64,000 bases of DNA, from contig JBEKIZ010000003.1 of assembly GCA_050011515.1 (NCBI GenBank), positions 16,805 through 80,804 on the forward strand, read 5' to 3'. This DNA comes from Terriglobia bacterium (GTDB lineage: Bacteria; Acidobacteriota; Terriglobia; UBA7540). Of this stretch, positions 1 through 64,000 are shown in pieces. The position numbers and the translations under genes were made by a program. The first letter of the stretch is position 1. Every line of letters starts with the position of its first letter. A model generated the notes under the pieces. It made no database searches, had not been told where the DNA came from, and saw nothing but the letters and a program-made list of their open reading frames with translations.

Positions 1-20
1 CCTGATGGAATAGAATTCCG

Positions 21-956
21 GTGGGGGTTCGTGTGCACACGCACAGCCACGCGCGAAGACCGGACTGGATTGTTAAGACTGCGCTGGTCGTGACGCTGGC
101 CCTGGTGCTGGTTGAATTCCTAACGGGTCATCTCGCGCACAGCCTGGCGCTCATCAGTGATGGCTGGCACAACCTGACAGACCTTCCCGCGCTCGTCCTC
201 GCCTGGATTGCCCTCTACTTCGAACGCAAGCCTCCCGATCATCAGAGAACTTACGGCTACCAACGCGCGGGTGTGCTGGCTGCCTTTGTAAATGCCCTGC
301 TACTGGTGGCAGTTGCCGTCCTCATCTGCTATGAGGGTTACGAGCGAATTCTGAAACCGGAGCCGATCGCCGCCCAAACCATGTTAGTGGTGGGGATCGT
401 GGCCTTTGTCATAAACGGAAGCATTTCACTGTCGTTGGCGTCCGACCGCAACGACTTGAACCTGCGCGCGGTTTTCATCCACAACTTGGGCGACGCGCTC
501 TCCAACCTCGCTCTCATCGCCGGAGCCTGGCTGATCCAAAGGACTGGCTTATGGCTGATCGACCCTCTGATCGCATTCCTGGTTTCCGGCATGATCGTAT
601 GGACAGCTCTGGGGGTGATCACGGAATCGGCGAACATCTTGCTGGAAAGCCTGCCTAAGGGCATGAGTTTGGAAGCGGTGGCGAGGGCATTGCTGGAGGT
701 CCCCGGCGTGCGCGAGGTTCACGATATTCATATCTGGAGCCTGGGAAGCCAGTTTCACGCCCTCTCCTGCCACGTCCACATACTCGACATGCCCACTTCA
801 GAGAGTGAAAGAATTGGCCAGCGGATTCGCGACGTTCTAGCCAGCGAGTTCGGCATCACGCATTCCACCATCCAATTCGAACACACCCACCCCCCCGGCG
901 ACTTTCACCGGTATATGCCGGAACCCGCCCCGAGCAGCGAGGGCGGACAGAAATAG
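21..956 (+). CDS. Cation diffusion facilitator (CDF) family metal efflux transporter, CzcD/ZitB-like
   Basis: 311-aa ORF with a His-rich N-terminus and about 6 hydrophobic helices. CDF-type metal-site motifs HSLALISDGWHNLTD and HNLGDALSN, plus a C-terminal cytoplasmic domain (HDIHIWSL). The GTG start at 21 is uncertain. Confidence 0.85.
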   Translation: MGVRVHTHSHARRPDWIVKTALVVTLALVLVEFLTGHLAHSLALISDGWHNLTDLPALVLAWIALYFERKPPDHQRTYGYQRAGVLAAFVNALLLVAVAVLICYEGYERILKPEPIAAQTMLVVGIVAFVINGSISLSLASDRNDLNLRAVFIHNLGDALSNLALIAGAWLIQRTGLWLIDPLIAFLVSGMIVWTALGVITESANILLESLPKGMSLEAVARALLEVPGVREVHDIHIWSLGSQFHALSCHVHILDMPTSESERIGQRIRDVLASEFGITHSTIQFEHTHPPGDFHRYMPEPAPSSEGGQK

Positions 957-1012
957 GTAGGTGGTATGTAGGGTTCGCGCCCCCACCTACCATCTACCAC
1001 CTACCACCTACC
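956..1012. terminator. Inverted repeat of GGTAGGT-type word repeats between convergent genes (putative bidirectional terminator)
   Basis: ggtaggtggtatgtaggg ... cccacctaccatctaccacctaccacctacc lies directly after the CDF stop codon and overlaps the serS stop. There is no clear U-tract. Confidence 0.45.
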
Positions 1013-2285
1013 GTGCAGTGATCCTCTCGATGCCGTCAAAGTAGGGCCGCAGTGCCTCAGGAATGAGGACGGAGCCGTCGGCCTGCTGGTAGTTTTCGAT
1101 GATCGCAACCCAGGTCCGTCCGACGGCCAGCCCGCTGCCATTGAGAGTGTGAAGGAATTCCGTCTTGCCCCCCTTGCCACGGCGGAACCGGAGGTTCGCC
1201 CGGCGAGCCTGGAATGCCTCGAAGTTCGAGCAGGAAGATATCTCCTTGTATTCGCGGGCAGCGGGAAGCCAGACTTCCAGGTCATAGGTCTTCGCGGAGC
1301 TGAAGCCCAAGTCACCCGTGCACAGCGCGAGGACGCGATACGGAAGTTCGAGCCGCTGTAGGATGACTTCGGCATTGTGGGTGAGAGTCTCGAGCTCATC
1401 GTAAGAGCTTTCAGGAAGCGCGAATTTTACCAGCTCGACCTTCTGGAACTGGTGCTGGCGGATGATTCCACGCGTGTCCTTGCCGTAGGAGCCCGCTTCG
1501 CTCCGGAAACAGGCGGTCCACGCGCAATGCTTCACCGGCAGCTTTTCGGCTTCCAGCACCTCTCCCGCGTACAGATTAGTGACCGGAACTTCCGCGGTGG
1601 GGATCAGCCAGTAATCAGTCCCTTCGAGCTTGAAAAGGTCTTCCTTGAACTTCGGCAACTGGCCGGTGCCGAAAAGGCTTGCGGAGTTCACGACAAAAGG
1701 AGGAAGAATTTCGGTATAGCCGTGCTCCTTGGTGTGCAGGTCGAGCATGAAGTTTGCCAGAGCTCGCTCGAGTTTTGCCCCCAAGCCGCTGTAAACCGCG
1801 AAGCGGGCCCCGGCTATTTTCCTGGCGCGCTCGAAATCCAGGATACCCAGGGCAGGGCCTAGGTCCCAATGCGCTTTGGGTTCAAAGTCGAACTGGCGCG
1901 GCTGGCCCCAACGCCGAACTTCCTGGTTGTCCTCCGGGCACCGGCCGACGGGAACGCTCGTATGAGGCACATTCGGAATGTTGCGCAGGAGCTCCTGCAA
2001 TTGTTCATCGTATTCCTTGGCCTTCTCATCGAGCGCTTGGATCTCCGCGCCCACCTGCTTCATCTCGGCGATCAGGACAGAGGCATCCTGCTTCGCCATT
2101 TTCAAAGCGGCGATTTCCCCGGAAACCTTATTGCGCCGCGCCTTGCGCCTTTCTGCCTCCACCAGGAATTTGCGCCTTTCGCGGTCAATGGCTTCAAAGC
2201 TTCCGAGCGAGTCCCCTAGCCCGCGCTCGCTCATTTTCTGCTTCACAAACTCCAGATTGTCGCGCACAAAACTCAGATCGAGCAT
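1008..2285 (-). CDS. serS: Seryl-tRNA synthetase
   Basis: 425 aa. N-terminal coiled-coil arm ([10 protein letters not shown]...) and class II aaRS core motifs [21 protein letters not shown] and [12 protein letters not shown]. Confidence 0.95.
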
Positions 2286-2345
2286 GTTGACTCCTTATTC
2301 CTTTCAGCAACCTCTTGGCAGGATGCCCAAAAACCTGTTTAGCCT

Positions 2346-2444
2346 GTCATTCCGAGGAGTCCCGATCTGATCGGGACGACGAGGAATCTCGCCCCGATCA
2401 GATCGGGGTTTCAGAGCGAGATTCCTCGCTTCGCTCGGAATGAC
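2346..2444. repeat. REP-like nested palindromic element (family A: GTCATTCCGAG ... GAGGAATCTCGC ... CTCGGAATGAC)
   Basis: Outer inverted repeat gtcattccgag/ctcggaatgac encloses gaggaatctcgc/gcgagattcctc and two cccgatc-N-gatcggg hairpins. Related copies lie at 59121-59168 and 63355-63540. Confidence 0.8.
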
Positions 2445-2608
2445 AACCCTCACAAACGTTTTCCAGCATCCTGCTAGAAGCTGAAGAGTCAATTTAAACC
2501 AGGCGTGTGAGGGTGTCAAACTTGAAAGGATGCGCGGCCCCACCGCCTGCTTCTTTTTGACAATCCTATAGCGCAGGGGTAGGGTTGTTTCACAGACAGG
2601 AGGTTCGG

Positions 2609-3007
2609 ATGCGCGTTCTAGTAATGGGTCTTGTGGTCATGGCATGGGCAGGCTTCGCCGCCTGCAACCGGTTGAGTGGGGTTCATTCCAAAGCGGCGGT
2701 TCAGGAGGCGATCGAGGAACACCTGAAGCAGCAGCCGAACGTCGTTTTCCAGAACATGACCGTGGAGGTTGGCGACGTTGCGTTCAGCGGGGACACTGCC
2801 GAAGCCCAAGTGAAGTTCCGCAGCAAGCAAGCGCCCAACATGGCGGTTGGCGTACAGTATAAGCTGCGCAGATCGGGCAATGGATGGAAGGTGGAATCCA
2901 CTTCGGCCGCCAGCATGTCCGGAACGACTCCGCATGGAAACACCGCAGGTCCCATGCCATCCCCGTCCACAAACCCCACTGATATTGGTCCCCAGCCGAG
3001 CCACTGA
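2609..3007 (+). CDS. Small lipoprotein, unknown function
   Basis: AGGAGG sits 6 nt upstream of ATG 2609. Signal peptide with lipobox (MRVLVMGLVVMAWAGFAAC), SnoaL/NTF2-like sized body and a Pro/Ser-rich tail. Confidence 0.6.
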   Translation: MRVLVMGLVVMAWAGFAACNRLSGVHSKAAVQEAIEEHLKQQPNVVFQNMTVEVGDVAFSGDTAEAQVKFRSKQAPNMAVGVQYKLRRSGNGWKVESTSAASMSGTTPHGNTAGPMPSPSTNPTDIGPQPSH

Positions 3008-3038
3008 GGAGCGGGAGTTAGAAGAAGAGCAGGGAGAA

Positions 3039-3167
3039 GAATTATGAATAGTGAATTCTGAATGGTGAATTGGGGGTGCAAAACTCGCTTTACGCGCCGC
3101 GCCCAGGGCCTCTGACCGCTGCACTTCTTCAATTCACAATTCAGATTCACAATTCAGAATTGCCCCC
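3039..3167. terminator. Long inverted repeat built from GAATTnTGAAT word repeats between convergent genes
   Basis: Left arm gaattatgaatagtgaattctgaatggtgaattggggg pairs with right arm caattcacaattcagattcacaattcagaattgccccc. The right arm overlaps the 3' end of the peptidase gene. Confidence 0.4.
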
Positions 3168-4143
3168 AGTCCCTTATTTCCCGGCATGACGGAACTCCGC
3201 CCAGCCCTTGCGCGGCTTCTACTGCCCTGAGAATAGCTTCCGCGGTCGCCTCCGCCGCCGCCGTCCCGAGGCTGTTCAAGTCAGCCCGCTTTCTACCCAG
3301 CGAAAGAGCAAAGACCAGATCGCCGTCCAATTGGGTATGAACGGGGTGAATGGCGCGTGCCAGTCCATCGTGAGCCATCTGCGCAACCTTGGTCGTCTGG
3401 ACTTTGTCCAGCTCGGCATTGGTCATGACGACGACCAGCGTCGTGTGGGTGGCTCCAAAGCCTTTGGGCACTCCCCCCTTGAACATGCTTTCCACAGTGA
3501 CCGCGAATTCAGGTGATTCAGGAGACACTCGCGCTCCGGCAATCACTCGACCCGTCCTGGGATCGACTACATCGCCAAAGGCATTCACCACCGCAAGCGC
3601 CCGCACGCGGACCCCGCCCGGCAACCCGCGACTCCCGAACCCCAAGCCACCCTTGGTGGACTGACCAATCCCATAGAGTTTTCCAACCGTCGCCCCAGTC
3701 CCCGCCCCCACCGACCCTTCAACAACTTTCTCCTTTGCATTCCGGCAGGCTCGAAGTGCCATCCTCCGGTTTGGTCGAGCCTTTGACGAGCCCAAGTGGA
3801 GGTCGAAGATGACCGCCCCGGGAACGATGGGCACCCGAACTTTCCCGGCGGGGAATCCGACGCCGCGTGATTCCAAATACTCCATAACCCCTGCTGCAGC
3901 GTCCAGGCCGAAGGCGCTCCCTCCGCTCAAGAAGATCGCGTGCACGCGCTCCACCACATGACCGGGAAGGCAGGGAGCCAAATCGCGCGTTCCTGCAGCG
4001 GAGCCCCGCACATCCACTCCGCAGACCGCGCCCCCTTCGCAGAGGACAACTGTGCATCCTGTCAGCCCTTTGAAGTCACTGGCGTGACCGATGCGGACGC
4101 CTGGAATCGTCTTGTTCGTTTCCGTTTTCTTGAATCTGACCAT
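3154..4143 (-). CDS. P1 (S58/DmpA-like) family aminopeptidase
   Basis: 329 aa. Motifs GLTGCTVVL, GAGTGATVGK and HTTLVVVMTNA are typical of DmpA/L-aminopeptidase-D-esterase family Ntn hydrolases. Confidence 0.8.
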   Translation of the reverse strand: MVRFKKTETNKTIPGVRIGHASDFKGLTGCTVVLCEGGAVCGVDVRGSAAGTRDLAPCLPGHVVERVHAIFLSGGSAFGLDAAAGVMEYLESRGVGFPAGKVRVPIVPGAVIFDLHLGSSKARPNRRMALRACRNAKEKVVEGSVGAGTGATVGKLYGIGQSTKGGLGFGSRGLPGGVRVRALAVVNAFGDVVDPRTGRVIAGARVSPESPEFAVTVESMFKGGVPKGFGATHTTLVVVMTNAELDKVQTTKVAQMAHDGLARAIHPVHTQLDGDLVFALSLGRKRADLNSLGTAAAEATAEAILRAVEAAQGLGGVPSCREIRDWGQF

Positions 4144-4363
4144 CCTGACATTCTACATTTCGCCGGCTTGTCTTCCGGAGAAAAATGGAACCGATTTGAA
4201 CTGTGTGACAGGTTGGGCTGCGGCCCGGTCAGCAGTTGCGTCACTCTCATGTTTCGAAATGGCAGCGTGCGCATGCGAACCATGTCCAAAAGGAGCTGGT
4301 AATTGGATGCGATTGTCATGATAATCTTCTTGCCCCGCACGTAGTTTCCGTTGGAGACACGCA

Positions 4364-4855
4364 ATGAAGACTCTCTTTCTCGCACTCAGATCTGTCATCT
4401 ACATGAGCGGCTTTTTGCTTTTCTTTGGCTGGATTGCCCTGCTGGTGCGAACCTTTGACCAGAGTTTTGGAGTCTCCTTACCTGCTGCGAGTGAAATACC
4501 CGGCGCTATCTTGGTGGTCGTCGGAGCAATTCTCGTGCTTGCGTGCGCGGGCGTCTTCATTTCGCGAGGACGAGGAACACCCGCTATTTTTGATGCTCCG
4601 CGAGCATTCGTCGCCATCGGCCCCTACAAGTACGTTCGCAACCCGATGTATATCGGGGGGCTGGTGCTCCTCATCGGCTTCGGTCTCTACGAGCGTTCGA
4701 TTTCGATTCTGTTCCTGACTTTGCCACTCTTTCTTCTCGTTCATTCGTTCGTCCTCTTTTACGAAGAACCTACCCTGACACGGAAATTTGGGAGTTCTTA
4801 CCAGGAGTACCGTAGAGCCGTGCGCAGGTGGATTCCGCGGCTGACGTGCTCGTGA
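4364..4855 (+). CDS. Isoprenylcysteine carboxyl methyltransferase (ICMT)/phospholipid methyltransferase family membrane protein
   Basis: 163 aa, 4-5 TM helices, motif GPYKYVRNPMYIGGLVLLIG. Confidence 0.7.
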   Translation: MKTLFLALRSVIYMSGFLLFFGWIALLVRTFDQSFGVSLPAASEIPGAILVVVGAILVLACAGVFISRGRGTPAIFDAPRAFVAIGPYKYVRNPMYIGGLVLLIGFGLYERSISILFLTLPLFLLVHSFVLFYEEPTLTRKFGSSYQEYRRAVRRWIPRLTCS

Positions 4856-4865
4856 TGCTGTCGCC

Positions 4866-5798
4866 ATGAAACTACTTTCAACCAACGCCTGCATGTGGAA
4901 CGCCCGACGAGCAGGGACAGCCATCCCTGCATTCAACATCCCGTTTCTGCCCATGATGGAAGCGGTTGTCGAGGCACTGCATGCTACCGATTGTTTCGGT
5001 CTGATAGCCGTGGCACGGCCAGAGTGGATGAAGTTCGAAGCTCGAAGTGTTCGAGCCATCTATCAGGAGTACCAGCGGGTAAAGGACGAACGATTTACAC
5101 GCTTGCACTTGGATCATGTCCCCGTAATCGATGAGGACAATCTGAGCGTGGACTACGAGGCGGTAATCCAGGAAGCCGTCCAACTCGGGTATCAGTCGGT
5201 GATGCTGGACGGCTCGCGTCTCCCTTTGGATGAGAATATCCAAGCGACGAAGAAGATCGCTCGCCTCGTGCACGCCGCAGGAATTGCGCTGGAAGGCGAA
5301 TTGGGAGCCGTGTTTGGTCACGAGGCTGGTCCGCTTCCTCCTTACGAGGAACTCTTCGCAAGCGGGAAGGGCTTCACGGCCGCAGAGGACGCGCGCCGGT
5401 TCGTTCAGGAAACAGGAGTCGACTGGCTGTCGGTGGCGGTGGGGAATGTGCACGGGGCCATTGCGGAGGTCACGCGGCACAACAAAAAGGTCGAGGCAAG
5501 ACTGAACATTGAGCACTTGGAGCGTATTTACGAAGCGGTTCAAATTCCTCTGGTTCTGCACGGTGGGAGTGGGATCAAGAAAAAGTACATTCAGGAAGCC
5601 ATCCATCGTGGAATCGCCAAGATCAACATCGCCACCGCAATCCGCCAGCCTTATGAGGTAGCTCTCAAAGAATCGCTGGAGGCTGCCAAGAAGGCGGCGT
5701 ACGACGCCGCGGTGCAAGTGCTGACTGAAGAACTCGAGCTTCAAGGTTCCCGACGGCTGATTAATCCGGAGCTCGGATACGAGGTGGCATCGGTATGA
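4866..5798 (+). CDS. Class II ketose-bisphosphate aldolase family protein (FBA/tagatose-bisphosphate aldolase-like)
   Basis: 310 aa. Motifs AIPAFNI, LHLDHV and LVLHGGSG. The stop overlaps the start of the downstream kinase. Confidence 0.8.
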   Translation: MKLLSTNACMWNARRAGTAIPAFNIPFLPMMEAVVEALHATDCFGLIAVARPEWMKFEARSVRAIYQEYQRVKDERFTRLHLDHVPVIDEDNLSVDYEAVIQEAVQLGYQSVMLDGSRLPLDENIQATKKIARLVHAAGIALEGELGAVFGHEAGPLPPYEELFASGKGFTAAEDARRFVQETGVDWLSVAVGNVHGAIAEVTRHNKKVEARLNIEHLERIYEAVQIPLVLHGGSGIKKKYIQEAIHRGIAKINIATAIRQPYEVALKESLEAAKKAAYDAAVQVLTEELELQGSRRLINPELGYEVASV

Positions 5799-7327
5799 GT
5801 CTGCTGGGGATCGATGTGGGAACCTCAGGGTGCAAAGCTGCGGCCTTTTTGGAAAGCGGGGAGTGTCTCGCCAGCGCCTACCGTGAATATGCCACCTTGC
5901 ACCCGCGCCAGGGCTGGGCAGAACTTGACAGTCGCGAGGTGTGGAACTGCGTGCGGGACACGATCGCCGAGGTGTCGGGTCGGGTGACCCAGCATCCTGT
6001 TCGGGCGCTCTGCGTCAGTTCCATGGGAGAAGCCATGACTCCCGTGTCCAAGGACAGGCAGATTCTTGGTCCCTGTATCCTGTCCTCGGATACGCGCGGC
6101 ATGGAGTACGTTGAAGCTCTGGCGCGCCAGATTCCTCAGGAGGCCTTCTTCCGCATCAACCCTAATATTTTTGGCCCGCAATACTCTCTCCCTAAACTCT
6201 TATGGCGGCGAGAATATCAGCCTGCTCTTTACGCGCAAGCCCACAAGTTTCTCCTCTGGGGGGACCTCGTGGCTTTCATGCTCGGCTGCGACCCGGTTAC
6301 CAGTTACTCCCATGCCAATCGCACGCTCCTTTTCGACATTCGCAGAGAGGATTGGTCTGACCCATTGCTTCTATTGACTGGAATCGAACGCGCCAAGCTT
6401 CCGCTTCCGATGCCCAGCGGCGCTGTCGCCGGTACCGTTTGTGAGCGCGTTGCTGGGGAGCTGAATCTGCCGAAAGAAGTGCTCGTGGTGGTCGGCGGCC
6501 ACGACCAGTGCTGCAGTTCACTGGGCGCGGGCGTCTACGAGGCTGGAAAAGCCATTTGCGGCATTGGAACCTTCGAATGCATTACCCCCACCTATGACCA
6601 CCTCCCGGACGCTGCGGCGATGTTGCGCCACGGCCTCAATCTTGAACATCACGTCCTGCCAGGGCTTTTTGTTTCCTTCATCTACAACCAAGGCGGGACC
6701 CTGGTGCGATGGTTCCGCGACACCTTCGCCCGCGCGGAGCGCAAACTGTTGCCTGCCGGCGAAGACATTTACGACGCCTTGGCCCGCGAAATGCCCCCCG
6801 AGCCTACGCGCTTGTTCATACTCCCCTATTTTGAGATTACCGGTCCACCTGGTTTTATCGCCGATGCTTCCGGCGTCATCGTGGGGCTCAAAACCAGCAC
6901 CACGCGCGGAGAGATCCTCAAATCCATCATGGAATCGGTCACTTTTTATTTTGCCGAAAGCTTGCAGGCCTTGAAAGAACTTGGAGTGAACCCTTCGGAG
7001 TTTGTCGCCACCGGGGGCGGAGCGAAATCGGACCAGTGGCTTCAACTCAAGGCTGACATCTTTGGTGTTCCCTTTGTGCGGCCACGCGTCACTGAAGCAA
7101 GCGTCCTGGGGGCTGCCATCCTCGCCGGAATCGCCACAGGAGTCTTTCGCCATCCCGCCGAAGGGGTAGGCCAATTCATCAAACCCGACAAGGTGTTTGA
7201 GCCGGATCCAATCCGCCATCGGATTTACCAGCAGAAAGTCGAAGCCTATCGTGAACTGTTTCCGCTCCTCAAGGGCTTCCTTGCCAAACTCGAAAAGGGC
7301 GAAGAGGAACGGTCGCAGCACCAGTGA
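5795..7327 (+). CDS. FGGY-family carbohydrate kinase (xylulokinase/ribulokinase-like; substrate unknown)
   Basis: 510 aa. N-terminal LLGIDVGTSGCKAA and C-terminal GGGAKSDQWLQLKADIFGVP. There is a 4-nt ATGA overlap with the aldolase gene. Confidence 0.85.
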   Translation: MSLLGIDVGTSGCKAAAFLESGECLASAYREYATLHPRQGWAELDSREVWNCVRDTIAEVSGRVTQHPVRALCVSSMGEAMTPVSKDRQILGPCILSSDTRGMEYVEALARQIPQEAFFRINPNIFGPQYSLPKLLWRREYQPALYAQAHKFLLWGDLVAFMLGCDPVTSYSHANRTLLFDIRREDWSDPLLLLTGIERAKLPLPMPSGAVAGTVCERVAGELNLPKEVLVVVGGHDQCCSSLGAGVYEAGKAICGIGTFECITPTYDHLPDAAAMLRHGLNLEHHVLPGLFVSFIYNQGGTLVRWFRDTFARAERKLLPAGEDIYDALAREMPPEPTRLFILPYFEITGPPGFIADASGVIVGLKTSTTRGEILKSIMESVTFYFAESLQALKELGVNPSEFVATGGGAKSDQWLQLKADIFGVPFVRPRVTEASVLGAAILAGIATGVFRHPAEGVGQFIKPDKVFEPDPIRHRIYQQKVEAYRELFPLLKGFLAKLEKGEEERSQHQ

Positions 7328-7886
7328 GCCGGCGTGTCTTTTCGAGATCTCCCTTGAGGCCTGAACGGAACCTACCACTTCCTCTCCCCAGGTCATCCTC
7401 GACAATGTGAACATCCGCAAAGAGTTAATTGAGATGTGACATGCAACGGCCTGGCAGGCTCAAAGTAACCACTCCGGTGGCCGAAGTCAGCCAGCTTGGT
7501 GGAAATCGGCCAGTCCCATGTCGCGTCCCTCGGTGTCCGCAAGCTTCCGCCGGGAAACGTCGACAGTACTGTCTCAGAGAGGGGACAGTGGGCCTCGGGT
7601 TGCGATGAGTAGGGGAACAGTGGGCAAATTCCTCTAAGCCGCAGGGCAGCAGGGTCACGAATCGGCGTGCCTACCCGCAAGGCAAAGCAGGTCAACGTTT
7701 TTGCCTACCCTCTGACGCTGACGTGCCATACCTCACATGATGTCTGGCACTCGCTTCGGGGGGCTTGCCGAGGAAACATGGCCCGCCCACAGAATCACTC
7801 GCCCCTGGCGTCCCCAGCCATCAATCCAGCCGCTTTAGTGTTCTGGTCACCAAATTGCCCCAACTGGGTCGAGGTCCCGAAAAACC

Positions 7887-8948
7887 ATGAGAATCAAATT
7901 AATCCCCTCAAGCACGATTATTTTGGTGTTGGCGTGTCTTATTTCTCCCATCCGAGCCACCGAGCGGCTTCGGATCGAGCCGGGCACGAAGATTCCCGTC
8001 CGGCTCGAAAGCAGCGTAGGAACCAAAGAGTTTTACCAATGGCACTCTTTTGGTAACGTGCGCACGGTTTCCGGAGCGCTAATGCAGGACTTGGTTACGC
8101 CCGACGGGCAGGTGGCGCTGCCGGCAGGCACAAAAATCCGTGTCGCGGTACTCGAGAGCAAGCGCGCCGGACACATAATGGGTAGGTCCCGCTTGCGGCT
8201 GGGCCTTTACTCGGTACGTACACCGGACGGTGAAGTGATCCCCCTCGATGGCTACCCCACGGATTTGAACCGTCGCAAGGTGGACCGCGAGGGCACGGCG
8301 CACGGACACGGGGGACTGGTGAAGGATGGCGCTGTGGACTTTGGATCGGTGGTGATCGGCGCGGGCGCTGGCTTCGCGGCGGCCGGGCCGGTAGGTGGAG
8401 CCATAGGCGCCGGCGGCGGTCTTATTGTAGCCGCGATTTGGACAGTGGCGCGGCGCGGCCCCGATCTGACAGTTCCCGCCGGCACCGTGCTCGAGTTTGT
8501 GCTTGGCCGGCCGGTTTCCCTCGTTGCCATGGGTGACGTCGTCGATGATAGTCCCAAGCTTCAGCCGTCCACGTGGGGTCGCGGCCAGGTGATCCCGCCT
8601 TCGGAGGATTTGTTGGCGCTGGCTGACCAGCTCGACTCCGATCCCGACGGCGTGCTCCAGCAGTTGAAGCAGATCAGGTTCAAGGACCGTCCGGGTGTGG
8701 ATCGCGCCTTTGCGAAGTACTTGCAGGCGGTGGCGCGCTTCCAAAAAGGTGACCACAGCAAGGATACGCTCAACCTGATGCGAGAGGCCTATAGTGGCGC
8801 GCAGAACTCGGCGGTGCCCCCGGCGGCACGCGCCGAGATGGCGCGCAACCTTGTTTTCATCCTGCGTGCCACGGAGAAGGATTGGGAACGCGACCCGCTC
8901 CTGAACGATCCCCAGGTGCAGGCGGCGCTGGTGGAGGAAAACCAATGA
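7887..8948 (+). CDS. Secreted protein with central glycine-zipper segment, unknown function
   Basis: 353 aa. Signal peptide, beta-rich region with repeated (L/I)PAGTKI(P/R)V motifs, Gly-zipper GAGAGFAAAGPVGGAIGAGGGL and a helical C-terminal part. Confidence 0.6.
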   Translation: MRIKLIPSSTIILVLACLISPIRATERLRIEPGTKIPVRLESSVGTKEFYQWHSFGNVRTVSGALMQDLVTPDGQVALPAGTKIRVAVLESKRAGHIMGRSRLRLGLYSVRTPDGEVIPLDGYPTDLNRRKVDREGTAHGHGGLVKDGAVDFGSVVIGAGAGFAAAGPVGGAIGAGGGLIVAAIWTVARRGPDLTVPAGTVLEFVLGRPVSLVAMGDVVDDSPKLQPSTWGRGQVIPPSEDLLALADQLDSDPDGVLQQLKQIRFKDRPGVDRAFAKYLQAVARFQKGDHSKDTLNLMREAYSGAQNSAVPPAARAEMARNLVFILRATEKDWERDPLLNDPQVQAALVEENQ

Positions 8949-9994
8949 GACCCGCGCTGATTCTGACCCTCCTAGGGTGCGCGCTCGCCAGCGTAGCGCT
9001 TGCCCAGCAGCCTCCAACAACCCCCGTGCCGCCCCCGCCCCCTGCCGGCGTGGCGCCTCCACCGCCCACGCCTGGCACAACGGAGTCGGAGTCGCCGCCC
9101 CCCGCAACTTCTGAAACTCCCGAGACGGCGCCTGAAAATACGCAGGGCGCACGCGAAACGCCACTGGATGCTGAAACCTTCGATGTTCGTGCCCATCGCC
9201 GCCTAGATGAGTACAACCAACGTCGCGGGCAGCGCGAGCTCGAGATGGCTTCCTACAGCAAGGCGAGTGGGAATGATCCCGGTCTGCAGCGATTCGCCGA
9301 CCCACGCAAGGTGCAGGTGGCACTCAAGGACGAACTCGATCGCGAGCAGACCAGCGAGCAATTGGCCAATGATTACGCTGAACAGGCCCGCGAGGTGCTT
9401 AGCAAGCAGCAGGCGGTTCAGGACTTCATCGCCAAGCGCCGCAAGACGCTGGACGACTTGAGCAAGCAGAACGTCGGCGTCAATCCCCAGGATCTCGAGG
9501 TGGCCCTCGCCAACCTGGCCCATCAGCCTGAGTCACCCGAGACGGAGGCCCAGATGCGCGAAATCGATCGGCGGCTGTCCGAGGCCGAGCGCCTTGAGAA
9601 AGATCTGCCTGCCCGGCGGACTCGCGCTCAGGAGGAAGCGGCAGGCGCCGCTGAAGAACTCGCCAAGCTCAAGGCTCTCGAGCAGTCTTACGAGAAAGAG
9701 TCAAAGGCCTTCGCGGCAGACGCGCTCTCGGCCCGCGAGAACCGGCTGGGGCTGGCCGACAGGCTCGAATATTACGTGGTCCGCGCCCAGGCAGAAGACG
9801 TGCTCGAGCAAGGCCGCAAAGCCACGCAGTCGGTGCAACACCTCTCGGCCAGCCCAGAGGTCGATAAGACGCTCAACAGCTCAGGGTCAAGCGCCAAGAC
9901 GGAAACTGACCTGGAGCAGTTGAGGAGCTGCATTCAACAGTCAGGCGACGTGAAGGCTTGTCACGACAAGGCTCGCCAGGCGCACCAGGAGTAG
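8945..9994 (+). CDS. Secreted proline-rich / coiled-coil protein, unknown function
   Basis: ATG 8945 overlaps the previous stop (ATGA). Signal peptide MRPALILTLLGCALASVALA, a PPPPxP tract, then a long charged heptad-like helix. The ORF-track start at 8882 is probably too far upstream. Confidence 0.6.
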   Translation: MRPALILTLLGCALASVALAQQPPTTPVPPPPPAGVAPPPPTPGTTESESPPPATSETPETAPENTQGARETPLDAETFDVRAHRRLDEYNQRRGQRELEMASYSKASGNDPGLQRFADPRKVQVALKDELDREQTSEQLANDYAEQAREVLSKQQAVQDFIAKRRKTLDDLSKQNVGVNPQDLEVALANLAHQPESPETEAQMREIDRRLSEAERLEKDLPARRTRAQEEAAGAAEELAKLKALEQSYEKESKAFAADALSARENRLGLADRLEYYVVRAQAEDVLEQGRKATQSVQHLSASPEVDKTLNSSGSSAKTETDLEQLRSCIQQSGDVKACHDKARQAHQE

Positions 9995-9997
9995 CTT

Positions 9998-10414
9998 ATG
10001 AACACCAATAGAGAATCAGGTTCAGGCGGCTCGGCGGCGGCGCGGTGGGTTGTCATGATGGCGGCTGGCGGCGCGCTGGTTCTGGCGCTTGCCGCCTCAA
10101 GCCGCGCGCAGAGCGCCGACTCCCAGCCCGCAGCTCTGAGCAAACAGCGCGCGGCGCTTTACCTCGCGGCCACCCGTACCCCGCTCGCGGACCTGGAGAA
10201 CGACGTGAATCACCTTGCCATGCGTTCGGAGTCCTGTCGCATCGAGCATGGCGCCCAGGCGTGCGGCCTGATCGACAAGCCACTCGAGTCCAGCAAACTC
10301 GAAGAGCGCTATGCCTACTATGTCAAACAACCTGTGGAGGCCCACTCCAAAGGGCAGGGAGTGAAAATCGACCGGCGAAAGTGGGCGGGGGCGAGCGCAC
10401 CTCCATCACGATGA
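9998..10414 (+). CDS. Small secreted protein, unknown function
   Basis: 138 aa. Starts 3 nt after the previous stop. Hydrophobic signal-like segment VVMMAAGGALVLALAASSRAQS. Confidence 0.5.
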   Translation: MNTNRESGSGGSAAARWVVMMAAGGALVLALAASSRAQSADSQPAALSKQRAALYLAATRTPLADLENDVNHLAMRSESCRIEHGAQACGLIDKPLESSKLEERYAYYVKQPVEAHSKGQGVKIDRRKWAGASAPPSR

Positions 10415-10415
10415 A

Positions 10416-10516
10416 GCTGTCAGCTATCAGCCCTCAGCTATCAGCAAACATCCGTCAGCCTTCGCTAGCCACATTGCGGTGTTCGCGCTGACTGCTGACG
10501 GCTGATAGCTGATGGC
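10416..10516. terminator. Inverted repeat of CAGCTATCAGC word repeats (hairpin inside the gene cluster)
   Basis: gctgtcagctatcagccctcagctatcagc ... gctgactgctgacggctgatagctgatggc lies between the 138-aa ORF stop and the SLT gene start. Confidence 0.4.
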
Positions 10517-10529
10517 TAAGGGAGGAGGT

Positions 10530-11618
10530 ATGACTCGCGTGAGACGCATCGACGCATCCACCTGTCTGGCCTTCGCCGTAGCAGGGTTGTATCTCTTTGG
10601 GATCGCGACGCCACTGGGCGCGGCGCAGGAGGGGTCCATCGTGCGCCCCCCCTCGCTCTCCAGGCGCGCCGCCTCGACGAAGCCCACCTGGCGTTCCGGG
10701 CCAGCTTCAACGCCGCCCCAAACCGAAGTTGTGCTGCCGCCTTCCGAGGCTCCACCGCCCGCGAAGTCGCCCCTCCTCGGATCGCACGTAGAAGGAAAAA
10801 AGCCGACGGTGACGAAGCCGTGGGCTGTGACTCCTGCCGGTTCGGGTTTCGCCACAGGACGCACTCCCGCGGCTGCCCATGCGCTCACGCCCACGCCAAA
10901 CACAAACCCGCACGGCGACTCAAACCCTCCCGATCCTGAGGCCCAGCGCATCCAGGATGAGCTCAGCCGCCTGCGCGACGATGCCGGCGCGCGTCGCGCC
11001 TTCTACGATGAACTGCGCCGCACGGTCGAGCAGGTGCGCGCTGGCCTGCGGGATGAAGACTCCAAGCACCCCCCATCGGCACACCCGGGTTGGCACCTGT
11101 TCCATGATGCTTCCGGCGAACCTCCCAACCCGCCGGCCAACCAGGGGCCTAATGAGTCCCCTCCGGCAAACGCTGAGGCCCCGCAAGCATCCTTGGGCAG
11201 GCATCGCGGCAGCCTCGACGGAGTTGCCTACCGGCGCGTGGTCCAATACGCCAAGACTAATGGTACGCCGGTGCCACTGGCCTTAGGCGTGGCCTGGATT
11301 GAGTCTCGCTTGCAGACCTATCCGCCCCGCGGGGCCGCCGGCGAAGTGGGGATGTTCCAGATTCTGCCGGAGCGTTGTCGCCTTGAAGGCTGGCCGCCCC
11401 AGCGTCTGAAGGAGCCGGAATTCAACGCCTGGCTGGGCACCCGGCTGCTCGCCCGCTACTACCAGGAAGAAGGCAGTTGGGCGCGCGCCGCCGCTAAATA
11501 CGTCGCTGGCCCCAGAGTCTTCGACCGCAGTTACTCTCAAGACCTGTGGGCCTACATTAACTGGTACGCAAGCTCGGTGGACAGCTATGCCGGCTACTTT
11601 TCCCGTTACCAAAGCTGA
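10530..11618 (+). CDS. Lytic transglycosylase (SLT domain) with long Pro-rich N-terminal region
   Basis: GGAGGAGG lies just upstream of ATG 10530. TM/signal segment, and a C-terminal SLT motif ALGVAWIESRLQ ... GEVGMFQILP (catalytic Glu in IES). Confidence 0.8.
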   Translation: MTRVRRIDASTCLAFAVAGLYLFGIATPLGAAQEGSIVRPPSLSRRAASTKPTWRSGPASTPPQTEVVLPPSEAPPPAKSPLLGSHVEGKKPTVTKPWAVTPAGSGFATGRTPAAAHALTPTPNTNPHGDSNPPDPEAQRIQDELSRLRDDAGARRAFYDELRRTVEQVRAGLRDEDSKHPPSAHPGWHLFHDASGEPPNPPANQGPNESPPANAEAPQASLGRHRGSLDGVAYRRVVQYAKTNGTPVPLALGVAWIESRLQTYPPRGAAGEVGMFQILPERCRLEGWPPQRLKEPEFNAWLGTRLLARYYQEEGSWARAAAKYVAGPRVFDRSYSQDLWAYINWYASSVDSYAGYFSRYQS

Positions 11619-12666
11619 AACCTGGGCGGATCTGCCATACCCAATGGCCGCACCAGCCGCCCCCGACCCTGCTGCGAGCGACGCCCCTGAATTCGTACTG
11701 CTCGATGCGGGTGCACCACGTCCCGGAGCGCTCGCCCTCTCCTTCGGATTTTCGAGCGCGCTTCTGGTTCTGGCCGTTGTTCTGGCGCGCCCTTCGAGCG
11801 CGACTCCTTCTGCGCGCGCGGAGATCATCTCGGAAATCGTTATGGCACGCGGGCCACTCTGGTTGCCCGCAAACCCACCGCCCCTCAATTCCCACGGGAA
11901 CGCAACGCCTCATTCTGATCCGGACCCGCCAGCCCAAGAGTCGCATCCGCTGCCAGGTGCGGACCCGCCGGCTGAAGCCGCCGCTCCAGTTGACCCCCCT
12001 GCAGTGGCGTTGCCGAAGCTACAACTGAGCCTCCAGCCTCCACCAAGTCAGGTTGTCTCCCCTGACCCGAAGCCGGCGCCGGAGGCTGCGGGAGTAACCC
12101 ATGCTCCAGCCAGCGATGCCCGCAAGCCCGCCCCAAACGCCCTTGGCACCCTGCCGCTCCCACGCCTGATTGAGGACGAAGCCGCTCTCGCCGCCAGCCT
12201 TGCAGCGCTGCCTCCTGGCCGGCGCCTGGCTTTGCCGATCGTCTCCATTCGCGTCGATGCGGAATGGCTCGAAGTCCTGCCCCAGACGAAAGAAGAGCTC
12301 TACTTCTCCGTTACACGACCGGAAGGGAATTCGGAAGTCCTCGCTTACTTGCCGGCCACTCACAGCTTAACCTTGAAGCGCCCGCTGCAACCCCTGTGGC
12401 AGATCCGCGAGGGCGAGCGAGTCCCCGCCCTCGCAGCACTGCGCTCTGCCGCTGCCAGCCGGCTAGGTGTCTCCCCCGAGTTGGTGGGCCTTTACACCTG
12501 GCATCCCCTTGTTCTCGAGAATGCGCTGCGCATGTTTGTCCTCGCACGAATGGAGCATATGGGGGTGCGGTTGGGCCCAAGCGGCGTGGTCACCGTGCGC
12601 TTCGCCTCCGGACCCGACGGTTGCCTCATGAGCCTCGAGCCGATTCGCGGTGCGGGGTCGCAGTGA
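11587..12666 (+). CDS. Membrane-anchored proline-rich protein, unknown function
   Basis: 359 aa with one TM helix (LALSFGFSSALLVLAVVLA) and a Pro-rich linker. The start is uncertain (ATG 11587 overlaps upstream gene; alternative ATG 11644). Confidence 0.5.
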   Translation: MPATFPVTKAETWADLPYPMAAPAAPDPAASDAPEFVLLDAGAPRPGALALSFGFSSALLVLAVVLARPSSATPSARAEIISEIVMARGPLWLPANPPPLNSHGNATPHSDPDPPAQESHPLPGADPPAEAAAPVDPPAVALPKLQLSLQPPPSQVVSPDPKPAPEAAGVTHAPASDARKPAPNALGTLPLPRLIEDEAALAASLAALPPGRRLALPIVSIRVDAEWLEVLPQTKEELYFSVTRPEGNSEVLAYLPATHSLTLKRPLQPLWQIREGERVPALAALRSAAASRLGVSPELVGLYTWHPLVLENALRMFVLARMEHMGVRLGPSGVVTVRFASGPDGCLMSLEPIRGAGSQ

Positions 12667-13026
12667 CCAGCCCCGGTTCTGGCACCTGGCACCCACCCTT
12701 TCACTTCCTGAATCCCGAATCCTGACTCCTGACTCCTGTTCTTCCCACCAGATGGTAAAGCCGCAACGAATCCAGCACTGGCCCAAGGAGAAGTGAATAG
12801 AGCTGTTTAGCTTCTTCCCCGGGAAACTCTCAAGCAGTGATTTTGGTGAGAAAGTTTGGTACTCTGCGAAGCATGATCTGTCGATACACTCCACGCGCGG
12901 TGACACGTGGCAACTTGCGTTTCGAGAATAGGGAGACGAGTTCTGTGTCTCTGCATTGGCTGGAAATTCCAGACTCGCAGGTAAGTCGAACCGCACCAAC
13001 TGAAAAGAGTATCCGCAAAGGAAAGG

Positions 13027-14178
13027 ATGAAGATAATGAATACAGCCATATCGAACAAGAAAGCTGATCTCGCAGGCCCGGGTATTGGCGACTACAACGA
13101 ATTGGAGAGGATTCTCCCGTCAGACTATCGCTCCCTGTTGACCGTGAAAGAAACCCAGCAGGCGATCTTCCATGTAAAACGGTACATCACAGATAACCTC
13201 TGTAAAGAACTAAACCTGATGATGGTCGAGGTGCCGCTGATCGTGGACGTCGAAAGCGGCGTGAATGACATGCTGGACCGGGATGGATCGCGCACGCCGA
13301 TCTCGTTCCATATTTCAAACGATTACGGCAAGCACCCCATCGATGCTCAGGTCGTGCAGGCGGCCACGAAGTGGAAGAGAGTCGCGCTGAAACAGTTCCA
13401 TTGCAAAGTGGGCGAGGGCATTTGTACGGATATGCGAGCCGTCCGCAAGGACTACTTCCTCGATCATGACCACAGCGCGTACGTCGACCAGTGGGACTGG
13501 GAGCGAGTCATGACCGCCGAACAGCGTAACCTGGCCTTTCTGAAGGAAGTAGTCGGAGGTATCTGGAGAGTGCTTGTAGGTGCGGAACGCCTTGTACAAG
13601 AGATGTTCCCTCAGTTGAGCGACGGACGATATCCTAATCTGCCTGAGAAGTTGACCTTCCTGCATGCCGAAGAAATCCTCGATATGTATCCTGATCTGCC
13701 GCGCAAGCAACGGGAGACGAAGGTACTACAGGAGTATCCGGCAATCTTCATCATTGGGATTGGCTGGCCTTTGAAAGATGGTTATCCCCACGAGAATCGC
13801 GCCGCTGATTACGACGATTGGGTCACGGATACGAGTAAAGAAACCGGCAAGCCGACCCACGGCTTGAATGGTGACATTCTGGTATGGAACCACGTTACAA
13901 AACGGCGGCATGAACTGACTTCGATGGGTATTCGCGTGACTGCTGAAACCCTGAAAGAACAGTTGGAACTGGCCAATCAACTCGATTTCATGAAGCTGCC
14001 GTACCACCAGGGGATCTTGACCAACCGCATTCCTCTGTCGATTGGCGGCGGGATCGGCCAATCACGCACGCTGATGTTATTGCTCAGAAAGGCTCACCTG
14101 GGTGAGGTCAGCGTAACTGTGTGGCCGAAAGTCCTGAAGGAGATCTGCGCAAAGAAAAACATTTTCGTGCTGGAATAG
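13027..14178 (+). CDS. asnA: Aspartate--ammonia ligase (asparagine synthetase A)
   Basis: Matches remembered E. coli AsnA blocks VDQWDWERVM, GLNGDILVWN, ELTSMGIRV and GGGIGQSRTLMLLL. It has a longer N-terminus than E. coli. Confidence 0.9.
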   Translation: MKIMNTAISNKKADLAGPGIGDYNELERILPSDYRSLLTVKETQQAIFHVKRYITDNLCKELNLMMVEVPLIVDVESGVNDMLDRDGSRTPISFHISNDYGKHPIDAQVVQAATKWKRVALKQFHCKVGEGICTDMRAVRKDYFLDHDHSAYVDQWDWERVMTAEQRNLAFLKEVVGGIWRVLVGAERLVQEMFPQLSDGRYPNLPEKLTFLHAEEILDMYPDLPRKQRETKVLQEYPAIFIIGIGWPLKDGYPHENRAADYDDWVTDTSKETGKPTHGLNGDILVWNHVTKRRHELTSMGIRVTAETLKEQLELANQLDFMKLPYHQGILTNRIPLSIGGGIGQSRTLMLLLRKAHLGEVSVTVWPKVLKEICAKKNIFVLE

Positions 14179-14253
14179 GATAAAGGCCGGCGAAGGAGTG
14201 AGGCTTGGCGGGCTCAAGATCAAGGACCTGATCCACGAAGGGCACAAATACTG

Positions 14254-14679
14254 ATGGTACGACTGCTCCCGGATGCCTCCGTAACCTTGACTTGGTGCTT
14301 CGAGGACGAGGGGATGCCCTGGTCGGACGCTTTACTCGCCAAGCCAAGGGCGGGCGATGAAGCTATGGTGCCGGCGCACTGGCCTGCCGAGGTAGCTGAC
14401 GCCCTCCTGATTGCTGTTCGGCGGGGCCGCATCAGCCGGGAGAAAGCGAACAGGTTTTTCTTGGATCTGCTCGCATCGCCCATCCGCATCGATCCCGAAA
14501 GCAGCGAGATTGTTTTCGATCAAGTTTTTAAGCTGGCGGAGCAATATCGCCTCACCATCTACGATGCCGGTTATCTTGAACTGCCGATTCGAGAGGGCTT
14601 GCCCTTAGCGACGCTCGACCATGAATTGCGCAAGGCCGCACGCGCCTCGCGAGTTCCGTTAGTGGGACCACAGCCCTGA
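14254..14679 (+). CDS. vapC: PIN-domain toxin, VapC family (no full-length antitoxin upstream)
   Basis: 141 aa. N-terminal LLPDASV (acidic PIN residue), TIYDAGYLELP, and a C-terminal LATLD motif. Confidence 0.8.
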   Translation: MVRLLPDASVTLTWCFEDEGMPWSDALLAKPRAGDEAMVPAHWPAEVADALLIAVRRGRISREKANRFFLDLLASPIRIDPESSEIVFDQVFKLAEQYRLTIYDAGYLELPIREGLPLATLDHELRKAARASRVPLVGPQP

Positions 14680-14777
14680 GCGATACGATAAAGATAATCG
14701 ATGATTTCTTGCGCAACAGTCCTCTCGCGCCGAGGCGACATGAATTTGTTGATAGATTTGACGGTGCTCAGGCCGGC

Positions 14778-16106
14778 TCAACCTTCCCTCGAGAACAAGT
14801 CCTCCAGGTTTCGGAACCCAGACTCCCGCCATCTCTGGAGTCGATGGCGGCCTTCTTCGATCAGGTCGAGGACCTCTTCTCTTTCCTCCCTATCGGGCGA
14901 GGCGGTCTGCCAGAGCGGATCAAGCCATGTTTCCAGCGGAATATTTGTTTCCAGGGGGTTACGATCCAGCACGGCGAGTGCGGCTGCCGTACCGAAAGCA
15001 TAACGAGATGGCTGAACGCCCTGCTGTAACGCCACGCGCAGGGTTCCCACCAAGCGGTCGTCCCACTCCAGTTTTCGCTGCGGGTCGCGCCCAACTCTTT
15101 CCGCGCTGTCGTGAAGGAAGGGATTAACCATGCGGGCAAGCAGGTCGTCAGCGTATTCCCGATAACCTTGGTGAGTGAAGAGCGGATCTTTACCTGCGTA
15201 CTTCCGGATCAACGCCTCTCCGGATTCTTGAATGAACGCGGCACGCAGGAAAGCGAAGATATCCGGGTGTTTGCTGAGGTCAGCAATACGTTCGACGCCG
15301 CATAGGGCGGCGACATAGGCAGCGAGGGCATGGGTGGCGTTGTGGCCGTATAGCTTGGCTTCTTCGAAAGGCAACAAGTCATCCTTCTCTTCAAAAACCT
15401 TTATGCCTCGCTGAAAAGGCGGGGCCTCACCGACACCCGCAAATCGGATTTTGGAAATCAGGATTCGGTTAAACGCTTCGACCAGAAAGGCGCGCCGGCC
15501 GCCGGGGGTTATGGTGGCCAGGCTCTGCAATCTGATTTCGTCCGCGTCGGAAACGACTCCGCTCATTTTCCCGATCACGGTATTCAAAAATCTGACGCGA
15601 GAGCGCACACGCTCTCTTTCCTCTTCGGGAATCTCTTCAAGAACTCTTGCTTCCAGGATCTCCGCCGCATGGTTATGGTTTTCAGCTGCGTAAACGATTG
15701 CCTGTGGCCCCTGCGCGGCTGCCTTGCGTCGCAACCCCTCAGCCAGAAGGCCCTGTATGCTCCCGGGATCAGGAGAAGTGTAGAATTGCACGCTGGGCAC
15801 CGCGGTGGCGATTTCCTCCGCTTCCGCGACCGCTTCCACCAAGCGGCGCCGGTCAGATTCAGAGCCCGGGTCCTGGATTTCCAAGGGCCCAACCTCCGCG
15901 ACCTCGAGGTGGTCCGAGTGCGCGATGTTCACGAAGAAACGTCCTCCGGCGGCACGCACCGCGTGCACGACATCCGGCACCACTTCCGAAACCATCAGCC
16001 GGCCGAAATTATCGGACCGGAAGGCTTCATAAAGAAACAGTCCAGCTTGGATGGCGCCGAAGCCAAACCCAACAAAGGTACGTTGACCGGTAACTCCCAA
16101 AGTCAT
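14778..16106 (-). CDS. Mannitol dehydrogenase family oxidoreductase (MtlD-like)
   Basis: 442 aa. N-terminal Rossmann GFGFGAIQAG. Blocks LYGHNATHALAAY and NPFLHDSAERVGRDPQRKL align to remembered MtlD TGHAITAY / NPYLKDDVERVGRQPLRKL. Confidence 0.75.
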   Translation of the reverse strand: MTLGVTGQRTFVGFGFGAIQAGLFLYEAFRSDNFGRLMVSEVVPDVVHAVRAAGGRFFVNIAHSDHLEVAEVGPLEIQDPGSESDRRRLVEAVAEAEEIATAVPSVQFYTSPDPGSIQGLLAEGLRRKAAAQGPQAIVYAAENHNHAAEILEARVLEEIPEEERERVRSRVRFLNTVIGKMSGVVSDADEIRLQSLATITPGGRRAFLVEAFNRILISKIRFAGVGEAPPFQRGIKVFEEKDDLLPFEEAKLYGHNATHALAAYVAALCGVERIADLSKHPDIFAFLRAAFIQESGEALIRKYAGKDPLFTHQGYREYADDLLARMVNPFLHDSAERVGRDPQRKLEWDDRLVGTLRVALQQGVQPSRYAFGTAAALAVLDRNPLETNIPLETWLDPLWQTASPDREEREEVLDLIEEGRHRLQRWRESGFRNLEDLFSREG

Positions 16107-16340
16107 TAGGAGGCTCTCAGCTTTCAGCTATCAGCCAACAAACGTACGTTGACCGTAAACTCCCAAAGTCATTTGTGCGTCGTCCGTTGTCAGTGGTCAG
16201 TCCAAAGAAGGGGCGAGGGGCTGGGGCCTGGGGACTAGGGCAATTCTGAATCGTGAACTTCGAACCGCTCACTTCCTTCTTCCGACTTCCTACCCCCGTC
16301 CACCCCCCTCTCCTGACTTCTGGCTTCTGACTTCTGCTCG

Positions 16341-17600
16341 TCACTTGTCACTCGTCACTGTTCTTAGGTATTCCCGCTCATCCTGGGCGCTCCAGGATTT
16401 CACCGCCCGGATTTCAGCGGTGCGCCGGTGAGGGTAAACCACGGCTTTGCCGTCAATTTCCTGAGCCATTACCATTCTCAAGAGTTCGATAGCGTGTTCC
16501 AGGTCGCCAATTCGAGTAATGTGGCACCCGGCGTCAATCTCGCCGGTAAGCATCAACTCCAGCGTTCGGGCGATGTCCCAAGGGGAACCTCCACTGGACC
16601 CGGTGACGTTGATTTCCTTGTAATGGACAATCCCAGTGTCGAGGCCGATAACCTCTTCGCCTTTTTTTAAGCCACCAAACAGGTCCAGGACGGCGCCCCG
16701 ACCGACCAGGCTCTGAGCGCTCTCGATGGCCTTCTTGGAGCCAACGGCCACAATCACATCATCGGCCCCGCTATAATTCGTGAGCTGGTTCACCAACTTG
16801 TTCAAATCAGTTGTCCCCGGGTTGACGACCTGAAGGTCGATTCCGGCCTTGCTTGCCCGCGGTCCCACGAGAGTCCTTACAAGCTCTAACCGTGCCTCAG
16901 CGAGGTCAGCAACCACCATGGCACGAGGTCTGTAGCTAAGCGCCAAGTCCACGTGCATCCGGCCCATAGCCCCTGCACCTATCACCACGGTTACTCCTCC
17001 GGGCTTGAGCCCTTTTATGACTTTGCGCGGTCCCAGAGGTGTCTCCTGCACCAAATGCACATGGTGGTCTTGAGCCGAGACGCAGCAGGACAAAGGCTCG
17101 CTCATGGCCGCATGGGCGAATGGGAACCCCGCGTCTCGAACCGGGAGAAGACATCCCGCTGCCAAAGTCTCTTCCGTGACGAGAACATATTCCGCGAGGT
17201 GTCCTGGCAGCGTATAGCCGACAGAGACCTTGACGACGCCTCGGCCCCCGTCGCGATATCGCTCCGGGTGGTTGATCGGTGGGTGATCGACTGCAGGTTG
17301 AATGACATGACGCTCGCCGGGATGGTAGCGGTCCTTCAATTCCTGCCCCACTTCCACAAGCGTCACGGAGCCCTCGTCTCCGAGAATCAGTGGAAAGCGC
17401 TCGAGGTCCCAGCCATACAACTGTTTGTGGTCCGGACCCTGCTCAACCAGCTTGATGAGCGACGTGCAAATCCCCGCAGCATCTACTCGGGCCAGCATTT
17501 GACGCGGGCTAGGACGCGGAGTCGGTACTCGTCGCACTTGCAGGTGACCGAAACCAACCCCATCCAAGACTAGTGCGCGCATATAAGCAGGAACCGACAC
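16341..17600 (-). CDS. Zinc-type medium-chain dehydrogenase/reductase (MDR), extended 419-aa form
   Basis: GICTSL..., GDEGSVTLVEVG and the Rossmann motif VVIGAGAMGRM. Substrate unknown. Confidence 0.75.
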   Translation of the reverse strand: MSVPAYMRALVLDGVGFGHLQVRRVPTPRPSPRQMLARVDAAGICTSLIKLVEQGPDHKQLYGWDLERFPLILGDEGSVTLVEVGQELKDRYHPGERHVIQPAVDHPPINHPERYRDGGRGVVKVSVGYTLPGHLAEYVLVTEETLAAGCLLPVRDAGFPFAHAAMSEPLSCCVSAQDHHVHLVQETPLGPRKVIKGLKPGGVTVVIGAGAMGRMHVDLALSYRPRAMVVADLAEARLELVRTLVGPRASKAGIDLQVVNPGTTDLNKLVNQLTNYSGADDVIVAVGSKKAIESAQSLVGRGAVLDLFGGLKKGEEVIGLDTGIVHYKEINVTGSSGGSPWDIARTLELMLTGEIDAGCHITRIGDLEHAIELLRMVMAQEIDGKAVVYPHRRTAEIRAVKSWSAQDEREYLRTVTSDK

Positions 17601-17767
17601 AGAGGCGCTCCTTTACCGGTCGGCATTTTCCGCCAGGCTACCCGCAACATGAAATGTGTGATCGGAAAGATCGCGGACCCATCGGCGACGCGTGAAATCG
17701 CGTGTAGGGCCAATGCTGTTCACTTAAGCTTTTTCAAGGAGGCTGTTCACCATTCGACCTTAGAGCC

Positions 17768-17845
17768 CCCTCACCCCCTGCCCCTCTCCCCCAAGGGGGA
17801 GAGGGTGGTCCCGTCCCGCTCTGCGGGAGGACCGGGTGAGGGGGT
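17768..17845. repeat. REP-like element, family B variant (CTCTCCCCC-N4-GGGGAGAGGGTGG ... CCGGGTGAGGGGGTC)
   Basis: ccctcaccccctgcccctctcccccaagggggagagggtggtcccgtcccgctctgcgggaggaccgggtgagggggtc. Related to the copies at 28507 and 38395. Confidence 0.75.
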
Positions 17846-17899
17846 CACCCCGGAAACTTCGCTCGTCATGGCCGCGCAAGGTTGCCTGGTTAGCCCGCA

Positions 17900-18109
17900 T
17901 TTCTCACCACGGGTCTGGAAGGGCGGGGCTTCAGCCCCGCCGTTACAAGGCCTTCCTGATTATTCCTCTGTCCCGTGCCCCGCGCAGTCCCGCGCCTGCG
18001 GGACTGCGCGGGGCACGGGACCAACAGAGGGCGGGAGCCGCGATTTCGGCGGGGCTGAAGCCCCGCCCTTCCGGCAGTCCCCTGAGAGCGTCCAAACGTG
18101 GTGAGAAAC
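17900..18109. repeat. Composite ~210-bp palindromic element (family C)
   Basis: Outer IR tttctcaccacg/cgtggtgagaaa, middle IR ggaagggcggggcttcagccccgcc/ggcggggctgaagccccgcccttcc, and a central perfect palindrome gtcccgtgccccgcgcagtcccgcg-cc-tgcgggactgcgcggggcacgggac. Confidence 0.85.
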
Positions 18110-18114
18110 CCTGT

Positions 18115-19440
18115 TTAGTCGTAGTACTCCAATCCCAAGTGAGTGATCAGCTCTTCACCTCGCAGGTGGCGGAGAGTGTTCTTGAGCTTCATAAGTTGAA
18201 TGAAGATGTCGTGCTCGGGGTAAACGCTGGCCGCGCACATGGGGCTCTTGAAGTAGAAGGACAACCATTCCTGGATTCCCATCTTCGCCAGGTCCGGGCA
18301 GCGTTGAGCGAGGTCCATGAAAAGGACGAGGTCCAGCGCCATGGGAGCGGCCAGGATCGAATCCCGGAAGAGGCAATTCACCTTAATCTGCATCGGATAG
18401 CCCAGCCAACCGAAGATATCGAGGTTATCCCAGCTTTCCTTATTGTCGCCCCGTGGTGGGTAGTACTCGATTCTCACCTTGTGGTAGTAACCCTTATAAA
18501 GCTCGGGGTAGAGATCAGGCTGAATGATGTACTCGAGCACCGAAAGCTTGCTTTCTTCTTTGCTGCGGAAAGCTTCGGGATCGTCCAGCACCTCGCCATC
18601 GCGGTTACCCAAAATGTTGGTTGAAAACCAACCTTTCAGTCCCAGCAGCCTGGCCTTGATGCCGGGCGCCAGGAGGGTCTTCATGAAGGTCTGACCTGAC
18701 TTGAAGTCTTTACCGCAGACGGGAACCTTCTTCTCGACGGCGAAGCTGGTGAGCGCAGGAATATCCGTGGTGATATGCGGTGCCCCGTTGGCGTGCGGGA
18801 TGCCCAGCTTCAAGGCAGCGTAGGCATAGATCATGCTGGGAGAGATGTCCGGGCTGTTTGACTTTAGCCCTTCTTCAAAGCTCTCGAGGGTGTCATGAAC
18901 AGGATGCGGCTTCGAATAAACTTCCGTCGATGCGCACCAAATCATGACCAGGCGGTCTGCGCCTGACTGCTTCTTGAAGCGCTGAATGTCTTCCATCACT
19001 CGGTCGGCAAGATCCATTTTTGACTTGTAGGTCTTGACATTGTTGGCATGAAGGTTCTTCACCCACTTCTGTTCAAACGCGGCGGGCATCGGCCGCAACT
19101 CGTCGAGAAAATCTTTCAACTGGTCAACCTGGACTTTTTCCAGAACCCCGGCTTTAATGGCCGCTTCATAGGCGCTGTCAGTGAAAAGGTCCCAGCCACC
19201 AAAAACCAGATCCTCGAGATTAGCCAAGGGCACGAAATCTTTGATCTTGGGAATCCGCTTATCCGTGCGTTTTCCCAGGCGTATCGTACCCATTTGTGTA
19301 AGAGAACCTATAGGGAGCGCAATCTTTCTACGAACCGCTTCCACCCCTGCGATCATGGTGGTCGCGACTGCCCCCATTCCGACCGTAAGAACACCTAACT
19401 TCCCTTTCGGTTCTGCTATTGGAATCTCTTTCTTTGTCAC
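18115..19440 (-). CDS. ino1: myo-Inositol-1-phosphate synthase (inositol-3-phosphate synthase)
   Basis: 441 aa. N-terminal NAD-binding LGVLTVGMGAVATTMIAGV, the conserved STNILGNRDG block and the overall MIPS layout. Confidence 0.9.
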   Translation of the reverse strand: MTKKEIPIAEPKGKLGVLTVGMGAVATTMIAGVEAVRRKIALPIGSLTQMGTIRLGKRTDKRIPKIKDFVPLANLEDLVFGGWDLFTDSAYEAAIKAGVLEKVQVDQLKDFLDELRPMPAAFEQKWVKNLHANNVKTYKSKMDLADRVMEDIQRFKKQSGADRLVMIWCASTEVYSKPHPVHDTLESFEEGLKSNSPDISPSMIYAYAALKLGIPHANGAPHITTDIPALTSFAVEKKVPVCGKDFKSGQTFMKTLLAPGIKARLLGLKGWFSTNILGNRDGEVLDDPEAFRSKEESKLSVLEYIIQPDLYPELYKGYYHKVRIEYYPPRGDNKESWDNLDIFGWLGYPMQIKVNCLFRDSILAAPMALDLVLFMDLAQRCPDLAKMGIQEWLSFYFKSPMCAASVYPEHDIFIQLMKLKNTLRHLRGEELITHLGLEYYD

Positions 19441-19699
19441 TTTTCTCGTCCTCCGCTTCTTAGGCAGGAAATCAATTCATCAAACCAAACCAGCTATGTT
19501 CCGCCAACAGGCATGAAATTGCAATCGGTTTTGCACCGTGTGGTGCGGGTCCCGTCAAAGTCGAGAGCCTTGGGGGGGGCCAAGGCCCCGAAGGGGCCTT
19601 CCTTGAGTAGCCGCAGTCCCGCAGGCGCGGAACTGCGGAGAGCGGTGCGAACGATTGACGCCAACCCCAACGGGGTTGATCCCGCCGACGCGGAACTGC

Positions 19700-20968
19700 T
19701 CACGGCATGCCCCTTCGGGGCAATTCCCGGCTCACAGAACCACCCGCTTGCCTGAAGCGCTCGAACCTGGCGCGTGGGTCGGCCATCGTGGGTCTGCCTT
19801 CAAGATCAACGTACCCCCCCTCACCCTGCGCGACGAGCCGTTGGTGGCCGAGCAGCAGCGCGGCACTCTCGCGGAACCAAGGCTCGAACTCCGGGTCGAG
19901 GGCGAAGGGGTCGAGGAGGGACCGGGCCTCCGGCGTGTTGTGTTCCGTGCCATTGAAGGCTGGCCACCAGCGGCGGCGCGCGGTCGAGACAATTTCGGAC
20001 AGACGCTGGCGCGTATTGCGGTGCGGGATGACCTCAATGGCGTAGAAGCCGGTCGCCTCTAATCGGTGGAGCAGAGCCTCGATGTCCCGCTCGCCGGAGG
20101 TAACCGGGTTTCCGAGGACCGGGTAAGTTGGGATAGATCCGAAGGCCAGGAAGATCCTGCGCAGCTCCTCAACGGAGACAAAAGCCTCCTCGGACTCGCG
20201 CACGAAGCAAGGAGCGCCCGCCTTGAGGAGTTTGGCCCGAAGGAAGATTTGTAGTGCGGCGTCGTCAGCCGCTGCCCGCGGAGCAGCCCCGCAACAACTC
20301 GAAATAGCCTCCGAAAGGGATACTCCCTGCACTGCGGCCCATTCGCGTAACCGCGCCAGCGTTGCCCAGGCCACGTGCCGTTCTGTGGCATTGCCTCGCG
20401 GCGTCAACCCACGAACGGACTCCCAGGTTGGGCCATCGGCATTCAGTCGATCCTTGAAGAGGGCGTCGACCTTTTCGGTCATCTCACGATTCCGCCGCTC
20501 GAGGGCCGCCCGCAGGCGCGCGAGGTTGCACATTTCGGTCGAGGAATCAGGCGGATTCCTGGTTACGCCTTTGCCGCACAGATACACACGGCCCGGGTTA
20601 TCGGGGTCATTGAGGAGCAGGCCGTCCGCCTCGGCGTCACGGTCCATGGCCACGGCCTCGAGAGAAAATGCCGCCGCAATGCCCGCCATCTCGCAGGCGC
20701 GGCGGAACTCCTCGTGCCCCGCAATCGTGTAGTGGTCGTTGATGCCCAGGACTGCGAGGCCCTCCCGCGCCGCCTGCCACACCGCTTCCGCCGGGGAGCG
20801 AAAGACGCTGAACGACTCGCTGGTGTGAATGTGGCAGTTGGTTCCACGGTGCAGTCTGGGGCCGAGCTGGGCGCAAAGTTGGCGGAGAGCGCTCAGGCGC
20901 TGTTCGAGCCCTCCCTGGTAAAGCTCCGTCTCAAGTTCGGCCGTTCTTTCGACCGCTGGGCTGTTCAT
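19700..20968 (-). CDS. PHP-domain metal-dependent phosphoesterase-like protein
   Basis: 422 aa. N-terminal NCHIHTSESFS and LGINDHYT resemble PHP (histidinol-phosphatase-type) metal ligands. The C-terminal half is unassigned. Confidence 0.55.
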   Translation of the reverse strand: MNSPAVERTAELETELYQGGLEQRLSALRQLCAQLGPRLHRGTNCHIHTSESFSVFRSPAEAVWQAAREGLAVLGINDHYTIAGHEEFRRACEMAGIAAAFSLEAVAMDRDAEADGLLLNDPDNPGRVYLCGKGVTRNPPDSSTEMCNLARLRAALERRNREMTEKVDALFKDRLNADGPTWESVRGLTPRGNATERHVAWATLARLREWAAVQGVSLSEAISSCCGAAPRAAADDAALQIFLRAKLLKAGAPCFVRESEEAFVSVEELRRIFLAFGSIPTYPVLGNPVTSGERDIEALLHRLEATGFYAIEVIPHRNTRQRLSEIVSTARRRWWPAFNGTEHNTPEARSLLDPFALDPEFEPWFRESAALLLGHQRLVAQGEGGYVDLEGRPTMADPRARFERFRQAGGSVSRELPRRGMP

Positions 20969-22923
20969 CGAACCATGACCTGCCCGCTGTCCACCACCAG
21001 TGTCTGGCCGGTGATGCAGCGCGCTGCGTCGGAACAGAGGAAGACGACGGCAGCAGCAACGTCCGAGCGCTTGATATCGCGCTTCAGTGCGGTCAGCGAA
21101 ACATAGTAGGGGATGACCTCTTCGGGCTTGATCCCCTTCTTGCGGGCGGCGGTTTTGATGTACTCCGGGTTCCAGATCTTCGACCCTTCGAAGACGTTGC
21201 CTGGGGCGAGGGCATTGACGCGGATGCCATCCGCCCCCAGCTCGAGCGCCCAGCCACGCATCAGGTGGAGCTCGCCAGCTTTCGTAGCGTTGTAAGCAGA
21301 GTTGGCTCGGGAAGCGTCCAAGCCGGTCTTTGAGGAAAGGATGACCATAGCGCCACCGTCACCCTGTGCACGCATGATGCGAGCCGCCTCCCGCGCCACC
21401 AGGAAATAACCGGTGAGGTTGATCTCCAGCGCCTGCCGCCACTTACTCACCGGCATGTCTACCAACTCGTAAGCAGGCGCAACCCCCGCCGCGCAAACGA
21501 CGATGTCCAGACCTCCCCAATGCCGCAAAAGCGTGTCAAATGCGCCTGCCACAGAGCTTTCGTCAGTGACGTCCATGTGCACGGGGAGTGCGCGCGAGGG
21601 TTCCGGTGAGGTGGCTGCCGCTTCTTCGGCGCCTTTTTCGTCAACGTCGCAGAAGGCCACCGCGGCTCCAGCTTCGACCAAACCCTGGGCAATCCCACAG
21701 CCCAGACCGGAGGCCGCACCTGTCACCAAGGCGACCTTCCGAGCCAGCGGAGCGGCAGCGGCGCCAAATAAAGCCGAGCGGTAGTGTTCCGCCTCCCAAT
21801 TGATGATGAATTCGGCGGAAGCCGGGCCGAGGTTGTGCGCGCCGCCCCGCCCCATTGCCAAACGCGTGATCTTGGCGGCGGCGACGCCCAGCGCCTCCGC
21901 CGCATCAAGCTGGGTAGCGTTTTCAGCCAGCAGGAAGGTTCCTACATTTCTAATCATGGCTACCCTTGGCGGAGCCTTCTCGCTCAATGCCGGTTTCAGC
22001 TTCGCGGCCAATTCGTCCGGTGATTCGCCCAACACGGCGCGGGAGCCCGTGTAAACAATATGGTCGGGTGTCAGTGAGCCACCGGCCAATGTCTCCGCCC
22101 TCTCGTCACACGCCGCCCCGGCCAACTCCGTATTATTCGTCAAGCGGGCGAAAGGAGCGCCTCCTCGCGCCTCTCGCCACGCGCGGCGCAACGAGACCAT
22201 GGCCTTGCGTAAGGCCGCAGAATCCAGGCCAGAGGATGCGCGCACCGGCGGCGCTTCCGGCAGGAAGTACCGCTCGCAACGTCCCACCCATTCATGATGG
22301 AGCGCCATGCATGCTCGCGCCTCAGGAGCCGAGACGAGAAGGCCGTGGTTCTCCATGAAAATGACAACCGGGGGATGGTTGTGTTTCTTTTCGTAAGCCT
22401 CAGCAGCAGACTTGATGGTGGTTGCGAGGCGCCAGCCGGGGTCGGTGTACGGCACCCAGAGCGGCGGGAGTTCACTCGCCGGTGTAATCTCCCCCAGGGC
22501 CTTCAACCCCGGCCCGCAATTCAGGGCGTTGGCCGCGACGGGGTGGGTGTGGATGACCACCTTGCCGAGCATGGCGTGGAGCGCGGTCTCGACGGATGGC
22601 CGCCCGCTGCCGCCGCTGACTGCGGAGGACAGATGTTGCAGCACACGCGCCTCGCGGGCATTCGTCTCCAGCGTGGCAAGGTCCTTCCGATCGAAGATGC
22701 TCAGGACTCCAGCCGTATCCAGTTCCACCCAGCCGGCGGACTCACTCATCGCCGTCAGGGGCGTACCGCTGGCCTTGATGGCCATGGTCCGCCCGTCCTG
22801 AGATTTCACCGATGTGTTGCCGCCGCCTGCCTGGACGTAATCCGGATTAGCGCCGACAGCGCGAGAGATTGCAATTAATTGCGCCAGAGATTCTTTATCC
22901 ATCGTCGTTGTTACTATTCGCAA
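20965..22923 (-). CDS. Bifunctional class II aldolase/adducin-domain + short-chain dehydrogenase (rhamnulose-1-phosphate aldolase/SDR-like)
   Basis: 652 aa. N-terminal GGGNTSVK aldolase-type block and a C-terminal SDR with ALVTGAASGLG and YNATKAG. It overlaps both neighbouring genes. Confidence 0.85.
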   Translation of the reverse strand: MRIVTTTMDKESLAQLIAISRAVGANPDYVQAGGGNTSVKSQDGRTMAIKASGTPLTAMSESAGWVELDTAGVLSIFDRKDLATLETNAREARVLQHLSSAVSGGSGRPSVETALHAMLGKVVIHTHPVAANALNCGPGLKALGEITPASELPPLWVPYTDPGWRLATTIKSAAEAYEKKHNHPPVVIFMENHGLLVSAPEARACMALHHEWVGRCERYFLPEAPPVRASSGLDSAALRKAMVSLRRAWREARGGAPFARLTNNTELAGAACDERAETLAGGSLTPDHIVYTGSRAVLGESPDELAAKLKPALSEKAPPRVAMIRNVGTFLLAENATQLDAAEALGVAAAKITRLAMGRGGAHNLGPASAEFIINWEAEHYRSALFGAAAAPLARKVALVTGAASGLGCGIAQGLVEAGAAVAFCDVDEKGAEEAAATSPEPSRALPVHMDVTDESSVAGAFDTLLRHWGGLDIVVCAAGVAPAYELVDMPVSKWRQALEINLTGYFLVAREAARIMRAQGDGGAMVILSSKTGLDASRANSAYNATKAGELHLMRGWALELGADGIRVNALAPGNVFEGSKIWNPEYIKTAARKKGIKPEEVIPYYVSLTALKRDIKRSDVAAAVVFLCSDAARCITGQTLVVDSGQVMVR

Positions 22924-23957
22924 TCGATGACAGCCTTGATTCCTTGTCCTGCCTCGACCACGGCATAGGCTTTGACCATATCTTGCAGTTTAAAGCGGTG
23001 GGTCAGGAAGCGATCCCAGGGCAAGTCGTCGCGGGAGACCATTTCCAGGGCCTGGTGGTAGTGCTGGAGGTTGGAAGCAAAGCAGCCAAAGACGGAAATC
23101 TCGTTGTAATGAATGAAATTGGTGTCGATGCCCAGCACCGGGTCGTCCTTGGGCACGCCGGCAAAGAATGAAACTCGCGCCTTCTTGCGAACCAGCTTCA
23201 GCGCATCAGCCTGGGCCGCCTTCACGGAACAGGCGACTATGGCCACATCGAATTTCTCTTCCCCGCCTGCCTCCATAATCTTACGGACAGCGTCCCCACC
23301 GGACGTATTCACGGGCAGACCGACCCCAAACTCGCGAACATAATCCAAACGTTCCTGCGACACGTCCGCCACCATCACCGGGTCGCAACCTCGCGCCTTT
23401 AAAATGCTGGCGTGCATCAGGCCAATGGGCCCCGCTCCGAAGACCACGGCGCGATCTGCGGGCTGCGGAGATAAGTACTCCTGGCCGTTCAGGACGCAGG
23501 AAAGCGGTTCGATCAGCGCCGCGCGCTCCACGGACATGGAATTCGGAATTGGAATCACGTTGCCTTGCGCCACCGCAGGGGCAGGAATCTTGACGTACTC
23601 CGCGAATCCCCCGGCGTAATCGTAACCCAGCGCGGTGAAGGAGTCACAGAGATTGTATTGCTTGCGATGGCAGTAAACGCACCTTCCGCAGCCAACCACG
23701 GTGGCGACCACAACTTTTTGGCCGATGTGGAGCCCACCTCCCACACCCGAACCGATCTCGTGAACGGTTCCCACAATCTCATGCCCGGTAATCGCCGGCG
23801 GCACTACGTTCTTCTGCCCATGGGTGTAAATGCGCTTGTCCGTCCCGCACACGGAACAGCGGAGGACCCGCAAAACAACCTCCCCGGTTCCAACCGTGGG
23901 CCTCGGAACATCCTCGATCCGCACGTCTCGCGGCCCGTAAAAAACTGCTGCTTTCAT
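22914..23957 (-). CDS. Zinc-dependent alcohol/polyol dehydrogenase (sorbitol/threonine dehydrogenase-like)
   Basis: 347 aa. CSVCGTDKRIY, GHEIVGTV, structural-Zn Cys cluster GCGRCVYC, and Rossmann VFGAGPIGL. Confidence 0.85.
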   Translation of the reverse strand: MKAAVFYGPRDVRIEDVPRPTVGTGEVVLRVLRCSVCGTDKRIYTHGQKNVVPPAITGHEIVGTVHEIGSGVGGGLHIGQKVVVATVVGCGRCVYCHRKQYNLCDSFTALGYDYAGGFAEYVKIPAPAVAQGNVIPIPNSMSVERAALIEPLSCVLNGQEYLSPQPADRAVVFGAGPIGLMHASILKARGCDPVMVADVSQERLDYVREFGVGLPVNTSGGDAVRKIMEAGGEEKFDVAIVACSVKAAQADALKLVRKKARVSFFAGVPKDDPVLGIDTNFIHYNEISVFGCFASNLQHYHQALEMVSRDDLPWDRFLTHRFKLQDMVKAYAVVEAGQGIKAVIDCE

Positions 23958-23996
23958 TTGACTCGTGACCTTTCTCCAGCCTCATGCGGCTGGTAC

Positions 23997-25772
23997 TCAT
24001 CTGACTGTTTTCTGTGAGCCAATCCAGGCATTGATTCTTGTTTCGAGCACCTCGAGGGGGACCGGTCCGTCCGCGAGCACGGCATCGTGAAAGGCGCGAA
24101 TATCGAATTTGTCGCCGAGGGAGTCCCGGGCGCGTTCGCGCAGTTCGACAATTTTCATCTGACCGAGCTTATAAGCCACCGCCTGCCCGGGCCACGCGAT
24201 GTAGCGGTCCACTTCGGTTTGGATGTTGGGTTCATCCATGGCGGTGTGCTGGCGGAAGAAGTCCACCATTTGCTGGCGCGGCCAGCGTTTGTAGTGCACA
24301 CCTGTATCCACAACCAGGCGAACAGAACGCCACATCTCATTCTCCAACCGTCCATATTCGCTATAGGGATCTTGGTAGAAACCGGCTTCTTTGCCCAGTC
24401 GCTCCGCGTAAAACGCCCAGCCCTCCGAATACGCATTGTAAGAAGCAAATCTGCGGAAGGGCGGAAGGTTCGGCAGTTCCTGCGCGATGGAGAACTGCAG
24501 ATGATGGCCAGGTATGCCCTCATGATAGGCAATCGCTTCCACATTGAGCAGGAGCCGATGCTGCGGATTATATTCATTGACGTTGATGCGGCCAGGGCGT
24601 GAATCGTCACCGGCTCCGGGTGAGTAATCGGCAGGGACGGCATCAGGAGCGCGAAACGCCTCCATGGGAATTACTTCCAGCTTGTTCTTTGGCAAATGAG
24701 AAAAAAGTTGCGGAAGCTTAGAATACATCTGGTCGGTGTAATGTTGGTACAGGCCGAGAAGTTGCTGACCGGAGCTCGCATAGAGATGGCGATCGTTCCG
24801 GATGTGCTCGTTGAAACTCGCCAAGTCGCTGAAGCCCTGCTGGTGAGCGATCTCGAGCATCTTGGTCTCGATTTCAGCCACTTGTTTGAGCCCCAGCTCG
24901 TGGATGTCTTCCGGGCCTAAATCGGTAGTCGTCATTTGTCGAATGTCGAAGCGATAACGGGCGTCACCCTCTGGCAATGCCCAAATACCAACTTCCGTGC
25001 CTCCCTTAGGAGCGTATTGGGTGCGTACAAAGGCGGCAAGATTCGCGTACGCAGGCGCCACTTCATTCTTCACCGCGGCGAGGATGGCATCGTGCAGGCG
25101 CTTCTGAGCAGCCTCCGAAATGCCCGCGGGGAACTTCGACACAGGCTGTGTGAATGGGCTGTCGTGCGGAGACTTGTCAGCGATATCCTGTGCTTGGAGG
25201 GCGACCTTCTCCAGCAGATATCGCGGTGGAATCAGACCGTCACGGAGGCCGAGCTGCATATCCGCTACGATCTGTTCGAAAATATGCGGGAGCTGGCGCA
25301 GGCGCGAGAGATAGTCTTCATAATCCTTCACCGAGCGAAAGGGCGTTGAGGAGGGCAGAGTTGCATAGGTCAGATGGATTCCGTTCATCTGGTCGACAGG
25401 CATTTCCCAGTCTTTGAATCGGGATGATTCGATCTGCTCGCGCAAGCTGCGTACCAGGAGAATCTTATTCAACTGTTCTTGCTCTGGGAAACCGGTGGTG
25501 TCGATAGAGTCGATGCTCCGCAGCGTCTGTTTCGCATGCTCCAGGTCCTCGGCGAAGAATTTGGCCGAATAATCGCTCACCCTGTCGTTGAATCGGTTGT
25601 CGCCGATATAGGTTGCCATCTCAGGGTGAACTTGAAGCTGATATTCCCACTCTTGTTGAAGCGCCGCACTCAGACGAGCGCGACGCATCTCTAGCGCAGT
25701 TTCTGCCCCTGTCCTTGGAATGGCAATCGTCACCAATGGAATTGCAAGAAGCACTATAGGAATCCACCTCAT
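23997..25772 (-). CDS. DUF885 family protein (secreted, putative metallopeptidase-like)
   Basis: 591 aa. Signal peptide and the signature YHEGIPGHHLQ. Confidence 0.85.
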   Translation of the reverse strand: MRWIPIVLLAIPLVTIAIPRTGAETALEMRRARLSAALQQEWEYQLQVHPEMATYIGDNRFNDRVSDYSAKFFAEDLEHAKQTLRSIDSIDTTGFPEQEQLNKILLVRSLREQIESSRFKDWEMPVDQMNGIHLTYATLPSSTPFRSVKDYEDYLSRLRQLPHIFEQIVADMQLGLRDGLIPPRYLLEKVALQAQDIADKSPHDSPFTQPVSKFPAGISEAAQKRLHDAILAAVKNEVAPAYANLAAFVRTQYAPKGGTEVGIWALPEGDARYRFDIRQMTTTDLGPEDIHELGLKQVAEIETKMLEIAHQQGFSDLASFNEHIRNDRHLYASSGQQLLGLYQHYTDQMYSKLPQLFSHLPKNKLEVIPMEAFRAPDAVPADYSPGAGDDSRPGRINVNEYNPQHRLLLNVEAIAYHEGIPGHHLQFSIAQELPNLPPFRRFASYNAYSEGWAFYAERLGKEAGFYQDPYSEYGRLENEMWRSVRLVVDTGVHYKRWPRQQMVDFFRQHTAMDEPNIQTEVDRYIAWPGQAVAYKLGQMKIVELRERARDSLGDKFDIRAFHDAVLADGPVPLEVLETRINAWIGSQKTVR

Positions 25773-25858
25773 AACGGGAGTAGATTATCACAGACAACGA
25801 CTCCAAACGAGTAGCTAAACCTCAGATGTCGCACATTTTGCTGAACCAGGAGGGGAGC

Positions 25859-25887
25859 TTGACAAACTCCAACCAATCGGCTACAGT
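25859..25887 (+). promoter_or_regulatory. Candidate sigma70-type promoter TTGACA-17-TACAGT
   Basis: A perfect -35 (25859-25864), a 17-nt spacer and -10 tacagt (25882-25887). It lies in the 750-bp divergent intergenic region and reads towards the repeat triplet and the 26523 gene. Confidence 0.3.
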
Positions 25888-26106
25888 GCTAGCGTATGGC
25901 TGGGGAGGGGGTAGGTGGTAGGTAATGCGTGGCAGGTGGGGAAAGGACTCTTGCCCGCAGGCCCTTCAATCCGACGGGCCGTGCGAGCTGGGAAACAGTC
26001 CATATGCAGGCTTTCACTGTCAACTGTAGACTGCCCCGCCGCGGCAGGTCGGCTGTCCCCCGCCGAATGCACTGCGAAAAGAGAATTCTTTTTTTGCGGG
26101 AACGAC

Positions 26107-26221
26107 GCGGGAATGTCTATGAAAACAAAGGACCGCTGTAGAAAAGTGGGCAGGAAGCGGGAATGTTTGTGAAAATAAAGGTAGTTATGCGTCAAAAGCG
26201 GGAATGTATATGAAAAAAAGC
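26107..26221 (+). promoter_or_regulatory. Three direct repeats GCGGGAATGTnTrTGAAAAnAAAG
   Basis: Copies at 26107-26131, 26157-26181 and 26198-26221, with start-to-start spacing of 50 and 41 bp. Confidence 0.6.
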
Positions 26222-26522
26222 AGGTTAATTTGTTCAGTCGAGATCAATTAGGCGCCCACCTACGACAGAAAGTCCCACCTCAGATCAGAGCCACTGTCAT
26301 CTCATCTCGGACTTAATGTCCTCGCTCCGCGCCGCACGCAATGCGTCTGCCACCCGCCTGCTGGCTTCGAGTCTCCCAACCGAGTAAGCTGTGGCCGGTG
26401 CTGGTGTCATTTGCGAGACATGGGCGTGTCGAAAGCCATCCCATCCCAAATGACACCAATACCCCGTGGCCTTCCTGGTTGCGTTCGAGTAAACATTGTG
26501 GTTTATAATGTGTGGAATCGCC

Positions 26523-28463
26523 ATGCGACTGCCCAAAGCGAAGTGGCCTCTCCTTATAGGTCTTGCCCTGTGCATCCTTCTGGCGTTCGCCGGGTTGGCC
26601 ATCTGGAAGGCGTCGCGGGCGCTCCACCGTGCCTCCGAGGAAGTGGCCGCAGCGGAAAACCTGAAATTCACAGTGTCGAGCCTGGACCATGCCGTCCCTT
26701 CCGGCGTCGAGTGGATCAGTTCCCCTGCGGTTTTTAATGACGCGGCCTTTTTCGAGGGTCGGCTGTACCTATGTGGTCCCTCGGGCCTGACCGAGTATTC
26801 CCCGGACGGGAAGCTGGTTGCCCGCTACCGAGTCGGCCTGGAGCTTCCCGCTGCGCCGCTGGTGGGCATGTCCATCGGTCGCGCCGCAGACGCCGCGGAG
26901 CCGGAACTCTACCTGGCCACTCGAGGCGGAGGTGTTCTGGCGTTCAGCGAGAAGAGTTCCCGGCAGATCCTTCCCGAGGCCAACCCGCTTCGCCAACTCA
27001 CTGCTGTGCTCCCCCTGGCCACTGGCCGACTCTTGCTGGGCACAGAAAAGAGCGGCATCTTGGTTTACGACGGCACACACCTCACACCCTTCCATCCGCA
27101 GCTTACGAAATTGCAAATCACGGCGCTGGCGGGGGACGATTCGAGCCTCTGGGCTGGCACGCTCGACGGTGGTGTCATCCATTGGCACGCCGGCCAGGCC
27201 GACCGCTTCGCGGAGGCCGAAGGGCTGCCCGACCCACGCGTTCTCTCGCTGGCCATTGACGGCGAGCGGACCTTTGTGGGCACCCCCATGGGCGTGGCGG
27301 AATTCCGGGACGGCAAGTTCACGCGCGTGCTGGCCTCCGGCTTCTTTGCCGGGGCCCTGCTGGCGGATGGCCAGACACTCGTCGTGGGCACGCTCGACGA
27401 GGGCATCTTGGAGGTCCCACTCGCCCCAAGTTCAAAGGCCGGCCCACGCCCGCGCGGCCAGGAAATCTCAGGCCGCATCATGCGTCTGCTTTCGGCCGAA
27501 ACCAACCTCTTCGCCCTGACGGATAGCGGCTTTTATAGCTTCAATCCGCGCGGTGGGACGTGGCGGCCCGTCATCGAACGCGAAGATACGTTGCTGGCGG
27601 ACCGTGACGTCTCCGCGCTCGCTTTTGATTCGTCCGGCCGCCTCTGGGTCGGTTACTTCGATCGCGGCCTCGATGTACTTTCGCCCTCCGGCGACCGGGC
27701 CACGCACATCGAAGACGAGCACGTCTTCTGCGTCAACCGCATCGTTCATGACTCGCAGCACGACACCACCGACGTGGCCACGGCCAATGGCCTGGTGGTG
27801 TTTGATGGGGCCCTCCGACAGCGTGAAGTGTTGGGGCGCAACGAGGGTTTGATTGCCGACCATGTGACCGATGTCGCGCTCACACCCGGGGGCATGACTT
27901 TGGCCACGCCCGCCGGGATCACTTTTCTTACACCTACCGGCGCGCGCAGCATCTACGCGTTTCACGGCCTGGTAAACAATCACGTCTATACCCTGGGCGC
28001 AGAGGGCACGCAATTGCTTGTGGGAACGCTCGGCGGCCTCTCGGTTCTCGACGAGGGCCAAGTGCGCATGAACTACACCACGGCAAACTCCGGGCTAAAA
28101 GCTAACTGGATTACTGCGCTGGCGCAGGTCGGCGACGAGTGGTTTGTGGGAAGTTACGGTGGCGGGATTTTTCGCCTCGACGCCACCGGGCGCTGCGAGA
28201 CGTTTCCCGACGCCACCGGGGCGTTCGTGGTGAATCCCAACGCCATGCTCGCCAGCGGCCAGCGCGTCTACGCCGGAACCCTGGAAAGAGGATTGTACGT
28301 TTACGAGCGCGCCCTGGGACGCTGGAGTGACGTCACCGCGGCCCTGCCCTCGCCCAACGTCACGGCTCTCGCGGTCCACAACGGCTACCTGTACATCGGC
28401 ACGGACAACGGCTTGATTCGCATTCTCGAGCAGAACCTGACTAGCCAAGGGCTCCGCCCTTGA
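26523..28463 (+). CDS. Membrane-anchored beta-propeller protein (two-component-regulator-propeller/Reg_prop-like repeats)
   Basis: N-terminal anchor MRLPKAKWPLLIGLALCILLAFAGLAIW, then about 12 repeats of the hhhGTxxGhxxh type (LWAGTLDGGVIHW, LVVGTLDEGILEV, LWVGYFDRGLDVL, LYIGTDNGLIRI). Confidence 0.7.
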   Translation: MRLPKAKWPLLIGLALCILLAFAGLAIWKASRALHRASEEVAAAENLKFTVSSLDHAVPSGVEWISSPAVFNDAAFFEGRLYLCGPSGLTEYSPDGKLVARYRVGLELPAAPLVGMSIGRAADAAEPELYLATRGGGVLAFSEKSSRQILPEANPLRQLTAVLPLATGRLLLGTEKSGILVYDGTHLTPFHPQLTKLQITALAGDDSSLWAGTLDGGVIHWHAGQADRFAEAEGLPDPRVLSLAIDGERTFVGTPMGVAEFRDGKFTRVLASGFFAGALLADGQTLVVGTLDEGILEVPLAPSSKAGPRPRGQEISGRIMRLLSAETNLFALTDSGFYSFNPRGGTWRPVIEREDTLLADRDVSALAFDSSGRLWVGYFDRGLDVLSPSGDRATHIEDEHVFCVNRIVHDSQHDTTDVATANGLVVFDGALRQREVLGRNEGLIADHVTDVALTPGGMTLATPAGITFLTPTGARSIYAFHGLVNNHVYTLGAEGTQLLVGTLGGLSVLDEGQVRMNYTTANSGLKANWITALAQVGDEWFVGSYGGGIFRLDATGRCETFPDATGAFVVNPNAMLASGQRVYAGTLERGLYVYERALGRWSDVTAALPSPNVTALAVHNGYLYIGTDNGLIRILEQNLTSQGLRP

Positions 28464-28506
28464 TATCCCGTGTAGGGCCGGGGCTTGCCCCGTGTGGAAA
28501 CTCCAG

Positions 28507-28588
28507 CCCTCTCCCCCTTGGGGAAGAGGGTGGCCCGCCGCCGGCGTTTTCTTCAGCCGGGGCGGGCCGGGTGAGGGGGTCGCGAGCC
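28507..28588. repeat. REP-like element, family B
   Basis: ccctctcccccttggggaagagggtggcccgccgccggcgttttcttcagccggggcgggccgggtgagggggtcgcgagcc. It is intergenic, 52 nt upstream of the VIT-vWA start. Confidence 0.85.
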
Positions 28589-28640
28589 TCCGCCCGTCCG
28601 TTTGCAGCTCCGTGTTTCGTCGCACATGACGGAGTAACCT

Positions 28641-31031
28641 ATGAAGCCCACCCACCGCTTACTGATCCTTCTCGTTCTCCTATCCACCGCCTCCTGGGGT
28701 TTTGGCGATGCCGGCGTCATCATTCCCACCGGGCAGGAACGGCCAGACCCTTCAATCCTATCGCTGGAGGAGATGCGCATAACCGTCTACATCGACAACG
28801 GCGATGCGCGCGTCTTCATCCAGCAGATCTACGGCAGCCATCAGGACGGCGTCCTGGAAGGCAATTACATTTTTGCCTTGCCCAGCTGCGCGACGATCTC
28901 CGACTTTGCCGTGTGGGACGGCGTTACGCGCATTCCCGGCGTCATCCTGGAGCGGAAGCGCGCCGAAGAGATTTATAACGCGCTGAAATGGCAGTCGATC
29001 GATCCCGGCCTATTACAGATGGGCGAGCGCGGCGCGGAGGAGGCGCGGCGCAGTCAAGTGTTCAGCGCGCACATCGTTCCCATTCCGGCCTTCGGCACGA
29101 AACGCCTCGAGATCGAGTATCACGAGACCCTTCCGGTTGAAAACCTGCAATCGTTCTTCGCCGTGCCTTTGCACCCGGATGCCTACCAGGCTCAAGCAGC
29201 GGCTCACCTCGACATCCACTTTGAGCTGCACACTCAGCACGCTATTCGGGACTTCCAGGTGATTGGCCAGACCTTTCCGCTGAAAATCACGGAACGCGGA
29301 CCCAACCTGGTGAAGGCAACGCTCGAAGCCAGCAACGCTCTGTTCAAGGAAGACTTTGCCGTGCGGTACGCATTTGACGAGGCCAAGGCCGATTCGGTCG
29401 AGGTCCTGACCTATCGCAACCCGCGCCCTCGCCAGCCCGATGCCGCGGATACGGCGCCTCCTCCGCCTAATACCAGCGAGCCGGGGTTTTTCCAGGCCTC
29501 GGCATTGTTCGCCTCTCACGGCCATGCGCCCGCCGCTGGCGACGCAACTTCAGCCGGGCCGCCACGAACTATCCTGGTACTGTTCGACACCTCGCTCTCC
29601 ATGCAATGGGAAAAGCTGGAGCGCAGCTACCTGGCCATGGAAACACTGCTCCGCTCGCTGCGGCCCGCCGACCGCTTCAATCTACTCCTCTTCAATACGG
29701 AGCTGAGCTGGTTTGAAAAGCAGCCCCTGATTGCGGACAAGCCCACGGTGGAGCGGGCTCTAGAATTTGTGCGGGCAAGCGGATTGCGCGGTGGAACCAA
29801 TCTTCAGCAGGCGCTGGATGCCGCGCTCACGCAGGCAAAAAGCTCTACGGGTGAGAGTTACATCGTCCTTCTGAGCGATGGAGGCGCCACGCGCGGCCTC
29901 ATCGGCACGGGCCGGCTGGCCGCCTGGTATTCCCGAGAGTGGAAGTCCCTGCCCGAGGCCTCACGCCCCCGAACTTACACCTTCGGCGTGGGCGATGACG
30001 CGAACCAAGTTCTTCTCCGCCTGCTCGGCCAGAACCGTGGCCTGATGAAATGGGTCCGGTCGACGGAGCCGATGGATTTCAAGCTGAATGCATTCATCGG
30101 CAAGATTGGGCGCGATCCCCTCTCGCGACTCAAACTCTCCTCTACGCCAGCGGCGAACTTCGACCTTGTTTATCCGCTCGATGACACAGTCTTCCCCGGC
30201 TCCGTTGCCGCCTGGGTCGGGCAATACAAGAAGCCGGTGCCGGCCGCACAGTTTGACGTTCAGGCCATCCGCGAAGGCGCAGCCACGAAGATGCATTCGA
30301 GCGTGCCACTCCCTGAGGAGAACCTGGAGCACCCGGACCTGCCGCGCACCTGGGCTAAGGCTCGCGTCGATGCGCTGCTGGCGAAGATCGAGCGCGAGGG
30401 TGAGGACCGCGCTTCCGTGGATGAAATCATCCGTCTGGCGCGCAAGTACAAGTTCGTCACGCCCTACACTTCGTTCTTAGCTGCGCCGCGCGCCCTGCTG
30501 CGCCCGCGCGTTATTCGGCCCGGCGATCCGGTCATTCGCGTGAAGACAGACCCCTCCATCACTTCCGTCGTGGCGCTCTTCCCCTTTGGCCTGATTAAAA
30601 GTCTGCGTTACCTGCCGGGCGAGGACATCTGGCAAACCCGCTTCCTTGCTCCCCAGGACATGACCGATGGGACATATGTGGTCCGCCTTATTCTGCGCGA
30701 CCGCGAAGGACACGTCTATCGCGAGTCGAAGACTTTCGTCATGGTGACGCAGCCGCCGGTAGTGCGGGTTCGCCTCGACAAGAAACAATTCCGGCGGGGC
30801 GAGTCCATTCCCTTGCGCGTGAGCGCTTCGGCGCGGACGCGCACCGTGCTCGCGCGGATGTACGGAGCCGAACCCGCTTATCTGACCTGGAACCAGGACG
30901 CAGGCGCAAACACCGGCAATCTGCTCGTCCCGGCGGACCTCCCCGCCGGCCCCTACACGCTGACGGTGACGGCGGAAGATATTGCCCACAACATCGGCAG
31001 CCAGGAGGTGACCATTGAAGTCCTACCGTAG
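28641..31031 (+). CDS. Secreted VIT + von Willebrand factor A domain protein with Ig-like C-terminal modules
   Basis: 796 aa. Signal peptide, VIT-like N-terminus (ITVYIDNGDARVFIQQIY...YIFALP...ISDFAVWDG), and vWA MIDAS ILVLFDTSLSM. Confidence 0.85.
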   Translation: MKPTHRLLILLVLLSTASWGFGDAGVIIPTGQERPDPSILSLEEMRITVYIDNGDARVFIQQIYGSHQDGVLEGNYIFALPSCATISDFAVWDGVTRIPGVILERKRAEEIYNALKWQSIDPGLLQMGERGAEEARRSQVFSAHIVPIPAFGTKRLEIEYHETLPVENLQSFFAVPLHPDAYQAQAAAHLDIHFELHTQHAIRDFQVIGQTFPLKITERGPNLVKATLEASNALFKEDFAVRYAFDEAKADSVEVLTYRNPRPRQPDAADTAPPPPNTSEPGFFQASALFASHGHAPAAGDATSAGPPRTILVLFDTSLSMQWEKLERSYLAMETLLRSLRPADRFNLLLFNTELSWFEKQPLIADKPTVERALEFVRASGLRGGTNLQQALDAALTQAKSSTGESYIVLLSDGGATRGLIGTGRLAAWYSREWKSLPEASRPRTYTFGVGDDANQVLLRLLGQNRGLMKWVRSTEPMDFKLNAFIGKIGRDPLSRLKLSSTPAANFDLVYPLDDTVFPGSVAAWVGQYKKPVPAAQFDVQAIREGAATKMHSSVPLPEENLEHPDLPRTWAKARVDALLAKIEREGEDRASVDEIIRLARKYKFVTPYTSFLAAPRALLRPRVIRPGDPVIRVKTDPSITSVVALFPFGLIKSLRYLPGEDIWQTRFLAPQDMTDGTYVVRLILRDREGHVYRESKTFVMVTQPPVVRVRLDKKQFRRGESIPLRVSASARTRTVLARMYGAEPAYLTWNQDAGANTGNLLVPADLPAGPYTLTVTAEDIAHNIGSQEVTIEVLP

Positions 31032-34000
31032 CCTCCGTTCACGAATTCTGATGGCCCTCCCGGTCGTCGGCCTATTCATCGCCGGCCTAACGGCGCGTGG
31101 CAACCTCGTTGAATGGTTACAGAACCTCGAAGGGAGCGGCCGTTTTGAGGCGGTCTTCTTCCGCACTGTTTCACTGCTTGGCGGTCCCGTGATGGTTCGC
31201 CGCCTGCCGGCCGAGGCGCGCAACGCCTTGAACGACCTGGTCTCGAAATCCCCCAACGACGCCGAACTCTACCGCATGCGCGCTCGCGCCGACGAGGCGC
31301 AATTGGATTTCACTGCCGCGGAGGCGGACTGGCAAAGGTATGCCCAACTCGCCCCCGATAAGGTCGATGGCCAACTCCAGCTTGCCGACTTCTACCACCG
31401 GCGCCTGCGCCCGCTGGACGAGATCAAGGCGCTGGCCGCCGCGGCGCAGGGGCCTTCTTCGCCCGCGGATAAACTGCTGGCTTCCAATCAGCAGCGGGCC
31501 TGGCAAACGTTCGAGCGCATCTTCCAGGTGATCCGCGTGCAAGCTTTGCCCGACACGCTTTCCATCGAGCAATACAACGCCTGGCTGGCGCGCTATCCGA
31601 AGAACGCGGCAACCTATTCCCGCTTCTTTGATTTCCTTATCGCAGAGAAGAAATTCTCAGAGGCGGAGCGGCTCATTAGCCGGTACGAGAAGGGGTTTCC
31701 GCGAGACAAGGTGTTTCCCATCGAAGCCCGCGCCACCCTGGCCTACAAGCGCGGCTCCACGGATGAGGCGCTGGCCCTCTACGACCGCAGTTTTCAGCCG
31801 CTCTGGCCGCCCGAGCTCGTCCAGGACTATTTCAATCTGCTCAAGGAAACCCACCGCTTGCGCGAATTCCTCAGTCGCGCCCGCGCTGCCGCCACAGCCG
31901 AGCCGAGCGACGTGACCGCCGCCGCGCGCTTGTTCTATTACTACCATCAACAGGGCAATCTCGGCGAGGCACAGCGCGCACTGGTCGAGTATCGGCGGCG
32001 CATGGAGAAGACGAACGCTCCCTGGAAAGGTGACCAACTCTGGACGCTCTCCCGCCTCTTCGATGACATCCACGCGTATAACGACGCGGCGCGCGGCTAT
32101 TACGCCCTCTACAGCCTGCCGGGCGTGGAGCCGGCGCTTCAGGAGAAAGCTCTGGCCGGAATCGCGAATCTTCTCTTGGCCGCCCCCGAACAGCCAATCG
32201 GCTTCGGCAGCAACTCAATTTCTTTCCTCCGCGACATCGGCGCCATGGATCCCTACCCAGGCTTCGTGAATGGGATCGTCTCCCTGCTGCTCAACTCCCA
32301 GTCGCCCGCCTTTCAATACTCTCAGGCGGAGGGGACCGCCGTCGCATATTTCCATCGCGCGCGGGCCGCGGACTTGATCGCGCTGTTCGATGAGCGCTTC
32401 CCGAAGTCGGGGGAGCGCAGCGAACTCCACGCCAGGCTGCTGGATGTTTATGCTGTCTATGCGGTCGACGACGCCATCCTGCGCGGGGGCCGCCGGTTCC
32501 TTGATTCCTTCCCCAAGGCGCCCCAGCGCGTCCATGTGGCCATGTTGATGGCCGATTGTTTTGCCCGCAAAAACAGGGTGAAGGAGGAACTCGCGCTCTA
32601 CGACCAGCTTCTCAACGAGCTGGCCGCGCGCGCCGATCACGTCCCGCTGGGCGAGGGCGCCCGATCGGATGTTTCAGTGGCGCAACCGCCTTGGCGCCAG
32701 AGGGAACTCGAAAACGAACAGGCTGACACTGATGAACAATCCCCCTCCCCGAGCCAGTCTCCTGTCGCGGGTCGCAGCCTGGAAAGATTGGCTCGCCAGC
32801 GCATGCGCCGCCGGCTCGATGCCAGCAGGGGTCAGACGACACAGGGGGGAGCGGGTCAGGCACGTTCTGCGGAGTACTCTCAGGTGCTCGAACGGTACAT
32901 TTCGCGTCTGGTCACCCTCGAGAGACCGCTTGAGGTACTTGATCTCTTCCGGCGCGAGATGGATCACAATCCCAACGATCCCGGCCTCTACGAGCGGCTG
33001 GCCACTTTCCTCGCGCAGAACCGCATGGACGAGCGCATTGAGGCCGTTTACAAAAAGGCCATCCAGCAGTTTCCTGAGCGCTCCTGGTACCAAAAGCTGG
33101 CCCGCTGGTATTTGCGCCGAAAGCAGAACCAGCAATTCGAAGAACTGACCCGACAGGTGATCCAGACCTTTTCCGGCACGGAGCTTGAGGAATACTTCCG
33201 GTCGGTTAGGTGGAGCGAACCGGTCATGCCCCAGATGTATGTGCAGTTGAACCTTTATGCCCGCCAGCGGTTTCCTCACAATCTCACGTTCGTGCGGAAC
33301 CTGCTGGAAGCCTTCCGCTCCAAGCCGACCAACAACCCCCAGGCTTGGGAAGCCCTCATCCGGCAAAACTGGTTTTATGACGACAACCTGCGCTCCGAGT
33401 ACTTTGCTTATTTGTCCAGCAAAGGCCGCCTCGATTCCGAGCTTCAGGCGGTGCGCGCCGCGAATCCCCAGGCCGGTGGGGGAAAATGGAACGAGCTTAC
33501 TCAGGCCAATCCCGCCGCCGCACAGTTCATCGCCGAAGCGGAGCTGTGGCGCTCGCACTTTGAAGACGCCGCACCCGTGATCAAGGCACTCGCGGAGGTC
33601 TATCCAGCGGACCAGGAGATGGGCCGGCGCGCCTCCTCTGTCTTCCGGTCGCTTGCGCCCTTCAATCCTCAATACACGGAGGTAGCTGCGGGTATCGAAG
33701 ACGCGCTGTCGAAGTCCAGTCCCGGGGACCGCGAAATTCTCATCCGCATCGGCGACATCTACGCCGACCGCGAGATGTTCGCCAAAGCACGTCCGTATTG
33801 GAACCGCGTGCCGGAACTCGAGCCCGGCAACCCCGATGCTTTCCTGGAATCAGCGGCGGTCTTCTGGGACTACTTCCTGTTCGGCGACACGTTGCGAGTG
33901 ATCAATGACGCGCGCAAGAAATTCTCGAATCCCGCCCTGTTCGCCTACGAGGCGGGAGCCGTTTACGAAGGCCGGCGGGACTTTCCCCGGGCGGTCGATG

Positions 34001-37000
34001 AATACCTGAAGGGTGGGCTGGCTTCCGCGGAGGACTCCGCCGCTCGCAACCGCCTGTTGCGACTGGTCAAGCGTTCGAGCTTGCGCGGGGCCATCGACCA
34101 GGCGACTCAGAAGGCCGCGAGCCGCGCCAACCCGGATTGGAATGCTGTCTCCCTGCGCATTGCCGTGCTGGAGGCGCTCAACCGCCGCGCCGATCTCGAC
34201 AGCTTTCTCACCCATCTGGCGCAGGACACTTCTTCGCTGGAACTTCTTGCACAAATCCAGCCGCTGGCGGACCGCTACGGCTTCGACAACGTTCGCATCC
34301 TCACCCTCGAGCGGCAGATCGCGTTCATGACCGACCCGGTGGAGAAGCTGCAGCTCCGCCTGCAACTGGCTCGCTTCTATGAGTCGAAAAATCAGATGGA
34401 GCAAGCTCGCACGCTGATGGAGAGCCTCTATAGCGAGAACCCGCTGCTCCTCGGCGTGGTGCGTTCCACCGTCGATTTCTACTGGCGTAACAAGATGTGG
34501 GACCCCGCCATCGACACTCTGCTGAAGGCGGCCAAGTCCGCCTACCCCGCCCTCGGCGAGCAGTTCACCTTCGAGGCGGCGCGCAAGGCGACCGAAGCCA
34601 AGGAATACGCGCGCGCCCGCGAATTACTCACGCCGCTGCTCCAGAATCAGCCCTACAACGCCGAATACCTGGCGGCGGTGGCGGACACCTACGCTCGCGA
34701 AGGCGACGACAAATCTCTGCGCGGCTTTTACCTTGCCAGGATCCACGACTTCAGCGACTCCAATCTGCCTGCCGATGAGAAGACGACTCGCATCGCAGCA
34801 CTTCGCCGCGGCCTCATTCCGGCGCTCACACGACTGAAAGATTCGGCCGGGGCGGTCGACCAGTACATCGAAATCCTCAACAAGTATGCGGAGGACGAAG
34901 GGCTGGCCCAGGAGGCCGCAGCCTTCGCCGACCGTAACGGCCGGCGCAAGCAACTGCTCGACTACTACACCAAGGCCACTGCCGATTCGCCCAAGGACTT
35001 CCGCTGGCCCATGGTGCTGGCACGAATCGAGACTTATTTCGAGGACTATTCCGGGGCAATCGCCTCGTACGTGAGAGCGCGCGGCGTCCGGCCCGACCGC
35101 ACAGACTTGCTGACGGCGCAGGCTAACCTGGAAGAGCGCTTGATGCGCTTCGACGACGCGCTGAAGAGCTACTCGCGCCTCTACGAGTTGGCTTACGAGA
35201 ATCCAGCATGGATGGAGAAGGTCGCGGAGCTGCATGCGCGTCAGGGCCAAACCGATGCGGCAGTCGTGGCGCTGAAGAAGGCCTTAGTGGAAGGTCGGCC
35301 GGAAAAACCCGAGATGTACTTCGCCGCCGCGGACCGCCTTGCAGGCTGGAATATGCTCGAAAAGGCCCGGCAATTCGCGGAGCGCGGCGTAGCTCTCGCG
35401 GGCAAGGATCTGTTGATCCACCCCGCGGATGGTAATGGCACGCTCATCTACGTGACGCTCCTGACGCGCCTGCGCGATTACAGCACGGCCTACGCGCGCC
35501 TCAGAGAGGCCTCGAAGGCGGCGCGGGACGCGCAAGTCCAACCCAATCTAAATCCCTTCCTCTCCGCCATGGGCGGCGCGGTGAAGGAATATTACACGCC
35601 TGAAGAAAACAGCGCCTTCGCCAACTTCCTTCTCAAAGAGAAGGAAGGGATGGAAACGAACGATTTCATCGAGACGCTCATCCCCTTGGCGCAATACGCA
35701 GGCCTGACGGACCTCGAGGCACGGTGGAGGTACGAGGTGATGATGGCCAGCCCCGGCTCGCGCCAGGCCCAAAGCATGGAAACGCGCCTGGGTGTGTTGC
35801 AAAAGCAGCGCATGCGCTTCAACGAACTCGGAGCGCAGCTCGAAGCCTACTGGAACGTATTCCCTCAGAGGCCGGGCAAAGACTACATCCTCCAAAGGGC
35901 TGCGGACAGCTACGGTTCGGCAGGAAACGCTGCGGCGGAACTACGAGTGCTTGAGGAGGCCTTCGATGGGGAGGGATTGCTTGGTCAGCATCTCTTCCGC
36001 TACCTCGAGCTGGTGTCGAGGACTTCACCTGAGCAGCTCGTAACCATCGCGGGAGGAGCGCGCGGAAATCCAGTGCGCGACGCAGCAGCAACCTCGGCGC
36101 TCGCGACGGGAAAGGTTGATCTGGCCCTCCGGGCCGTTGCCGGGCGCGGGAGCGGCCTGCCGCCCGTTTGGACGCGTGCCTACACGGGCCTGGTGGGCCT
36201 CTATTATTCCGAGCCCTCACCCGTCGTGAACTCTGCCTATCAGCAAGCTCTCGATACGCGAACGATTGGCGACCGCGTCGCGAAGCCGGGGAACCGAGAC
36301 GAAATGCTGGCCGGCGATATTTGGTTTTATTACGGCTCGCGATACGGGGAGTATCTTTCGGCTACGCACTTGGGCAACCCCGAGGATTACCTGCCGGCCA
36401 TGCTGGAAGGGACTCCAGCGAGTTCGGATGTCTACTTTACGCTCGCCGATTATTACCGTGACGCGGGCCAGCTCGAGAACGCCCTGGAGGATTTCGCGCA
36501 CGCGTTGGAACTGAATTCCAGGCGCGCCGATGCCCACGACCGCAGGGCGCAGATCCTTTGGCAGCAGGGCAAGCAGGATAGCGCCGTCAAGGAATGGTCG
36601 TTGGCGCTCGCGGCCTTCCATGCCCAAGAAGACAACAGCAAGGTTCCGCCCACTTTTTGGACGAATCTTCGCAGCACACTCGAAAATATCGGCGAACGCA
36701 AGCTGCTCCCACAGTTGCGTGACGACGCCGACCGCGTCGTCCGGACCTACGTCCGCCGCAACGGCAGCTACCGCGCCGCTCCCATCCTACGGGGCGTGCT
36801 GGCTGCGGCGGGAGATCCCGCGCAGGGGGCGGATTGGCTAGTAGACCTTTCTCGCGCCGCCCCATCCCCCATCGCTTTCCTCTCGGAGCTTGTCTCCGCC
36901 CCGTGGTTTCCCGCAGGCCACAAGGCGCCTCTCTATCAGAAGATCCTTGACCTGGCGCAAGATCAAGTGACTAAGACCTTCGGCGCAGAGCACTCCACCG

Positions 37001-38514
37001 CGCTCGAGACCTTGCACGACTGGCAGCTTCGTTGGATCAATTTCCTGCTGGACAATCGCCGGGTTGCGGACGCACAGACCGCTTTCAACAATCTCCCGGA
37101 GGATTTCCGTGACCCGCAGCAGCCTGGAATCGCCTCCGTCATGCTTCGCCTGGCGGCCCAGTCGAACGAACTCGATCAGCTCCTCCAGCAGTTTCAACAA
37201 GCTCCCGAGAAGGCTCCTACACTCGAAGTCCTGCGTACTGCCGCGGTCATTCTGGAGGAAAAAGATCCGGCCAATGCCCGCCGGCTCCTCGAATACGTTT
37301 ACACGCGCCAAATCGATGAACACGATTTCGCTCCCGCAAATTTCCTGGGGCTTGCAGAAGTTCGACTGCAACAGGGCGATCTCGCGCAGGCCGTGGCGCT
37401 GCTGCGGCGCATGAATCGCGTGGCAGGTCAGCCTTTTGAAAACCTGGCGGCTGCCGGGGACCTGCTCGTGAAGATGGCACACCCCGCAGAAGCAACGGAG
37501 TTTTACGCCCAGCGCGTGAAGGCTGTTCCCTGGGATGACGACGCCCGCCTGAAACTCGCCCAGGCGGAGGCGGCTGCAAATACGCAACGGAACGACGCCA
37601 TCCAATTGCTCATCTCTGTGGCGTCCTCCCCGAACGCCAACTATGCGAAGCGTGCCGCGGGCGCCGAATCCCTTGTGGCCCTCAAGGCTGCTGCGCCAAG
37701 CCTGGGCAGCGCCGAGCTCGAATGGTTGATTCGAGGCGGACCAGTGGCTGGCGCTGAGTCGCCGGGCTTTTTCTATGCCCGCCTGCGAGCCGCCAGGGAA
37801 GCCGCCGATGCGGCAACCAAAATCCGCCTCCTGCTCGATGCGATCGCCCTTCGTCCCGAGGACTTCCCGCAGCGTTTCGGGGCGTCGCCGCCTGCCGCCG
37901 CCAATCCCAAGAACGTATCGCCGCGCATTCTGCTCGCTCAGGCGGCGGCTGCGGCCAACCAGAATGAGCTCGCGGTTTCAGCCATAACGCCACTGGTGGA
38001 TTGGAGCATCATGGCAAGTCCACCACCCGAATCGCCGGAGGGCGAGGCCCCTGAAGAAGAAATGGAGCAGCCCGGATATCGCAGCTACATGTGGAAATCA
38101 TTTCTTGCCGGTCAGGACTTGAGCGCCAGCCAAAAATCGGCGATTGCCGCCCAAATGGCTGGCGCCTTCCAGAAGCTCGCGCGGCTCCGCGAAGCTGCGC
38201 AACTCTGGAAGGTGGCCTCCGCGCTCCCCACGGACGATTCCCTTCGCTCACAGGCAACCCATGAACTCGAACAAGTGCAGGCCCAAATGAAGCTCGAGCA
38301 GGCCGACCGAGAACGACGGCCGGTGATCACCGAGCATCTCGAGCAGAACGGTCTGGTCAGGCCACGCCTTGTACCGCTCAAAGGAGAGGCTAGCCGTCTC
38401 CCCCTTGGGGGAGAGGGTGGCCCGCCGCCGGCGCTTTCTTCAGCCGGGGCGGGCCGGGTGAGGGGGTCGCGAGCCTGGTTCGCTGAAAGTGTAGGAGGAG
38501 GTGCAGGGCAATGA
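31015..38514 (+). CDS. Giant (2,499 aa) membrane-anchored TPR/HAT-like all-alpha repeat protein
   Basis: AGGAGG lies 7 nt upstream of TTG 31015. One N-terminal TM helix (ILMALPVVGLFIAGLTA), then helical-repeat sequence throughout with no DNA-level tandem repeats. The last ~40 codons are contributed by a family-B REP element. Confidence 0.8.
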   Translation: MKSYRSLRSRILMALPVVGLFIAGLTARGNLVEWLQNLEGSGRFEAVFFRTVSLLGGPVMVRRLPAEARNALNDLVSKSPNDAELYRMRARADEAQLDFTAAEADWQRYAQLAPDKVDGQLQLADFYHRRLRPLDEIKALAAAAQGPSSPADKLLASNQQRAWQTFERIFQVIRVQALPDTLSIEQYNAWLARYPKNAATYSRFFDFLIAEKKFSEAERLISRYEKGFPRDKVFPIEARATLAYKRGSTDEALALYDRSFQPLWPPELVQDYFNLLKETHRLREFLSRARAAATAEPSDVTAAARLFYYYHQQGNLGEAQRALVEYRRRMEKTNAPWKGDQLWTLSRLFDDIHAYNDAARGYYALYSLPGVEPALQEKALAGIANLLLAAPEQPIGFGSNSISFLRDIGAMDPYPGFVNGIVSLLLNSQSPAFQYSQAEGTAVAYFHRARAADLIALFDERFPKSGERSELHARLLDVYAVYAVDDAILRGGRRFLDSFPKAPQRVHVAMLMADCFARKNRVKEELALYDQLLNELAARADHVPLGEGARSDVSVAQPPWRQRELENEQADTDEQSPSPSQSPVAGRSLERLARQRMRRRLDASRGQTTQGGAGQARSAEYSQVLERYISRLVTLERPLEVLDLFRREMDHNPNDPGLYERLATFLAQNRMDERIEAVYKKAIQQFPERSWYQKLARWYLRRKQNQQFEELTRQVIQTFSGTELEEYFRSVRWSEPVMPQMYVQLNLYARQRFPHNLTFVRNLLEAFRSKPTNNPQAWEALIRQNWFYDDNLRSEYFAYLSSKGRLDSELQAVRAANPQAGGGKWNELTQANPAAAQFIAEAELWRSHFEDAAPVIKALAEVYPADQEMGRRASSVFRSLAPFNPQYTEVAAGIEDALSKSSPGDREILIRIGDIYADREMFAKARPYWNRVPELEPGNPDAFLESAAVFWDYFLFGDTLRVINDARKKFSNPALFAYEAGAVYEGRRDFPRAVDEYLKGGLASAEDSAARNRLLRLVKRSSLRGAIDQATQKAASRANPDWNAVSLRIAVLEALNRRADLDSFLTHLAQDTSSLELLAQIQPLADRYGFDNVRILTLERQIAFMTDPVEKLQLRLQLARFYESKNQMEQARTLMESLYSENPLLLGVVRSTVDFYWRNKMWDPAIDTLLKAAKSAYPALGEQFTFEAARKATEAKEYARARELLTPLLQNQPYNAEYLAAVADTYAREGDDKSLRGFYLARIHDFSDSNLPADEKTTRIAALRRGLIPALTRLKDSAGAVDQYIEILNKYAEDEGLAQEAAAFADRNGRRKQLLDYYTKATADSPKDFRWPMVLARIETYFEDYSGAIASYVRARGVRPDRTDLLTAQANLEERLMRFDDALKSYSRLYELAYENPAWMEKVAELHARQGQTDAAVVALKKALVEGRPEKPEMYFAAADRLAGWNMLEKARQFAERGVALAGKDLLIHPADGNGTLIYVTLLTRLRDYSTAYARLREASKAARDAQVQPNLNPFLSAMGGAVKEYYTPEENSAFANFLLKEKEGMETNDFIETLIPLAQYAGLTDLEARWRYEVMMASPGSRQAQSMETRLGVLQKQRMRFNELGAQLEAYWNVFPQRPGKDYILQRAADSYGSAGNAAAELRVLEEAFDGEGLLGQHLFRYLELVSRTSPEQLVTIAGGARGNPVRDAAATSALATGKVDLALRAVAGRGSGLPPVWTRAYTGLVGLYYSEPSPVVNSAYQQALDTRTIGDRVAKPGNRDEMLAGDIWFYYGSRYGEYLSATHLGNPEDYLPAMLEGTPASSDVYFTLADYYRDAGQLENALEDFAHALELNSRRADAHDRRAQILWQQGKQDSAVKEWSLALAAFHAQEDNSKVPPTFWTNLRSTLENIGERKLLPQLRDDADRVVRTYVRRNGSYRAAPILRGVLAAAGDPAQGADWLVDLSRAAPSPIAFLSELVSAPWFPAGHKAPLYQKILDLAQDQVTKTFGAEHSTALETLHDWQLRWINFLLDNRRVADAQTAFNNLPEDFRDPQQPGIASVMLRLAAQSNELDQLLQQFQQAPEKAPTLEVLRTAAVILEEKDPANARRLLEYVYTRQIDEHDFAPANFLGLAEVRLQQGDLAQAVALLRRMNRVAGQPFENLAAAGDLLVKMAHPAEATEFYAQRVKAVPWDDDARLKLAQAEAAANTQRNDAIQLLISVASSPNANYAKRAAGAESLVALKAAAPSLGSAELEWLIRGGPVAGAESPGFFYARLRAAREAADAATKIRLLLDAIALRPEDFPQRFGASPPAAANPKNVSPRILLAQAAAAANQNELAVSAITPLVDWSIMASPPPESPEGEAPEEEMEQPGYRSYMWKSFLAGQDLSASQKSAIAAQMAGAFQKLARLREAAQLWKVASALPTDDSLRSQATHELEQVQAQMKLEQADRERRPVITEHLEQNGLVRPRLVPLKGEASRLPLGGEGGPPPALSSAGAGRVRGSRAWFAESVGGGAGQ
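38395..38475. repeat. REP-like element, family B, embedded in the 3' end of the giant TPR ORF
   Basis: cgtctcccccttgggggagagggtggcccgccgccggcgctttcttcagccggggcgggccgggtgagggggtcgcgagcc is near-identical to 28507-28588. Confidence 0.85.
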
Positions 38515-40241
38515 GGAAACTCCCGCTTTCGATTCTCTGCTTCCTAAGTATCTCCCTCGCCATGGCGCCACCCGGCCTGGGACCCAAGTCATCTTCCTCC
38601 AGCCTCGCCGCCTTCATGCCGACGGGTTCGCTGCTCTTTGTGGAGTCGCCGGACTTCGCCCCGCTGGTCCACGACTGGGAAAACTCGAAGGGAAAACAGA
38701 AGTGGTTCGAGAGCGATAATTACCAGGTCTTCTCGCGCTCACGTCTCTTTCTGCGCCTCCAGGAAGCGCAGCGGCAATTCGCCGTCGCCGCGGGCGCCCC
38801 ACCGGACATGGCCTTGCTGGATGCGGTGGCGGGCGCACAATCGGCGCTGGCGCTCTATGACGTCGGCAACCTGGAATTCCTCTACATCACGCGGATGCCG
38901 TCAGCGCGCGCCATGCAGAATGTTCTATGGACGAACCGGGAAAAGTTCGAGCCTCGCAAGGCGGCGGGCATTCCTTATTACGTTCGGACGGAACCGGAGA
39001 AGAACCGCTTGGTGGCCTTTGCTACCGCGGGCGACTGCTTGCTGCTGGCCACCCGCGAGGACCTGATGGCCGGCGCGCTCGGGCTGCTTTCCGGCAAGTC
39101 CCAACCCGCGCTCGAGGATGAGAATTGGTATAAGAGCGCGGTTTCGGCGGCGGGGCCGGCCGGCGATCTACGCCTGGTTTTGAACCTGCCGCTGTTAGTG
39201 AAGTCGCCGCACTTCCGCAGCTACTGGATTCAACGCAACATTGCGGCACTGAAGCAATACTCAGCCGAAGTCGCGGACATCCATCGCTCGGAGACGGAAA
39301 TTCGGGAAGAGCGCGTCCTGCTCAAAGCTAACCCACCCGGAGACACAGAGCAGCGCGCCACCGCAAGCACCGCCCCCATCGCCGAACTTCTCGGCATGGT
39401 CCCGGCACAGGAAGGCATTTACCTCGCCTGGCGACCTCCCTCCGCCGACACGGTGCTTGACCTCGTGCAGCAAAAGGTCTTGATCCCCCACGCAGGGCCG
39501 GGGGTGGCTTCCCAGATCGCACCGGGCGTCACCTTGACGGAAGGCCAAACCGGCAGTGAGAGCGACCTCGAGACGCGCATTGACGTTCCCCCGCTCCAGG
39601 GAACGACGGAAGCCCCAGGCGCCGAAGCCCTCAAGAAACTTCTGAATGCGGTTCCGCTCGAGGCCGTACTGGAGTATCACTCGCTCCAAAATACCAGGCA
39701 GTCGGCCTTTATCGAACCTCACTCCGCCGTCCTCATTTGCAGCTCAGCGAACTGGGATTCGGAGGCCACGCGCAACGCCCTCCGCGCGGCGATCATGGAT
39801 CTTTGGACAACTTCACAAATCGGCGTGAGCTGGGTGGCGAGGCACGAGGGCAATGCCGACTACTATCAACTCGATGGATTGGCTCCACTCGCCGTCGCCA
39901 CCAAGGGACCGATTCTCCTGCTGGCAAGCTCCGGCGAAACGCTGAAGGCCCTGCTGGCGAACTCTCCGGGTACCGAGGTGGGTCCGAACGTGGTTTACGC
40001 CGCGGGCTTTCGCCATTCTGCCGAGCGCCACAACATCGTGAAGATGATGCGGCTGATTGAAATGCCGCTGCCGCAACAGTACGGAGGCTTGGCGGGCGAG
40101 GAGGGACGCACGCCATCCTTCTTTTCCGAGAACCTCGCGAGCCTCAGTCAGTCGCTGGAGAGCATAGAGTCAGAGTCGCTCGTGGTGGAAGACCGCGGCC
40201 CACAGTTGCACCAGACGGTCACTTATCGGTTGAAGAAATGA
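38511..40241 (+). CDS. Secreted protein of unknown function (576 aa)
   Basis: GGAGGAGG upstream and a 4-nt ATGA overlap with the TPR ORF. Signal peptide MRKLPLSILCFLSISLAMA. I recognise no catalytic motif. Confidence 0.6.
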   Translation: MRKLPLSILCFLSISLAMAPPGLGPKSSSSSLAAFMPTGSLLFVESPDFAPLVHDWENSKGKQKWFESDNYQVFSRSRLFLRLQEAQRQFAVAAGAPPDMALLDAVAGAQSALALYDVGNLEFLYITRMPSARAMQNVLWTNREKFEPRKAAGIPYYVRTEPEKNRLVAFATAGDCLLLATREDLMAGALGLLSGKSQPALEDENWYKSAVSAAGPAGDLRLVLNLPLLVKSPHFRSYWIQRNIAALKQYSAEVADIHRSETEIREERVLLKANPPGDTEQRATASTAPIAELLGMVPAQEGIYLAWRPPSADTVLDLVQQKVLIPHAGPGVASQIAPGVTLTEGQTGSESDLETRIDVPPLQGTTEAPGAEALKKLLNAVPLEAVLEYHSLQNTRQSAFIEPHSAVLICSSANWDSEATRNALRAAIMDLWTTSQIGVSWVARHEGNADYYQLDGLAPLAVATKGPILLLASSGETLKALLANSPGTEVGPNVVYAAGFRHSAERHNIVKMMRLIEMPLPQQYGGLAGEEGRTPSFFSENLASLSQSLESIESESLVVEDRGPQLHQTVTYRLKK

Positions 40242-41062
40242 GCCGTTCCCTGAACCTGGTTTTGGCTTACATGCTCGTGGCTTCCTCATTGGCCGCGGAT
40301 TCGCTCTACGACCAGTCCGTCGCCCGGCTGCTGGCAGAGCACTACCCTTCCAGCGACCTGTCGTACATCCTGATCGACGCCAACACGCACCGCCTGATTG
40401 CCTCCCGCTGGGACCAGATAGCGGAACCCGTGCCCGTCGGCTCTCTCGTGAAGCCGTTCATCGCCCTGGCCTACGGGCAGAAACACAATTTCCGCTATCC
40501 CACTTATTTTTGCCACGGCTCGGCCGACGGCTGCTGGCTTCGGCGGGGGCATGGAAAGGTGGACATCAGAACAGCTATCGCCTATTCCTGTAATGCCTAT
40601 TTCCTGAACCTAGCCTCCTCATTAAAAGCGGAGGACGTGGACTTGATGGCCCAGCGTTACGGCCTTGCCATTGGGAGAGCACCGCTTGACACAGCGGAGA
40701 TGATCGGCCTCGGTGGGGCCTGGCGCATGGAACCCCAGGAACTCCTGCACGCTTACCTTCTTCTCGCCGCCCTGCCACAACCCGCCGGCGCTGCCGAGCT
40801 ACTGGGTGGGATGGCGCTCTGCGCCAAATTCGGGACCGCGGAGGCCGTCGGCCGTAATCTCCGCGGACTCGCCGCCCTCGCCAAGACAGGCACCGCCCCC
40901 TGTGTCCACGAACCCCGAGCGCCCGGCGACGGCTATGTCGTGATGCTCTACCCGGCGGACCAGCCTCGCCTGGCGTTGCTCGTCCGCGTGCACGGCGTTC
41001 CCGGCGCCCGCGCTGCCGAAACGGGAGGCCGTATATTGAACAGCGTGGTCAACGGCCAATAG
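40238..41062 (+). CDS. Minimal penicillin-binding-protein transpeptidase-fold protein (secreted, 274 aa)
   Basis: Signal peptide plus the three PBP active-site motifs SxxK (GSLVKPF), SxN (YSCNAYF) and KTG (AKTGTA). There is no N-terminal pedestal or glycosyltransferase domain. ATGA overlap with the upstream gene. Confidence 0.75.
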   Translation: MSRSLNLVLAYMLVASSLAADSLYDQSVARLLAEHYPSSDLSYILIDANTHRLIASRWDQIAEPVPVGSLVKPFIALAYGQKHNFRYPTYFCHGSADGCWLRRGHGKVDIRTAIAYSCNAYFLNLASSLKAEDVDLMAQRYGLAIGRAPLDTAEMIGLGGAWRMEPQELLHAYLLLAALPQPAGAAELLGGMALCAKFGTAEAVGRNLRGLAALAKTGTAPCVHEPRAPGDGYVVMLYPADQPRLALLVRVHGVPGARAAETGGRILNSVVNGQ

Positions 41063-41110
41063 GAGAATCGCATCCGCACACGTTTTGCCCAATCCGCATT
41101 CGCGTTCATT

Positions 41111-42121
41111 TTGCTGGCGCCTTGCGTCTGTGCCGCCAGGGAGCTGCGGATCGGCGTCTTTGGCCTTTTCCATCCCGAGCGGTTGGTGATTTCCGCCTTG
41201 CCCGCGCAAACGGTGATTGTCACTGCTGGTACACAGCAAATCGTCGTCTCGGATGGTGGAGGAGCCTTTTTGTATCTGGAAGGGAACCAAGTACGTGTTC
41301 GATTCAATGATGAGAGCCTCGTGGCCTCTGAAGTGGACGTGGCAGATCGAATGGGAAGAGCCACAGATTTCCTAATATCAATTCCCGGCAAAATCACGCG
41401 CCGCTTTCGCGGCAAGCTCGCAGTGAAGTGTCAGATCGACGAACTGGAAGCTGTGGTGGAAATGGACCTGGAGACGGCCGTTGCCTCAGCGGTGGCCGCG
41501 GAGAGCGTGCCCGGGGCTCCTCTCGAGGCTTTGAAAGCCCAGGCGGTTGCCACGCGTTCGTATTATCTGGCTTCGCTATTGCGCCACACGCAGTTTGATT
41601 TCTGCGACACGACTCATTGCCAGTTCATTCGCGAAGCGCCTTCTCCACATTCCCTCGCTGCCCAGGCCACCGCGGCCACACACGGCCTTGTCCTCTTGTA
41701 CGAGGGCACGACCATCCCGGCCCTGTTCACCGGGAGCTGCGGTGGAAGGACCCGGACTCTCGCGGAGATTGGTCTCGCGCCGGGTCCCTACCCCTATTTC
41801 TCCGTGCCATGCAATTACTGCCTGCACCACGCCCCGCATTGGTTGGCGCGACTCGACCCCAAAGAAGCCGCAGAGCTCGCGGGCCACTCTGAAGGAAGCC
41901 GGTTGAGACTCGGACGCATCCTGGGCTGGGACGCTGTACCCGGCAACAACTACGAATTGCAACGCGAAGGTGAGGTCGTGGTGGTGGAAGGCCGCGGTAA
42001 GGGTCATGGCGTGGGCCTCTGCCAATTAGGCACGGCTTGGATGGCCAACCAGGGATTCGGCTTCCAGGGAATTCTCGCCCATTATTATCCGAACACTGTA
42101 GTGGGAACCCCGAGCAACTGA
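41111..42121 (+). CDS. SpoIID/LytB-domain lytic transglycosylase
   Basis: AVATRSYYL, FCDTTHCQF, FTGSCGGRT and GKGHGVGLCQLG. The first canonical start is TTG 41111, but the signal peptide and an AGGAG favour a start near 41072 (ATC). Confidence 0.85.
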   Translation: MLAPCVCAARELRIGVFGLFHPERLVISALPAQTVIVTAGTQQIVVSDGGGAFLYLEGNQVRVRFNDESLVASEVDVADRMGRATDFLISIPGKITRRFRGKLAVKCQIDELEAVVEMDLETAVASAVAAESVPGAPLEALKAQAVATRSYYLASLLRHTQFDFCDTTHCQFIREAPSPHSLAAQATAATHGLVLLYEGTTIPALFTGSCGGRTRTLAEIGLAPGPYPYFSVPCNYCLHHAPHWLARLDPKEAAELAGHSEGSRLRLGRILGWDAVPGNNYELQREGEVVVVEGRGKGHGVGLCQLGTAWMANQGFGFQGILAHYYPNTVVGTPSN

Positions 42122-42308
42122 GCCGTGAGATTTCAATTCTGCCGTGCAGGTCCATTAGTGTACTACCCTTGCATCGTACTGTTGCGAAGTTCAGGCTTCC
42201 CTTCAAATGCGAATTGTGGGAGTATTTAGGTTCGCAACGTGAACCTCCTGTCCCCTCCCAAACTTGAGTGGGCGTTTCAAAACCGAAGGGACGACGGGGA
42301 ATTGATAC

Positions 42309-43301
42309 TTGGCCTCTGTCAATAGCCTGACAATCAAAGAAGTGTTCGACTTGGTGCGTGCTGACCTCGAGAAGGTGGAAGAGGAATTTCGTCTGCAGAG
42401 CATCTCCAGCGTTCAGCCCATCACCGAGATCGGCCAATACCTGCGAGGCAGCGGGGGCAAAAGACTGCGTCCTGCCCTGGTGCTGCTCTCCTCCAAACTG
42501 TGTGGTTTTGAGGGGCCGGCTGCGATTCGGCTCGGAACCGTGGTCGAACTCATCCACACCGCCACGCTCGTTCATGACGACGTGATTGACGAGGCGGACA
42601 CACGTCGGGGACGACCTTCCACAAATTCCCGATGGGGCAACCACTTGAGTGTGCTGGCCGGGGATTGGCTTTACATGCAGGCCTTTAACATTGCCCTGGC
42701 GGAGCGCAACTTCAAGATACTTGACCTCTGCATCGCATTAACGCAGGCCATGGTCGAGGGCGAGTTGCTGCAACTCACCTGGCAGAGAAGGATCGACGTC
42801 CCCGAAGACGTCTATTTCGAGTTGACTTACCGCAAGACTGCTTGCCTGTTTTCCGTTTCTCTCCGATTGGGTGCGGTGCTGGCAGGAAGGAGCGAGGAGG
42901 AGGAAAGACTGTTGGGCGCCTATGGCCACAATTTTGGCTTGTCCTTCCAGCTTATCGATGACGTACTCGATTTTACTTCCTCCGAGGAGATATTAGGAAA
43001 GCCTATCGGCAATGACCTTCGCGAAGGCAAGGTCACGTTACCGCTGATCTATCTCCTGCAACGCTGTGGACGCGAGGAGGCTCAGAAAGTAAGGTCTGTG
43101 CTCGAAGACGGCGGCTTCAACTCGGCAGGATTTAATGAGATTCTGGACCTGATCGACCGGTATAACACCTTGCAGGCCGCGAGAGAAAAGGCCCAGGAAT
43201 TTGCTCAGAAGGCCAAGCGCTGTCTGGAGACGTTCCCGGACACGCCTTACAAGGATGCCCTGCGATCCCTGCCTGACTTCATGCTGGATCGCGAGTTCTA
43301 A
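42309..43301 (+). CDS. Long-chain polyprenyl diphosphate synthase (IspB-like)
   Basis: 330 aa. First and second Asp-rich motifs LVHDDVIDEADTRRG and FQLIDDVLD. The TTG start is uncertain. Confidence 0.9.
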   Translation: MASVNSLTIKEVFDLVRADLEKVEEEFRLQSISSVQPITEIGQYLRGSGGKRLRPALVLLSSKLCGFEGPAAIRLGTVVELIHTATLVHDDVIDEADTRRGRPSTNSRWGNHLSVLAGDWLYMQAFNIALAERNFKILDLCIALTQAMVEGELLQLTWQRRIDVPEDVYFELTYRKTACLFSVSLRLGAVLAGRSEEEERLLGAYGHNFGLSFQLIDDVLDFTSSEEILGKPIGNDLREGKVTLPLIYLLQRCGREEAQKVRSVLEDGGFNSAGFNEILDLIDRYNTLQAAREKAQEFAQKAKRCLETFPDTPYKDALRSLPDFMLDREF

Positions 43302-43321
43302 GAACACCTTCTCACCCCGGC

Positions 43322-43912
43322 ATGAAGCACCGCCGCGAAACCGAAATCAAGTTGCTGGCTCGTGACCGCAAGCAGTTGGGGAAACGCCTGTCTCATCTGG
43401 GCTTCAAGGTTTTGAAGGCACGGCACTTTGAGAGCAATTACCTTTTCGACTTCCCGGACCTTCGGCTTCGCAGGTCTGGGTGTCTTCTCCGATTGCGTTT
43501 CGCTCACGGCGAAGACCGGTTGACGTTCAAGGGGCCATCGCTCCGCCGGCGTTGGTACGAAACCAGACGCGAAATCGAAACCCGAGTCGAAGAAGGAGTG
43601 CTCCTTCGCGAGGTCCTGAAGAACCTGGGGTTGAAGCAAGTGTTCATTTATGAAAAGTACCGGACCATCTATGCCGAAGGTAACAAAGCAGACTTTCATG
43701 GACTGCCCCAGGTAGCGCACGACGAGACGCCCATAGGCAATTACCTCGAGCTTGAAGGGCCAGAGAAATGGATCGACCAGGTTGCGACCCGGCTGGGGTA
43801 TTCGCGCCAGGATTACATCAGCAGCAGCTATTTGGCTCTTTACTACCAGAAGTGCCAGGAAGAAGGCAAGACCCCAGGTAATATGGTTTTCAAAGGGCGC
43901 AAATCGCGGTAG
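43322..43912 (+). CDS. CYTH-domain protein (class IV adenylate cyclase/triphosphate tunnel metalloenzyme family)
   Basis: 196 aa. N-terminal ETEIKLL (ExExK) and alternating charged beta-strand pattern. Confidence 0.75.
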   Translation: MKHRRETEIKLLARDRKQLGKRLSHLGFKVLKARHFESNYLFDFPDLRLRRSGCLLRLRFAHGEDRLTFKGPSLRRRWYETRREIETRVEEGVLLREVLKNLGLKQVFIYEKYRTIYAEGNKADFHGLPQVAHDETPIGNYLELEGPEKWIDQVATRLGYSRQDYISSSYLALYYQKCQEEGKTPGNMVFKGRKSR

Positions 43913-44013
43913 TGTCCTAGTATGGGATGTACGGCCGGTCCCGCAAGGCGGGACCGGCCAGGTCGCCCCAAGAGGCGGCCCTAGAGTCGAATTGGGACAC
44001 TACCAAATCGCGA

Positions 44014-44042
44014 TTGGGTTTCGTTGCCACCTGAGTTATAAT
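44014..44042 (+). promoter_or_regulatory. Candidate promoter TTGGGT-17-TATAAT upstream of tatA
   Basis: -35 ttgggt at 44014-44019, a 17-nt spacer and a perfect -10 tataat at 44037-44042, about 55 nt upstream of the tatA ATG. Confidence 0.35.
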
Positions 44043-44095
44043 AGGTTTGATTGGTGCGCCGCTGACATTGGGTGGGCGGGCGAGGAGGATATGTT

Positions 44096-44281
44096 ATGGA
44101 GGGTTTGTTTCAGCCAACCCATTTGATTTTCATATTGCTAATTGTGTTGATCCTGTTTGGACCAGGAAAGTTGCCGGAACTCGGAAAGGGCTTGGGGAAG
44201 GGAATTCGCGAGTTCAAGGATGCCATCAAAGGCGGCATGGAGGGGAGCTCGGAAAAGAAAGAGGAAGAGAAGAAGCCCTAA
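44096..44281 (+). CDS. tatA: Twin-arginine translocase subunit TatA/E
   Basis: GAGGAGGA lies 7 nt upstream of ATG 44096. [30 protein letters not shown] followed by an amphipathic helix. Confidence 0.9.
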
Positions 44282-44404
44282 GCCGTCCTCCGCATTTCCA
44301 CTCTTGCGAAGATCTTTCTCTGCCCCTGTCCTTCATTGTTCAACGGCAAGCTCAGCAAAAGCGAGAATCCCAAAGGGTGGTACGGATCGCATAATCCTCG
44401 GTAG

Positions 44405-44479
44405 CTCAATGGTAGAGCGTTCGGCTGTTAACCGAAGGGTTCCAGGTTCGAGTCCTGGCCGAGGAGCCAACTTTCTTCA
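44405..44479 (+). tRNA. tRNA-Asn (anticodon GTT), CCA encoded
   Basis: Hand-folded cloverleaf: acceptor TCCTCGG/CCGAGGA, D-arm GCTC-AATGGTA-GAGC, anticodon arm TTCGG-CTGTTAA-CCGAA, T-arm CCAGG-TTCGAGT-CCTGG, discriminator G and CCA. Confidence 0.9.
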
Positions 44480-44518
44480 CACTGGCTGCTAATTCGTCAG
44501 CCGACGAATTCCAGGTTC

Positions 44519-44549
44519 GAGTCCTGGCCGAGGAGCCAAACCTTACTCA
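44519..44549 (+). repeat. Perfect 31-bp duplicate of the tRNA-Asn 3' end (att-like)
   Basis: ttccaggttcgagtcctggccgaggagccaa occurs at 44450-44480 (inside the tRNA) and again at 44519-44549. The second copy is preceded by the hairpin aattcgtc-agcc-gacgaatt. Confidence 0.9.
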
Positions 44550-44783
44550 GTCAGCTACGTTGATCGTTCCCGTTCTCAATCACCCGACACGCCTGAAATT
44601 GTGCCCAAAAACGTGGCTGGAGCATTGCATACTGAGATGGTCATGTGTACATTATTGGGCGGGAAGTCAAAATGGAATTTCGTGGTTAAACTGACCAGGA
44701 AGCTCCCGACCACTTAGGTTGTGAACGTGGGGAACACCGCGGCAGTGAACCCTACACCCTGACGCCGCAAAACGCAGGCAGGG

Positions 44784-46427
44784 ATGGACCGAGAGCATTT
44801 GAGGTTGAGCCAGATCAGCGCCGGTCCAGGGTCGGCCCGCATGCCCGTGGCGGACGACGCGATCGGTGACCAGACTTGGTGTTCCGTGAGTTGTCCGCGT
44901 GGGACTGCTCTCGTGCTTATGGGCGGGTTGATCTACCTGTACTTAATTCTGTTTTCTCCACCTTTCATCCCCATCTACTCGGCGGGCGACGGAACCCTTT
45001 ACATCAGCCAAGCGACACGAATACTCCAGGGAGAGGTCCCGTATCGTGACTTCTTCGAGTTGACGCCTCCGGGAACCGATTTGGTTTACTGCGTTTTTTT
45101 CAAGTTGTTTGGGTTTCACCAATGGATCCATAACGCGACTTTGCTGGTCCTGGGAATGAGCTTCCTTTGGCTGAGCATTGTCATCTCACGGCGGGTGCTG
45201 CCCGCGCATTTGGTTTTCTTGCCAGGGGCACTATTTCTTTCCATCCCTTTTGCGATCCGGCTCGATGGCACTCACCACTGGTTCAGTTGTCTAGCCGTAA
45301 CGAGTGTCCTGGCAATCCTTATTGATCGACGGACACCAGTCCGCATTGTCGCAGCAGGGGGATTGTGCGGCGTTGCGCTGTGCTTCACCCAACATCGAGG
45401 GCTCTTTGGCTTTCTGGGTTTAGGGGCATTCCTCTTCTGGGAATGGAGGAAAAAGCAAGAAAGCTGGAAGGCGCTGTTCAAGAAACAACTCCTGCTGATC
45501 TTGGGGTTCTTGATTGCACCCGTGGTGGTTGATGGCTATTTTATCTGGAAGGCGGGGCTCGAGCGATTCCTGTTCTGCACAGTCGTTTTTGGCCTGAAAT
45601 ACTACGCACCCTATGGAAATATAAACACTTTTGGAGCAGTCTTGAGGGACTTGAGCCTCCCCCTGGATCGGCAACTTCTCCGCTATAAGCTCGCGTTTCT
45701 TTTCGTCTTGGTCGTCACCCCTTTGAGTTACCTGCTCTTCTTCCTACGCGGGTGGCAAAGGGCACGCAAAGGGTCGGATGCCCCCTGGAGCCAACTCTTG
45801 CTTGTGGCCATCGTTGGAATATCGCTGCTGCTGAGTGTGGCGTCTGCCCCAGCCGCAGTCAGGGTTGCTCCCGGAATGTTGCCCGCTTTGATTCTAATCG
45901 TGTGGTTCATGTTCACGCTAAGGCACTTTCGCCGGAGTCTTGTGACACTTCTCTGGCTTGGAGTTCTCGGATCGGCACTCTTCGGTGCTTACTGGCGACA
46001 GACCCACTGGCGAACCTTCTTCGATACACCGGGTGGTCGCATAGCCGTCCATGATCAAGACCTCGCAGAAAGGTTAGTTTGGCTTCAAGAAAGAAGCCAC
46101 CCAGGGGAGTACATGTTTGATACCCATTGGCCAATTGTAAACGTGGCACTGGGGTTGAGGAATCCTGCGCCGATTCCGGTCCTCACGGATACGGACTACA
46201 CCCGCCCGGAGCAGGTCGAGGGAGTCATCTCAGGCCTGGAAAAACATCAGGTGCACTATGTGCTATGGTCGGCGGGTGACCTTATTGCGCTCCCAAACGA
46301 AAGGATTGCCCCTGGGGATCATCTCGAGCCCCTCCGGAGATACCTGCGGACGAACTATCAGCTTGCGGCAACCTTTACAGACGGCACACCGGTCTTGGAA
46401 AGGAACTCTCTCCAAACTCATCCCTGA
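44784..46427 (+). CDS. Polytopic membrane protein, GT-C-type glycosyltransferase-like (function uncertain)
   Basis: 547 aa with at least 10 hydrophobic helices. An early loop motif EVPYRDFFELTPPG resembles the acidic first-loop motifs of GT-C (GT39/GT87-like) enzymes. Start uncertain. Confidence 0.55.
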   Translation: MDREHLRLSQISAGPGSARMPVADDAIGDQTWCSVSCPRGTALVLMGGLIYLYLILFSPPFIPIYSAGDGTLYISQATRILQGEVPYRDFFELTPPGTDLVYCVFFKLFGFHQWIHNATLLVLGMSFLWLSIVISRRVLPAHLVFLPGALFLSIPFAIRLDGTHHWFSCLAVTSVLAILIDRRTPVRIVAAGGLCGVALCFTQHRGLFGFLGLGAFLFWEWRKKQESWKALFKKQLLLILGFLIAPVVVDGYFIWKAGLERFLFCTVVFGLKYYAPYGNINTFGAVLRDLSLPLDRQLLRYKLAFLFVLVVTPLSYLLFFLRGWQRARKGSDAPWSQLLLVAIVGISLLLSVASAPAAVRVAPGMLPALILIVWFMFTLRHFRRSLVTLLWLGVLGSALFGAYWRQTHWRTFFDTPGGRIAVHDQDLAERLVWLQERSHPGEYMFDTHWPIVNVALGLRNPAPIPVLTDTDYTRPEQVEGVISGLEKHQVHYVLWSAGDLIALPNERIAPGDHLEPLRRYLRTNYQLAATFTDGTPVLERNSLQTHP

Positions 46428-46665
46428 TTACATTTCCATCCTTAGGTTTAGCATAAGTCCACTCCAACTCAACCGATTAGAAGATGACCGCGAGCGCCGC
46501 ATAATTAAAGAGCGAAACGATGGACTCTCGTCTCGAGCTCACGGCTGCCTGCCAACCATCCTGGCAAGCGTACTGGCTTTGCCGGCCGCGGGAAACTCTC
46601 ATTTCAGAGGGATCGGAAAGCAGGATTTACACCGAAGAAATACTCTGACCGACGGCAGGCGGTGG

Positions 46666-46848
46666 TCAAGGTGCGTGCTTCTTCCCGGGCACCTGATCCT
46701 GAACCACAGCGAAGGTCGCCAGAGAGGTCACGAACTTCTTTATGCCGACGCTGTGAAAGTACACCATGGTTTGATCGCGGTCGCTTTCGAGGACCGCGCC
46801 CCAACCGTACCTGAAATGGCGGACAGACTGGCCGGGTTTTAATTTCAT
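46666..46848 (-). CDS. Small hypothetical protein (60 aa), SH3/Tudor-like PGQxVxHxxxGxG motif
   Basis: GAGAGG lies about 8 nt upstream of the ATG. MKLKPGQSVRHFRYGWGAVL...MVYFHSVGIKK resembles small DUF3553-type proteins (from memory, unverified). Confidence 0.4.
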   Translation of the reverse strand: MKLKPGQSVRHFRYGWGAVLESDRDQTMVYFHSVGIKKFVTSLATFAVVQDQVPGKKHAP

Positions 46849-47012
46849 AAGGTCCTCTCTCCACCTGGCTATCTGATCTCATCCCTGGTACTGCTGCCTG
46901 CCAGGGCGGCGGAAATCGGCCTAGGGCCCAGCGCTGCCTCGGGGGACTGGGCGTTCCGAAAGTCGTCGCGGCCGAGGCCGATCTAAACGCATCTGCGTGG
47001 CACTACAGTACC

Positions 47013-47330
47013 CTAATAATCGCGCCTGCGGTATGAGCCATCCCGGCCGCCACCACCGCGTGGTCGCGAGAAGTCCGTGCGCTGGGGGCGAGCTTCGTTG
47101 ACGGTCAAAGGACGGCCCTCGAGGGCCTGTCCGTTCAAGCCGGTGATCGCCTTTTGAAGGTCCTGGCCTTCGGCGAGCTCGACAAATCCGAATCCTCGCG
47201 GGGCGCCTGACAGCTTGTCGCGAATCACCACTGCCGAGGCCACTTGATAGCCCGCATTGGTCACAAAATCGGTGAGACTACCATCGGTGGCGCTGTGGGG
47301 AAGATTACCTACGAAAAGTTTTGTTGCCAT
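47013..47330 (-). CDS. RRM-type RNA-binding protein with Arg/Gly-rich tail
   Basis: GGAGGA upstream of ATG 47330. RNP2 KLFVGNL and RNP1 RGFGFVEL. Confidence 0.85.
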   Translation of the reverse strand: MATKLFVGNLPHSATDGSLTDFVTNAGYQVASAVVIRDKLSGAPRGFGFVELAEGQDLQKAITGLNGQALEGRPLTVNEARPQRTDFSRPRGGGGRDGSYRRRDY

Positions 47331-47478
47331 CTGTTCCTCCAAGTTGGGGCGGCCCTTGGGGTCCGCCCGGTTAACCTACACTGATTGGTGAGACGGGGCC
47401 AGCCCCACTGCCAAAAGTCTTTCGGCACGGCAAGCGCCGATCGGGGTCAACCCATCTACAGCGTGCGTTCAACAGTTG

Positions 47479-47916
47479 TCAGCCACGCTGCCACAAGTGT
47501 TTCGGCCCGGCGACCGACGACACGATGCTGTCCTCTTTCTTCTTTGCCTGCGGCTTACGCGGGTAGTGCCGTTCCAGGTATTCCCGGATGTCAGGCTCCC
47601 CGATACTCAGACGGGCCTCAGTGCGAGATTCGAGCGTTTCCCCTCCTAGTTCTTTCGCCAACCGCGCAAAGCATATGCCTGGGCCATCCTGGAGTTTCAG
47701 GCAATCCGGGCGAAACGCTTCGAATTGAACATTGACCGTGAAATCGCGTGCCTCATGGGGCGCGTCAATCACGTGAAAAGCATAGATTCGAGAACTGGCT
47801 GCACTGTCGAAACCGACATATTGGATATACATTTCAAAATCCTCAAATTGGCCCTGCGAGCGCTGGTCATAGTTAACACCGCTGGCAGCGCCGATCCGCT
47901 CAACCGTCAACGGCAA
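47479..47916 (-). CDS. Hypothetical protein
   Basis: 145-aa ORF with no recognisable motif. An internal alternative start exists (MYIQYVGF...). Confidence 0.45.
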   Translation of the reverse strand: MPLTVERIGAASGVNYDQRSQGQFEDFEMYIQYVGFDSAASSRIYAFHVIDAPHEARDFTVNVQFEAFRPDCLKLQDGPGICFARLAKELGGETLESRTEARLSIGEPDIREYLERHYPRKPQAKKKEDSIVSSVAGPKHLWQRG

Positions 47917-48190
47917 GATGCTGGCTCTTCTTCTCCGGGACCCAGCACTGGTCGTGTTTGATTTCTTGTTTCCAGCGCCTTTCGCGCTTCTCGAGTTTGC
48001 TTCTGCCGGAGAATCTTTTGCCGGCGTTCCCGACCAAACCTGGATTTGTCACCATTTCTTTCCGACATAATTCCCTCTCTTGTGAGCCCTCTGCTTTGGT
48101 TTCAGACGCACAACGCAATAATGTCGTTTCGTCTTCGCCGAACTGGAGAGCGGACTTGGCCGCTCCCACCGATCCAGGTGCCTCGTTGTT

Positions 48191-48511
48191 TCAGGCTGCT
48201 GCGCGAGCGACGGTCGTGTGGAAGGTCGAGTTGGCAACCTCATAAGTTTGAATACGAAGAGCCCCTTCAAGCACTTTTGCCAAAGCCTTCAGCACTTCCG
48301 GATAGGTTGCGCGGTTATATGCTTCCGCGTCCTCTTTCCGATCCCACAAACTGATTGCAACGGCTCCCCCTCCCTCGGAGGCTATGAAGGTGATTTCGCC
48401 TTGAAAACCTCTCTGTTTTCGAAGCACTGGAATGATTTCCTTCTCCATCGTCCGGCTAAACTCCCCAACGCTATTCGGGTTCAAATGCAGGGATATATGT
48501 CGAGCGAACAT
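48191..48511 (-). CDS. Antibiotic-biosynthesis-monooxygenase (ABM)/Dabb-like small protein
   Basis: 106 aa with a ferredoxin-like pattern (MFARHISLHLNP ... AVAISLWDRKEDAEAY). Confidence 0.6.
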   Translation of the reverse strand: MFARHISLHLNPNSVGEFSRTMEKEIIPVLRKQRGFQGEITFIASEGGGAVAISLWDRKEDAEAYNRATYPEVLKALAKVLEGALRIQTYEVANSTFHTTVARAAA

Positions 48512-48633
48512 GGCAACCTCCTTGGTTGTCTTCTAAGAGGTAAGGCCGCAGATAACCCGACTTAGTTCAGGAGACCTGGAGAGTGTCTAGGAGAGGCTCA
48601 CCTCATTAACCATACTGATTGAATTAACTTTAC

Positions 48634-48662
48634 TTGTCAAGCCAATTATGCAAGATTCTAAT
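48634..48662 (+). promoter_or_regulatory. Candidate promoter TTGTCA-17-TCTAAT in an AT-rich spacer
   Basis: -35 at 48634-48639 and -10 at 48657-48662, about 50 nt upstream of the HTH gene ATG, which has a GGGGAGGGA Shine-Dalgarno (SD) sequence. Confidence 0.3.
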
Positions 48663-48710
48663 TTAAGAGGGTTAAGTGAACTATAAATAGTTAATCTTGG
48701 GGAGGGACCC

Positions 48711-49577
48711 ATGGACCTACCGTTAGTAATCAGGCAACGACTCGAACAACTGGGACATGAACAGAGAGACTTGGCGGTTGCTGCCCAGGTCACGGAGTCC
48801 TACATATCGCAGTTGCTTACCCGGAGGAAAGCGCCACCCGCACCTGAGCGGACAGATATCTATGGGAAGATTGAGGAATTCTTGAAGTTCCGAAGCGGGG
48901 AGCTCACAAAGCTGGCTGAGCAACAGCGCCACGAAGCGCTAAAACGAAAACTGGCAGACCCACCCGCGCCGTTATTTAAAGAGGTTCGAGAGTTGGTGCT
49001 TAGAAAATGCAAACCGGACAAACAGAAACAAATTGCGGCGATCTTCGAAAAGCAGCCCTTCGGTGAACTCGAACTCCTGGTCACGCAGAAGCTTTTGGAT
49101 GTGGTCAAGAAAGTCGCCAGACGAGAACTGGAAAGTGAAAACTGGCTCCGCTTGGTGGCCAAGCTCAGCAACCGGAGCTACGAAGAGATGCGGGTGGGGA
49201 TTCTCGAGTTCCTGGATACAGACATCTTCAATGTGTCGATTGAGAACTGCGTCTCCTTTTTGGACCCGCTGATCGAATTCTGGGATATCGACCTCGCGAC
49301 TTTCGGTTTGGAAATCGTGTTAAACCGCAGAGTGGCCCCTGGGCACCCTAAGAAGTTTGAGTTCGTGGAAAAGGATTTCGAACCGCCCTTGGAGGAAGAG
49401 CCGGGGTTGAGAGAATTCCTTCAGGATGCTTCTCTCAGCGGCGGCGCCACCGAGGATGAAATCGCCTTTCTGAAGAAGCTGCGATTCAAGGAAAGACGGC
49501 CTACCGCACTCTATTATTACCGGGAGTTGCAAAACCTAAGAGACCCTCTTCATTTTCGCACCGCGAAAGCCGCTTAG
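48711..49577 (+). CDS. XRE-like helix-turn-helix protein with large uncharacterised C-terminal domain
   Basis: 288 aa. N-terminal HTH RLEQLGHEQRDLAVAAQVTESYISQLL. The remaining ~220 aa are helical with no motif I recognise. GC is visibly lower than in the flanks. Confidence 0.65.
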   Translation: MDLPLVIRQRLEQLGHEQRDLAVAAQVTESYISQLLTRRKAPPAPERTDIYGKIEEFLKFRSGELTKLAEQQRHEALKRKLADPPAPLFKEVRELVLRKCKPDKQKQIAAIFEKQPFGELELLVTQKLLDVVKKVARRELESENWLRLVAKLSNRSYEEMRVGILEFLDTDIFNVSIENCVSFLDPLIEFWDIDLATFGLEIVLNRRVAPGHPKKFEFVEKDFEPPLEEEPGLREFLQDASLSGGATEDEIAFLKKLRFKERRPTALYYYRELQNLRDPLHFRTAKAA

Positions 49578-49807
49578 GACGCATTCGCCACCGGCGCGAC
49601 CCGTAGGCCACACCTGCGAAGCAAAGCGTGGTAAGATACGCGGCGAAAGATCGCCAAGGAGGCTTCAAGCTCATGGCTTGCAGAATCCACATTGGCCTAT
49701 TCACCGTGATGATGGTGGCTGCGATTGTCTTACCCGCAGGGGCGCAGCTCCTGCCGTAAGTAACCCCAAAGCCAGCGAAAGCGCCCGCCACGAAGCCCGC
49801 ACAGATC

Positions 49808-50953
49808 GTGGTCGAGACCTCCCCCGACGCCGAGGTCTACCTCGATGACCAATACACCGGCCGGGCGAGTCCGGAAGGCCGGCTGGTGATTGGCGATCCG
49901 AAACCAGGAGAGCACAACCTGCGGGTCTACTTCGCCGGCAAGAAAGAGTTCCAGCAGAAGATAACTGTGGTGGCGGGGAAAGAGGTGAAAATCGTGGCCA
50001 CGCTCGCTAACCTGTCGGGGAGCATCCTGCTAAAAACCACGCCGGGCGCGGAGGTCTCTCTGGACAACTCGAGTCGAGGGGTCGCAGACGCCAGTGGACA
50101 ACTCACGGTTTCGGAGGTAGCTACCGGTCTTCACGCGCTGCGGATCGCGGCACGCGGGAAGAAGGATTTCAGCCAGACAGTTGACGTATCGAGCGGACAA
50201 GAAAGCCGCGTCGAAGCCGCGCTATTGGACCTCGGCCCTGCCGCAGGGTCAGTGCGAGAGAACCCCAGAGATGGCCTCAAGTATGTCTGGATTCCGCCAG
50301 GGACGTTCATGATGGGCTGCTCGCCGGGCGACAACGAGTGCGAAAAGGATGAAAAGCCATCGCACCAAGTCACCATCAGCAAGGGTTTTTGGATCGGGCA
50401 GACGGAGGTTACTGTGGGCGCCTTCAAGCGCTTCGCAGCAGCCACGGAACGGCCAATGCCAGATGCTCCGAGATTCAACAAGGGTTGGGCGAATGACCGT
50501 ATGCCTATCGTGAATGTGACCTGGAATGACGCACACGACTTCTGTGCGTGGGCGGGAGCGCGGTTGCCCACAGAGGCGGAGTGGGAATACGCGGCGCGAG
50601 GAGAAAGCACGGAGGCGCGCTATGGGTCAATCGACGAAGTCGCCTGGTACAGCGTCAACAGCGGAGGCCAGACGCATCCGGTGGGCGAGAAACGAGCCAA
50701 TGGATTCGGGTTGCACGACGTGCTGGGGAATGTTTGGGAGTGGGTGAATGACTGGTACGACCAGAACTATTACCAGAACAGCCCGTCCCAGGATCCCTCA
50801 GGGCCGACAGGCGGTCAGCAGCGCGTTCTGCGTGGCGGGGCCTGGGTCAGCGTTCCCTGGGTCGTTCGCGTATCGTTCCGCAGCAGCTACAATCCAGCCA
50901 ACAGGAACTACATCAACGGGGTTCGTTGTGGCGGGGAAGTGGCTGGTCCTTGA
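49808..50953 (+). CDS. Two PEGA-like domains + FGE-sulfatase (SUMF1/EgtB/PvdO-fold) domain; separated from its signal peptide by an in-frame TAA
   Basis: FGE motifs RLPTEAEWEYAARG, GNVWEWVNDWY and VLRGGAW. Two beta-sandwich repeats (AEVYLDDQYTG..., AEVSLDNSSRG...). The same frame is open from ATG 49673 (AAGGAGG upstream) except for TAA 49757-49759. Confidence 0.8.
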   Translation: MVETSPDAEVYLDDQYTGRASPEGRLVIGDPKPGEHNLRVYFAGKKEFQQKITVVAGKEVKIVATLANLSGSILLKTTPGAEVSLDNSSRGVADASGQLTVSEVATGLHALRIAARGKKDFSQTVDVSSGQESRVEAALLDLGPAAGSVRENPRDGLKYVWIPPGTFMMGCSPGDNECEKDEKPSHQVTISKGFWIGQTEVTVGAFKRFAAATERPMPDAPRFNKGWANDRMPIVNVTWNDAHDFCAWAGARLPTEAEWEYAARGESTEARYGSIDEVAWYSVNSGGQTHPVGEKRANGFGLHDVLGNVWEWVNDWYDQNYYQNSPSQDPSGPTGGQQRVLRGGAWVSVPWVVRVSFRSSYNPANRNYINGVRCGGEVAGP

Positions 50954-51034
50954 CCCTTTTTCCTTTTCCCTTGAGATCTGGGGAGTACCGGCCCATAAGC
51001 GCTAAGTTAACTGTCCGGCAGGCTCGATAGGCCG

Positions 51035-53194
51035 CTAGGGCAATTTGGCGCAGCGGAAGCCGATAAGCGGTGAACGCGTAGAGGCGTGGTCAAGGTTGCG
51101 GGTTGTGGTGGTCACGTGCTCGTTGTCGCATTTGTAAGAACCCCCTCGAATGACCTTGGCGTCTTCAGGAATAGCAGACACGGAGGTCTGGCCGGGGTAG
51201 GGCTTGTAGTCGTCCAGGCACCACTCCCAGACGTTCCCGGACATATCCAGAACGCCGAACGGACCGGCAGCGTCAGGGTGGGCGCCGACCGGCTCCGGGT
51301 GGCCCAGGCCGGTTTCGAGACTGTCTACAAGCGCTGAAGTGAAGCTATTTCCCCAGGGGTAGAGTCTGCCATCCGTTCCACGCGCTGCGAATTCCCATTC
51401 GGCTTCAGTCGGCAGCCGCCCGCCCGGCACGACCCCCCCGCAATACGCCTGCGCGTCCTGCCACGAGATATTAGTGGCAGGCCAAGCAGCCTGTGAGTCT
51501 GGGTACGTCGAAGGCTCGCCTTTCGTTTTCTGAAGAAACCCGCTGTATTGAGCCCGCGTGACGGGTTCCTTGTCGATGTAGAATGGCGCGACACTCGCGG
51601 AATGAGCAGGAGTTTCTTCCACATTCGGGGCGTTGTCACGACCCATGGTAAACGTGCCTCCGGGAATGTACACCATCACGGTCGCTCCCTGTGGAACAGG
51701 GACGGAGGGAGCAGGTCCTGGAGGAGCTTGCTGCTTCCGTAAAGGCTCAACGGTCGCTCCCTGTGGAATAGGAACGGAGGGAGCAGGTCCTGGAGGAGCT
51801 TGCTGCTTCTGTGGTTGCTGCTTCGCCGATTGGGAAAAATACCAGATGGCCCCCGCCGCGACGAGTATTATGAGGGCGCTAAGACCCATGTACTTCATCG
51901 TCTTGCTCGCCTCCGGCACGGTTCTGAACTGAGGAGTTGGTTTGGTGACGCGGTCCTTCGAGGCGGGAACTGGCCTCGCGCCGGGGGCGGGCCCCGCGGG
52001 CGGAGCAGGTTCAGGAGCCGCAGCGGAATCCCGAGCCTCCTGAGCGGCATTCAGGCGCGCTTGTTCCGGGGATTCTTTTCGCGGAGGAGGAGTCTTGCCG
52101 GGCGGCGCAGGCTGACGACCCACTGGGGCCGCCGATTGTAGGGGCGTCTCGGGTTCTCGAGGGCCGCGGGATTCGCGGCCCGGCACGCCGGGTTCAATCA
52201 GCTTCGTCGTAGCGAGCGGCTGCGGTGATTCTGCCTGCGATGGGGCCGAGGCCGCGCGGGCGAAATCGCGCGCGAAATCCAGTGCAGACGGGTAACGCTG
52301 TTCGCGGTCCTTGGCCAGGGCTTTCATCACCGTGGCTTCAACCTGAGGGGAGACTGGCAAACCCGGGGCGACAGCCCGGAAAGGCGGCGGTTCCTCCAGC
52401 ATGTGCTTGCGCACGTAGCCAAGCGGCGTGTCGGAATGGAAGAGCCCACGGCCCGCGAGCATTTCATAGGTAACGACACCCAACGAGTAGATGTCGGAGC
52501 GCCCGTCCAATTGATCGCTGCGCATGCCCGAGGCCTGCTCGCAGGACATGTAAGCGGGTGTCCCAAGCACTGTCCCGAAGAGCGTGTGGGTGGCGGACTC
52601 GCGCAGCTTAGCGATGCCAAAATCGACGATCTTGACGATCAGCTCGCCTTCATCGCCGCGCGTCAAGAAAACGTTATCGGGCTTGACGTCGCGGTGGATG
52701 ATGCCGAGTTTGTGCGCGGCGTTCAGCCCGCGCGCTAGCTGCGAGAGGATTTCAGTGCACTCGGCCACGGGCAACGCGCCGCGCCTGCGGAGCGCTTGGC
52801 GGAGCGTCTCGCCTTCCAGATATTCCATCGCGATGTAGGGAGTCCCATCGTCGCATTGGCCCGACTCGTAGATGGTCACGACATTGGTATGACGGATGCG
52901 CGCCGTGGAGGTCCCTTCATCGTGAAAACGCAGGAGGAATTCGGGATCATCCAGGAGCCGGCGGCTCAGGACCTTTAACGCCACGGGGCGATTCCCGAGG
53001 GCGATTTGCTCCGCGAGAAAGACCGCTCCCATGCCTCCTACACCCAGCTTCTTGACAATTCGATAACGCCGCGCGAGACTGCTGGCAAGCTCAGACTCGG
53101 TCACACCGGAAGCGGAAGGAAGCGGCGTGCCGTCTTTCCCACAGAAATCTGCATCGTCGGGGTATGTTCGCTGGCATTGAGGGCAGGTGCGCAC
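51035..53194 (-). CDS. Ser/Thr protein kinase fused to a C-terminal FGE-sulfatase domain (Zn-ribbon - kinase - Pro-rich linker - TM - FGE)
   Basis: CPQC..C zinc ribbon. Kinase motifs GGMGAVFLA, VALKVL, HRDVKPDNVFL and DFGIAK. TM helix MGLSALIILVAAGAIWYF. FGE motifs RLPTEAEWEFAARG, GNVWEWCLDDY and VIRGGSY. Confidence 0.9.
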   Translation of the reverse strand: MRTCPQCQRTYPDDADFCGKDGTPLPSASGVTESELASSLARRYRIVKKLGVGGMGAVFLAEQIALGNRPVALKVLSRRLLDDPEFLLRFHDEGTSTARIRHTNVVTIYESGQCDDGTPYIAMEYLEGETLRQALRRRGALPVAECTEILSQLARGLNAAHKLGIIHRDVKPDNVFLTRGDEGELIVKIVDFGIAKLRESATHTLFGTVLGTPAYMSCEQASGMRSDQLDGRSDIYSLGVVTYEMLAGRGLFHSDTPLGYVRKHMLEEPPPFRAVAPGLPVSPQVEATVMKALAKDREQRYPSALDFARDFARAASAPSQAESPQPLATTKLIEPGVPGRESRGPREPETPLQSAAPVGRQPAPPGKTPPPRKESPEQARLNAAQEARDSAAAPEPAPPAGPAPGARPVPASKDRVTKPTPQFRTVPEASKTMKYMGLSALIILVAAGAIWYFSQSAKQQPQKQQAPPGPAPSVPIPQGATVEPLRKQQAPPGPAPSVPVPQGATVMVYIPGGTFTMGRDNAPNVEETPAHSASVAPFYIDKEPVTRAQYSGFLQKTKGEPSTYPDSQAAWPATNISWQDAQAYCGGVVPGGRLPTEAEWEFAARGTDGRLYPWGNSFTSALVDSLETGLGHPEPVGAHPDAAGPFGVLDMSGNVWEWCLDDYKPYPGQTSVSAIPEDAKVIRGGSYKCDNEHVTTTTRNLDHASTRSPLIGFRCAKLP

Positions 53195-53294
53195 GGTTAC
53201 TCACCGAGTCGTCGAGAGGCTCTTCAGCCGTGCATATACTACAACTCTTCGTGTCTACGGGCAACGGAGCTTCTGAGCACCACCTTCAAAATCC

Positions 53295-53413
53295 GGTAGT
53301 GGGTCAATTTGATGTAGAGGCGGCGGAACCTGTCCCGATCTGACCGGGACGCCGCCATTTGGCGATCCCGCAGACGCGGGATCGCCGCTACAGCATCAAA
53401 TTGACCCACTACC
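53295..53413. mobile_element. MITE-like element, copy 1 (119 bp, 20-bp perfect terminal inverted repeats, 8-bp TSD caaaatcc)
   Basis: TIR ggtagtgggtcaatttgatg / catcaaattgacccactacc. Flanked by caaaatcc at 53287-53294 and 53414-53421. Confidence 0.8.
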
Positions 53414-53487
53414 CAAAATCCTGTTCTTTCGGCGGTTTTCTGGCGTATTTTATAAACGCATCACTTCACTTTCTTTCAGGGAGCGAG

Positions 53488-54681
53488 ATGGCGATGAAAG
53501 CGTTGTTCTTTGAAGGCATTCATGAAGATGCAGTCGCAACGTTCTCCCGCGCTGGCTATGATGTCAGGACCCTGCCCGGAAGCCCGGATGCAGCCGTACT
53601 GGTTCAGGAAATCCGAAATGTTGCCGTGCTCGGTATCCGGTCCAAGACAAGAATCACCAAGTCTGTTCTTGAATCTGCTCCTGAGCTACTTGTGGTAGGC
53701 GCCTATTGTATCGGGGTCGAGCAAATTGACTGCGCCAGTTGCACCGAACAGGGCATCGCGGTGTTCAATGATCCCCACAGTAACACCCGTTCCGTGGCTG
53801 AGCTCGCCATGGGAGAAATCATCATGTTGGTGCGGCGAGTTTTTCACAGCAGCTTCGCTCTCCACCGCGGCGCTTGGCACAAAAGCTCGAAGGGTTGCCA
53901 TGAAGTTCGTGGCTTGACACTCGGCATCGTGGGCTACGGTAAGATTGGCTCGCAACTTTCTGAATTGGCAGAGGCTATTGGGATGAAAGTGGTCTTCTGC
54001 GATGTGGCGGAGGTTCTGGCACGAGGGAACGCAAAGAACTGCGCGTTTTCGGAGCTGCTTCAAACAGCGGATGTGGTTTCCCTTCACGTTGACGGCCAAC
54101 CCCAAAACAGGAATTTCTTTGGCGAAGAAGAGTTCCGGATGATGAAAAGGGGATCGGTTTTCCTCAACTTGAGTCGAGGTTTCGTGGTTAATCATGAAGC
54201 GCTGGCAGAAAACCTGAAGAGCGGTAAGCTGAGCGGGGCGGCCATTGACGTTTTCCCCGAAGAGCCGGGCAGCGGGGGACTTTTTTCCAACTCACTCCAG
54301 AACCTTCCCAACGTCATTCTGACGCCACACATCGGAGGAAGTACCGAAGAAGCTCAGCAAAGCATTGGACAATTCGTTTCGGCGCAGATGTGCCGTTACT
54401 TACAAAGCGGCGACACCAGGCTCAGCGTGAATCTGCCACACTGCCAACTCGAGAGCGCCCCCCGAAATCACAGGCTGGTACACATTCATAGGAACATTCC
54501 CGGAATGTTGCTGGCCATAAACCGGGTGTTCGGGGAACGAGGCATCAACGTGGAACGACAAGTCTATGACACCAAGGGGACGGTCGGGTATGCCATCCTG
54601 GACATCAATCATGAGTGGGACGACGGGCTCATCCGCGCGCTCAAAGCCATACCTAGCACCATCAGATTCAGAGTTCTTTAA
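53488..54681 (+). CDS. serA: D-3-phosphoglycerate dehydrogenase (with C-terminal ACT-like domain)
   Basis: ATG 53488 (MAMKALFFEGIH). GIRSKTRI, NAD motif LGIVGYGKIGSQ and catalytic HIGGST. The ORF-track start at 53359 lies inside the MITE and is rejected. Confidence 0.9.
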   Translation: MAMKALFFEGIHEDAVATFSRAGYDVRTLPGSPDAAVLVQEIRNVAVLGIRSKTRITKSVLESAPELLVVGAYCIGVEQIDCASCTEQGIAVFNDPHSNTRSVAELAMGEIIMLVRRVFHSSFALHRGAWHKSSKGCHEVRGLTLGIVGYGKIGSQLSELAEAIGMKVVFCDVAEVLARGNAKNCAFSELLQTADVVSLHVDGQPQNRNFFGEEEFRMMKRGSVFLNLSRGFVVNHEALAENLKSGKLSGAAIDVFPEEPGSGGLFSNSLQNLPNVILTPHIGGSTEEAQQSIGQFVSAQMCRYLQSGDTRLSVNLPHCQLESAPRNHRLVHIHRNIPGMLLAINRVFGERGINVERQVYDTKGTVGYAILDINHEWDDGLIRALKAIPSTIRFRVL

Positions 54682-54697
54682 CGAACCTTTGGCCCTT

Positions 54698-54783
54698 TCA
54701 TTCCCTATTCCCCATTCCCTATTCCCTGTTCCCCATTCCCTATTCCCTGTTCCCTGTTGCCTATTCCCTATTTCCTGTTCCCT
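54698..54783. repeat. Tandem ~7-nt repeat (TTCCCTR)n immediately after the serA stop
   Basis: cattccctattccccattccctattccctgttccccattccctattccctgttccctgttgcctattccctatttcctgttccc. Confidence 0.85.
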
Positions 54784-55628
54784 TCCTCTCAATCTGTAAT
54801 CTCAAATTTCCAATGCTTTTAGTCCGCCTGGCTCGGTGCGTCGGCGGACTTCGCCCGGCCGTTCACCGCCGTGCGCCGGCGACTACGTGCCACCCGCCCG
54901 CTACGCCTCAGTCGAAACAAAACTGTTGCAAGGGCCTGTCCAGAAACTCGACGAATTACTCGTTTCAGTTGGGCAGGTTAGGCCGAGCGGACGGGAAGGC
55001 GCTTTACCCGCTTTTTGCGCCCCCAGAACGTCCTCGGCACACTCGACCCTTGATCCCCGGAGGGGATCAATTAAGTAGCCGGAGGCAGCGCCCCCGGAAA
55101 ACGCGCCCCCAACAAGGTCCGACCCCGCAGGCGCGGGATCGAATCCGGACGGCGTCCCACCGGTCTTGCGTCCCGCGGCTCAGGGTAATGCGACCCCTCC
55201 AGGGTCGGAGATCGAGCGTGGCGCTTTCCGGGGGCGCTGCCCCATAGGCGCCAAGATAAGAACCATTTCTATCGTTCCGACGCCATTCCCGTCCCGCGAA
55301 GCGGGACACGGTGAGTAGCCGTAGGTGAAACCTACGGAAACAGAAGCCCAGAAAGCATTCCGGCCCCGGAGGGGCCGAACCATTGCCTGGTCAACCCCGT
55401 TGGGGTTGCGTAATTCTGTGCGGTCCGTTATCCGCAGGTTAAAACCTGCGGCTATTCACCGTTGGCCCCTGCCGGGGCCATTTGAACACGGCGTACCTTA
55501 GCGCCTATGGGGCGTTGCCCCCGGCTACAGTCTTGTGCCCTTGCAGGGCACGGAAGACCTACCCGTCGGTCTTACCCCGCGGCACCCCGTTTCTGACATC
55601 ACGGATGGCGATTTTCGGCTTTGCACGC

Positions 55629-56340
55629 TCAAGACAACTTTTCGAGTGCTTGCACGATTGGGGCGAGTAAATGCGCATCCGGTTTTTCGCCTGACGATTC
55701 GCAGGCCTGCATGTAGTCCCTTACAAGGGCGGCCATCAGTCGAGCAAACGTTCTTGGATCGCCCAGGAACAATCGACGAAGCGTCTCGACGCCGCGCTTG
55801 AAAGCGTTCATTGCGCGGCTGGGGCTTTCCTGCCGCCAAATGCTGCCCAATGTTTCCAGGCTTCTCGCCAGGTCCGGCTCGAAGGCGTCAGGGTTCTGGT
55901 TTGCCAGCAGCTCGTGGATAGCCACCGCCCGCTCCGCCGCGCCGAGCGCCTCCTCCCGCCGCCCGAGAGCGCTGTAGAAGGCGCCCAGGTTGTTGAGGCT
56001 TCCCGCGAAGCCCGCCTCGAAGGCGTCCGGGTTCTGCTTCGCCAGCCGCTCGCGAATAGCCACCGCCCGCTCCGCCGCGCCCACTGCCTCCTCCCGCCGC
56101 CCCAGTCCGCTGTAGAAGGCGCCCAGGTTGTTGAGGCTTGCCGCCAGGTTCGGCTCGAAGGCGTCGGGGTTCTGCTTCGCCAGCCGTTCGTAAATCTCCG
56201 CCGCCCGCTCCGCCGCGCCCAGCGCCTCCTCCCGCCGCCCGAGAGCGCTGCAGACGGCGCCCAGGTTGTTGAGGCTCGAAGCCAGCTCTGGCTCGAAGGC
56301 GTCAGGGTTCTGCTTCGCCAACCGCTCGCGAATAGCCAAC
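55629..56340 (-). pseudogene. Frameshifted C-terminal continuation (TPR repeats + C-terminal helical domain) of the HNH-STAND-TPR gene
   Basis: From AIRERLAKQNPDAFEPEL onward, the 256-aa ORF continues the 42-aa repeat register exactly where the 901-aa ORF leaves it. The frames differ by one extra base at about 56338-56339. Confidence 0.75.
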
Positions 56341-57120
56341 CGCCCGTTCCGCCGCGCCCAGTGCCTCCTCCCGCCGTCCCAGTTCGCTGTAGAAGGCACC
56401 CAGGTTGTTGAGGCTTGCCGCCAAGTTCGGCTCGAAAGCGTCGGGGTTCTGCTTCGCCAGCCGCTCGCGAATAGCCACGGCCCGCTCCGCCACGGGCAGC
56501 GCCTCCTCCCGCCGCCCCAGTTCGCTGTAGCGGTTGCCCAGGTTGGTGAGGCTCATCGCCAAGTCCGGCTCGAAGGCGTCAGGGTTCTGCTTCGCCAGCC
56601 GCTCGTCGATAACCACCGCCCGCTCCGCCACGCCTAGCGCCTCCTCCCGTCGCCCCAGTTCGCTGTAGCGGTTGCCCAGGCTGTTGAGGCTCATCGCCAG
56701 GTCAGGTCCGAAAGCGCCCGGGTTCTGCTTCGCCAGCCGCTCGTAAATCTCCGCCGCCGGCTCCGCCGCGCCCAGCGCCTCCTCCCGACGTCCCAGTTCG
56801 CTGTAGCGGTTGCCCAGGTTGTGGAGGCTCATCGCCAGGTCAGGTCCGAAAGCGCCGGGGTTCTGCTTCGCCAGCCGCGCGTAAATTTCCGTCGCTCGCT
56901 GCGCCATGCGCAGCGCCTCCTCCCGCCGCCCCAGCTCGCTGTAGAAGGCGCCCTGGTTGTTGAGGCTCATCGCCAAGTGCGGCTCGAAAGCGCCGGGGTT
57001 CTGCTTCGCCAGCCGCTCGTAAATCTCCGCCGCCCGCTGCGCAGCGCGCAGCGCGTCCTCGCGCCGCCCCAGCGCGCTGTAATTGCTGCCCAGGATGCTG
57101 AGGATTCGGGCTCGCTCCGC
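55850..57120. repeat. About 10 tandem 126-bp (42-aa) TPR-encoding units with high DNA-level identity
   Basis: Recurrent ggctcgaaggcgtc.gggttctgcttcgccagccgctcg... units encode ...LGRREEAL..AERAV.I.ERLAKQNP.AFEP.LA.SLNNLG..YS. Confidence 0.85.
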
Positions 57121-59007
57121 GTCGTCTCCCGGCGCAACAGGCACGGCCTGAAGCCGCCTTTCATGTTGGACAACAGCGATGCGTGCCAGGGCTACGCTGC
57201 GCTCAGGAATCAAGGCTTCAATCGTGGGCAGCTCATCTGCTCGCCGCTGCTGGAGCGAGGACGTGAGCCACGACTCGATCACCCCAAGTTTGCCCAAGGC
57301 ATGAAGGTCGACCACGGCTCGCAGCAGAGGGTTCCAGGCCTGTGGTCCCGAGCATTCCAGTACCGCTTCGATCGCCTGAACGGCCAATACTGGCTTCTGC
57401 CGCAGCACTGTTATGGCGAAGGCCTCGGCCAGGAGATCGGGAGCAAGAGGCATGAGCAGAGTGGCACCAGCTTGGGTCTTGCCCAGGAGGCCGGCGATGT
57501 GATCGCTATGCTCTCCTGGCTGTCCGTGGGTGTAGCCACAGGCTCGGGCGTCTGATCCAAGCAGCTTAAGCCATCTCGGGTCCTCTCTCGCCAAGGGCCC
57601 TGTGAAGGTTAGCAACGCGATGCCACGCTCGACAAGCGTGGCCCGTGTCGAGTCTCCGCTACATTCCCGTTTTATATAATCGCGCTCGCGCCCCACCGCG
57701 TCTCCAAGCAACTCCTCCTGGCCCCACTGGGTGAGTTTCGAAGTGTCGTTTTCGGCGCACGCCCGGAGGGCTGCCATTTGCAGAAACAAGGGTCGGCCCT
57801 CGGTCCGCCGTCGAAGCTCTCGCAGTTCCTGCTCATCAAGCTTCGGAAGCGGCGGCGGCGGGTCGCCCGGCAGCTTGGCCCAGCCCTCGAACGTGGCGCG
57901 CAGAATCGCCTCCATCACTTCGTCCGGAGCCTCCCGGCCCGGCGCGGTGATCTCTTGGACCGGCTCGACGCTCTCCCGCACTTGGTCGCGGAGCGCGCCC
58001 TCTCCGAAACTCAGCAGTGCGTGCAGCCAGCCATTGTCCGGATCAGCCTGCCGCTCGAGCAGCAGAAGCCGCAGGCGCGTAGCCTCCGGATGGCCTTGCG
58101 CCCACTGCCCGCATCGCTCAAGCAAGCGCTTGAGGTCCTCCAGCTTGCTGGCAGCGTAATCGATGACTACAAGCGTATTGGTCGGTGGATCCCAATCTGC
58201 GAAACGATTATCCCCAAACCACTGCTTAAGGGACTCGGCATCGAGAAAGCCGGAATTCCAACCAGCCTGTTCCTGCTGCATCGCCACCTCAAGGGCAAGC
58301 CGGGTCTTCCCTACGCCGCCCGCGCCGGTGAGCGCCTTCCAGCGAAAAGCCGCCGGATGGTCACAGAACGTAGCCAGAGACTCAAGCTCCGGCTCTCGGC
58401 CCATGAGGCCGATAAAGGCGTTGTAAGGCCTGAGCAGGCGGCTCAGGGGCGTTCTGGTGAGCGGTTGCGGCCGGTCGACGTGAAGCGGCAGCCGCTCGGC
58501 CCCTGTCCGCGACACCCGACCTGCGGTTTTGCCGATCTGCTCGCAAGCGGCCTTCTCTGCCTCTGCTTTCCACTTTCCCAGCAGGTACACGGTGAAGTGC
58601 GCCGGGTCGTTGTCGACGAGCTTGGCACAATTCTGGCAGAGCCAGATGGCGTTGTCCGGGTGGCGTCGTTCTTCCGGCGTAAGATTGGGGTCGTACCTGG
58701 GGCCGCCAGGGGCCGCGGCGGTGATGTGGGCGGCCACGCCGACGTTAAGGGCCTTCGTCGGGTCGATCTGCGGGCCGCTGGTAAGTGCGCGGCAATCAGG
58801 GTTAGAACACCGGTTGCCAACGCGCGCGGCCACAATCCGCTTGACGTCCTCGGGGAAGTCGTCTCTCGCAGGCACTGCGTGAGTATACGGCTGTCCGAGC
58901 TGGTGGTCTAGTGCATTACGACGCACGCCGATTGCGCGGGCTGGCGCATGCCGGCAGCGGGTAGCGCACACTCTCGTTTCCCCGAGAGTCTGCGGCTTTT
59001 CCTTCAA
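56302..59007 (-). CDS. HNH-like nuclease + STAND P-loop NTPase + TPR-repeat protein (Avs-like antiviral STAND architecture), truncated by frameshift
   Basis: N-terminal CSNPDC...VAAHI...NAIWLCQNCAKLVD (HNH-type). Walker A LTGAGGVGKTRLALE and Walker B LVVIDYA. C-terminal KLC-type TPR units. Confidence 0.8.
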   Translation of the reverse strand: MKEKPQTLGETRVCATRCRHAPARAIGVRRNALDHQLGQPYTHAVPARDDFPEDVKRIVAARVGNRCSNPDCRALTSGPQIDPTKALNVGVAAHITAAAPGGPRYDPNLTPEERRHPDNAIWLCQNCAKLVDNDPAHFTVYLLGKWKAEAEKAACEQIGKTAGRVSRTGAERLPLHVDRPQPLTRTPLSRLLRPYNAFIGLMGREPELESLATFCDHPAAFRWKALTGAGGVGKTRLALEVAMQQEQAGWNSGFLDAESLKQWFGDNRFADWDPPTNTLVVIDYAASKLEDLKRLLERCGQWAQGHPEATRLRLLLLERQADPDNGWLHALLSFGEGALRDQVRESVEPVQEITAPGREAPDEVMEAILRATFEGWAKLPGDPPPPLPKLDEQELRELRRRTEGRPLFLQMAALRACAENDTSKLTQWGQEELLGDAVGRERDYIKRECSGDSTRATLVERGIALLTFTGPLAREDPRWLKLLGSDARACGYTHGQPGEHSDHIAGLLGKTQAGATLLMPLAPDLLAEAFAITVLRQKPVLAVQAIEAVLECSGPQAWNPLLRAVVDLHALGKLGVIESWLTSSLQQRRADELPTIEALIPERSVALARIAVVQHERRLQAVPVAPGDDAERARILSILGSNYSALGRREDALRAAQRAAEIYERLAKQNPGAFEPHLAMSLNNQGAFYSELGRREEALRMAQRATEIYARLAKQNPGAFGPDLAMSLHNLGNRYSELGRREEALGAAEPAAEIYERLAKQNPGAFGPDLAMSLNSLGNRYSELGRREEALGVAERAVVIDERLAKQNPDAFEPDLAMSLTNLGNRYSELGRREEALPVAERAVAIRERLAKQNPDAFEPNLAASLNNLGAFYSELGRREEALGAAERAVGYSRAVGEAEP

Positions 59008-59120
59008 ATTCGCGTTCCTTCATTCACCAGCGACCGTGCACGATCGCCCGTCAGAATGAGATTCTCGCTCACGTCCCTACCCGGAGGCCCAGTGCAGTCG
59101 CGCGCGCCCGACTGCTCCGG

Positions 59121-59168
59121 GTCAGAGCGAGATTCCTCCCCTTCGTTTCGCTCAGGGTCGGAATGATC
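59121..59168. repeat. Partial family-A REP element
   Basis: gtcagagcgagattcctccccttcgtttcgctcagggtcggaatgatc, followed by the hairpin atccgtc-agcc-gacggat. Confidence 0.7.
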
Positions 59169-59220
59169 CGTCAGCCGACGGATTCACAAAGGGTGGACGG
59201 GGCCCGCCGTCACTGAGAAG

Positions 59221-59400
59221 CTATGAGGAAATCCCCGTGCGGGCACGCCAGACCGAGTAATAAACTTCGCCCCAGTTGACCACCGACATCGCGAGCGGCC
59301 CTTTGGCCTCCGCCGGCTTCGCCAGCAGCTCTTCGACCTTGTCGGCGCCCGCGCGGTCCTCGAAGGACGTCATGAGGGCGCGGTCGTGTAGGGCCGAACG
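59221..59400 (-). pseudogene. N-terminal remnant of a PIN-domain (VapC-like) toxin
   Basis: ...LHDRALMTSFEDRAGADKVEELLAKPAEAKGPLAMSVVNWGEVYYSVWRARTG resembles the first ~55 residues of VapC toxins (D-xSAL...GA..V..LL...S.VN..EV). The ORF stops where the second half should begin. Confidence 0.4.
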
Positions 59401-60004
59401 GCGTTCGGCCCACACGGGCCAGCGCCGCTGGCCCCTACTCCCTGGCGCCCGCAACAAGAAGGGGTGGAAAGTGGCGCGTGGTGGCGCGAGAGGCGCCGCT
59501 CATAGGCTATATAAGTCGGCTACTATCAAGCAGGCAAGCCGCGAAGTGTGCCAAAATGCCACACTCATACGCTTTCCGGTATGCTCTCAGCATTCTTCTA
59601 AGCCATTGAAAATACGTGGGAATAGGACGTTGTGGGCGCAGAGCACTTCGAAAAAACGGGACGCATGGGGCAAATGGAAATCACGCCCCTCGAAGGCGAC
59701 AATGTATTTTCTGGCCGCCCCAACCTGCACCCCGAGTGCCTCAAGCCAACATGGTTGCATTGTTCTATACTGCCTATGAGGTCGCAAGCGGAGGCTGGCG
59801 GCTTTAGTTGTTCTCCTATTCATCGCCGCATCGCTGTTAGTCGCGACGCTATCTTGCGGCGGGGGAGGAAGCACAGTGAGCGGTCCGCCGCCCCCTGCGC
59901 CGGTGGCGTTCACTATCACCGTTCAGGCGAGCGGCGCGGGAGTCAGCACGCCCAACAACATTGGGTCGCTGACCATTACAGTGAACTGATTCTCGACATG
60001 CTCA

Positions 60005-60316
60005 TTGAGTAGGGGAAAAAACGTGGCAAAAAAGAATTTTTCTCTTGTGGCTAGAATTAGTACAGATAATCCCACAGCAATTAATATAGTCCTCAGGAAG
60101 GTCGTTCCTCAGGGTGTCATCGAAGAGACAGCAGACCATGAATTTCTCGTTAAGGCAGAGTTTATGGGAGAGAATGCGCGGGAGCTTAATCGCTCCTTGC
60201 TATCGGAGTTGCGCAGGGTAGAAAAGAAAACCAGGCTGCGCGCGGAATGGACCTCAGGCAATACAACGGAAAGATTTTTTGATTACGTACCAAAAGCTAA
60301 AACCACAGCGAAATAA
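60005..60316 (+). CDS. Hypothetical protein in a strongly AT-rich patch
   Basis: 103-aa ORF (TTG 60005 or GTG 60023). Its composition differs visibly from the surroundings. No motif recognised. Confidence 0.35.
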   Translation: MSRGKNVAKKNFSLVARISTDNPTAINIVLRKVVPQGVIEETADHEFLVKAEFMGENARELNRSLLSELRRVEKKTRLRAEWTSGNTTERFFDYVPKAKTTAK

Positions 60317-60430
60317 AGCCGGCAGCCGTGCAGGTTCCCGCCGCATGCCAGAATGCGCAGAACCAGCAGGCCCAGCTTGCCGAGCAACCGCCAAAAAGAA
60401 CCGCAGGGTACTGTGCGTTATGGGACTACT

Positions 60431-61996
60431 TCAGTCCCAGTTTTTCACTTGCGGCCAGATTTCCCTCAGGGGCTGTCTGAGGCCGCGGCAGTAGAAGACG
60501 TCAAAGTGCTCGTAGGGCATGGAGTAGGGGTGATAGACGCTGGCGACCCTCTCGACGCTGGCGAAGCGCCGCTCAAGGTCCTGCTGCTGGCCCTCCATTA
60601 CGATGACGCTCTCTCCGGTGTATTCTCGCGGTCCCCAATAGAAATAGTTCTGGTGCCCGCTGATGGCGGGCGGCAGGCCGTATTTCGGACCGAAGAGATC
60701 GATGGCGCCGGCCTGACCGTAATTCTGGCCGAAGATCGCGGTCTTGGCGCGAACCTCCGGCGGCAGGCTGTTGTAAACCCGCGCGACCGTGGCCGTCATC
60801 TCCTCCCAACCGAACTGGTCGGCGAAGAGCTGCGGCAGCGGGCCCAGCCGGTGAGTCTCAAGCCTGGGCGGCTGGAGATGCAGCGCCTTCGTGTATCGAA
60901 TGTACATTTCGGGAGGCAGGACCGGAATGACGAGCGGCGAGAACACAGCGCCGGCCCCGACCATCAGGGCGGGATAGGCGAGTTTCAGCCATTGGTGTCG
61001 CGGCCGGTCCAACCACGATTCCCACATCACGCTGCCGGCGGCGAGCAGAACCGGAAAGGCGGGATAGAGGTAGTAGATCCGCGGGCTCAGCTTCACGATG
61101 ACAGCCGCCGTGAAAACCCATGCCCAACCCAGCGCGCGAAACGGCTTGCCCAATTTCGAGAAGAAGTAAAACCAGAGGCCGGCGAGCCAGATGGGCAGAG
61201 TCAAGGGAAGCAGCGTCAGGATTTCCTGAGCGAAGAATGCCAACGGCCCAAGAGGCACATCGCGCCCGCTGCGCTGGATGTTGGCGTGCAATTCCAGGAA
61301 CGGAAAGTGGTGCTGAATGTTCCAGAGCAGATTCGGCAGGAAGATCAGGAAAGCGAGCGCGCCGCCGACCCAGAGCCAGCGACTCGAGAGCGCGCGGCGC
61401 TGCGGAGTCAACAGCAGGCCGACCACCATGCCGGCCCCAAAGATCAGCATGGAGTACTTGTTTTCGAGTCCGACTCCCGCCAGCATGCCGAACCAGATCC
61501 AGAGCTTCGGGTTGCCGGTTTTGATGATGCGGATGAGCAGGTAGGCACAGCCCAGCCAGAACAGCGGCTCGAACGCGTTCATGGTCAGCAGGCTATCGGC
61601 GGCGAGGAAACCCGGCGCCACCAGGGCCGCAATGGCAGCCAGGCCCTGGGCAAAGCGCTTCCCACCCAGCTCGCGGGCGATCAGAGCCGTGAGAGCAACT
61701 TCGGCGGCCCCCGCGACGGCCGGAAAGAACCGGATTGCAGGGAGGGAATCCCCCAGCAGAGAGCGCGCCAGCCAAGTGATCACGGCGATCAGCGGAGGTT
61801 GGTCGACGTAACCCCAATCAAGGTGCCGGCTGCAAGCGAGGTAATACAGTTCGTCAACGAAGTAACCGTAATGACGGCCGGCATACAAATGCACAAGGAG
61901 CTTGCAGGCCGAGATGCAGAGCACCAGCGCGCTTGCGGTGAATGCGAGCCGCCTCTGGGGAGCTTGGCCGAGCACGGGAGCGGATGATGAACTCAT
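60431..61996 (-). CDS. GT-C glycosyltransferase, family 39/83-like (ArnT/PMT-type)
   Basis: ATG 61996 (MSSSSAPVLGQ...). YFVDELYYLACSRHLDWGYVDQPPL first-loop motif, at least 11 TM helices and a soluble C-terminal domain. Confidence 0.8.
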   Translation of the reverse strand: MSSSSAPVLGQAPQRRLAFTASALVLCISACKLLVHLYAGRHYGYFVDELYYLACSRHLDWGYVDQPPLIAVITWLARSLLGDSLPAIRFFPAVAGAAEVALTALIARELGGKRFAQGLAAIAALVAPGFLAADSLLTMNAFEPLFWLGCAYLLIRIIKTGNPKLWIWFGMLAGVGLENKYSMLIFGAGMVVGLLLTPQRRALSSRWLWVGGALAFLIFLPNLLWNIQHHFPFLELHANIQRSGRDVPLGPLAFFAQEILTLLPLTLPIWLAGLWFYFFSKLGKPFRALGWAWVFTAAVIVKLSPRIYYLYPAFPVLLAAGSVMWESWLDRPRHQWLKLAYPALMVGAGAVFSPLVIPVLPPEMYIRYTKALHLQPPRLETHRLGPLPQLFADQFGWEEMTATVARVYNSLPPEVRAKTAIFGQNYGQAGAIDLFGPKYGLPPAISGHQNYFYWGPREYTGESVIVMEGQQQDLERRFASVERVASVYHPYSMPYEHFDVFYCRGLRQPLREIWPQVKNWD

Positions 61997-62215
61997 GGGC
62001 AGTCGAAATCCAAATATACAACGTTTCGGCGCCCGAAGCCTGGGTTCGTGTGTTGCAGCGCGGCCTGCGGCGGCAATCAAGAACAAGGTTCACCGCCGCG
62101 GCGCTGAGACGCGGAGAAGAGCTCTGGTGTTTCCGCACCTTGAGCCAGGCCGCCGTGTTCTCTCTAGCACAAATGGCGAACTTCATCCGCAGAGTTGGGA
62201 CATTACCCCTGAGCG

Positions 62216-62304
62216 GGTAGTGGGTCAATTTGATGTAGAGGCGGCTTTACGCCGCCATTTGGCGAGATAAACTCGCCGCTACAGCATCAAATTGACCCAT
62301 TGCC
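62216..62304. mobile_element. MITE-like element, copy 2 (89 bp, 8-bp TSD cctgagcg)
   Basis: ggtagtgggtcaatttgatg...catcaaattgacccattgcc, flanked by cctgagcg at 62208-62215 and 62305-62312. Confidence 0.8.
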
Positions 62305-62399
62305 CCTGAGCGCGCGAGGTTGCGGTTTTCGCCTGCTCGGGCTAAAGTAAGGGGTAGACACGGGCGAACAATGCAGGCTGGCGACGCAGGTATCGATCG

Positions 62400-63326
62400 A
62401 TGAGGCTGCAAGAAAAAATACTGAACCCTTCCATTCCGGTGACGCTCTTTGAAGTGGTCCCGCCGGCTGAGGATCAGCCGGGGGCAATCAACGAATCCCT
62501 TGCGGAACTGAGAAGGGTCAAGCAATTCGTGGACGGGGTCAACCTTCCGGAAATTCACGACGAAGATCGCGGGACGGAGCGAACCAGCAAGTTTGTGCCG
62601 CGCGTGGAGCCGCGAGTGTTTGGCTCACGCATTCAGCGCGAGCTGGAAGCGGACGTGGTTCTCAACCGCGTGGTCGTCCATGACCCGAAGCCGGAAATAT
62701 GGTTCCGCGAGACCTGCCTGGAATGGGGCCTGAGGCACCTCGTGCTGGTGGGCGGCGAATCCGCCGAGCTCCGCTATCCCGGGCCGAGCGTCATGGAAGC
62801 CGCAGCCTTGGTGCGGAGGGAGGGACTGCCGATAATGCTGGGGGGAATTACGATTCCCAGCCGAAAGAACGAATCCGACCGGATTCGCATCAAGACCAGG
62901 GCGGGTATCGACTTTTTCACCTCGCAGATTCTGTTCGACTCGAATGACGTGGTGTGGCTCATCCAGCGGCTCAACGGCGTGCCGGCGCGCGTTTTCCTCA
63001 GCTTCGCTCCGGTCAGCCACCGCCGCGATTTGCAGTTCCTGCGCTGGCTGGGGGCTGACATCCCAAAGGACCTCGATCGTTTCCTGCTGGGCTCGGAAGA
63101 CGGCGCCACGGCCCCCACCGAGACGTGCCTGGAGAGGTCGCTCGACCTGGCGCAGCGCATCCTGATGGATGTTTTCGACAACCTGCCTCCTGACCCGCCG
63201 CCCCTCGGGCTCAACATTGAGCACATCAACCGCAGGAATTTTTCACCCGCGATCAAGATGCTGGATCGGCTTGGTAATCTCTACACCAACCTCGTGGCGG
63301 CGCGCGCCCGCGCCAGCCTGGTGTGA
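62400..63326 (+). CDS. Methylenetetrahydrofolate reductase-like TIM-barrel protein (assignment tentative)
   Basis: 308 aa. LFEVVPP... and FFTSQILFD resemble the MetF-family blocks (EFFPPK, TQ.FFD). No cofactor motif could be verified. Confidence 0.45.
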   Translation: MRLQEKILNPSIPVTLFEVVPPAEDQPGAINESLAELRRVKQFVDGVNLPEIHDEDRGTERTSKFVPRVEPRVFGSRIQRELEADVVLNRVVVHDPKPEIWFRETCLEWGLRHLVLVGGESAELRYPGPSVMEAAALVRREGLPIMLGGITIPSRKNESDRIRIKTRAGIDFFTSQILFDSNDVVWLIQRLNGVPARVFLSFAPVSHRRDLQFLRWLGADIPKDLDRFLLGSEDGATAPTETCLERSLDLAQRILMDVFDNLPPDPPPLGLNIEHINRRNFSPAIKMLDRLGNLYTNLVAARARASLV

Positions 63327-63354
63327 CTCGTCAGCCGATGTGGCACGGACGTCT

Positions 63355-63540
63355 CTGTCATCCCGAGCCCTTCACTGTCATTCCGAGCGCAGCGAGGAAT
63401 CTCGCTCTGCCCGTTCAGGGTAAACTCCGCGAGGAATCTCGCCCTGGTTCTTCCTTCAGCCTACCCCCTGGTCCCCTTGAGCTCCGATCCACTTCACGCA
63501 GAGCGAGATTCCTCTCCCGCGACTGCGGGATCGGAATGAC
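63355..63540. repeat. Family-A REP cluster (several GTCATYCCGAG / GAGGAATCTCGC modules)
   Basis: ctgtcatcccgag...gtcattccgagcgcagcgaggaatctcgct...cgcgaggaatctcgcc...gcagagcgagattcctctc...gggatcggaatgac. Confidence 0.8.
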
Positions 63541-63592
63541 ATCCACTTTTCTTCTGCTGGCCATGGCGACTCGGCTGGCATAGAATGCCGAC

Positions 63593-64000
63593 GTGGATCG
63601 AGAACGAAAAAAGCCGCAAGGTTCTCTGTTTGATGTAGCGGTGATGGCGGCCATCCCTCATCCGCTTACTTATCGTTTCCCGGATTCTCTTTCAGTTTCT
63701 CCCGGCCAGCGGGTACTGGTCCCCTTGGCGGCGCGCAAGGCGACGGGAATCGTGCTCCGTCCAACAGGCCGGCTGGCGCCTGGAATCGACGTGCGTGAGG
63801 CGTTGCGCGTACTCGATCCCGAACCTGTCCTCTCTCCGGAACTCGTAAGGCTCGGACTCTGGATTTCAGATTACTACCTTGCTCCACCCGGGCAAGTCTT
63901 CCGTGCCATGTTGCCGCTGAGACACGAGACTCGGCGTGCTCGGCTTGTCCACCTGACGGATGAGGGAAGGGGAAAGATGCAGGAACTCCTGGCCAGCCTG
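63593..64000 (+). CDS. priA: Primosomal protein N' (PriA), 5' partial
   Basis: The frame is open from 63584 to the window end. LFDVAVMAAIPHPLTYRFP...GQRVLVPLAARKATGIV matches the PriA N-terminal winged-helix pattern. The start is GTG 63593 or ATG 63644. Confidence 0.75.
   Translation, partial: MDRERKKPQGSLFDVAVMAAIPHPLTYRFPDSLSVSPGQRVLVPLAARKATGIVLRPTGRLAPGIDVREALRVLDPEPVLSPELVRLGLWISDYYLAPPGQVFRAMLPLRHETRRARLVHLTDEGRGKMQELLASL

Follow-up and report, generated by a model that had tools for sequence, protein, structure and literature searches.

Six exported proteins in one conserved operon: a candidate for unstudied cell-envelope machinery in Terriglobia

What might six exported proteins, encoded side by side and in conserved order, do together in the envelope of Terriglobia, and do they form a system at all? 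Their genes constitute a 15.6-kb operon at positions 26523-42121, all on the plus strand of the window, i.e., the 64,000-nucleotide stretch of DNA that was analysed, for which a sequence-only reading had proposed a peptidoglycan-remodelling or surface-structure-assembly machine of a composition that seemed undescribed. The latter point holds, as no curated family, defence model or searchable paper describes the six-gene set, and the operon is a good candidate for unstudied cell-envelope machinery. The six co-directional ORFs and their overlaps were all recovered. An AGGAGG at 31003-31008 ends 6 nt before the TTG at 31015 that opens gene 3, and the stop codon of gene 2 (TAG, 31029-31031) generates a 17-nt overlap between these genes, which is shared by 28 of 40 loci; genes 3 and 4 overlap in an ATGA at 38511-38514 with AGGAGGAGG ahead of it (ATGA-type overlap in 50/57 loci), as do genes 4 and 5 at 40238-40241 (overlap in 59/75 loci). 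These junctions are tight and conserved, in keeping with the translational coupling suggested earlier. The six genes are probably carried on a single transcript. The largest gap inside the operon (177 nt, 28464-28640) lies between genes 1 and 2 and is taken up by an inserted 85-nt palindromic repeat, and the same two genes overlap in all four relatives with called genes that were inspected (L001, L002, L086 and L169).

Abandoning the idea of a system had been advised if the gene order were not conserved beyond this genome, which is not the case: each of the 83 gene-4-anchored loci keeps the same order, 80 of them representing different GTDB species, and so do nearly all of 80 further metagenome loci anchored on the propeller gene (gene 1). 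In the latter loci the VIT-vWA gene (gene 2) comes next wherever the sequence reaches, followed by the giant gene 3 except in L094 and L131, whose contigs may be rearranged or mis-assembled, while among the gene-4-anchored loci with enough upstream sequence a VIT-vWA match was found in 66 of 67 and is missing upstream in L049. The order persists while the identity of gene 4 drops to 34-39% (proteins about 35-42%), and the surroundings change, with no upstream ORF family present in more than 7 of 50 loci and downstream flanking genes likewise differing between loci; chance cannot explain such colinearity within unrelated flanks. Purifying selection is indicated by dN/dS values of 0.15-0.28 for the five genes tested (propeller excluded). 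All informative record titles refer to uncultured Terriglobia (Acidobacteriota), a class of soil bacteria to which the operon is, on present evidence, restricted.

Both wall enzymes, i.e., the products of genes 5 and 6, are encoded in 73 of the 74 loci of the window's clade with enough downstream sequence, and L078, a member of that clade, possesses neither PBP nor SpoIID. In the divergent clade (n = 8) a PBP gene occurs in two loci, a SpoIID gene in five and neither in three, and some lineages (L078, L086, L167 and L171) evidently can do without these enzymes. The invariant core therefore is a set of four genes, encoding the propeller, the VIT-vWA protein, the giant solenoid and the 576-aa protein. 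Since the enzymes fall outside this core and are patchy in the divergent clade, the peptidoglycan-remodelling label suits the common six-gene form and not necessarily the core, whose function is possibly unrelated to the wall given that some lineages dispense with the enzymes.

The domain assignments made earlier are each backed by Pfam, NCBIfam and PDB searches. Gene 1 (26523..28463, plus strand) encodes an N-terminal membrane anchor, MRLPKAKWPLLIGLALCILLAFAGLAIW, followed by a Reg_prop-type beta-propeller region of roughly 600 aa (Pfam Reg_prop, 38.6 bits), the closest solved relatives of which are the homologous periplasmic sensor domains of Bacteroides hybrid two-component systems (4a2l, 3v9f and 3ott). 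Unlike those systems, it consists of anchor and propeller, with no kinase, receiver or DNA-binding output; no cytoplasmic domain was found in the product, and the proposed ligand-sensing arm, in the signalling sense, is not supported. Gene 2 (28641..31031, plus strand) specifies a signal peptide, VIT and vWA domains, an ITIH-like C-terminal region and Ig-like modules, as judged from Pfam (VIT at 50.8 bits, and VWA families), NCBIfam and PDB matches, the latter to the ITIH4 and ITIH1 heavy chains over residues 307-629. Its MIDAS (DTSLS / RGGT / LSDG) is intact, as had been read from DTSLS, with a conservation of at least 95% among 47 orthologues. The protein resembles ITIH heavy chains and the VIT-vWA sortase targets of TIGR03788 in its VIT, MIDAS-bearing vWA and conserved C-terminal region, yet it carries additional C-terminal Ig-like modules, is predicted to be periplasmic rather than located at the surface or in the extracellular matrix, and scores 131 bits against a TIGR03788 cut-off of 552, with neither a sorting signal nor a sortase gene here. 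The combination of vWA and TPR envelope proteins is reminiscent of the Bat/MoxR-vWA 'aerotolerance' operons of Bacteroides, Leptospira and Borrelia; however, the MoxR AAA+ ATPase and the DUF58 gene are absent here, the vWA protein has a VIT domain and a signal peptide instead of membrane spans, and the propeller, the TP0453-like protein and the wall enzymes of the present cluster are additional.

Gene 3 (31015..38514, plus strand) encodes a 2,499-aa helical-repeat protein with an N-terminal signal anchor and matches to TPR families. Recognisable TPRs are confined to residues of about 1368-1429, 1797-1865 and 2080-2184, i.e., just ~10% of its length, and helicity of the remainder is assumed on compositional grounds rather than from a model. 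The protein is conserved over its full length in 59 orthologues, with one variable linker (residues 551-620) and a conserved C-terminal motif, RRPVIxxxLEQxxxVRPRL; neither tandem nor direct repeats were detected in its DNA by the respective searches, in line with the earlier description of a giant free of DNA-level repeats. In NlpI, a TPR protein scaffolding peptidoglycan hydrolases in E. coli, and in LpoA-type, TPR-containing PBP regulators, too, a periplasmic helical-repeat protein is encoded or bound with wall enzymes, and by analogy it is plausible that gene 3 organises wall-enzyme action. NlpI is, however, a 294-aa outer-membrane lipoprotein, in contrast to the inner-membrane anchor and size of the giant, and matches it weakly and locally (19 bits, cut-off 250).

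The 576-aa exported product of gene 4 (38511..40241, plus strand), which had been considered unassignable, has no sequence match in Pfam, NCBIfam or PDB, but a confident model from a deeper alignment (pLDDT 81.4, pTM 0.78) now matches by fold the outer-membrane-associated lipoprotein TP0453 of Treponema pallidum. This sole significant Foldseek match (E = 2e-5, probability 1.0, TM 0.42-0.48) covers about half of the protein at an rmsd of 7-9 Å and is to be regarded as moderate. Both are exported envelope proteins; nevertheless, the lipoprotein TP0453 spans about 250 residues in its crystal structures, whereas gene 4 is twice as long, lacks a conserved lipobox and any sequence similarity to TP0453, and appears duplicated, comprising two weakly related alpha/beta modules (hhalign E = 1e-4 for the internal repeat). 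Its most conserved stretch is an acidic loop at residues 337-361 (GSESDLETRIDVPP), modelled as disordered with low confidence, a pattern that is typical of docking motifs.

Gene 5 (40238..41062, plus strand) corresponds, as proposed, to a minimal PBP, the 274 residues of which comprise a signal peptide and a PBP2/MrdA-like transpeptidase domain only (partial PF00905 match). The motifs GSLVKPF, SCN and KTGTA are at least 95% conserved in 76 orthologues, and SxxK, SxN and KTG do not vary among 27 aligned orthologues, one of them the divergent L084. Although class B PBP2 (MrdA) of the elongasome is its best sequence relative, gene 5 has neither the membrane anchor nor the pedestal domain of that protein, the SxN-to-KTG spacing of about 99 residues implies trimmed loops, and no SEDS partner gene lies beside it. 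Its matches include 7rd0 and 7rcz, and the conserved Cys92, Cys99, His105, Cys222 and His224 are reminiscent of these Zn-binding PBPs of C. difficile, although we treat the zinc reading as a lead only.

Gene 6 (41072..42121, plus strand) encodes a SpoIID/LytB-domain lytic transglycosylase that exceeds curated cut-offs (PF08486, 62.7 bits; TIGR02669, 145.9 bits against a cut-off of 83.3). The VAAES glutamate and the Cys/His motif CDTTHCQ are conserved in 73 orthologues, the catalytic Glu at a level of at least 95%. These features are shared with SpoIID, which belongs to the SpoIID-SpoIIM-SpoIIP engulfment machine, and with its septal homologue in chlamydiae, but gene 6 has no SpoIIM, SpoIIP or amidase partner and is coupled instead to the mini-PBP and the four-gene core. 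Activity outside sporulation has a precedent in a non-sporulating diderm, where SpoIID homologues attack denuded glycan as lytic transglycosylases (PMC6635528). When translated from the first canonical start, TTG 41111, gene 6 has no signal peptide, whereas its orthologues bear clear ones; the frame is open from a TAG at 41060 and reads RIRTRFAQSAFAFILLAPCVCAA, with AGGAG at 41061-65, which makes ATC 41072 the probable start. With this upstream start all six products carry an N-terminal signal peptide or anchor, and the earlier view that the whole set is extracytoplasmic stands; with TTG 41111 it would fail for SpoIID.

The reading that we favour, albeit tentatively, is that this one operon specifies an extracytoplasmic multi-protein assembly, scaffolded in the periplasm, that engages the wall or the outer-membrane layer and enlists wall-editing enzymes of its own. 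The solenoid of about 2,500 aa, anchored in the inner membrane, would serve as the platform that holds three proteins in the periplasm and brings them into contact with the wall or outer-membrane layer, namely the inner-membrane-anchored propeller, of a type known from Bacteroides sensor proteins to bind oligosaccharides, the soluble, ITIH-like VIT-vWA protein, whose MIDAS metal-ion site may capture a ligand, and the soluble, duplicated alpha/beta product of gene 4 with its TP0453-like fold. In most lineages the assembly would itself supply the wall-editing pair: SpoIID would cut glycan strands, and the pedestal-less PBP2-type serine enzyme would trim or re-link stem peptides, an arrangement with analogues in large envelope machines, which have dedicated lytic transglycosylases, and in TPR proteins that scaffold wall hydrolases, such as NlpI. 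As a sub-hypothesis, the invariant acidic loop of gene 4 (…SDLETRID…) may be the ligand of the vWA MIDAS or may dock in the TPR groove. We infer that the proteins form a physical complex, that glycan is bound and that the wall is edited in situ, and likewise the role in the cell. A counterpoint to wall editing is that SpoIID requires prior removal of stem peptides, and the cluster contains no amidase gene.

An unlikely alternative is surface-polymer or matrix assembly, or adhesion, in which the giant would act like the TPR scaffolds that exopolysaccharide exporters have in the periplasm (PelB, BcsC, PgaA and AlgK), the propeller would handle glycan, the VIT-vWA-Ig protein would serve as an adhesin that binds matrix, and SpoIID would open the wall for passage. 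The best NCBIfam match of the giant is indeed the XrtA/PEP-CTERM TPR lipoprotein PrsT, at 100 bits, and the relatives of the VIT-vWA protein, which bears Ig-like modules, include surface-sorted proteins (TIGR03788) and ITIH proteins, which bind extracellular glycan. However, the PrsT match falls far under its cut-off of 312, as does that to TIGR03788; the cluster and its conserved flanks contain no synthase, glycosyltransferase, polymerase, flippase, outer-membrane porin or sorting signal; the giant is anchored N-terminally and ends in its short helical motif rather than a barrel; and the VIT-vWA protein ends in …TIEVLP, without a PEP-CTERM or LPXTG motif. It is likewise improbable that the operon encodes an outer-membrane or lipid homeostasis device, with the TP0453-like protein bound to or inserted in the outer membrane, the giant as a bridge, i.e., a tether or conduit, to the inner membrane, and the wall enzymes needed only to clear the path. 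Such a device would agree with the only significant fold match of gene 4, with the giant, which judged by its length could span or line the periplasm, and with the MlaD/MlaE/ABC genes that adjoin the cluster in one divergent locus, but the resemblance to TP0453 is moderate, Mla genes adjoin the cluster in this single locus only, the sequence searches detected no lipid-binding family, and the vWA MIDAS and the propeller are left without a role.

We consider it rather more doubtful that the proteins sense envelope stress or wall damage, with propeller and vWA capturing a periplasmic ligand, e.g., a muropeptide, a glycan fragment or a beta-lactam bound to the mini-PBP, and relaying this state to a regulator. 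The homology of the propeller to sensor domains points in this direction, as do the size and motif spacing (S69, S117 and K216) of the mini-PBP, which we take to be like those of penicillin-sensor or class D-like domains, and a receiver-only response regulator gene after the cluster in three divergent loci (L086, L167 and L168), which hints at a regulatory link. Against this, the response regulator is missing from the window and its entire clade, no conserved histidine kinase lies nearby, no cluster protein has a cytoplasmic output domain, the anchors leaving about 10 residues inside the cell, and a 2,499-aa scaffold is hard to account for. That the operon is no system at all, i.e., independent envelope genes kept adjacent by inheritance within one class, is very improbable: synteny counts are inflated by shared ancestry, all loci being from that class, and the wall enzymes come and go, but order and overlapping junctions, with stop/start overlaps conserved at three of them, survive the divergence of gene 4 and a complete turnover of the two flanks, and the core genes are never apart save in the three loci excepted above (L094, L131 and L049).

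The 85-nt GC-rich palindromic repeat occurs in two unstranded copies, 96.5% identical: copy A (28505..28589) in the spacer of genes 1 and 2, with a folding energy of -64.3 kcal/mol (z = -3.5), and copy B (38392..38476) in-frame within the non-conserved tail of gene 3 (…EASRLPLGGEGGPPPALSSAGAGRVRGS…). Among the orthologues inspected in a 30-sequence C-terminal alignment, copy B is present in L004 and L005 only, and not in L006 or other, more distant ones. Upstream of the operon, a perfect TATAAT (26504..26509, plus strand), a candidate -10 box, is located 13 nt before ATG 26523, within the conserved block CTGGTTGCGTTCGAGTAAAyATTGTGGTTTATAATGTG, and is invariant in six aligned close relatives; it was not called in a promoter scan because of its weak -35, and as a -10 box it would give gene 1 a very short leader. 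The mechanical ORF of gene 1 begins at TTG 26496, yet this conserved TATAAT and the orthologue alignments favour ATG 26523, as initially chosen. Further upstream, three direct repeats (26098..26222, plus strand) with the core GGGAATGTnTnTGAAAA at 26109, 26159 and 26200, i.e., spaced by 50 and 41 nt, are confined to this segment within the whole window and match no Rfam family. Nine loci share these repeats, equally spaced, ahead of the propeller gene, i.e., L087 (a 100%-identical contig, probably the window's own) and eight close relatives, even where the upstream gene differs, and they represent a candidate cis-regulatory array.

All six plus-strand ORFs proposed by the sequence-only reading were present in the ORF listing, and together they constitute an operon that is tightly packed, inherited as a unit and composed of a four-gene core and two accessory enzymes, all six products being exported. 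Gene 1 (26496/26523–28463) encodes a Reg_prop propeller, gene 2 (28641–31031) matches VIT and several vWA models, gene 3 (31015–38514) encodes a 2,499-aa giant with TPR models at three places, gene 4 (38511–40241) encodes a 576-aa protein without a Pfam or NCBIfam match, gene 5 (40238–41062) encodes a 274-aa mini-PBP with a partial PF00905/PBP2 match, and gene 6 (listed as 41111–42121, with a probable start at 41072) encodes a SpoIID protein matching SpoIID/LytB models above the curated cut-offs. Each domain call of the earlier reading is supported by Pfam and NCBIfam, the 576-aa protein being without a family there too, and the three overlapping junctions were recovered, i.e., AGGAGG (31003–31008) ahead of TTG 31015 with the gene 2 stop at 31029–31031, an ATGA overlap between genes 3 and 4 (38511–38514) behind AGGAGGAGG, and a second ATGA overlap between genes 4 and 5 (40238–40241). 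GC content is even over the cluster (0.61–0.63), and counts of internal terminators and promoters were at or below shuffled expectation.

The start of gene 1 is most likely ATG 26523 rather than the first possible TTG 26496, since a perfect TATAAT (26504–26509), located 13 nt before this ATG, ends a block in which six close relatives show no variation, and since distant orthologues align only from approximately residue 22–29 of the longer (TTG 26496) form. The SpoIID product from TTG 41111 begins MLAPCVCAARELRIGV and lacks a signal peptide, a feature that is obvious in its orthologues; as the reading frame extends upstream as far as TAG 41060, encoding …RIRTRFAQSAFAFILLAPCVCAA, and as AGGAG (41061–41065) and ATC 41072 lie upstream, these sequence features point to the non-canonical ATC 41072 behind AGGAG as the probable start, which would leave a 9-nt spacer between the mini-PBP stop and SpoIID. 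SpoIID of a close relative (L006, one of the related loci fetched from other genomes and metagenome contigs) likewise has a truncated N-terminus when read from its first canonical start (GTG). With the corrected starts of genes 1 and 6, all six products carry a signal peptide or a positive-inside anchor, as had been claimed, and the bulk of these proteins is therefore placed outside the cytoplasm.

The gene order, on whose conservation beyond the window genome the sequence-only reading had staked its proposal, is colinear in 83/83 loci anchored on gene 4; these comprise the best 80 of the 257 species found to carry a 576-aa relative when one genome was scanned for each GTDB species, together with three loci obtained by looking up contigs. 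Both mini-PBP and SpoIID lie downstream in 73 of the 74 loci with enough downstream sequence (the exception being L078), and VIT-vWA lies upstream of gene 4 in 66 of the 67 loci with enough upstream sequence. A propeller-anchored scan of metagenome contigs yielded 80 further loci, in which VIT-vWA follows the propeller wherever the contig is long enough and, with the exception of L094 and L131, VIT-vWA is in turn followed by the giant. On these two metagenome contigs (regions 14558–20388 of L094 and 14832–21500 of L131), the cluster ends after VIT-vWA, representing either a natural disruption or a mis-assembly; an unrelated fucosidase, a PAPS-reductase-like gene and an SMC-like ATPase are encountered thereafter, and a 278-aa giant fragment is also present in L094. 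The surroundings are variable: no upstream ORF family occurs in more than 7 of the 50 loci with at least 2.5 kb of upstream sequence, the downstream genes vary widely among related loci, and in the window the cluster is bordered by genes for a divergent DUF885 protein and a polyprenyl synthase.

The close packing also recurs among relatives, with the 17-nt gene 2/3 overlap found in 28/40 loci, the 4-nt giant/gene 4 overlap in 50/57, the gene 4/5 overlap in 59/75, and a mini-PBP–SpoIID distance of at most 30 nt or an overlap in 60/72, all counted from the candidate start nearest the upstream stop, a choice that favours small gaps. The five genes included in the dN/dS analysis, i.e., all but the propeller gene, were found to be under purifying selection, with values of 0.15–0.43 against relatives at three divergence levels (0.15–0.28 at the two informative levels).

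The division into core and accessory genes derives from a divergent clade, whose gene 4 is 34–39% identical to that of the window and of which eight loci were sampled. VIT-vWA, giant and 576-aa genes are kept in 8/8 of these loci and the propeller wherever visible (L086, L169 and L170), while the mini-PBP is present in 2/8 and SpoIID in 5/8, and neither wall enzyme is found within 10 kb in 3/8. The invariant unit is therefore formed by the four genes encoding the propeller, VIT-vWA, giant and 576-aa proteins, and the wall enzymes, present in almost all loci of the window's clade, are optional outside it. The giant of L086 lacks its first 930 residues. A response regulator of 224–233 aa, in which only the receiver domain is recognisable, directly follows the cluster in three divergent loci (L086, 12153–12839; L167, 12125–12799; L168, 12987–13688), and no histidine kinase was seen near it. 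Furthermore, a type III polyketide synthase, an acyl carrier protein and a ketoacyl synthase are encoded 2–4 kb downstream in L084, L086, L168, L169 and L170, and a GT2 glycosyltransferase comes next in all of these five except L169; this set looks like an alkylresorcinol- or lipid-type pathway, and its position by the cluster may reflect lineage synteny rather than a functional link.

At 90% identity the 576-aa family falls into more than 2,700 clusters, all unnamed or ‘hypothetical’, and at 50% identity into 978 clusters in a representative-library search, where relatives were judged among the best 150 matches listed, so that relatives outside the phylum, if any, are not visible. All informative record titles are those of uncultured Terriglobia, including Terriglobales, Bryobacterales, Acidoferrales/Acidiferrales, Korobacteraceae and Sulfotelmatobacter. 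The cluster also occurs in four SMAG bins titled Candidatus Dormiibacterota or Eisenbacteria (L054, L073, L077 and L083), in which gene 4 is 58–76% identical to Terriglobia-titled loci and nested among them; presence in the two named phyla was rejected on the basis of this nesting, and the bins are probably mislabelled. A homologue search for a cultured carrier, seeded from an ‘uncultured Acidobacteriaceae’ locus, returned only metagenome and MAG proteins. The restriction to Terriglobia applies to the matches listed, and any reach outside this class would lie beyond them.

The propeller has its closest solved relatives in the periplasmic sensor domains of Bacteroides hybrid two-component systems (4a2l, 3v9f, 3ott), shares the Reg_prop character of these sensors, and has only ~10 residues ahead of its anchor. 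The VIT-vWA protein scores 50.8 bits against PF08487 (cut-off 26.5) and 46.5 bits against PF13768 (cut-off 27), and aligns to the ITIH4 and ITIH1 heavy chains, its best PDB matches, over the vWA and the following region. Its MIDAS (LFDTSLSMQ, RGGT, LSDGGAT) displays the DxSxS…T…D pattern with a conservation of at least 95%, a level matched by the C-terminal stretch YKFVTPYTSFLA-PRALLRPRVIRPGDP; the chain ends in …TIEVLP. The giant is 50–65% identical to the window sequence over its full length in 59 orthologues, apart from one variable linker (551–620) and a variable tail, and ends with a conserved RRPVIxxxLEQxxxVRPRL. By sequence it matched only generic TPR proteins, and neither tandem nor dispersed direct repeats were found in its gene, in keeping with the earlier remark that DNA-level repeats are absent.

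The 576-aa protein had been described as unassignable, a statement that holds for sequence families, while for its fold a candidate relative has emerged. Pfam returned no family for 25 members at E ≤ 1, NCBIfam returned no match, and PDB profile searches were without a match at both E ≤ 1 and E ≤ 10. A first model, built from 25 sequences of at least 48% identity, had a pLDDT of 53 and its fold search produced noise; this was solved by adding sequences of the divergent clade, the deeper alignment (75 sequences, mean column identity 40%) giving a model with a pLDDT of 81.4 and a pTM of 0.78. Foldseek against the PDB then identified six chains of Treponema pallidum TP0453 (E 2e-5 to 2.5e-3, probability 1.0), with moderate superposition (TM 0.42–0.48 on the target, rmsd 7–9 Å), all other matches having E > 0.04. 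In its primary papers, TP0453 is reported to sense membranes through amphipathic helices and to raise membrane permeability. The 576-aa protein has no TP0453-type lipobox, its signal-region Cys not being conserved among orthologues, and no similarity to TP0453 in sequence (PDB profile search, E ≤ 10). Weak homology links the two halves of the 576-aa protein (residues 114–191 versus 399–483; hhalign probability 57%, E = 1e-4). Its most conserved stretch, A337, P338 … G348 … D352 … I357, D358 within GSESDLETRIDVPP, is located in a loop modelled at a pLDDT of ~42, which looks like a docking peptide; an acidic residue is also what a MIDAS site requires as a ligand, making this loop a candidate ligand.

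In the mini-PBP, the signal peptide is followed directly by the transpeptidase domain, for which PBP2/MrdA proteins are the best relatives in the PDB. All 27 sequences aligned retain S69-x-x-K72, S117-x-N119 and K216-T-G without change, and activity as a serine DD-peptidase or transpeptidase is therefore expected. Cys92, Cys99, His105, Cys222 and His224 are invariant or nearly so and surround the SxN and KTG motifs, which suggests a structural metal site; the profile also matches the C. difficile PBPs 7rd0 and 7rcz, whose metal site is presumably comparable, a likeness regarded as a lead only. SpoIID scores 62.7 bits against PF08486 (cut-off 23) and 145.9 bits against TIGR02669 (cut-off 83.3), aligns to the B. 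subtilis-type SpoIID 4rwr, and retains VAAES, with the catalytic Glu, and CDTTHCQ at a conservation of at least 95% in 73 orthologues. From these motifs, both accessory enzymes appear to be catalytically competent. SpoIID homologues, including those of non-sporulating diderms, are lytic transglycosylases acting on denuded glycan (PMC6635528).

Each known family considered fails at least one testable defining feature. The cluster SpoIID shares the domain, catalytic Glu and Cys/His motif of the SpoIID/LytB family, but the sporulation equivalog was rejected (TIGR02870, 90.3 bits versus 234.75), as was the DMP engulfment machine, since no SpoIIM or SpoIIP family was found in the cluster or scanned flanks. 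Similarly, the mini-PBP shares with class B PBP2 (MrdA) the transpeptidase domain carrying SxxK, SxN and KTG, yet it is not an elongasome PBP2 because the membrane anchor and pedestal are absent (TIGR03423, 48 bits versus 455) and no SEDS (RodA) gene is present in the cluster. Gene 2 shares VIT and a MIDAS-bearing vWA with ITIH-like proteins, but assignment to the marine proteobacterial sortase-target VIT-vWA proteins was rejected (TIGR03788, 131 bits versus 551.65), as the product has no sorting signal and the cluster and scanned flanks have no sortase gene. A Bat/MoxR-vWA operon was dismissed because no MoxR AAA+ ATPase or DUF58 gene occurs among the six genes, ten flanking ORFs and the called genes of related loci, and known anti-phage defence because PADLOC returned no component match for any of the six proteins. 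The earlier impression that no described system has this composition is thus borne out by family searches, PADLOC and the accessible full-text literature, in which no paper on this gene combination was found, most subscription journals lying outside the search. The cluster is real, conserved and undescribed, and is new by its composition, with a function that we only infer.

We tentatively favour, as the best single account, a scaffolded periplasmic assembly that contacts the wall or outer-membrane layer and possesses its own wall-editing enzymes. As a periplasmic platform, the giant would carry the MIDAS protein, the TP0453-like protein and a propeller of a glycan-binding type, which would assemble on it and may contact the wall or outer-membrane layer, and SpoIID and the pedestal-less transpeptidase domain would edit the wall locally for the assembly. 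Such an arrangement would resemble that of large envelope machines with lytic transglycosylases dedicated to them, and that of TPR scaffolds such as NlpI.

Other roles were weighed against this account. Polymer export or adhesion, to be considered for a cluster with a TPR giant and a vWA protein, is unlikely; a PelB/BcsC/PgaA-type exporter was rejected because neither a barrel family nor synthase genes were found in the cluster or scanned flanks, and a family search detected no outer-membrane porin or barrel family in the giant, its C-terminal third being judged by sequence only. Outer-membrane or lipid homeostasis is held to be similarly improbable. Sensing is very unlikely, as the propeller is shared with hybrid two-component sensors but the cytoplasmic output domain is absent, with no Pfam match to a kinase, receiver or AraC output in the propeller protein, whose chain ends with the propeller. 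That these colinear genes form no system at all is scarcely credible.

The scaffolded assembly may be taken one step further, into a possible though rather doubtful proposal that the four-gene core builds an unrecognised, Terriglobia-specific superstructure, in which a solenoid of ~2,500 residues would run along or across the periplasm and link the inner membrane, wall and outer membrane. The links would be made by the glycan-binding propeller, the MIDAS adaptor and the membrane-sensing TP0453-like protein, served by the structure's own wall-editing enzymes; if true, this would represent a new envelope architecture or maintenance machine without a counterpart in model diderms. Terriglobia are among the most abundant bacteria of acidic soils and peat, and to our knowledge their cell biology has received hardly any study, as few members have been cultured and there is no genetic model among them. 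An operon of 15.6 kb that is kept intact across the class, under purifying selection and with a family of this size, is unlikely to be a marginal investment. Should it encode an envelope machine, it would show how the periplasm is organised in a major diderm lineage, and would provide a naturally occurring giant TPR platform, a transpeptidase domain released from both pedestal and SEDS partner, and an ITIH-like MIDAS protein of bacterial origin for which there is an endogenous candidate ligand. The cluster overturns no principle and settles no open question; in metagenomic data, the operon is usable as a marker of the Terriglobia lineage.

Upstream of the propeller gene, three direct repeats with the core GGGAATGTnTnTGAAAA, spaced 50 and 41 nt (26098–26222), probably constitute a regulator-binding array, a structured RNA in this region having been rejected. 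Repeats and spacing are kept in nine loci, namely L087 (a 100%-identical contig, probably the window's own) and eight close relatives, some of which have a different upstream gene; the distance from array to start codon ranges from ~60 to 400 nt among loci, and the motif was found nowhere else in the 64-kb window. A single tRNA-Asn(GTT) gene (44395–44469) is located past the polyprenyl synthase and CYTH genes, 2.3 kb from the cluster in the downstream direction, and is followed by a 547-aa ORF (44784–46427) without a Pfam family.

An 85-nt GC-rich palindromic repeat of MITE/REP-like type is present in two copies (28505–28589 and 38392–38476; 96.5% identical, fold of −64 kcal/mol), with a partial copy at ~17782–17846. 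The first occupies the propeller/VIT-vWA spacer, and the second lies in frame within the 3′ tail of the 2,499-aa gene, adds ~28 residues, and is found only in relatives of at least 90% identity (L004 and L005). A small element in the upstream region (26397–26463), bounded by the 20-nt inverted repeats GGTGCTGGTGTCATTTGCGA / TCCCAAATGACACCAATACC, is a second MITE-like insertion polymorphism; L088 and L093 lack it, and its counterparts in L090 and L131 are longer.
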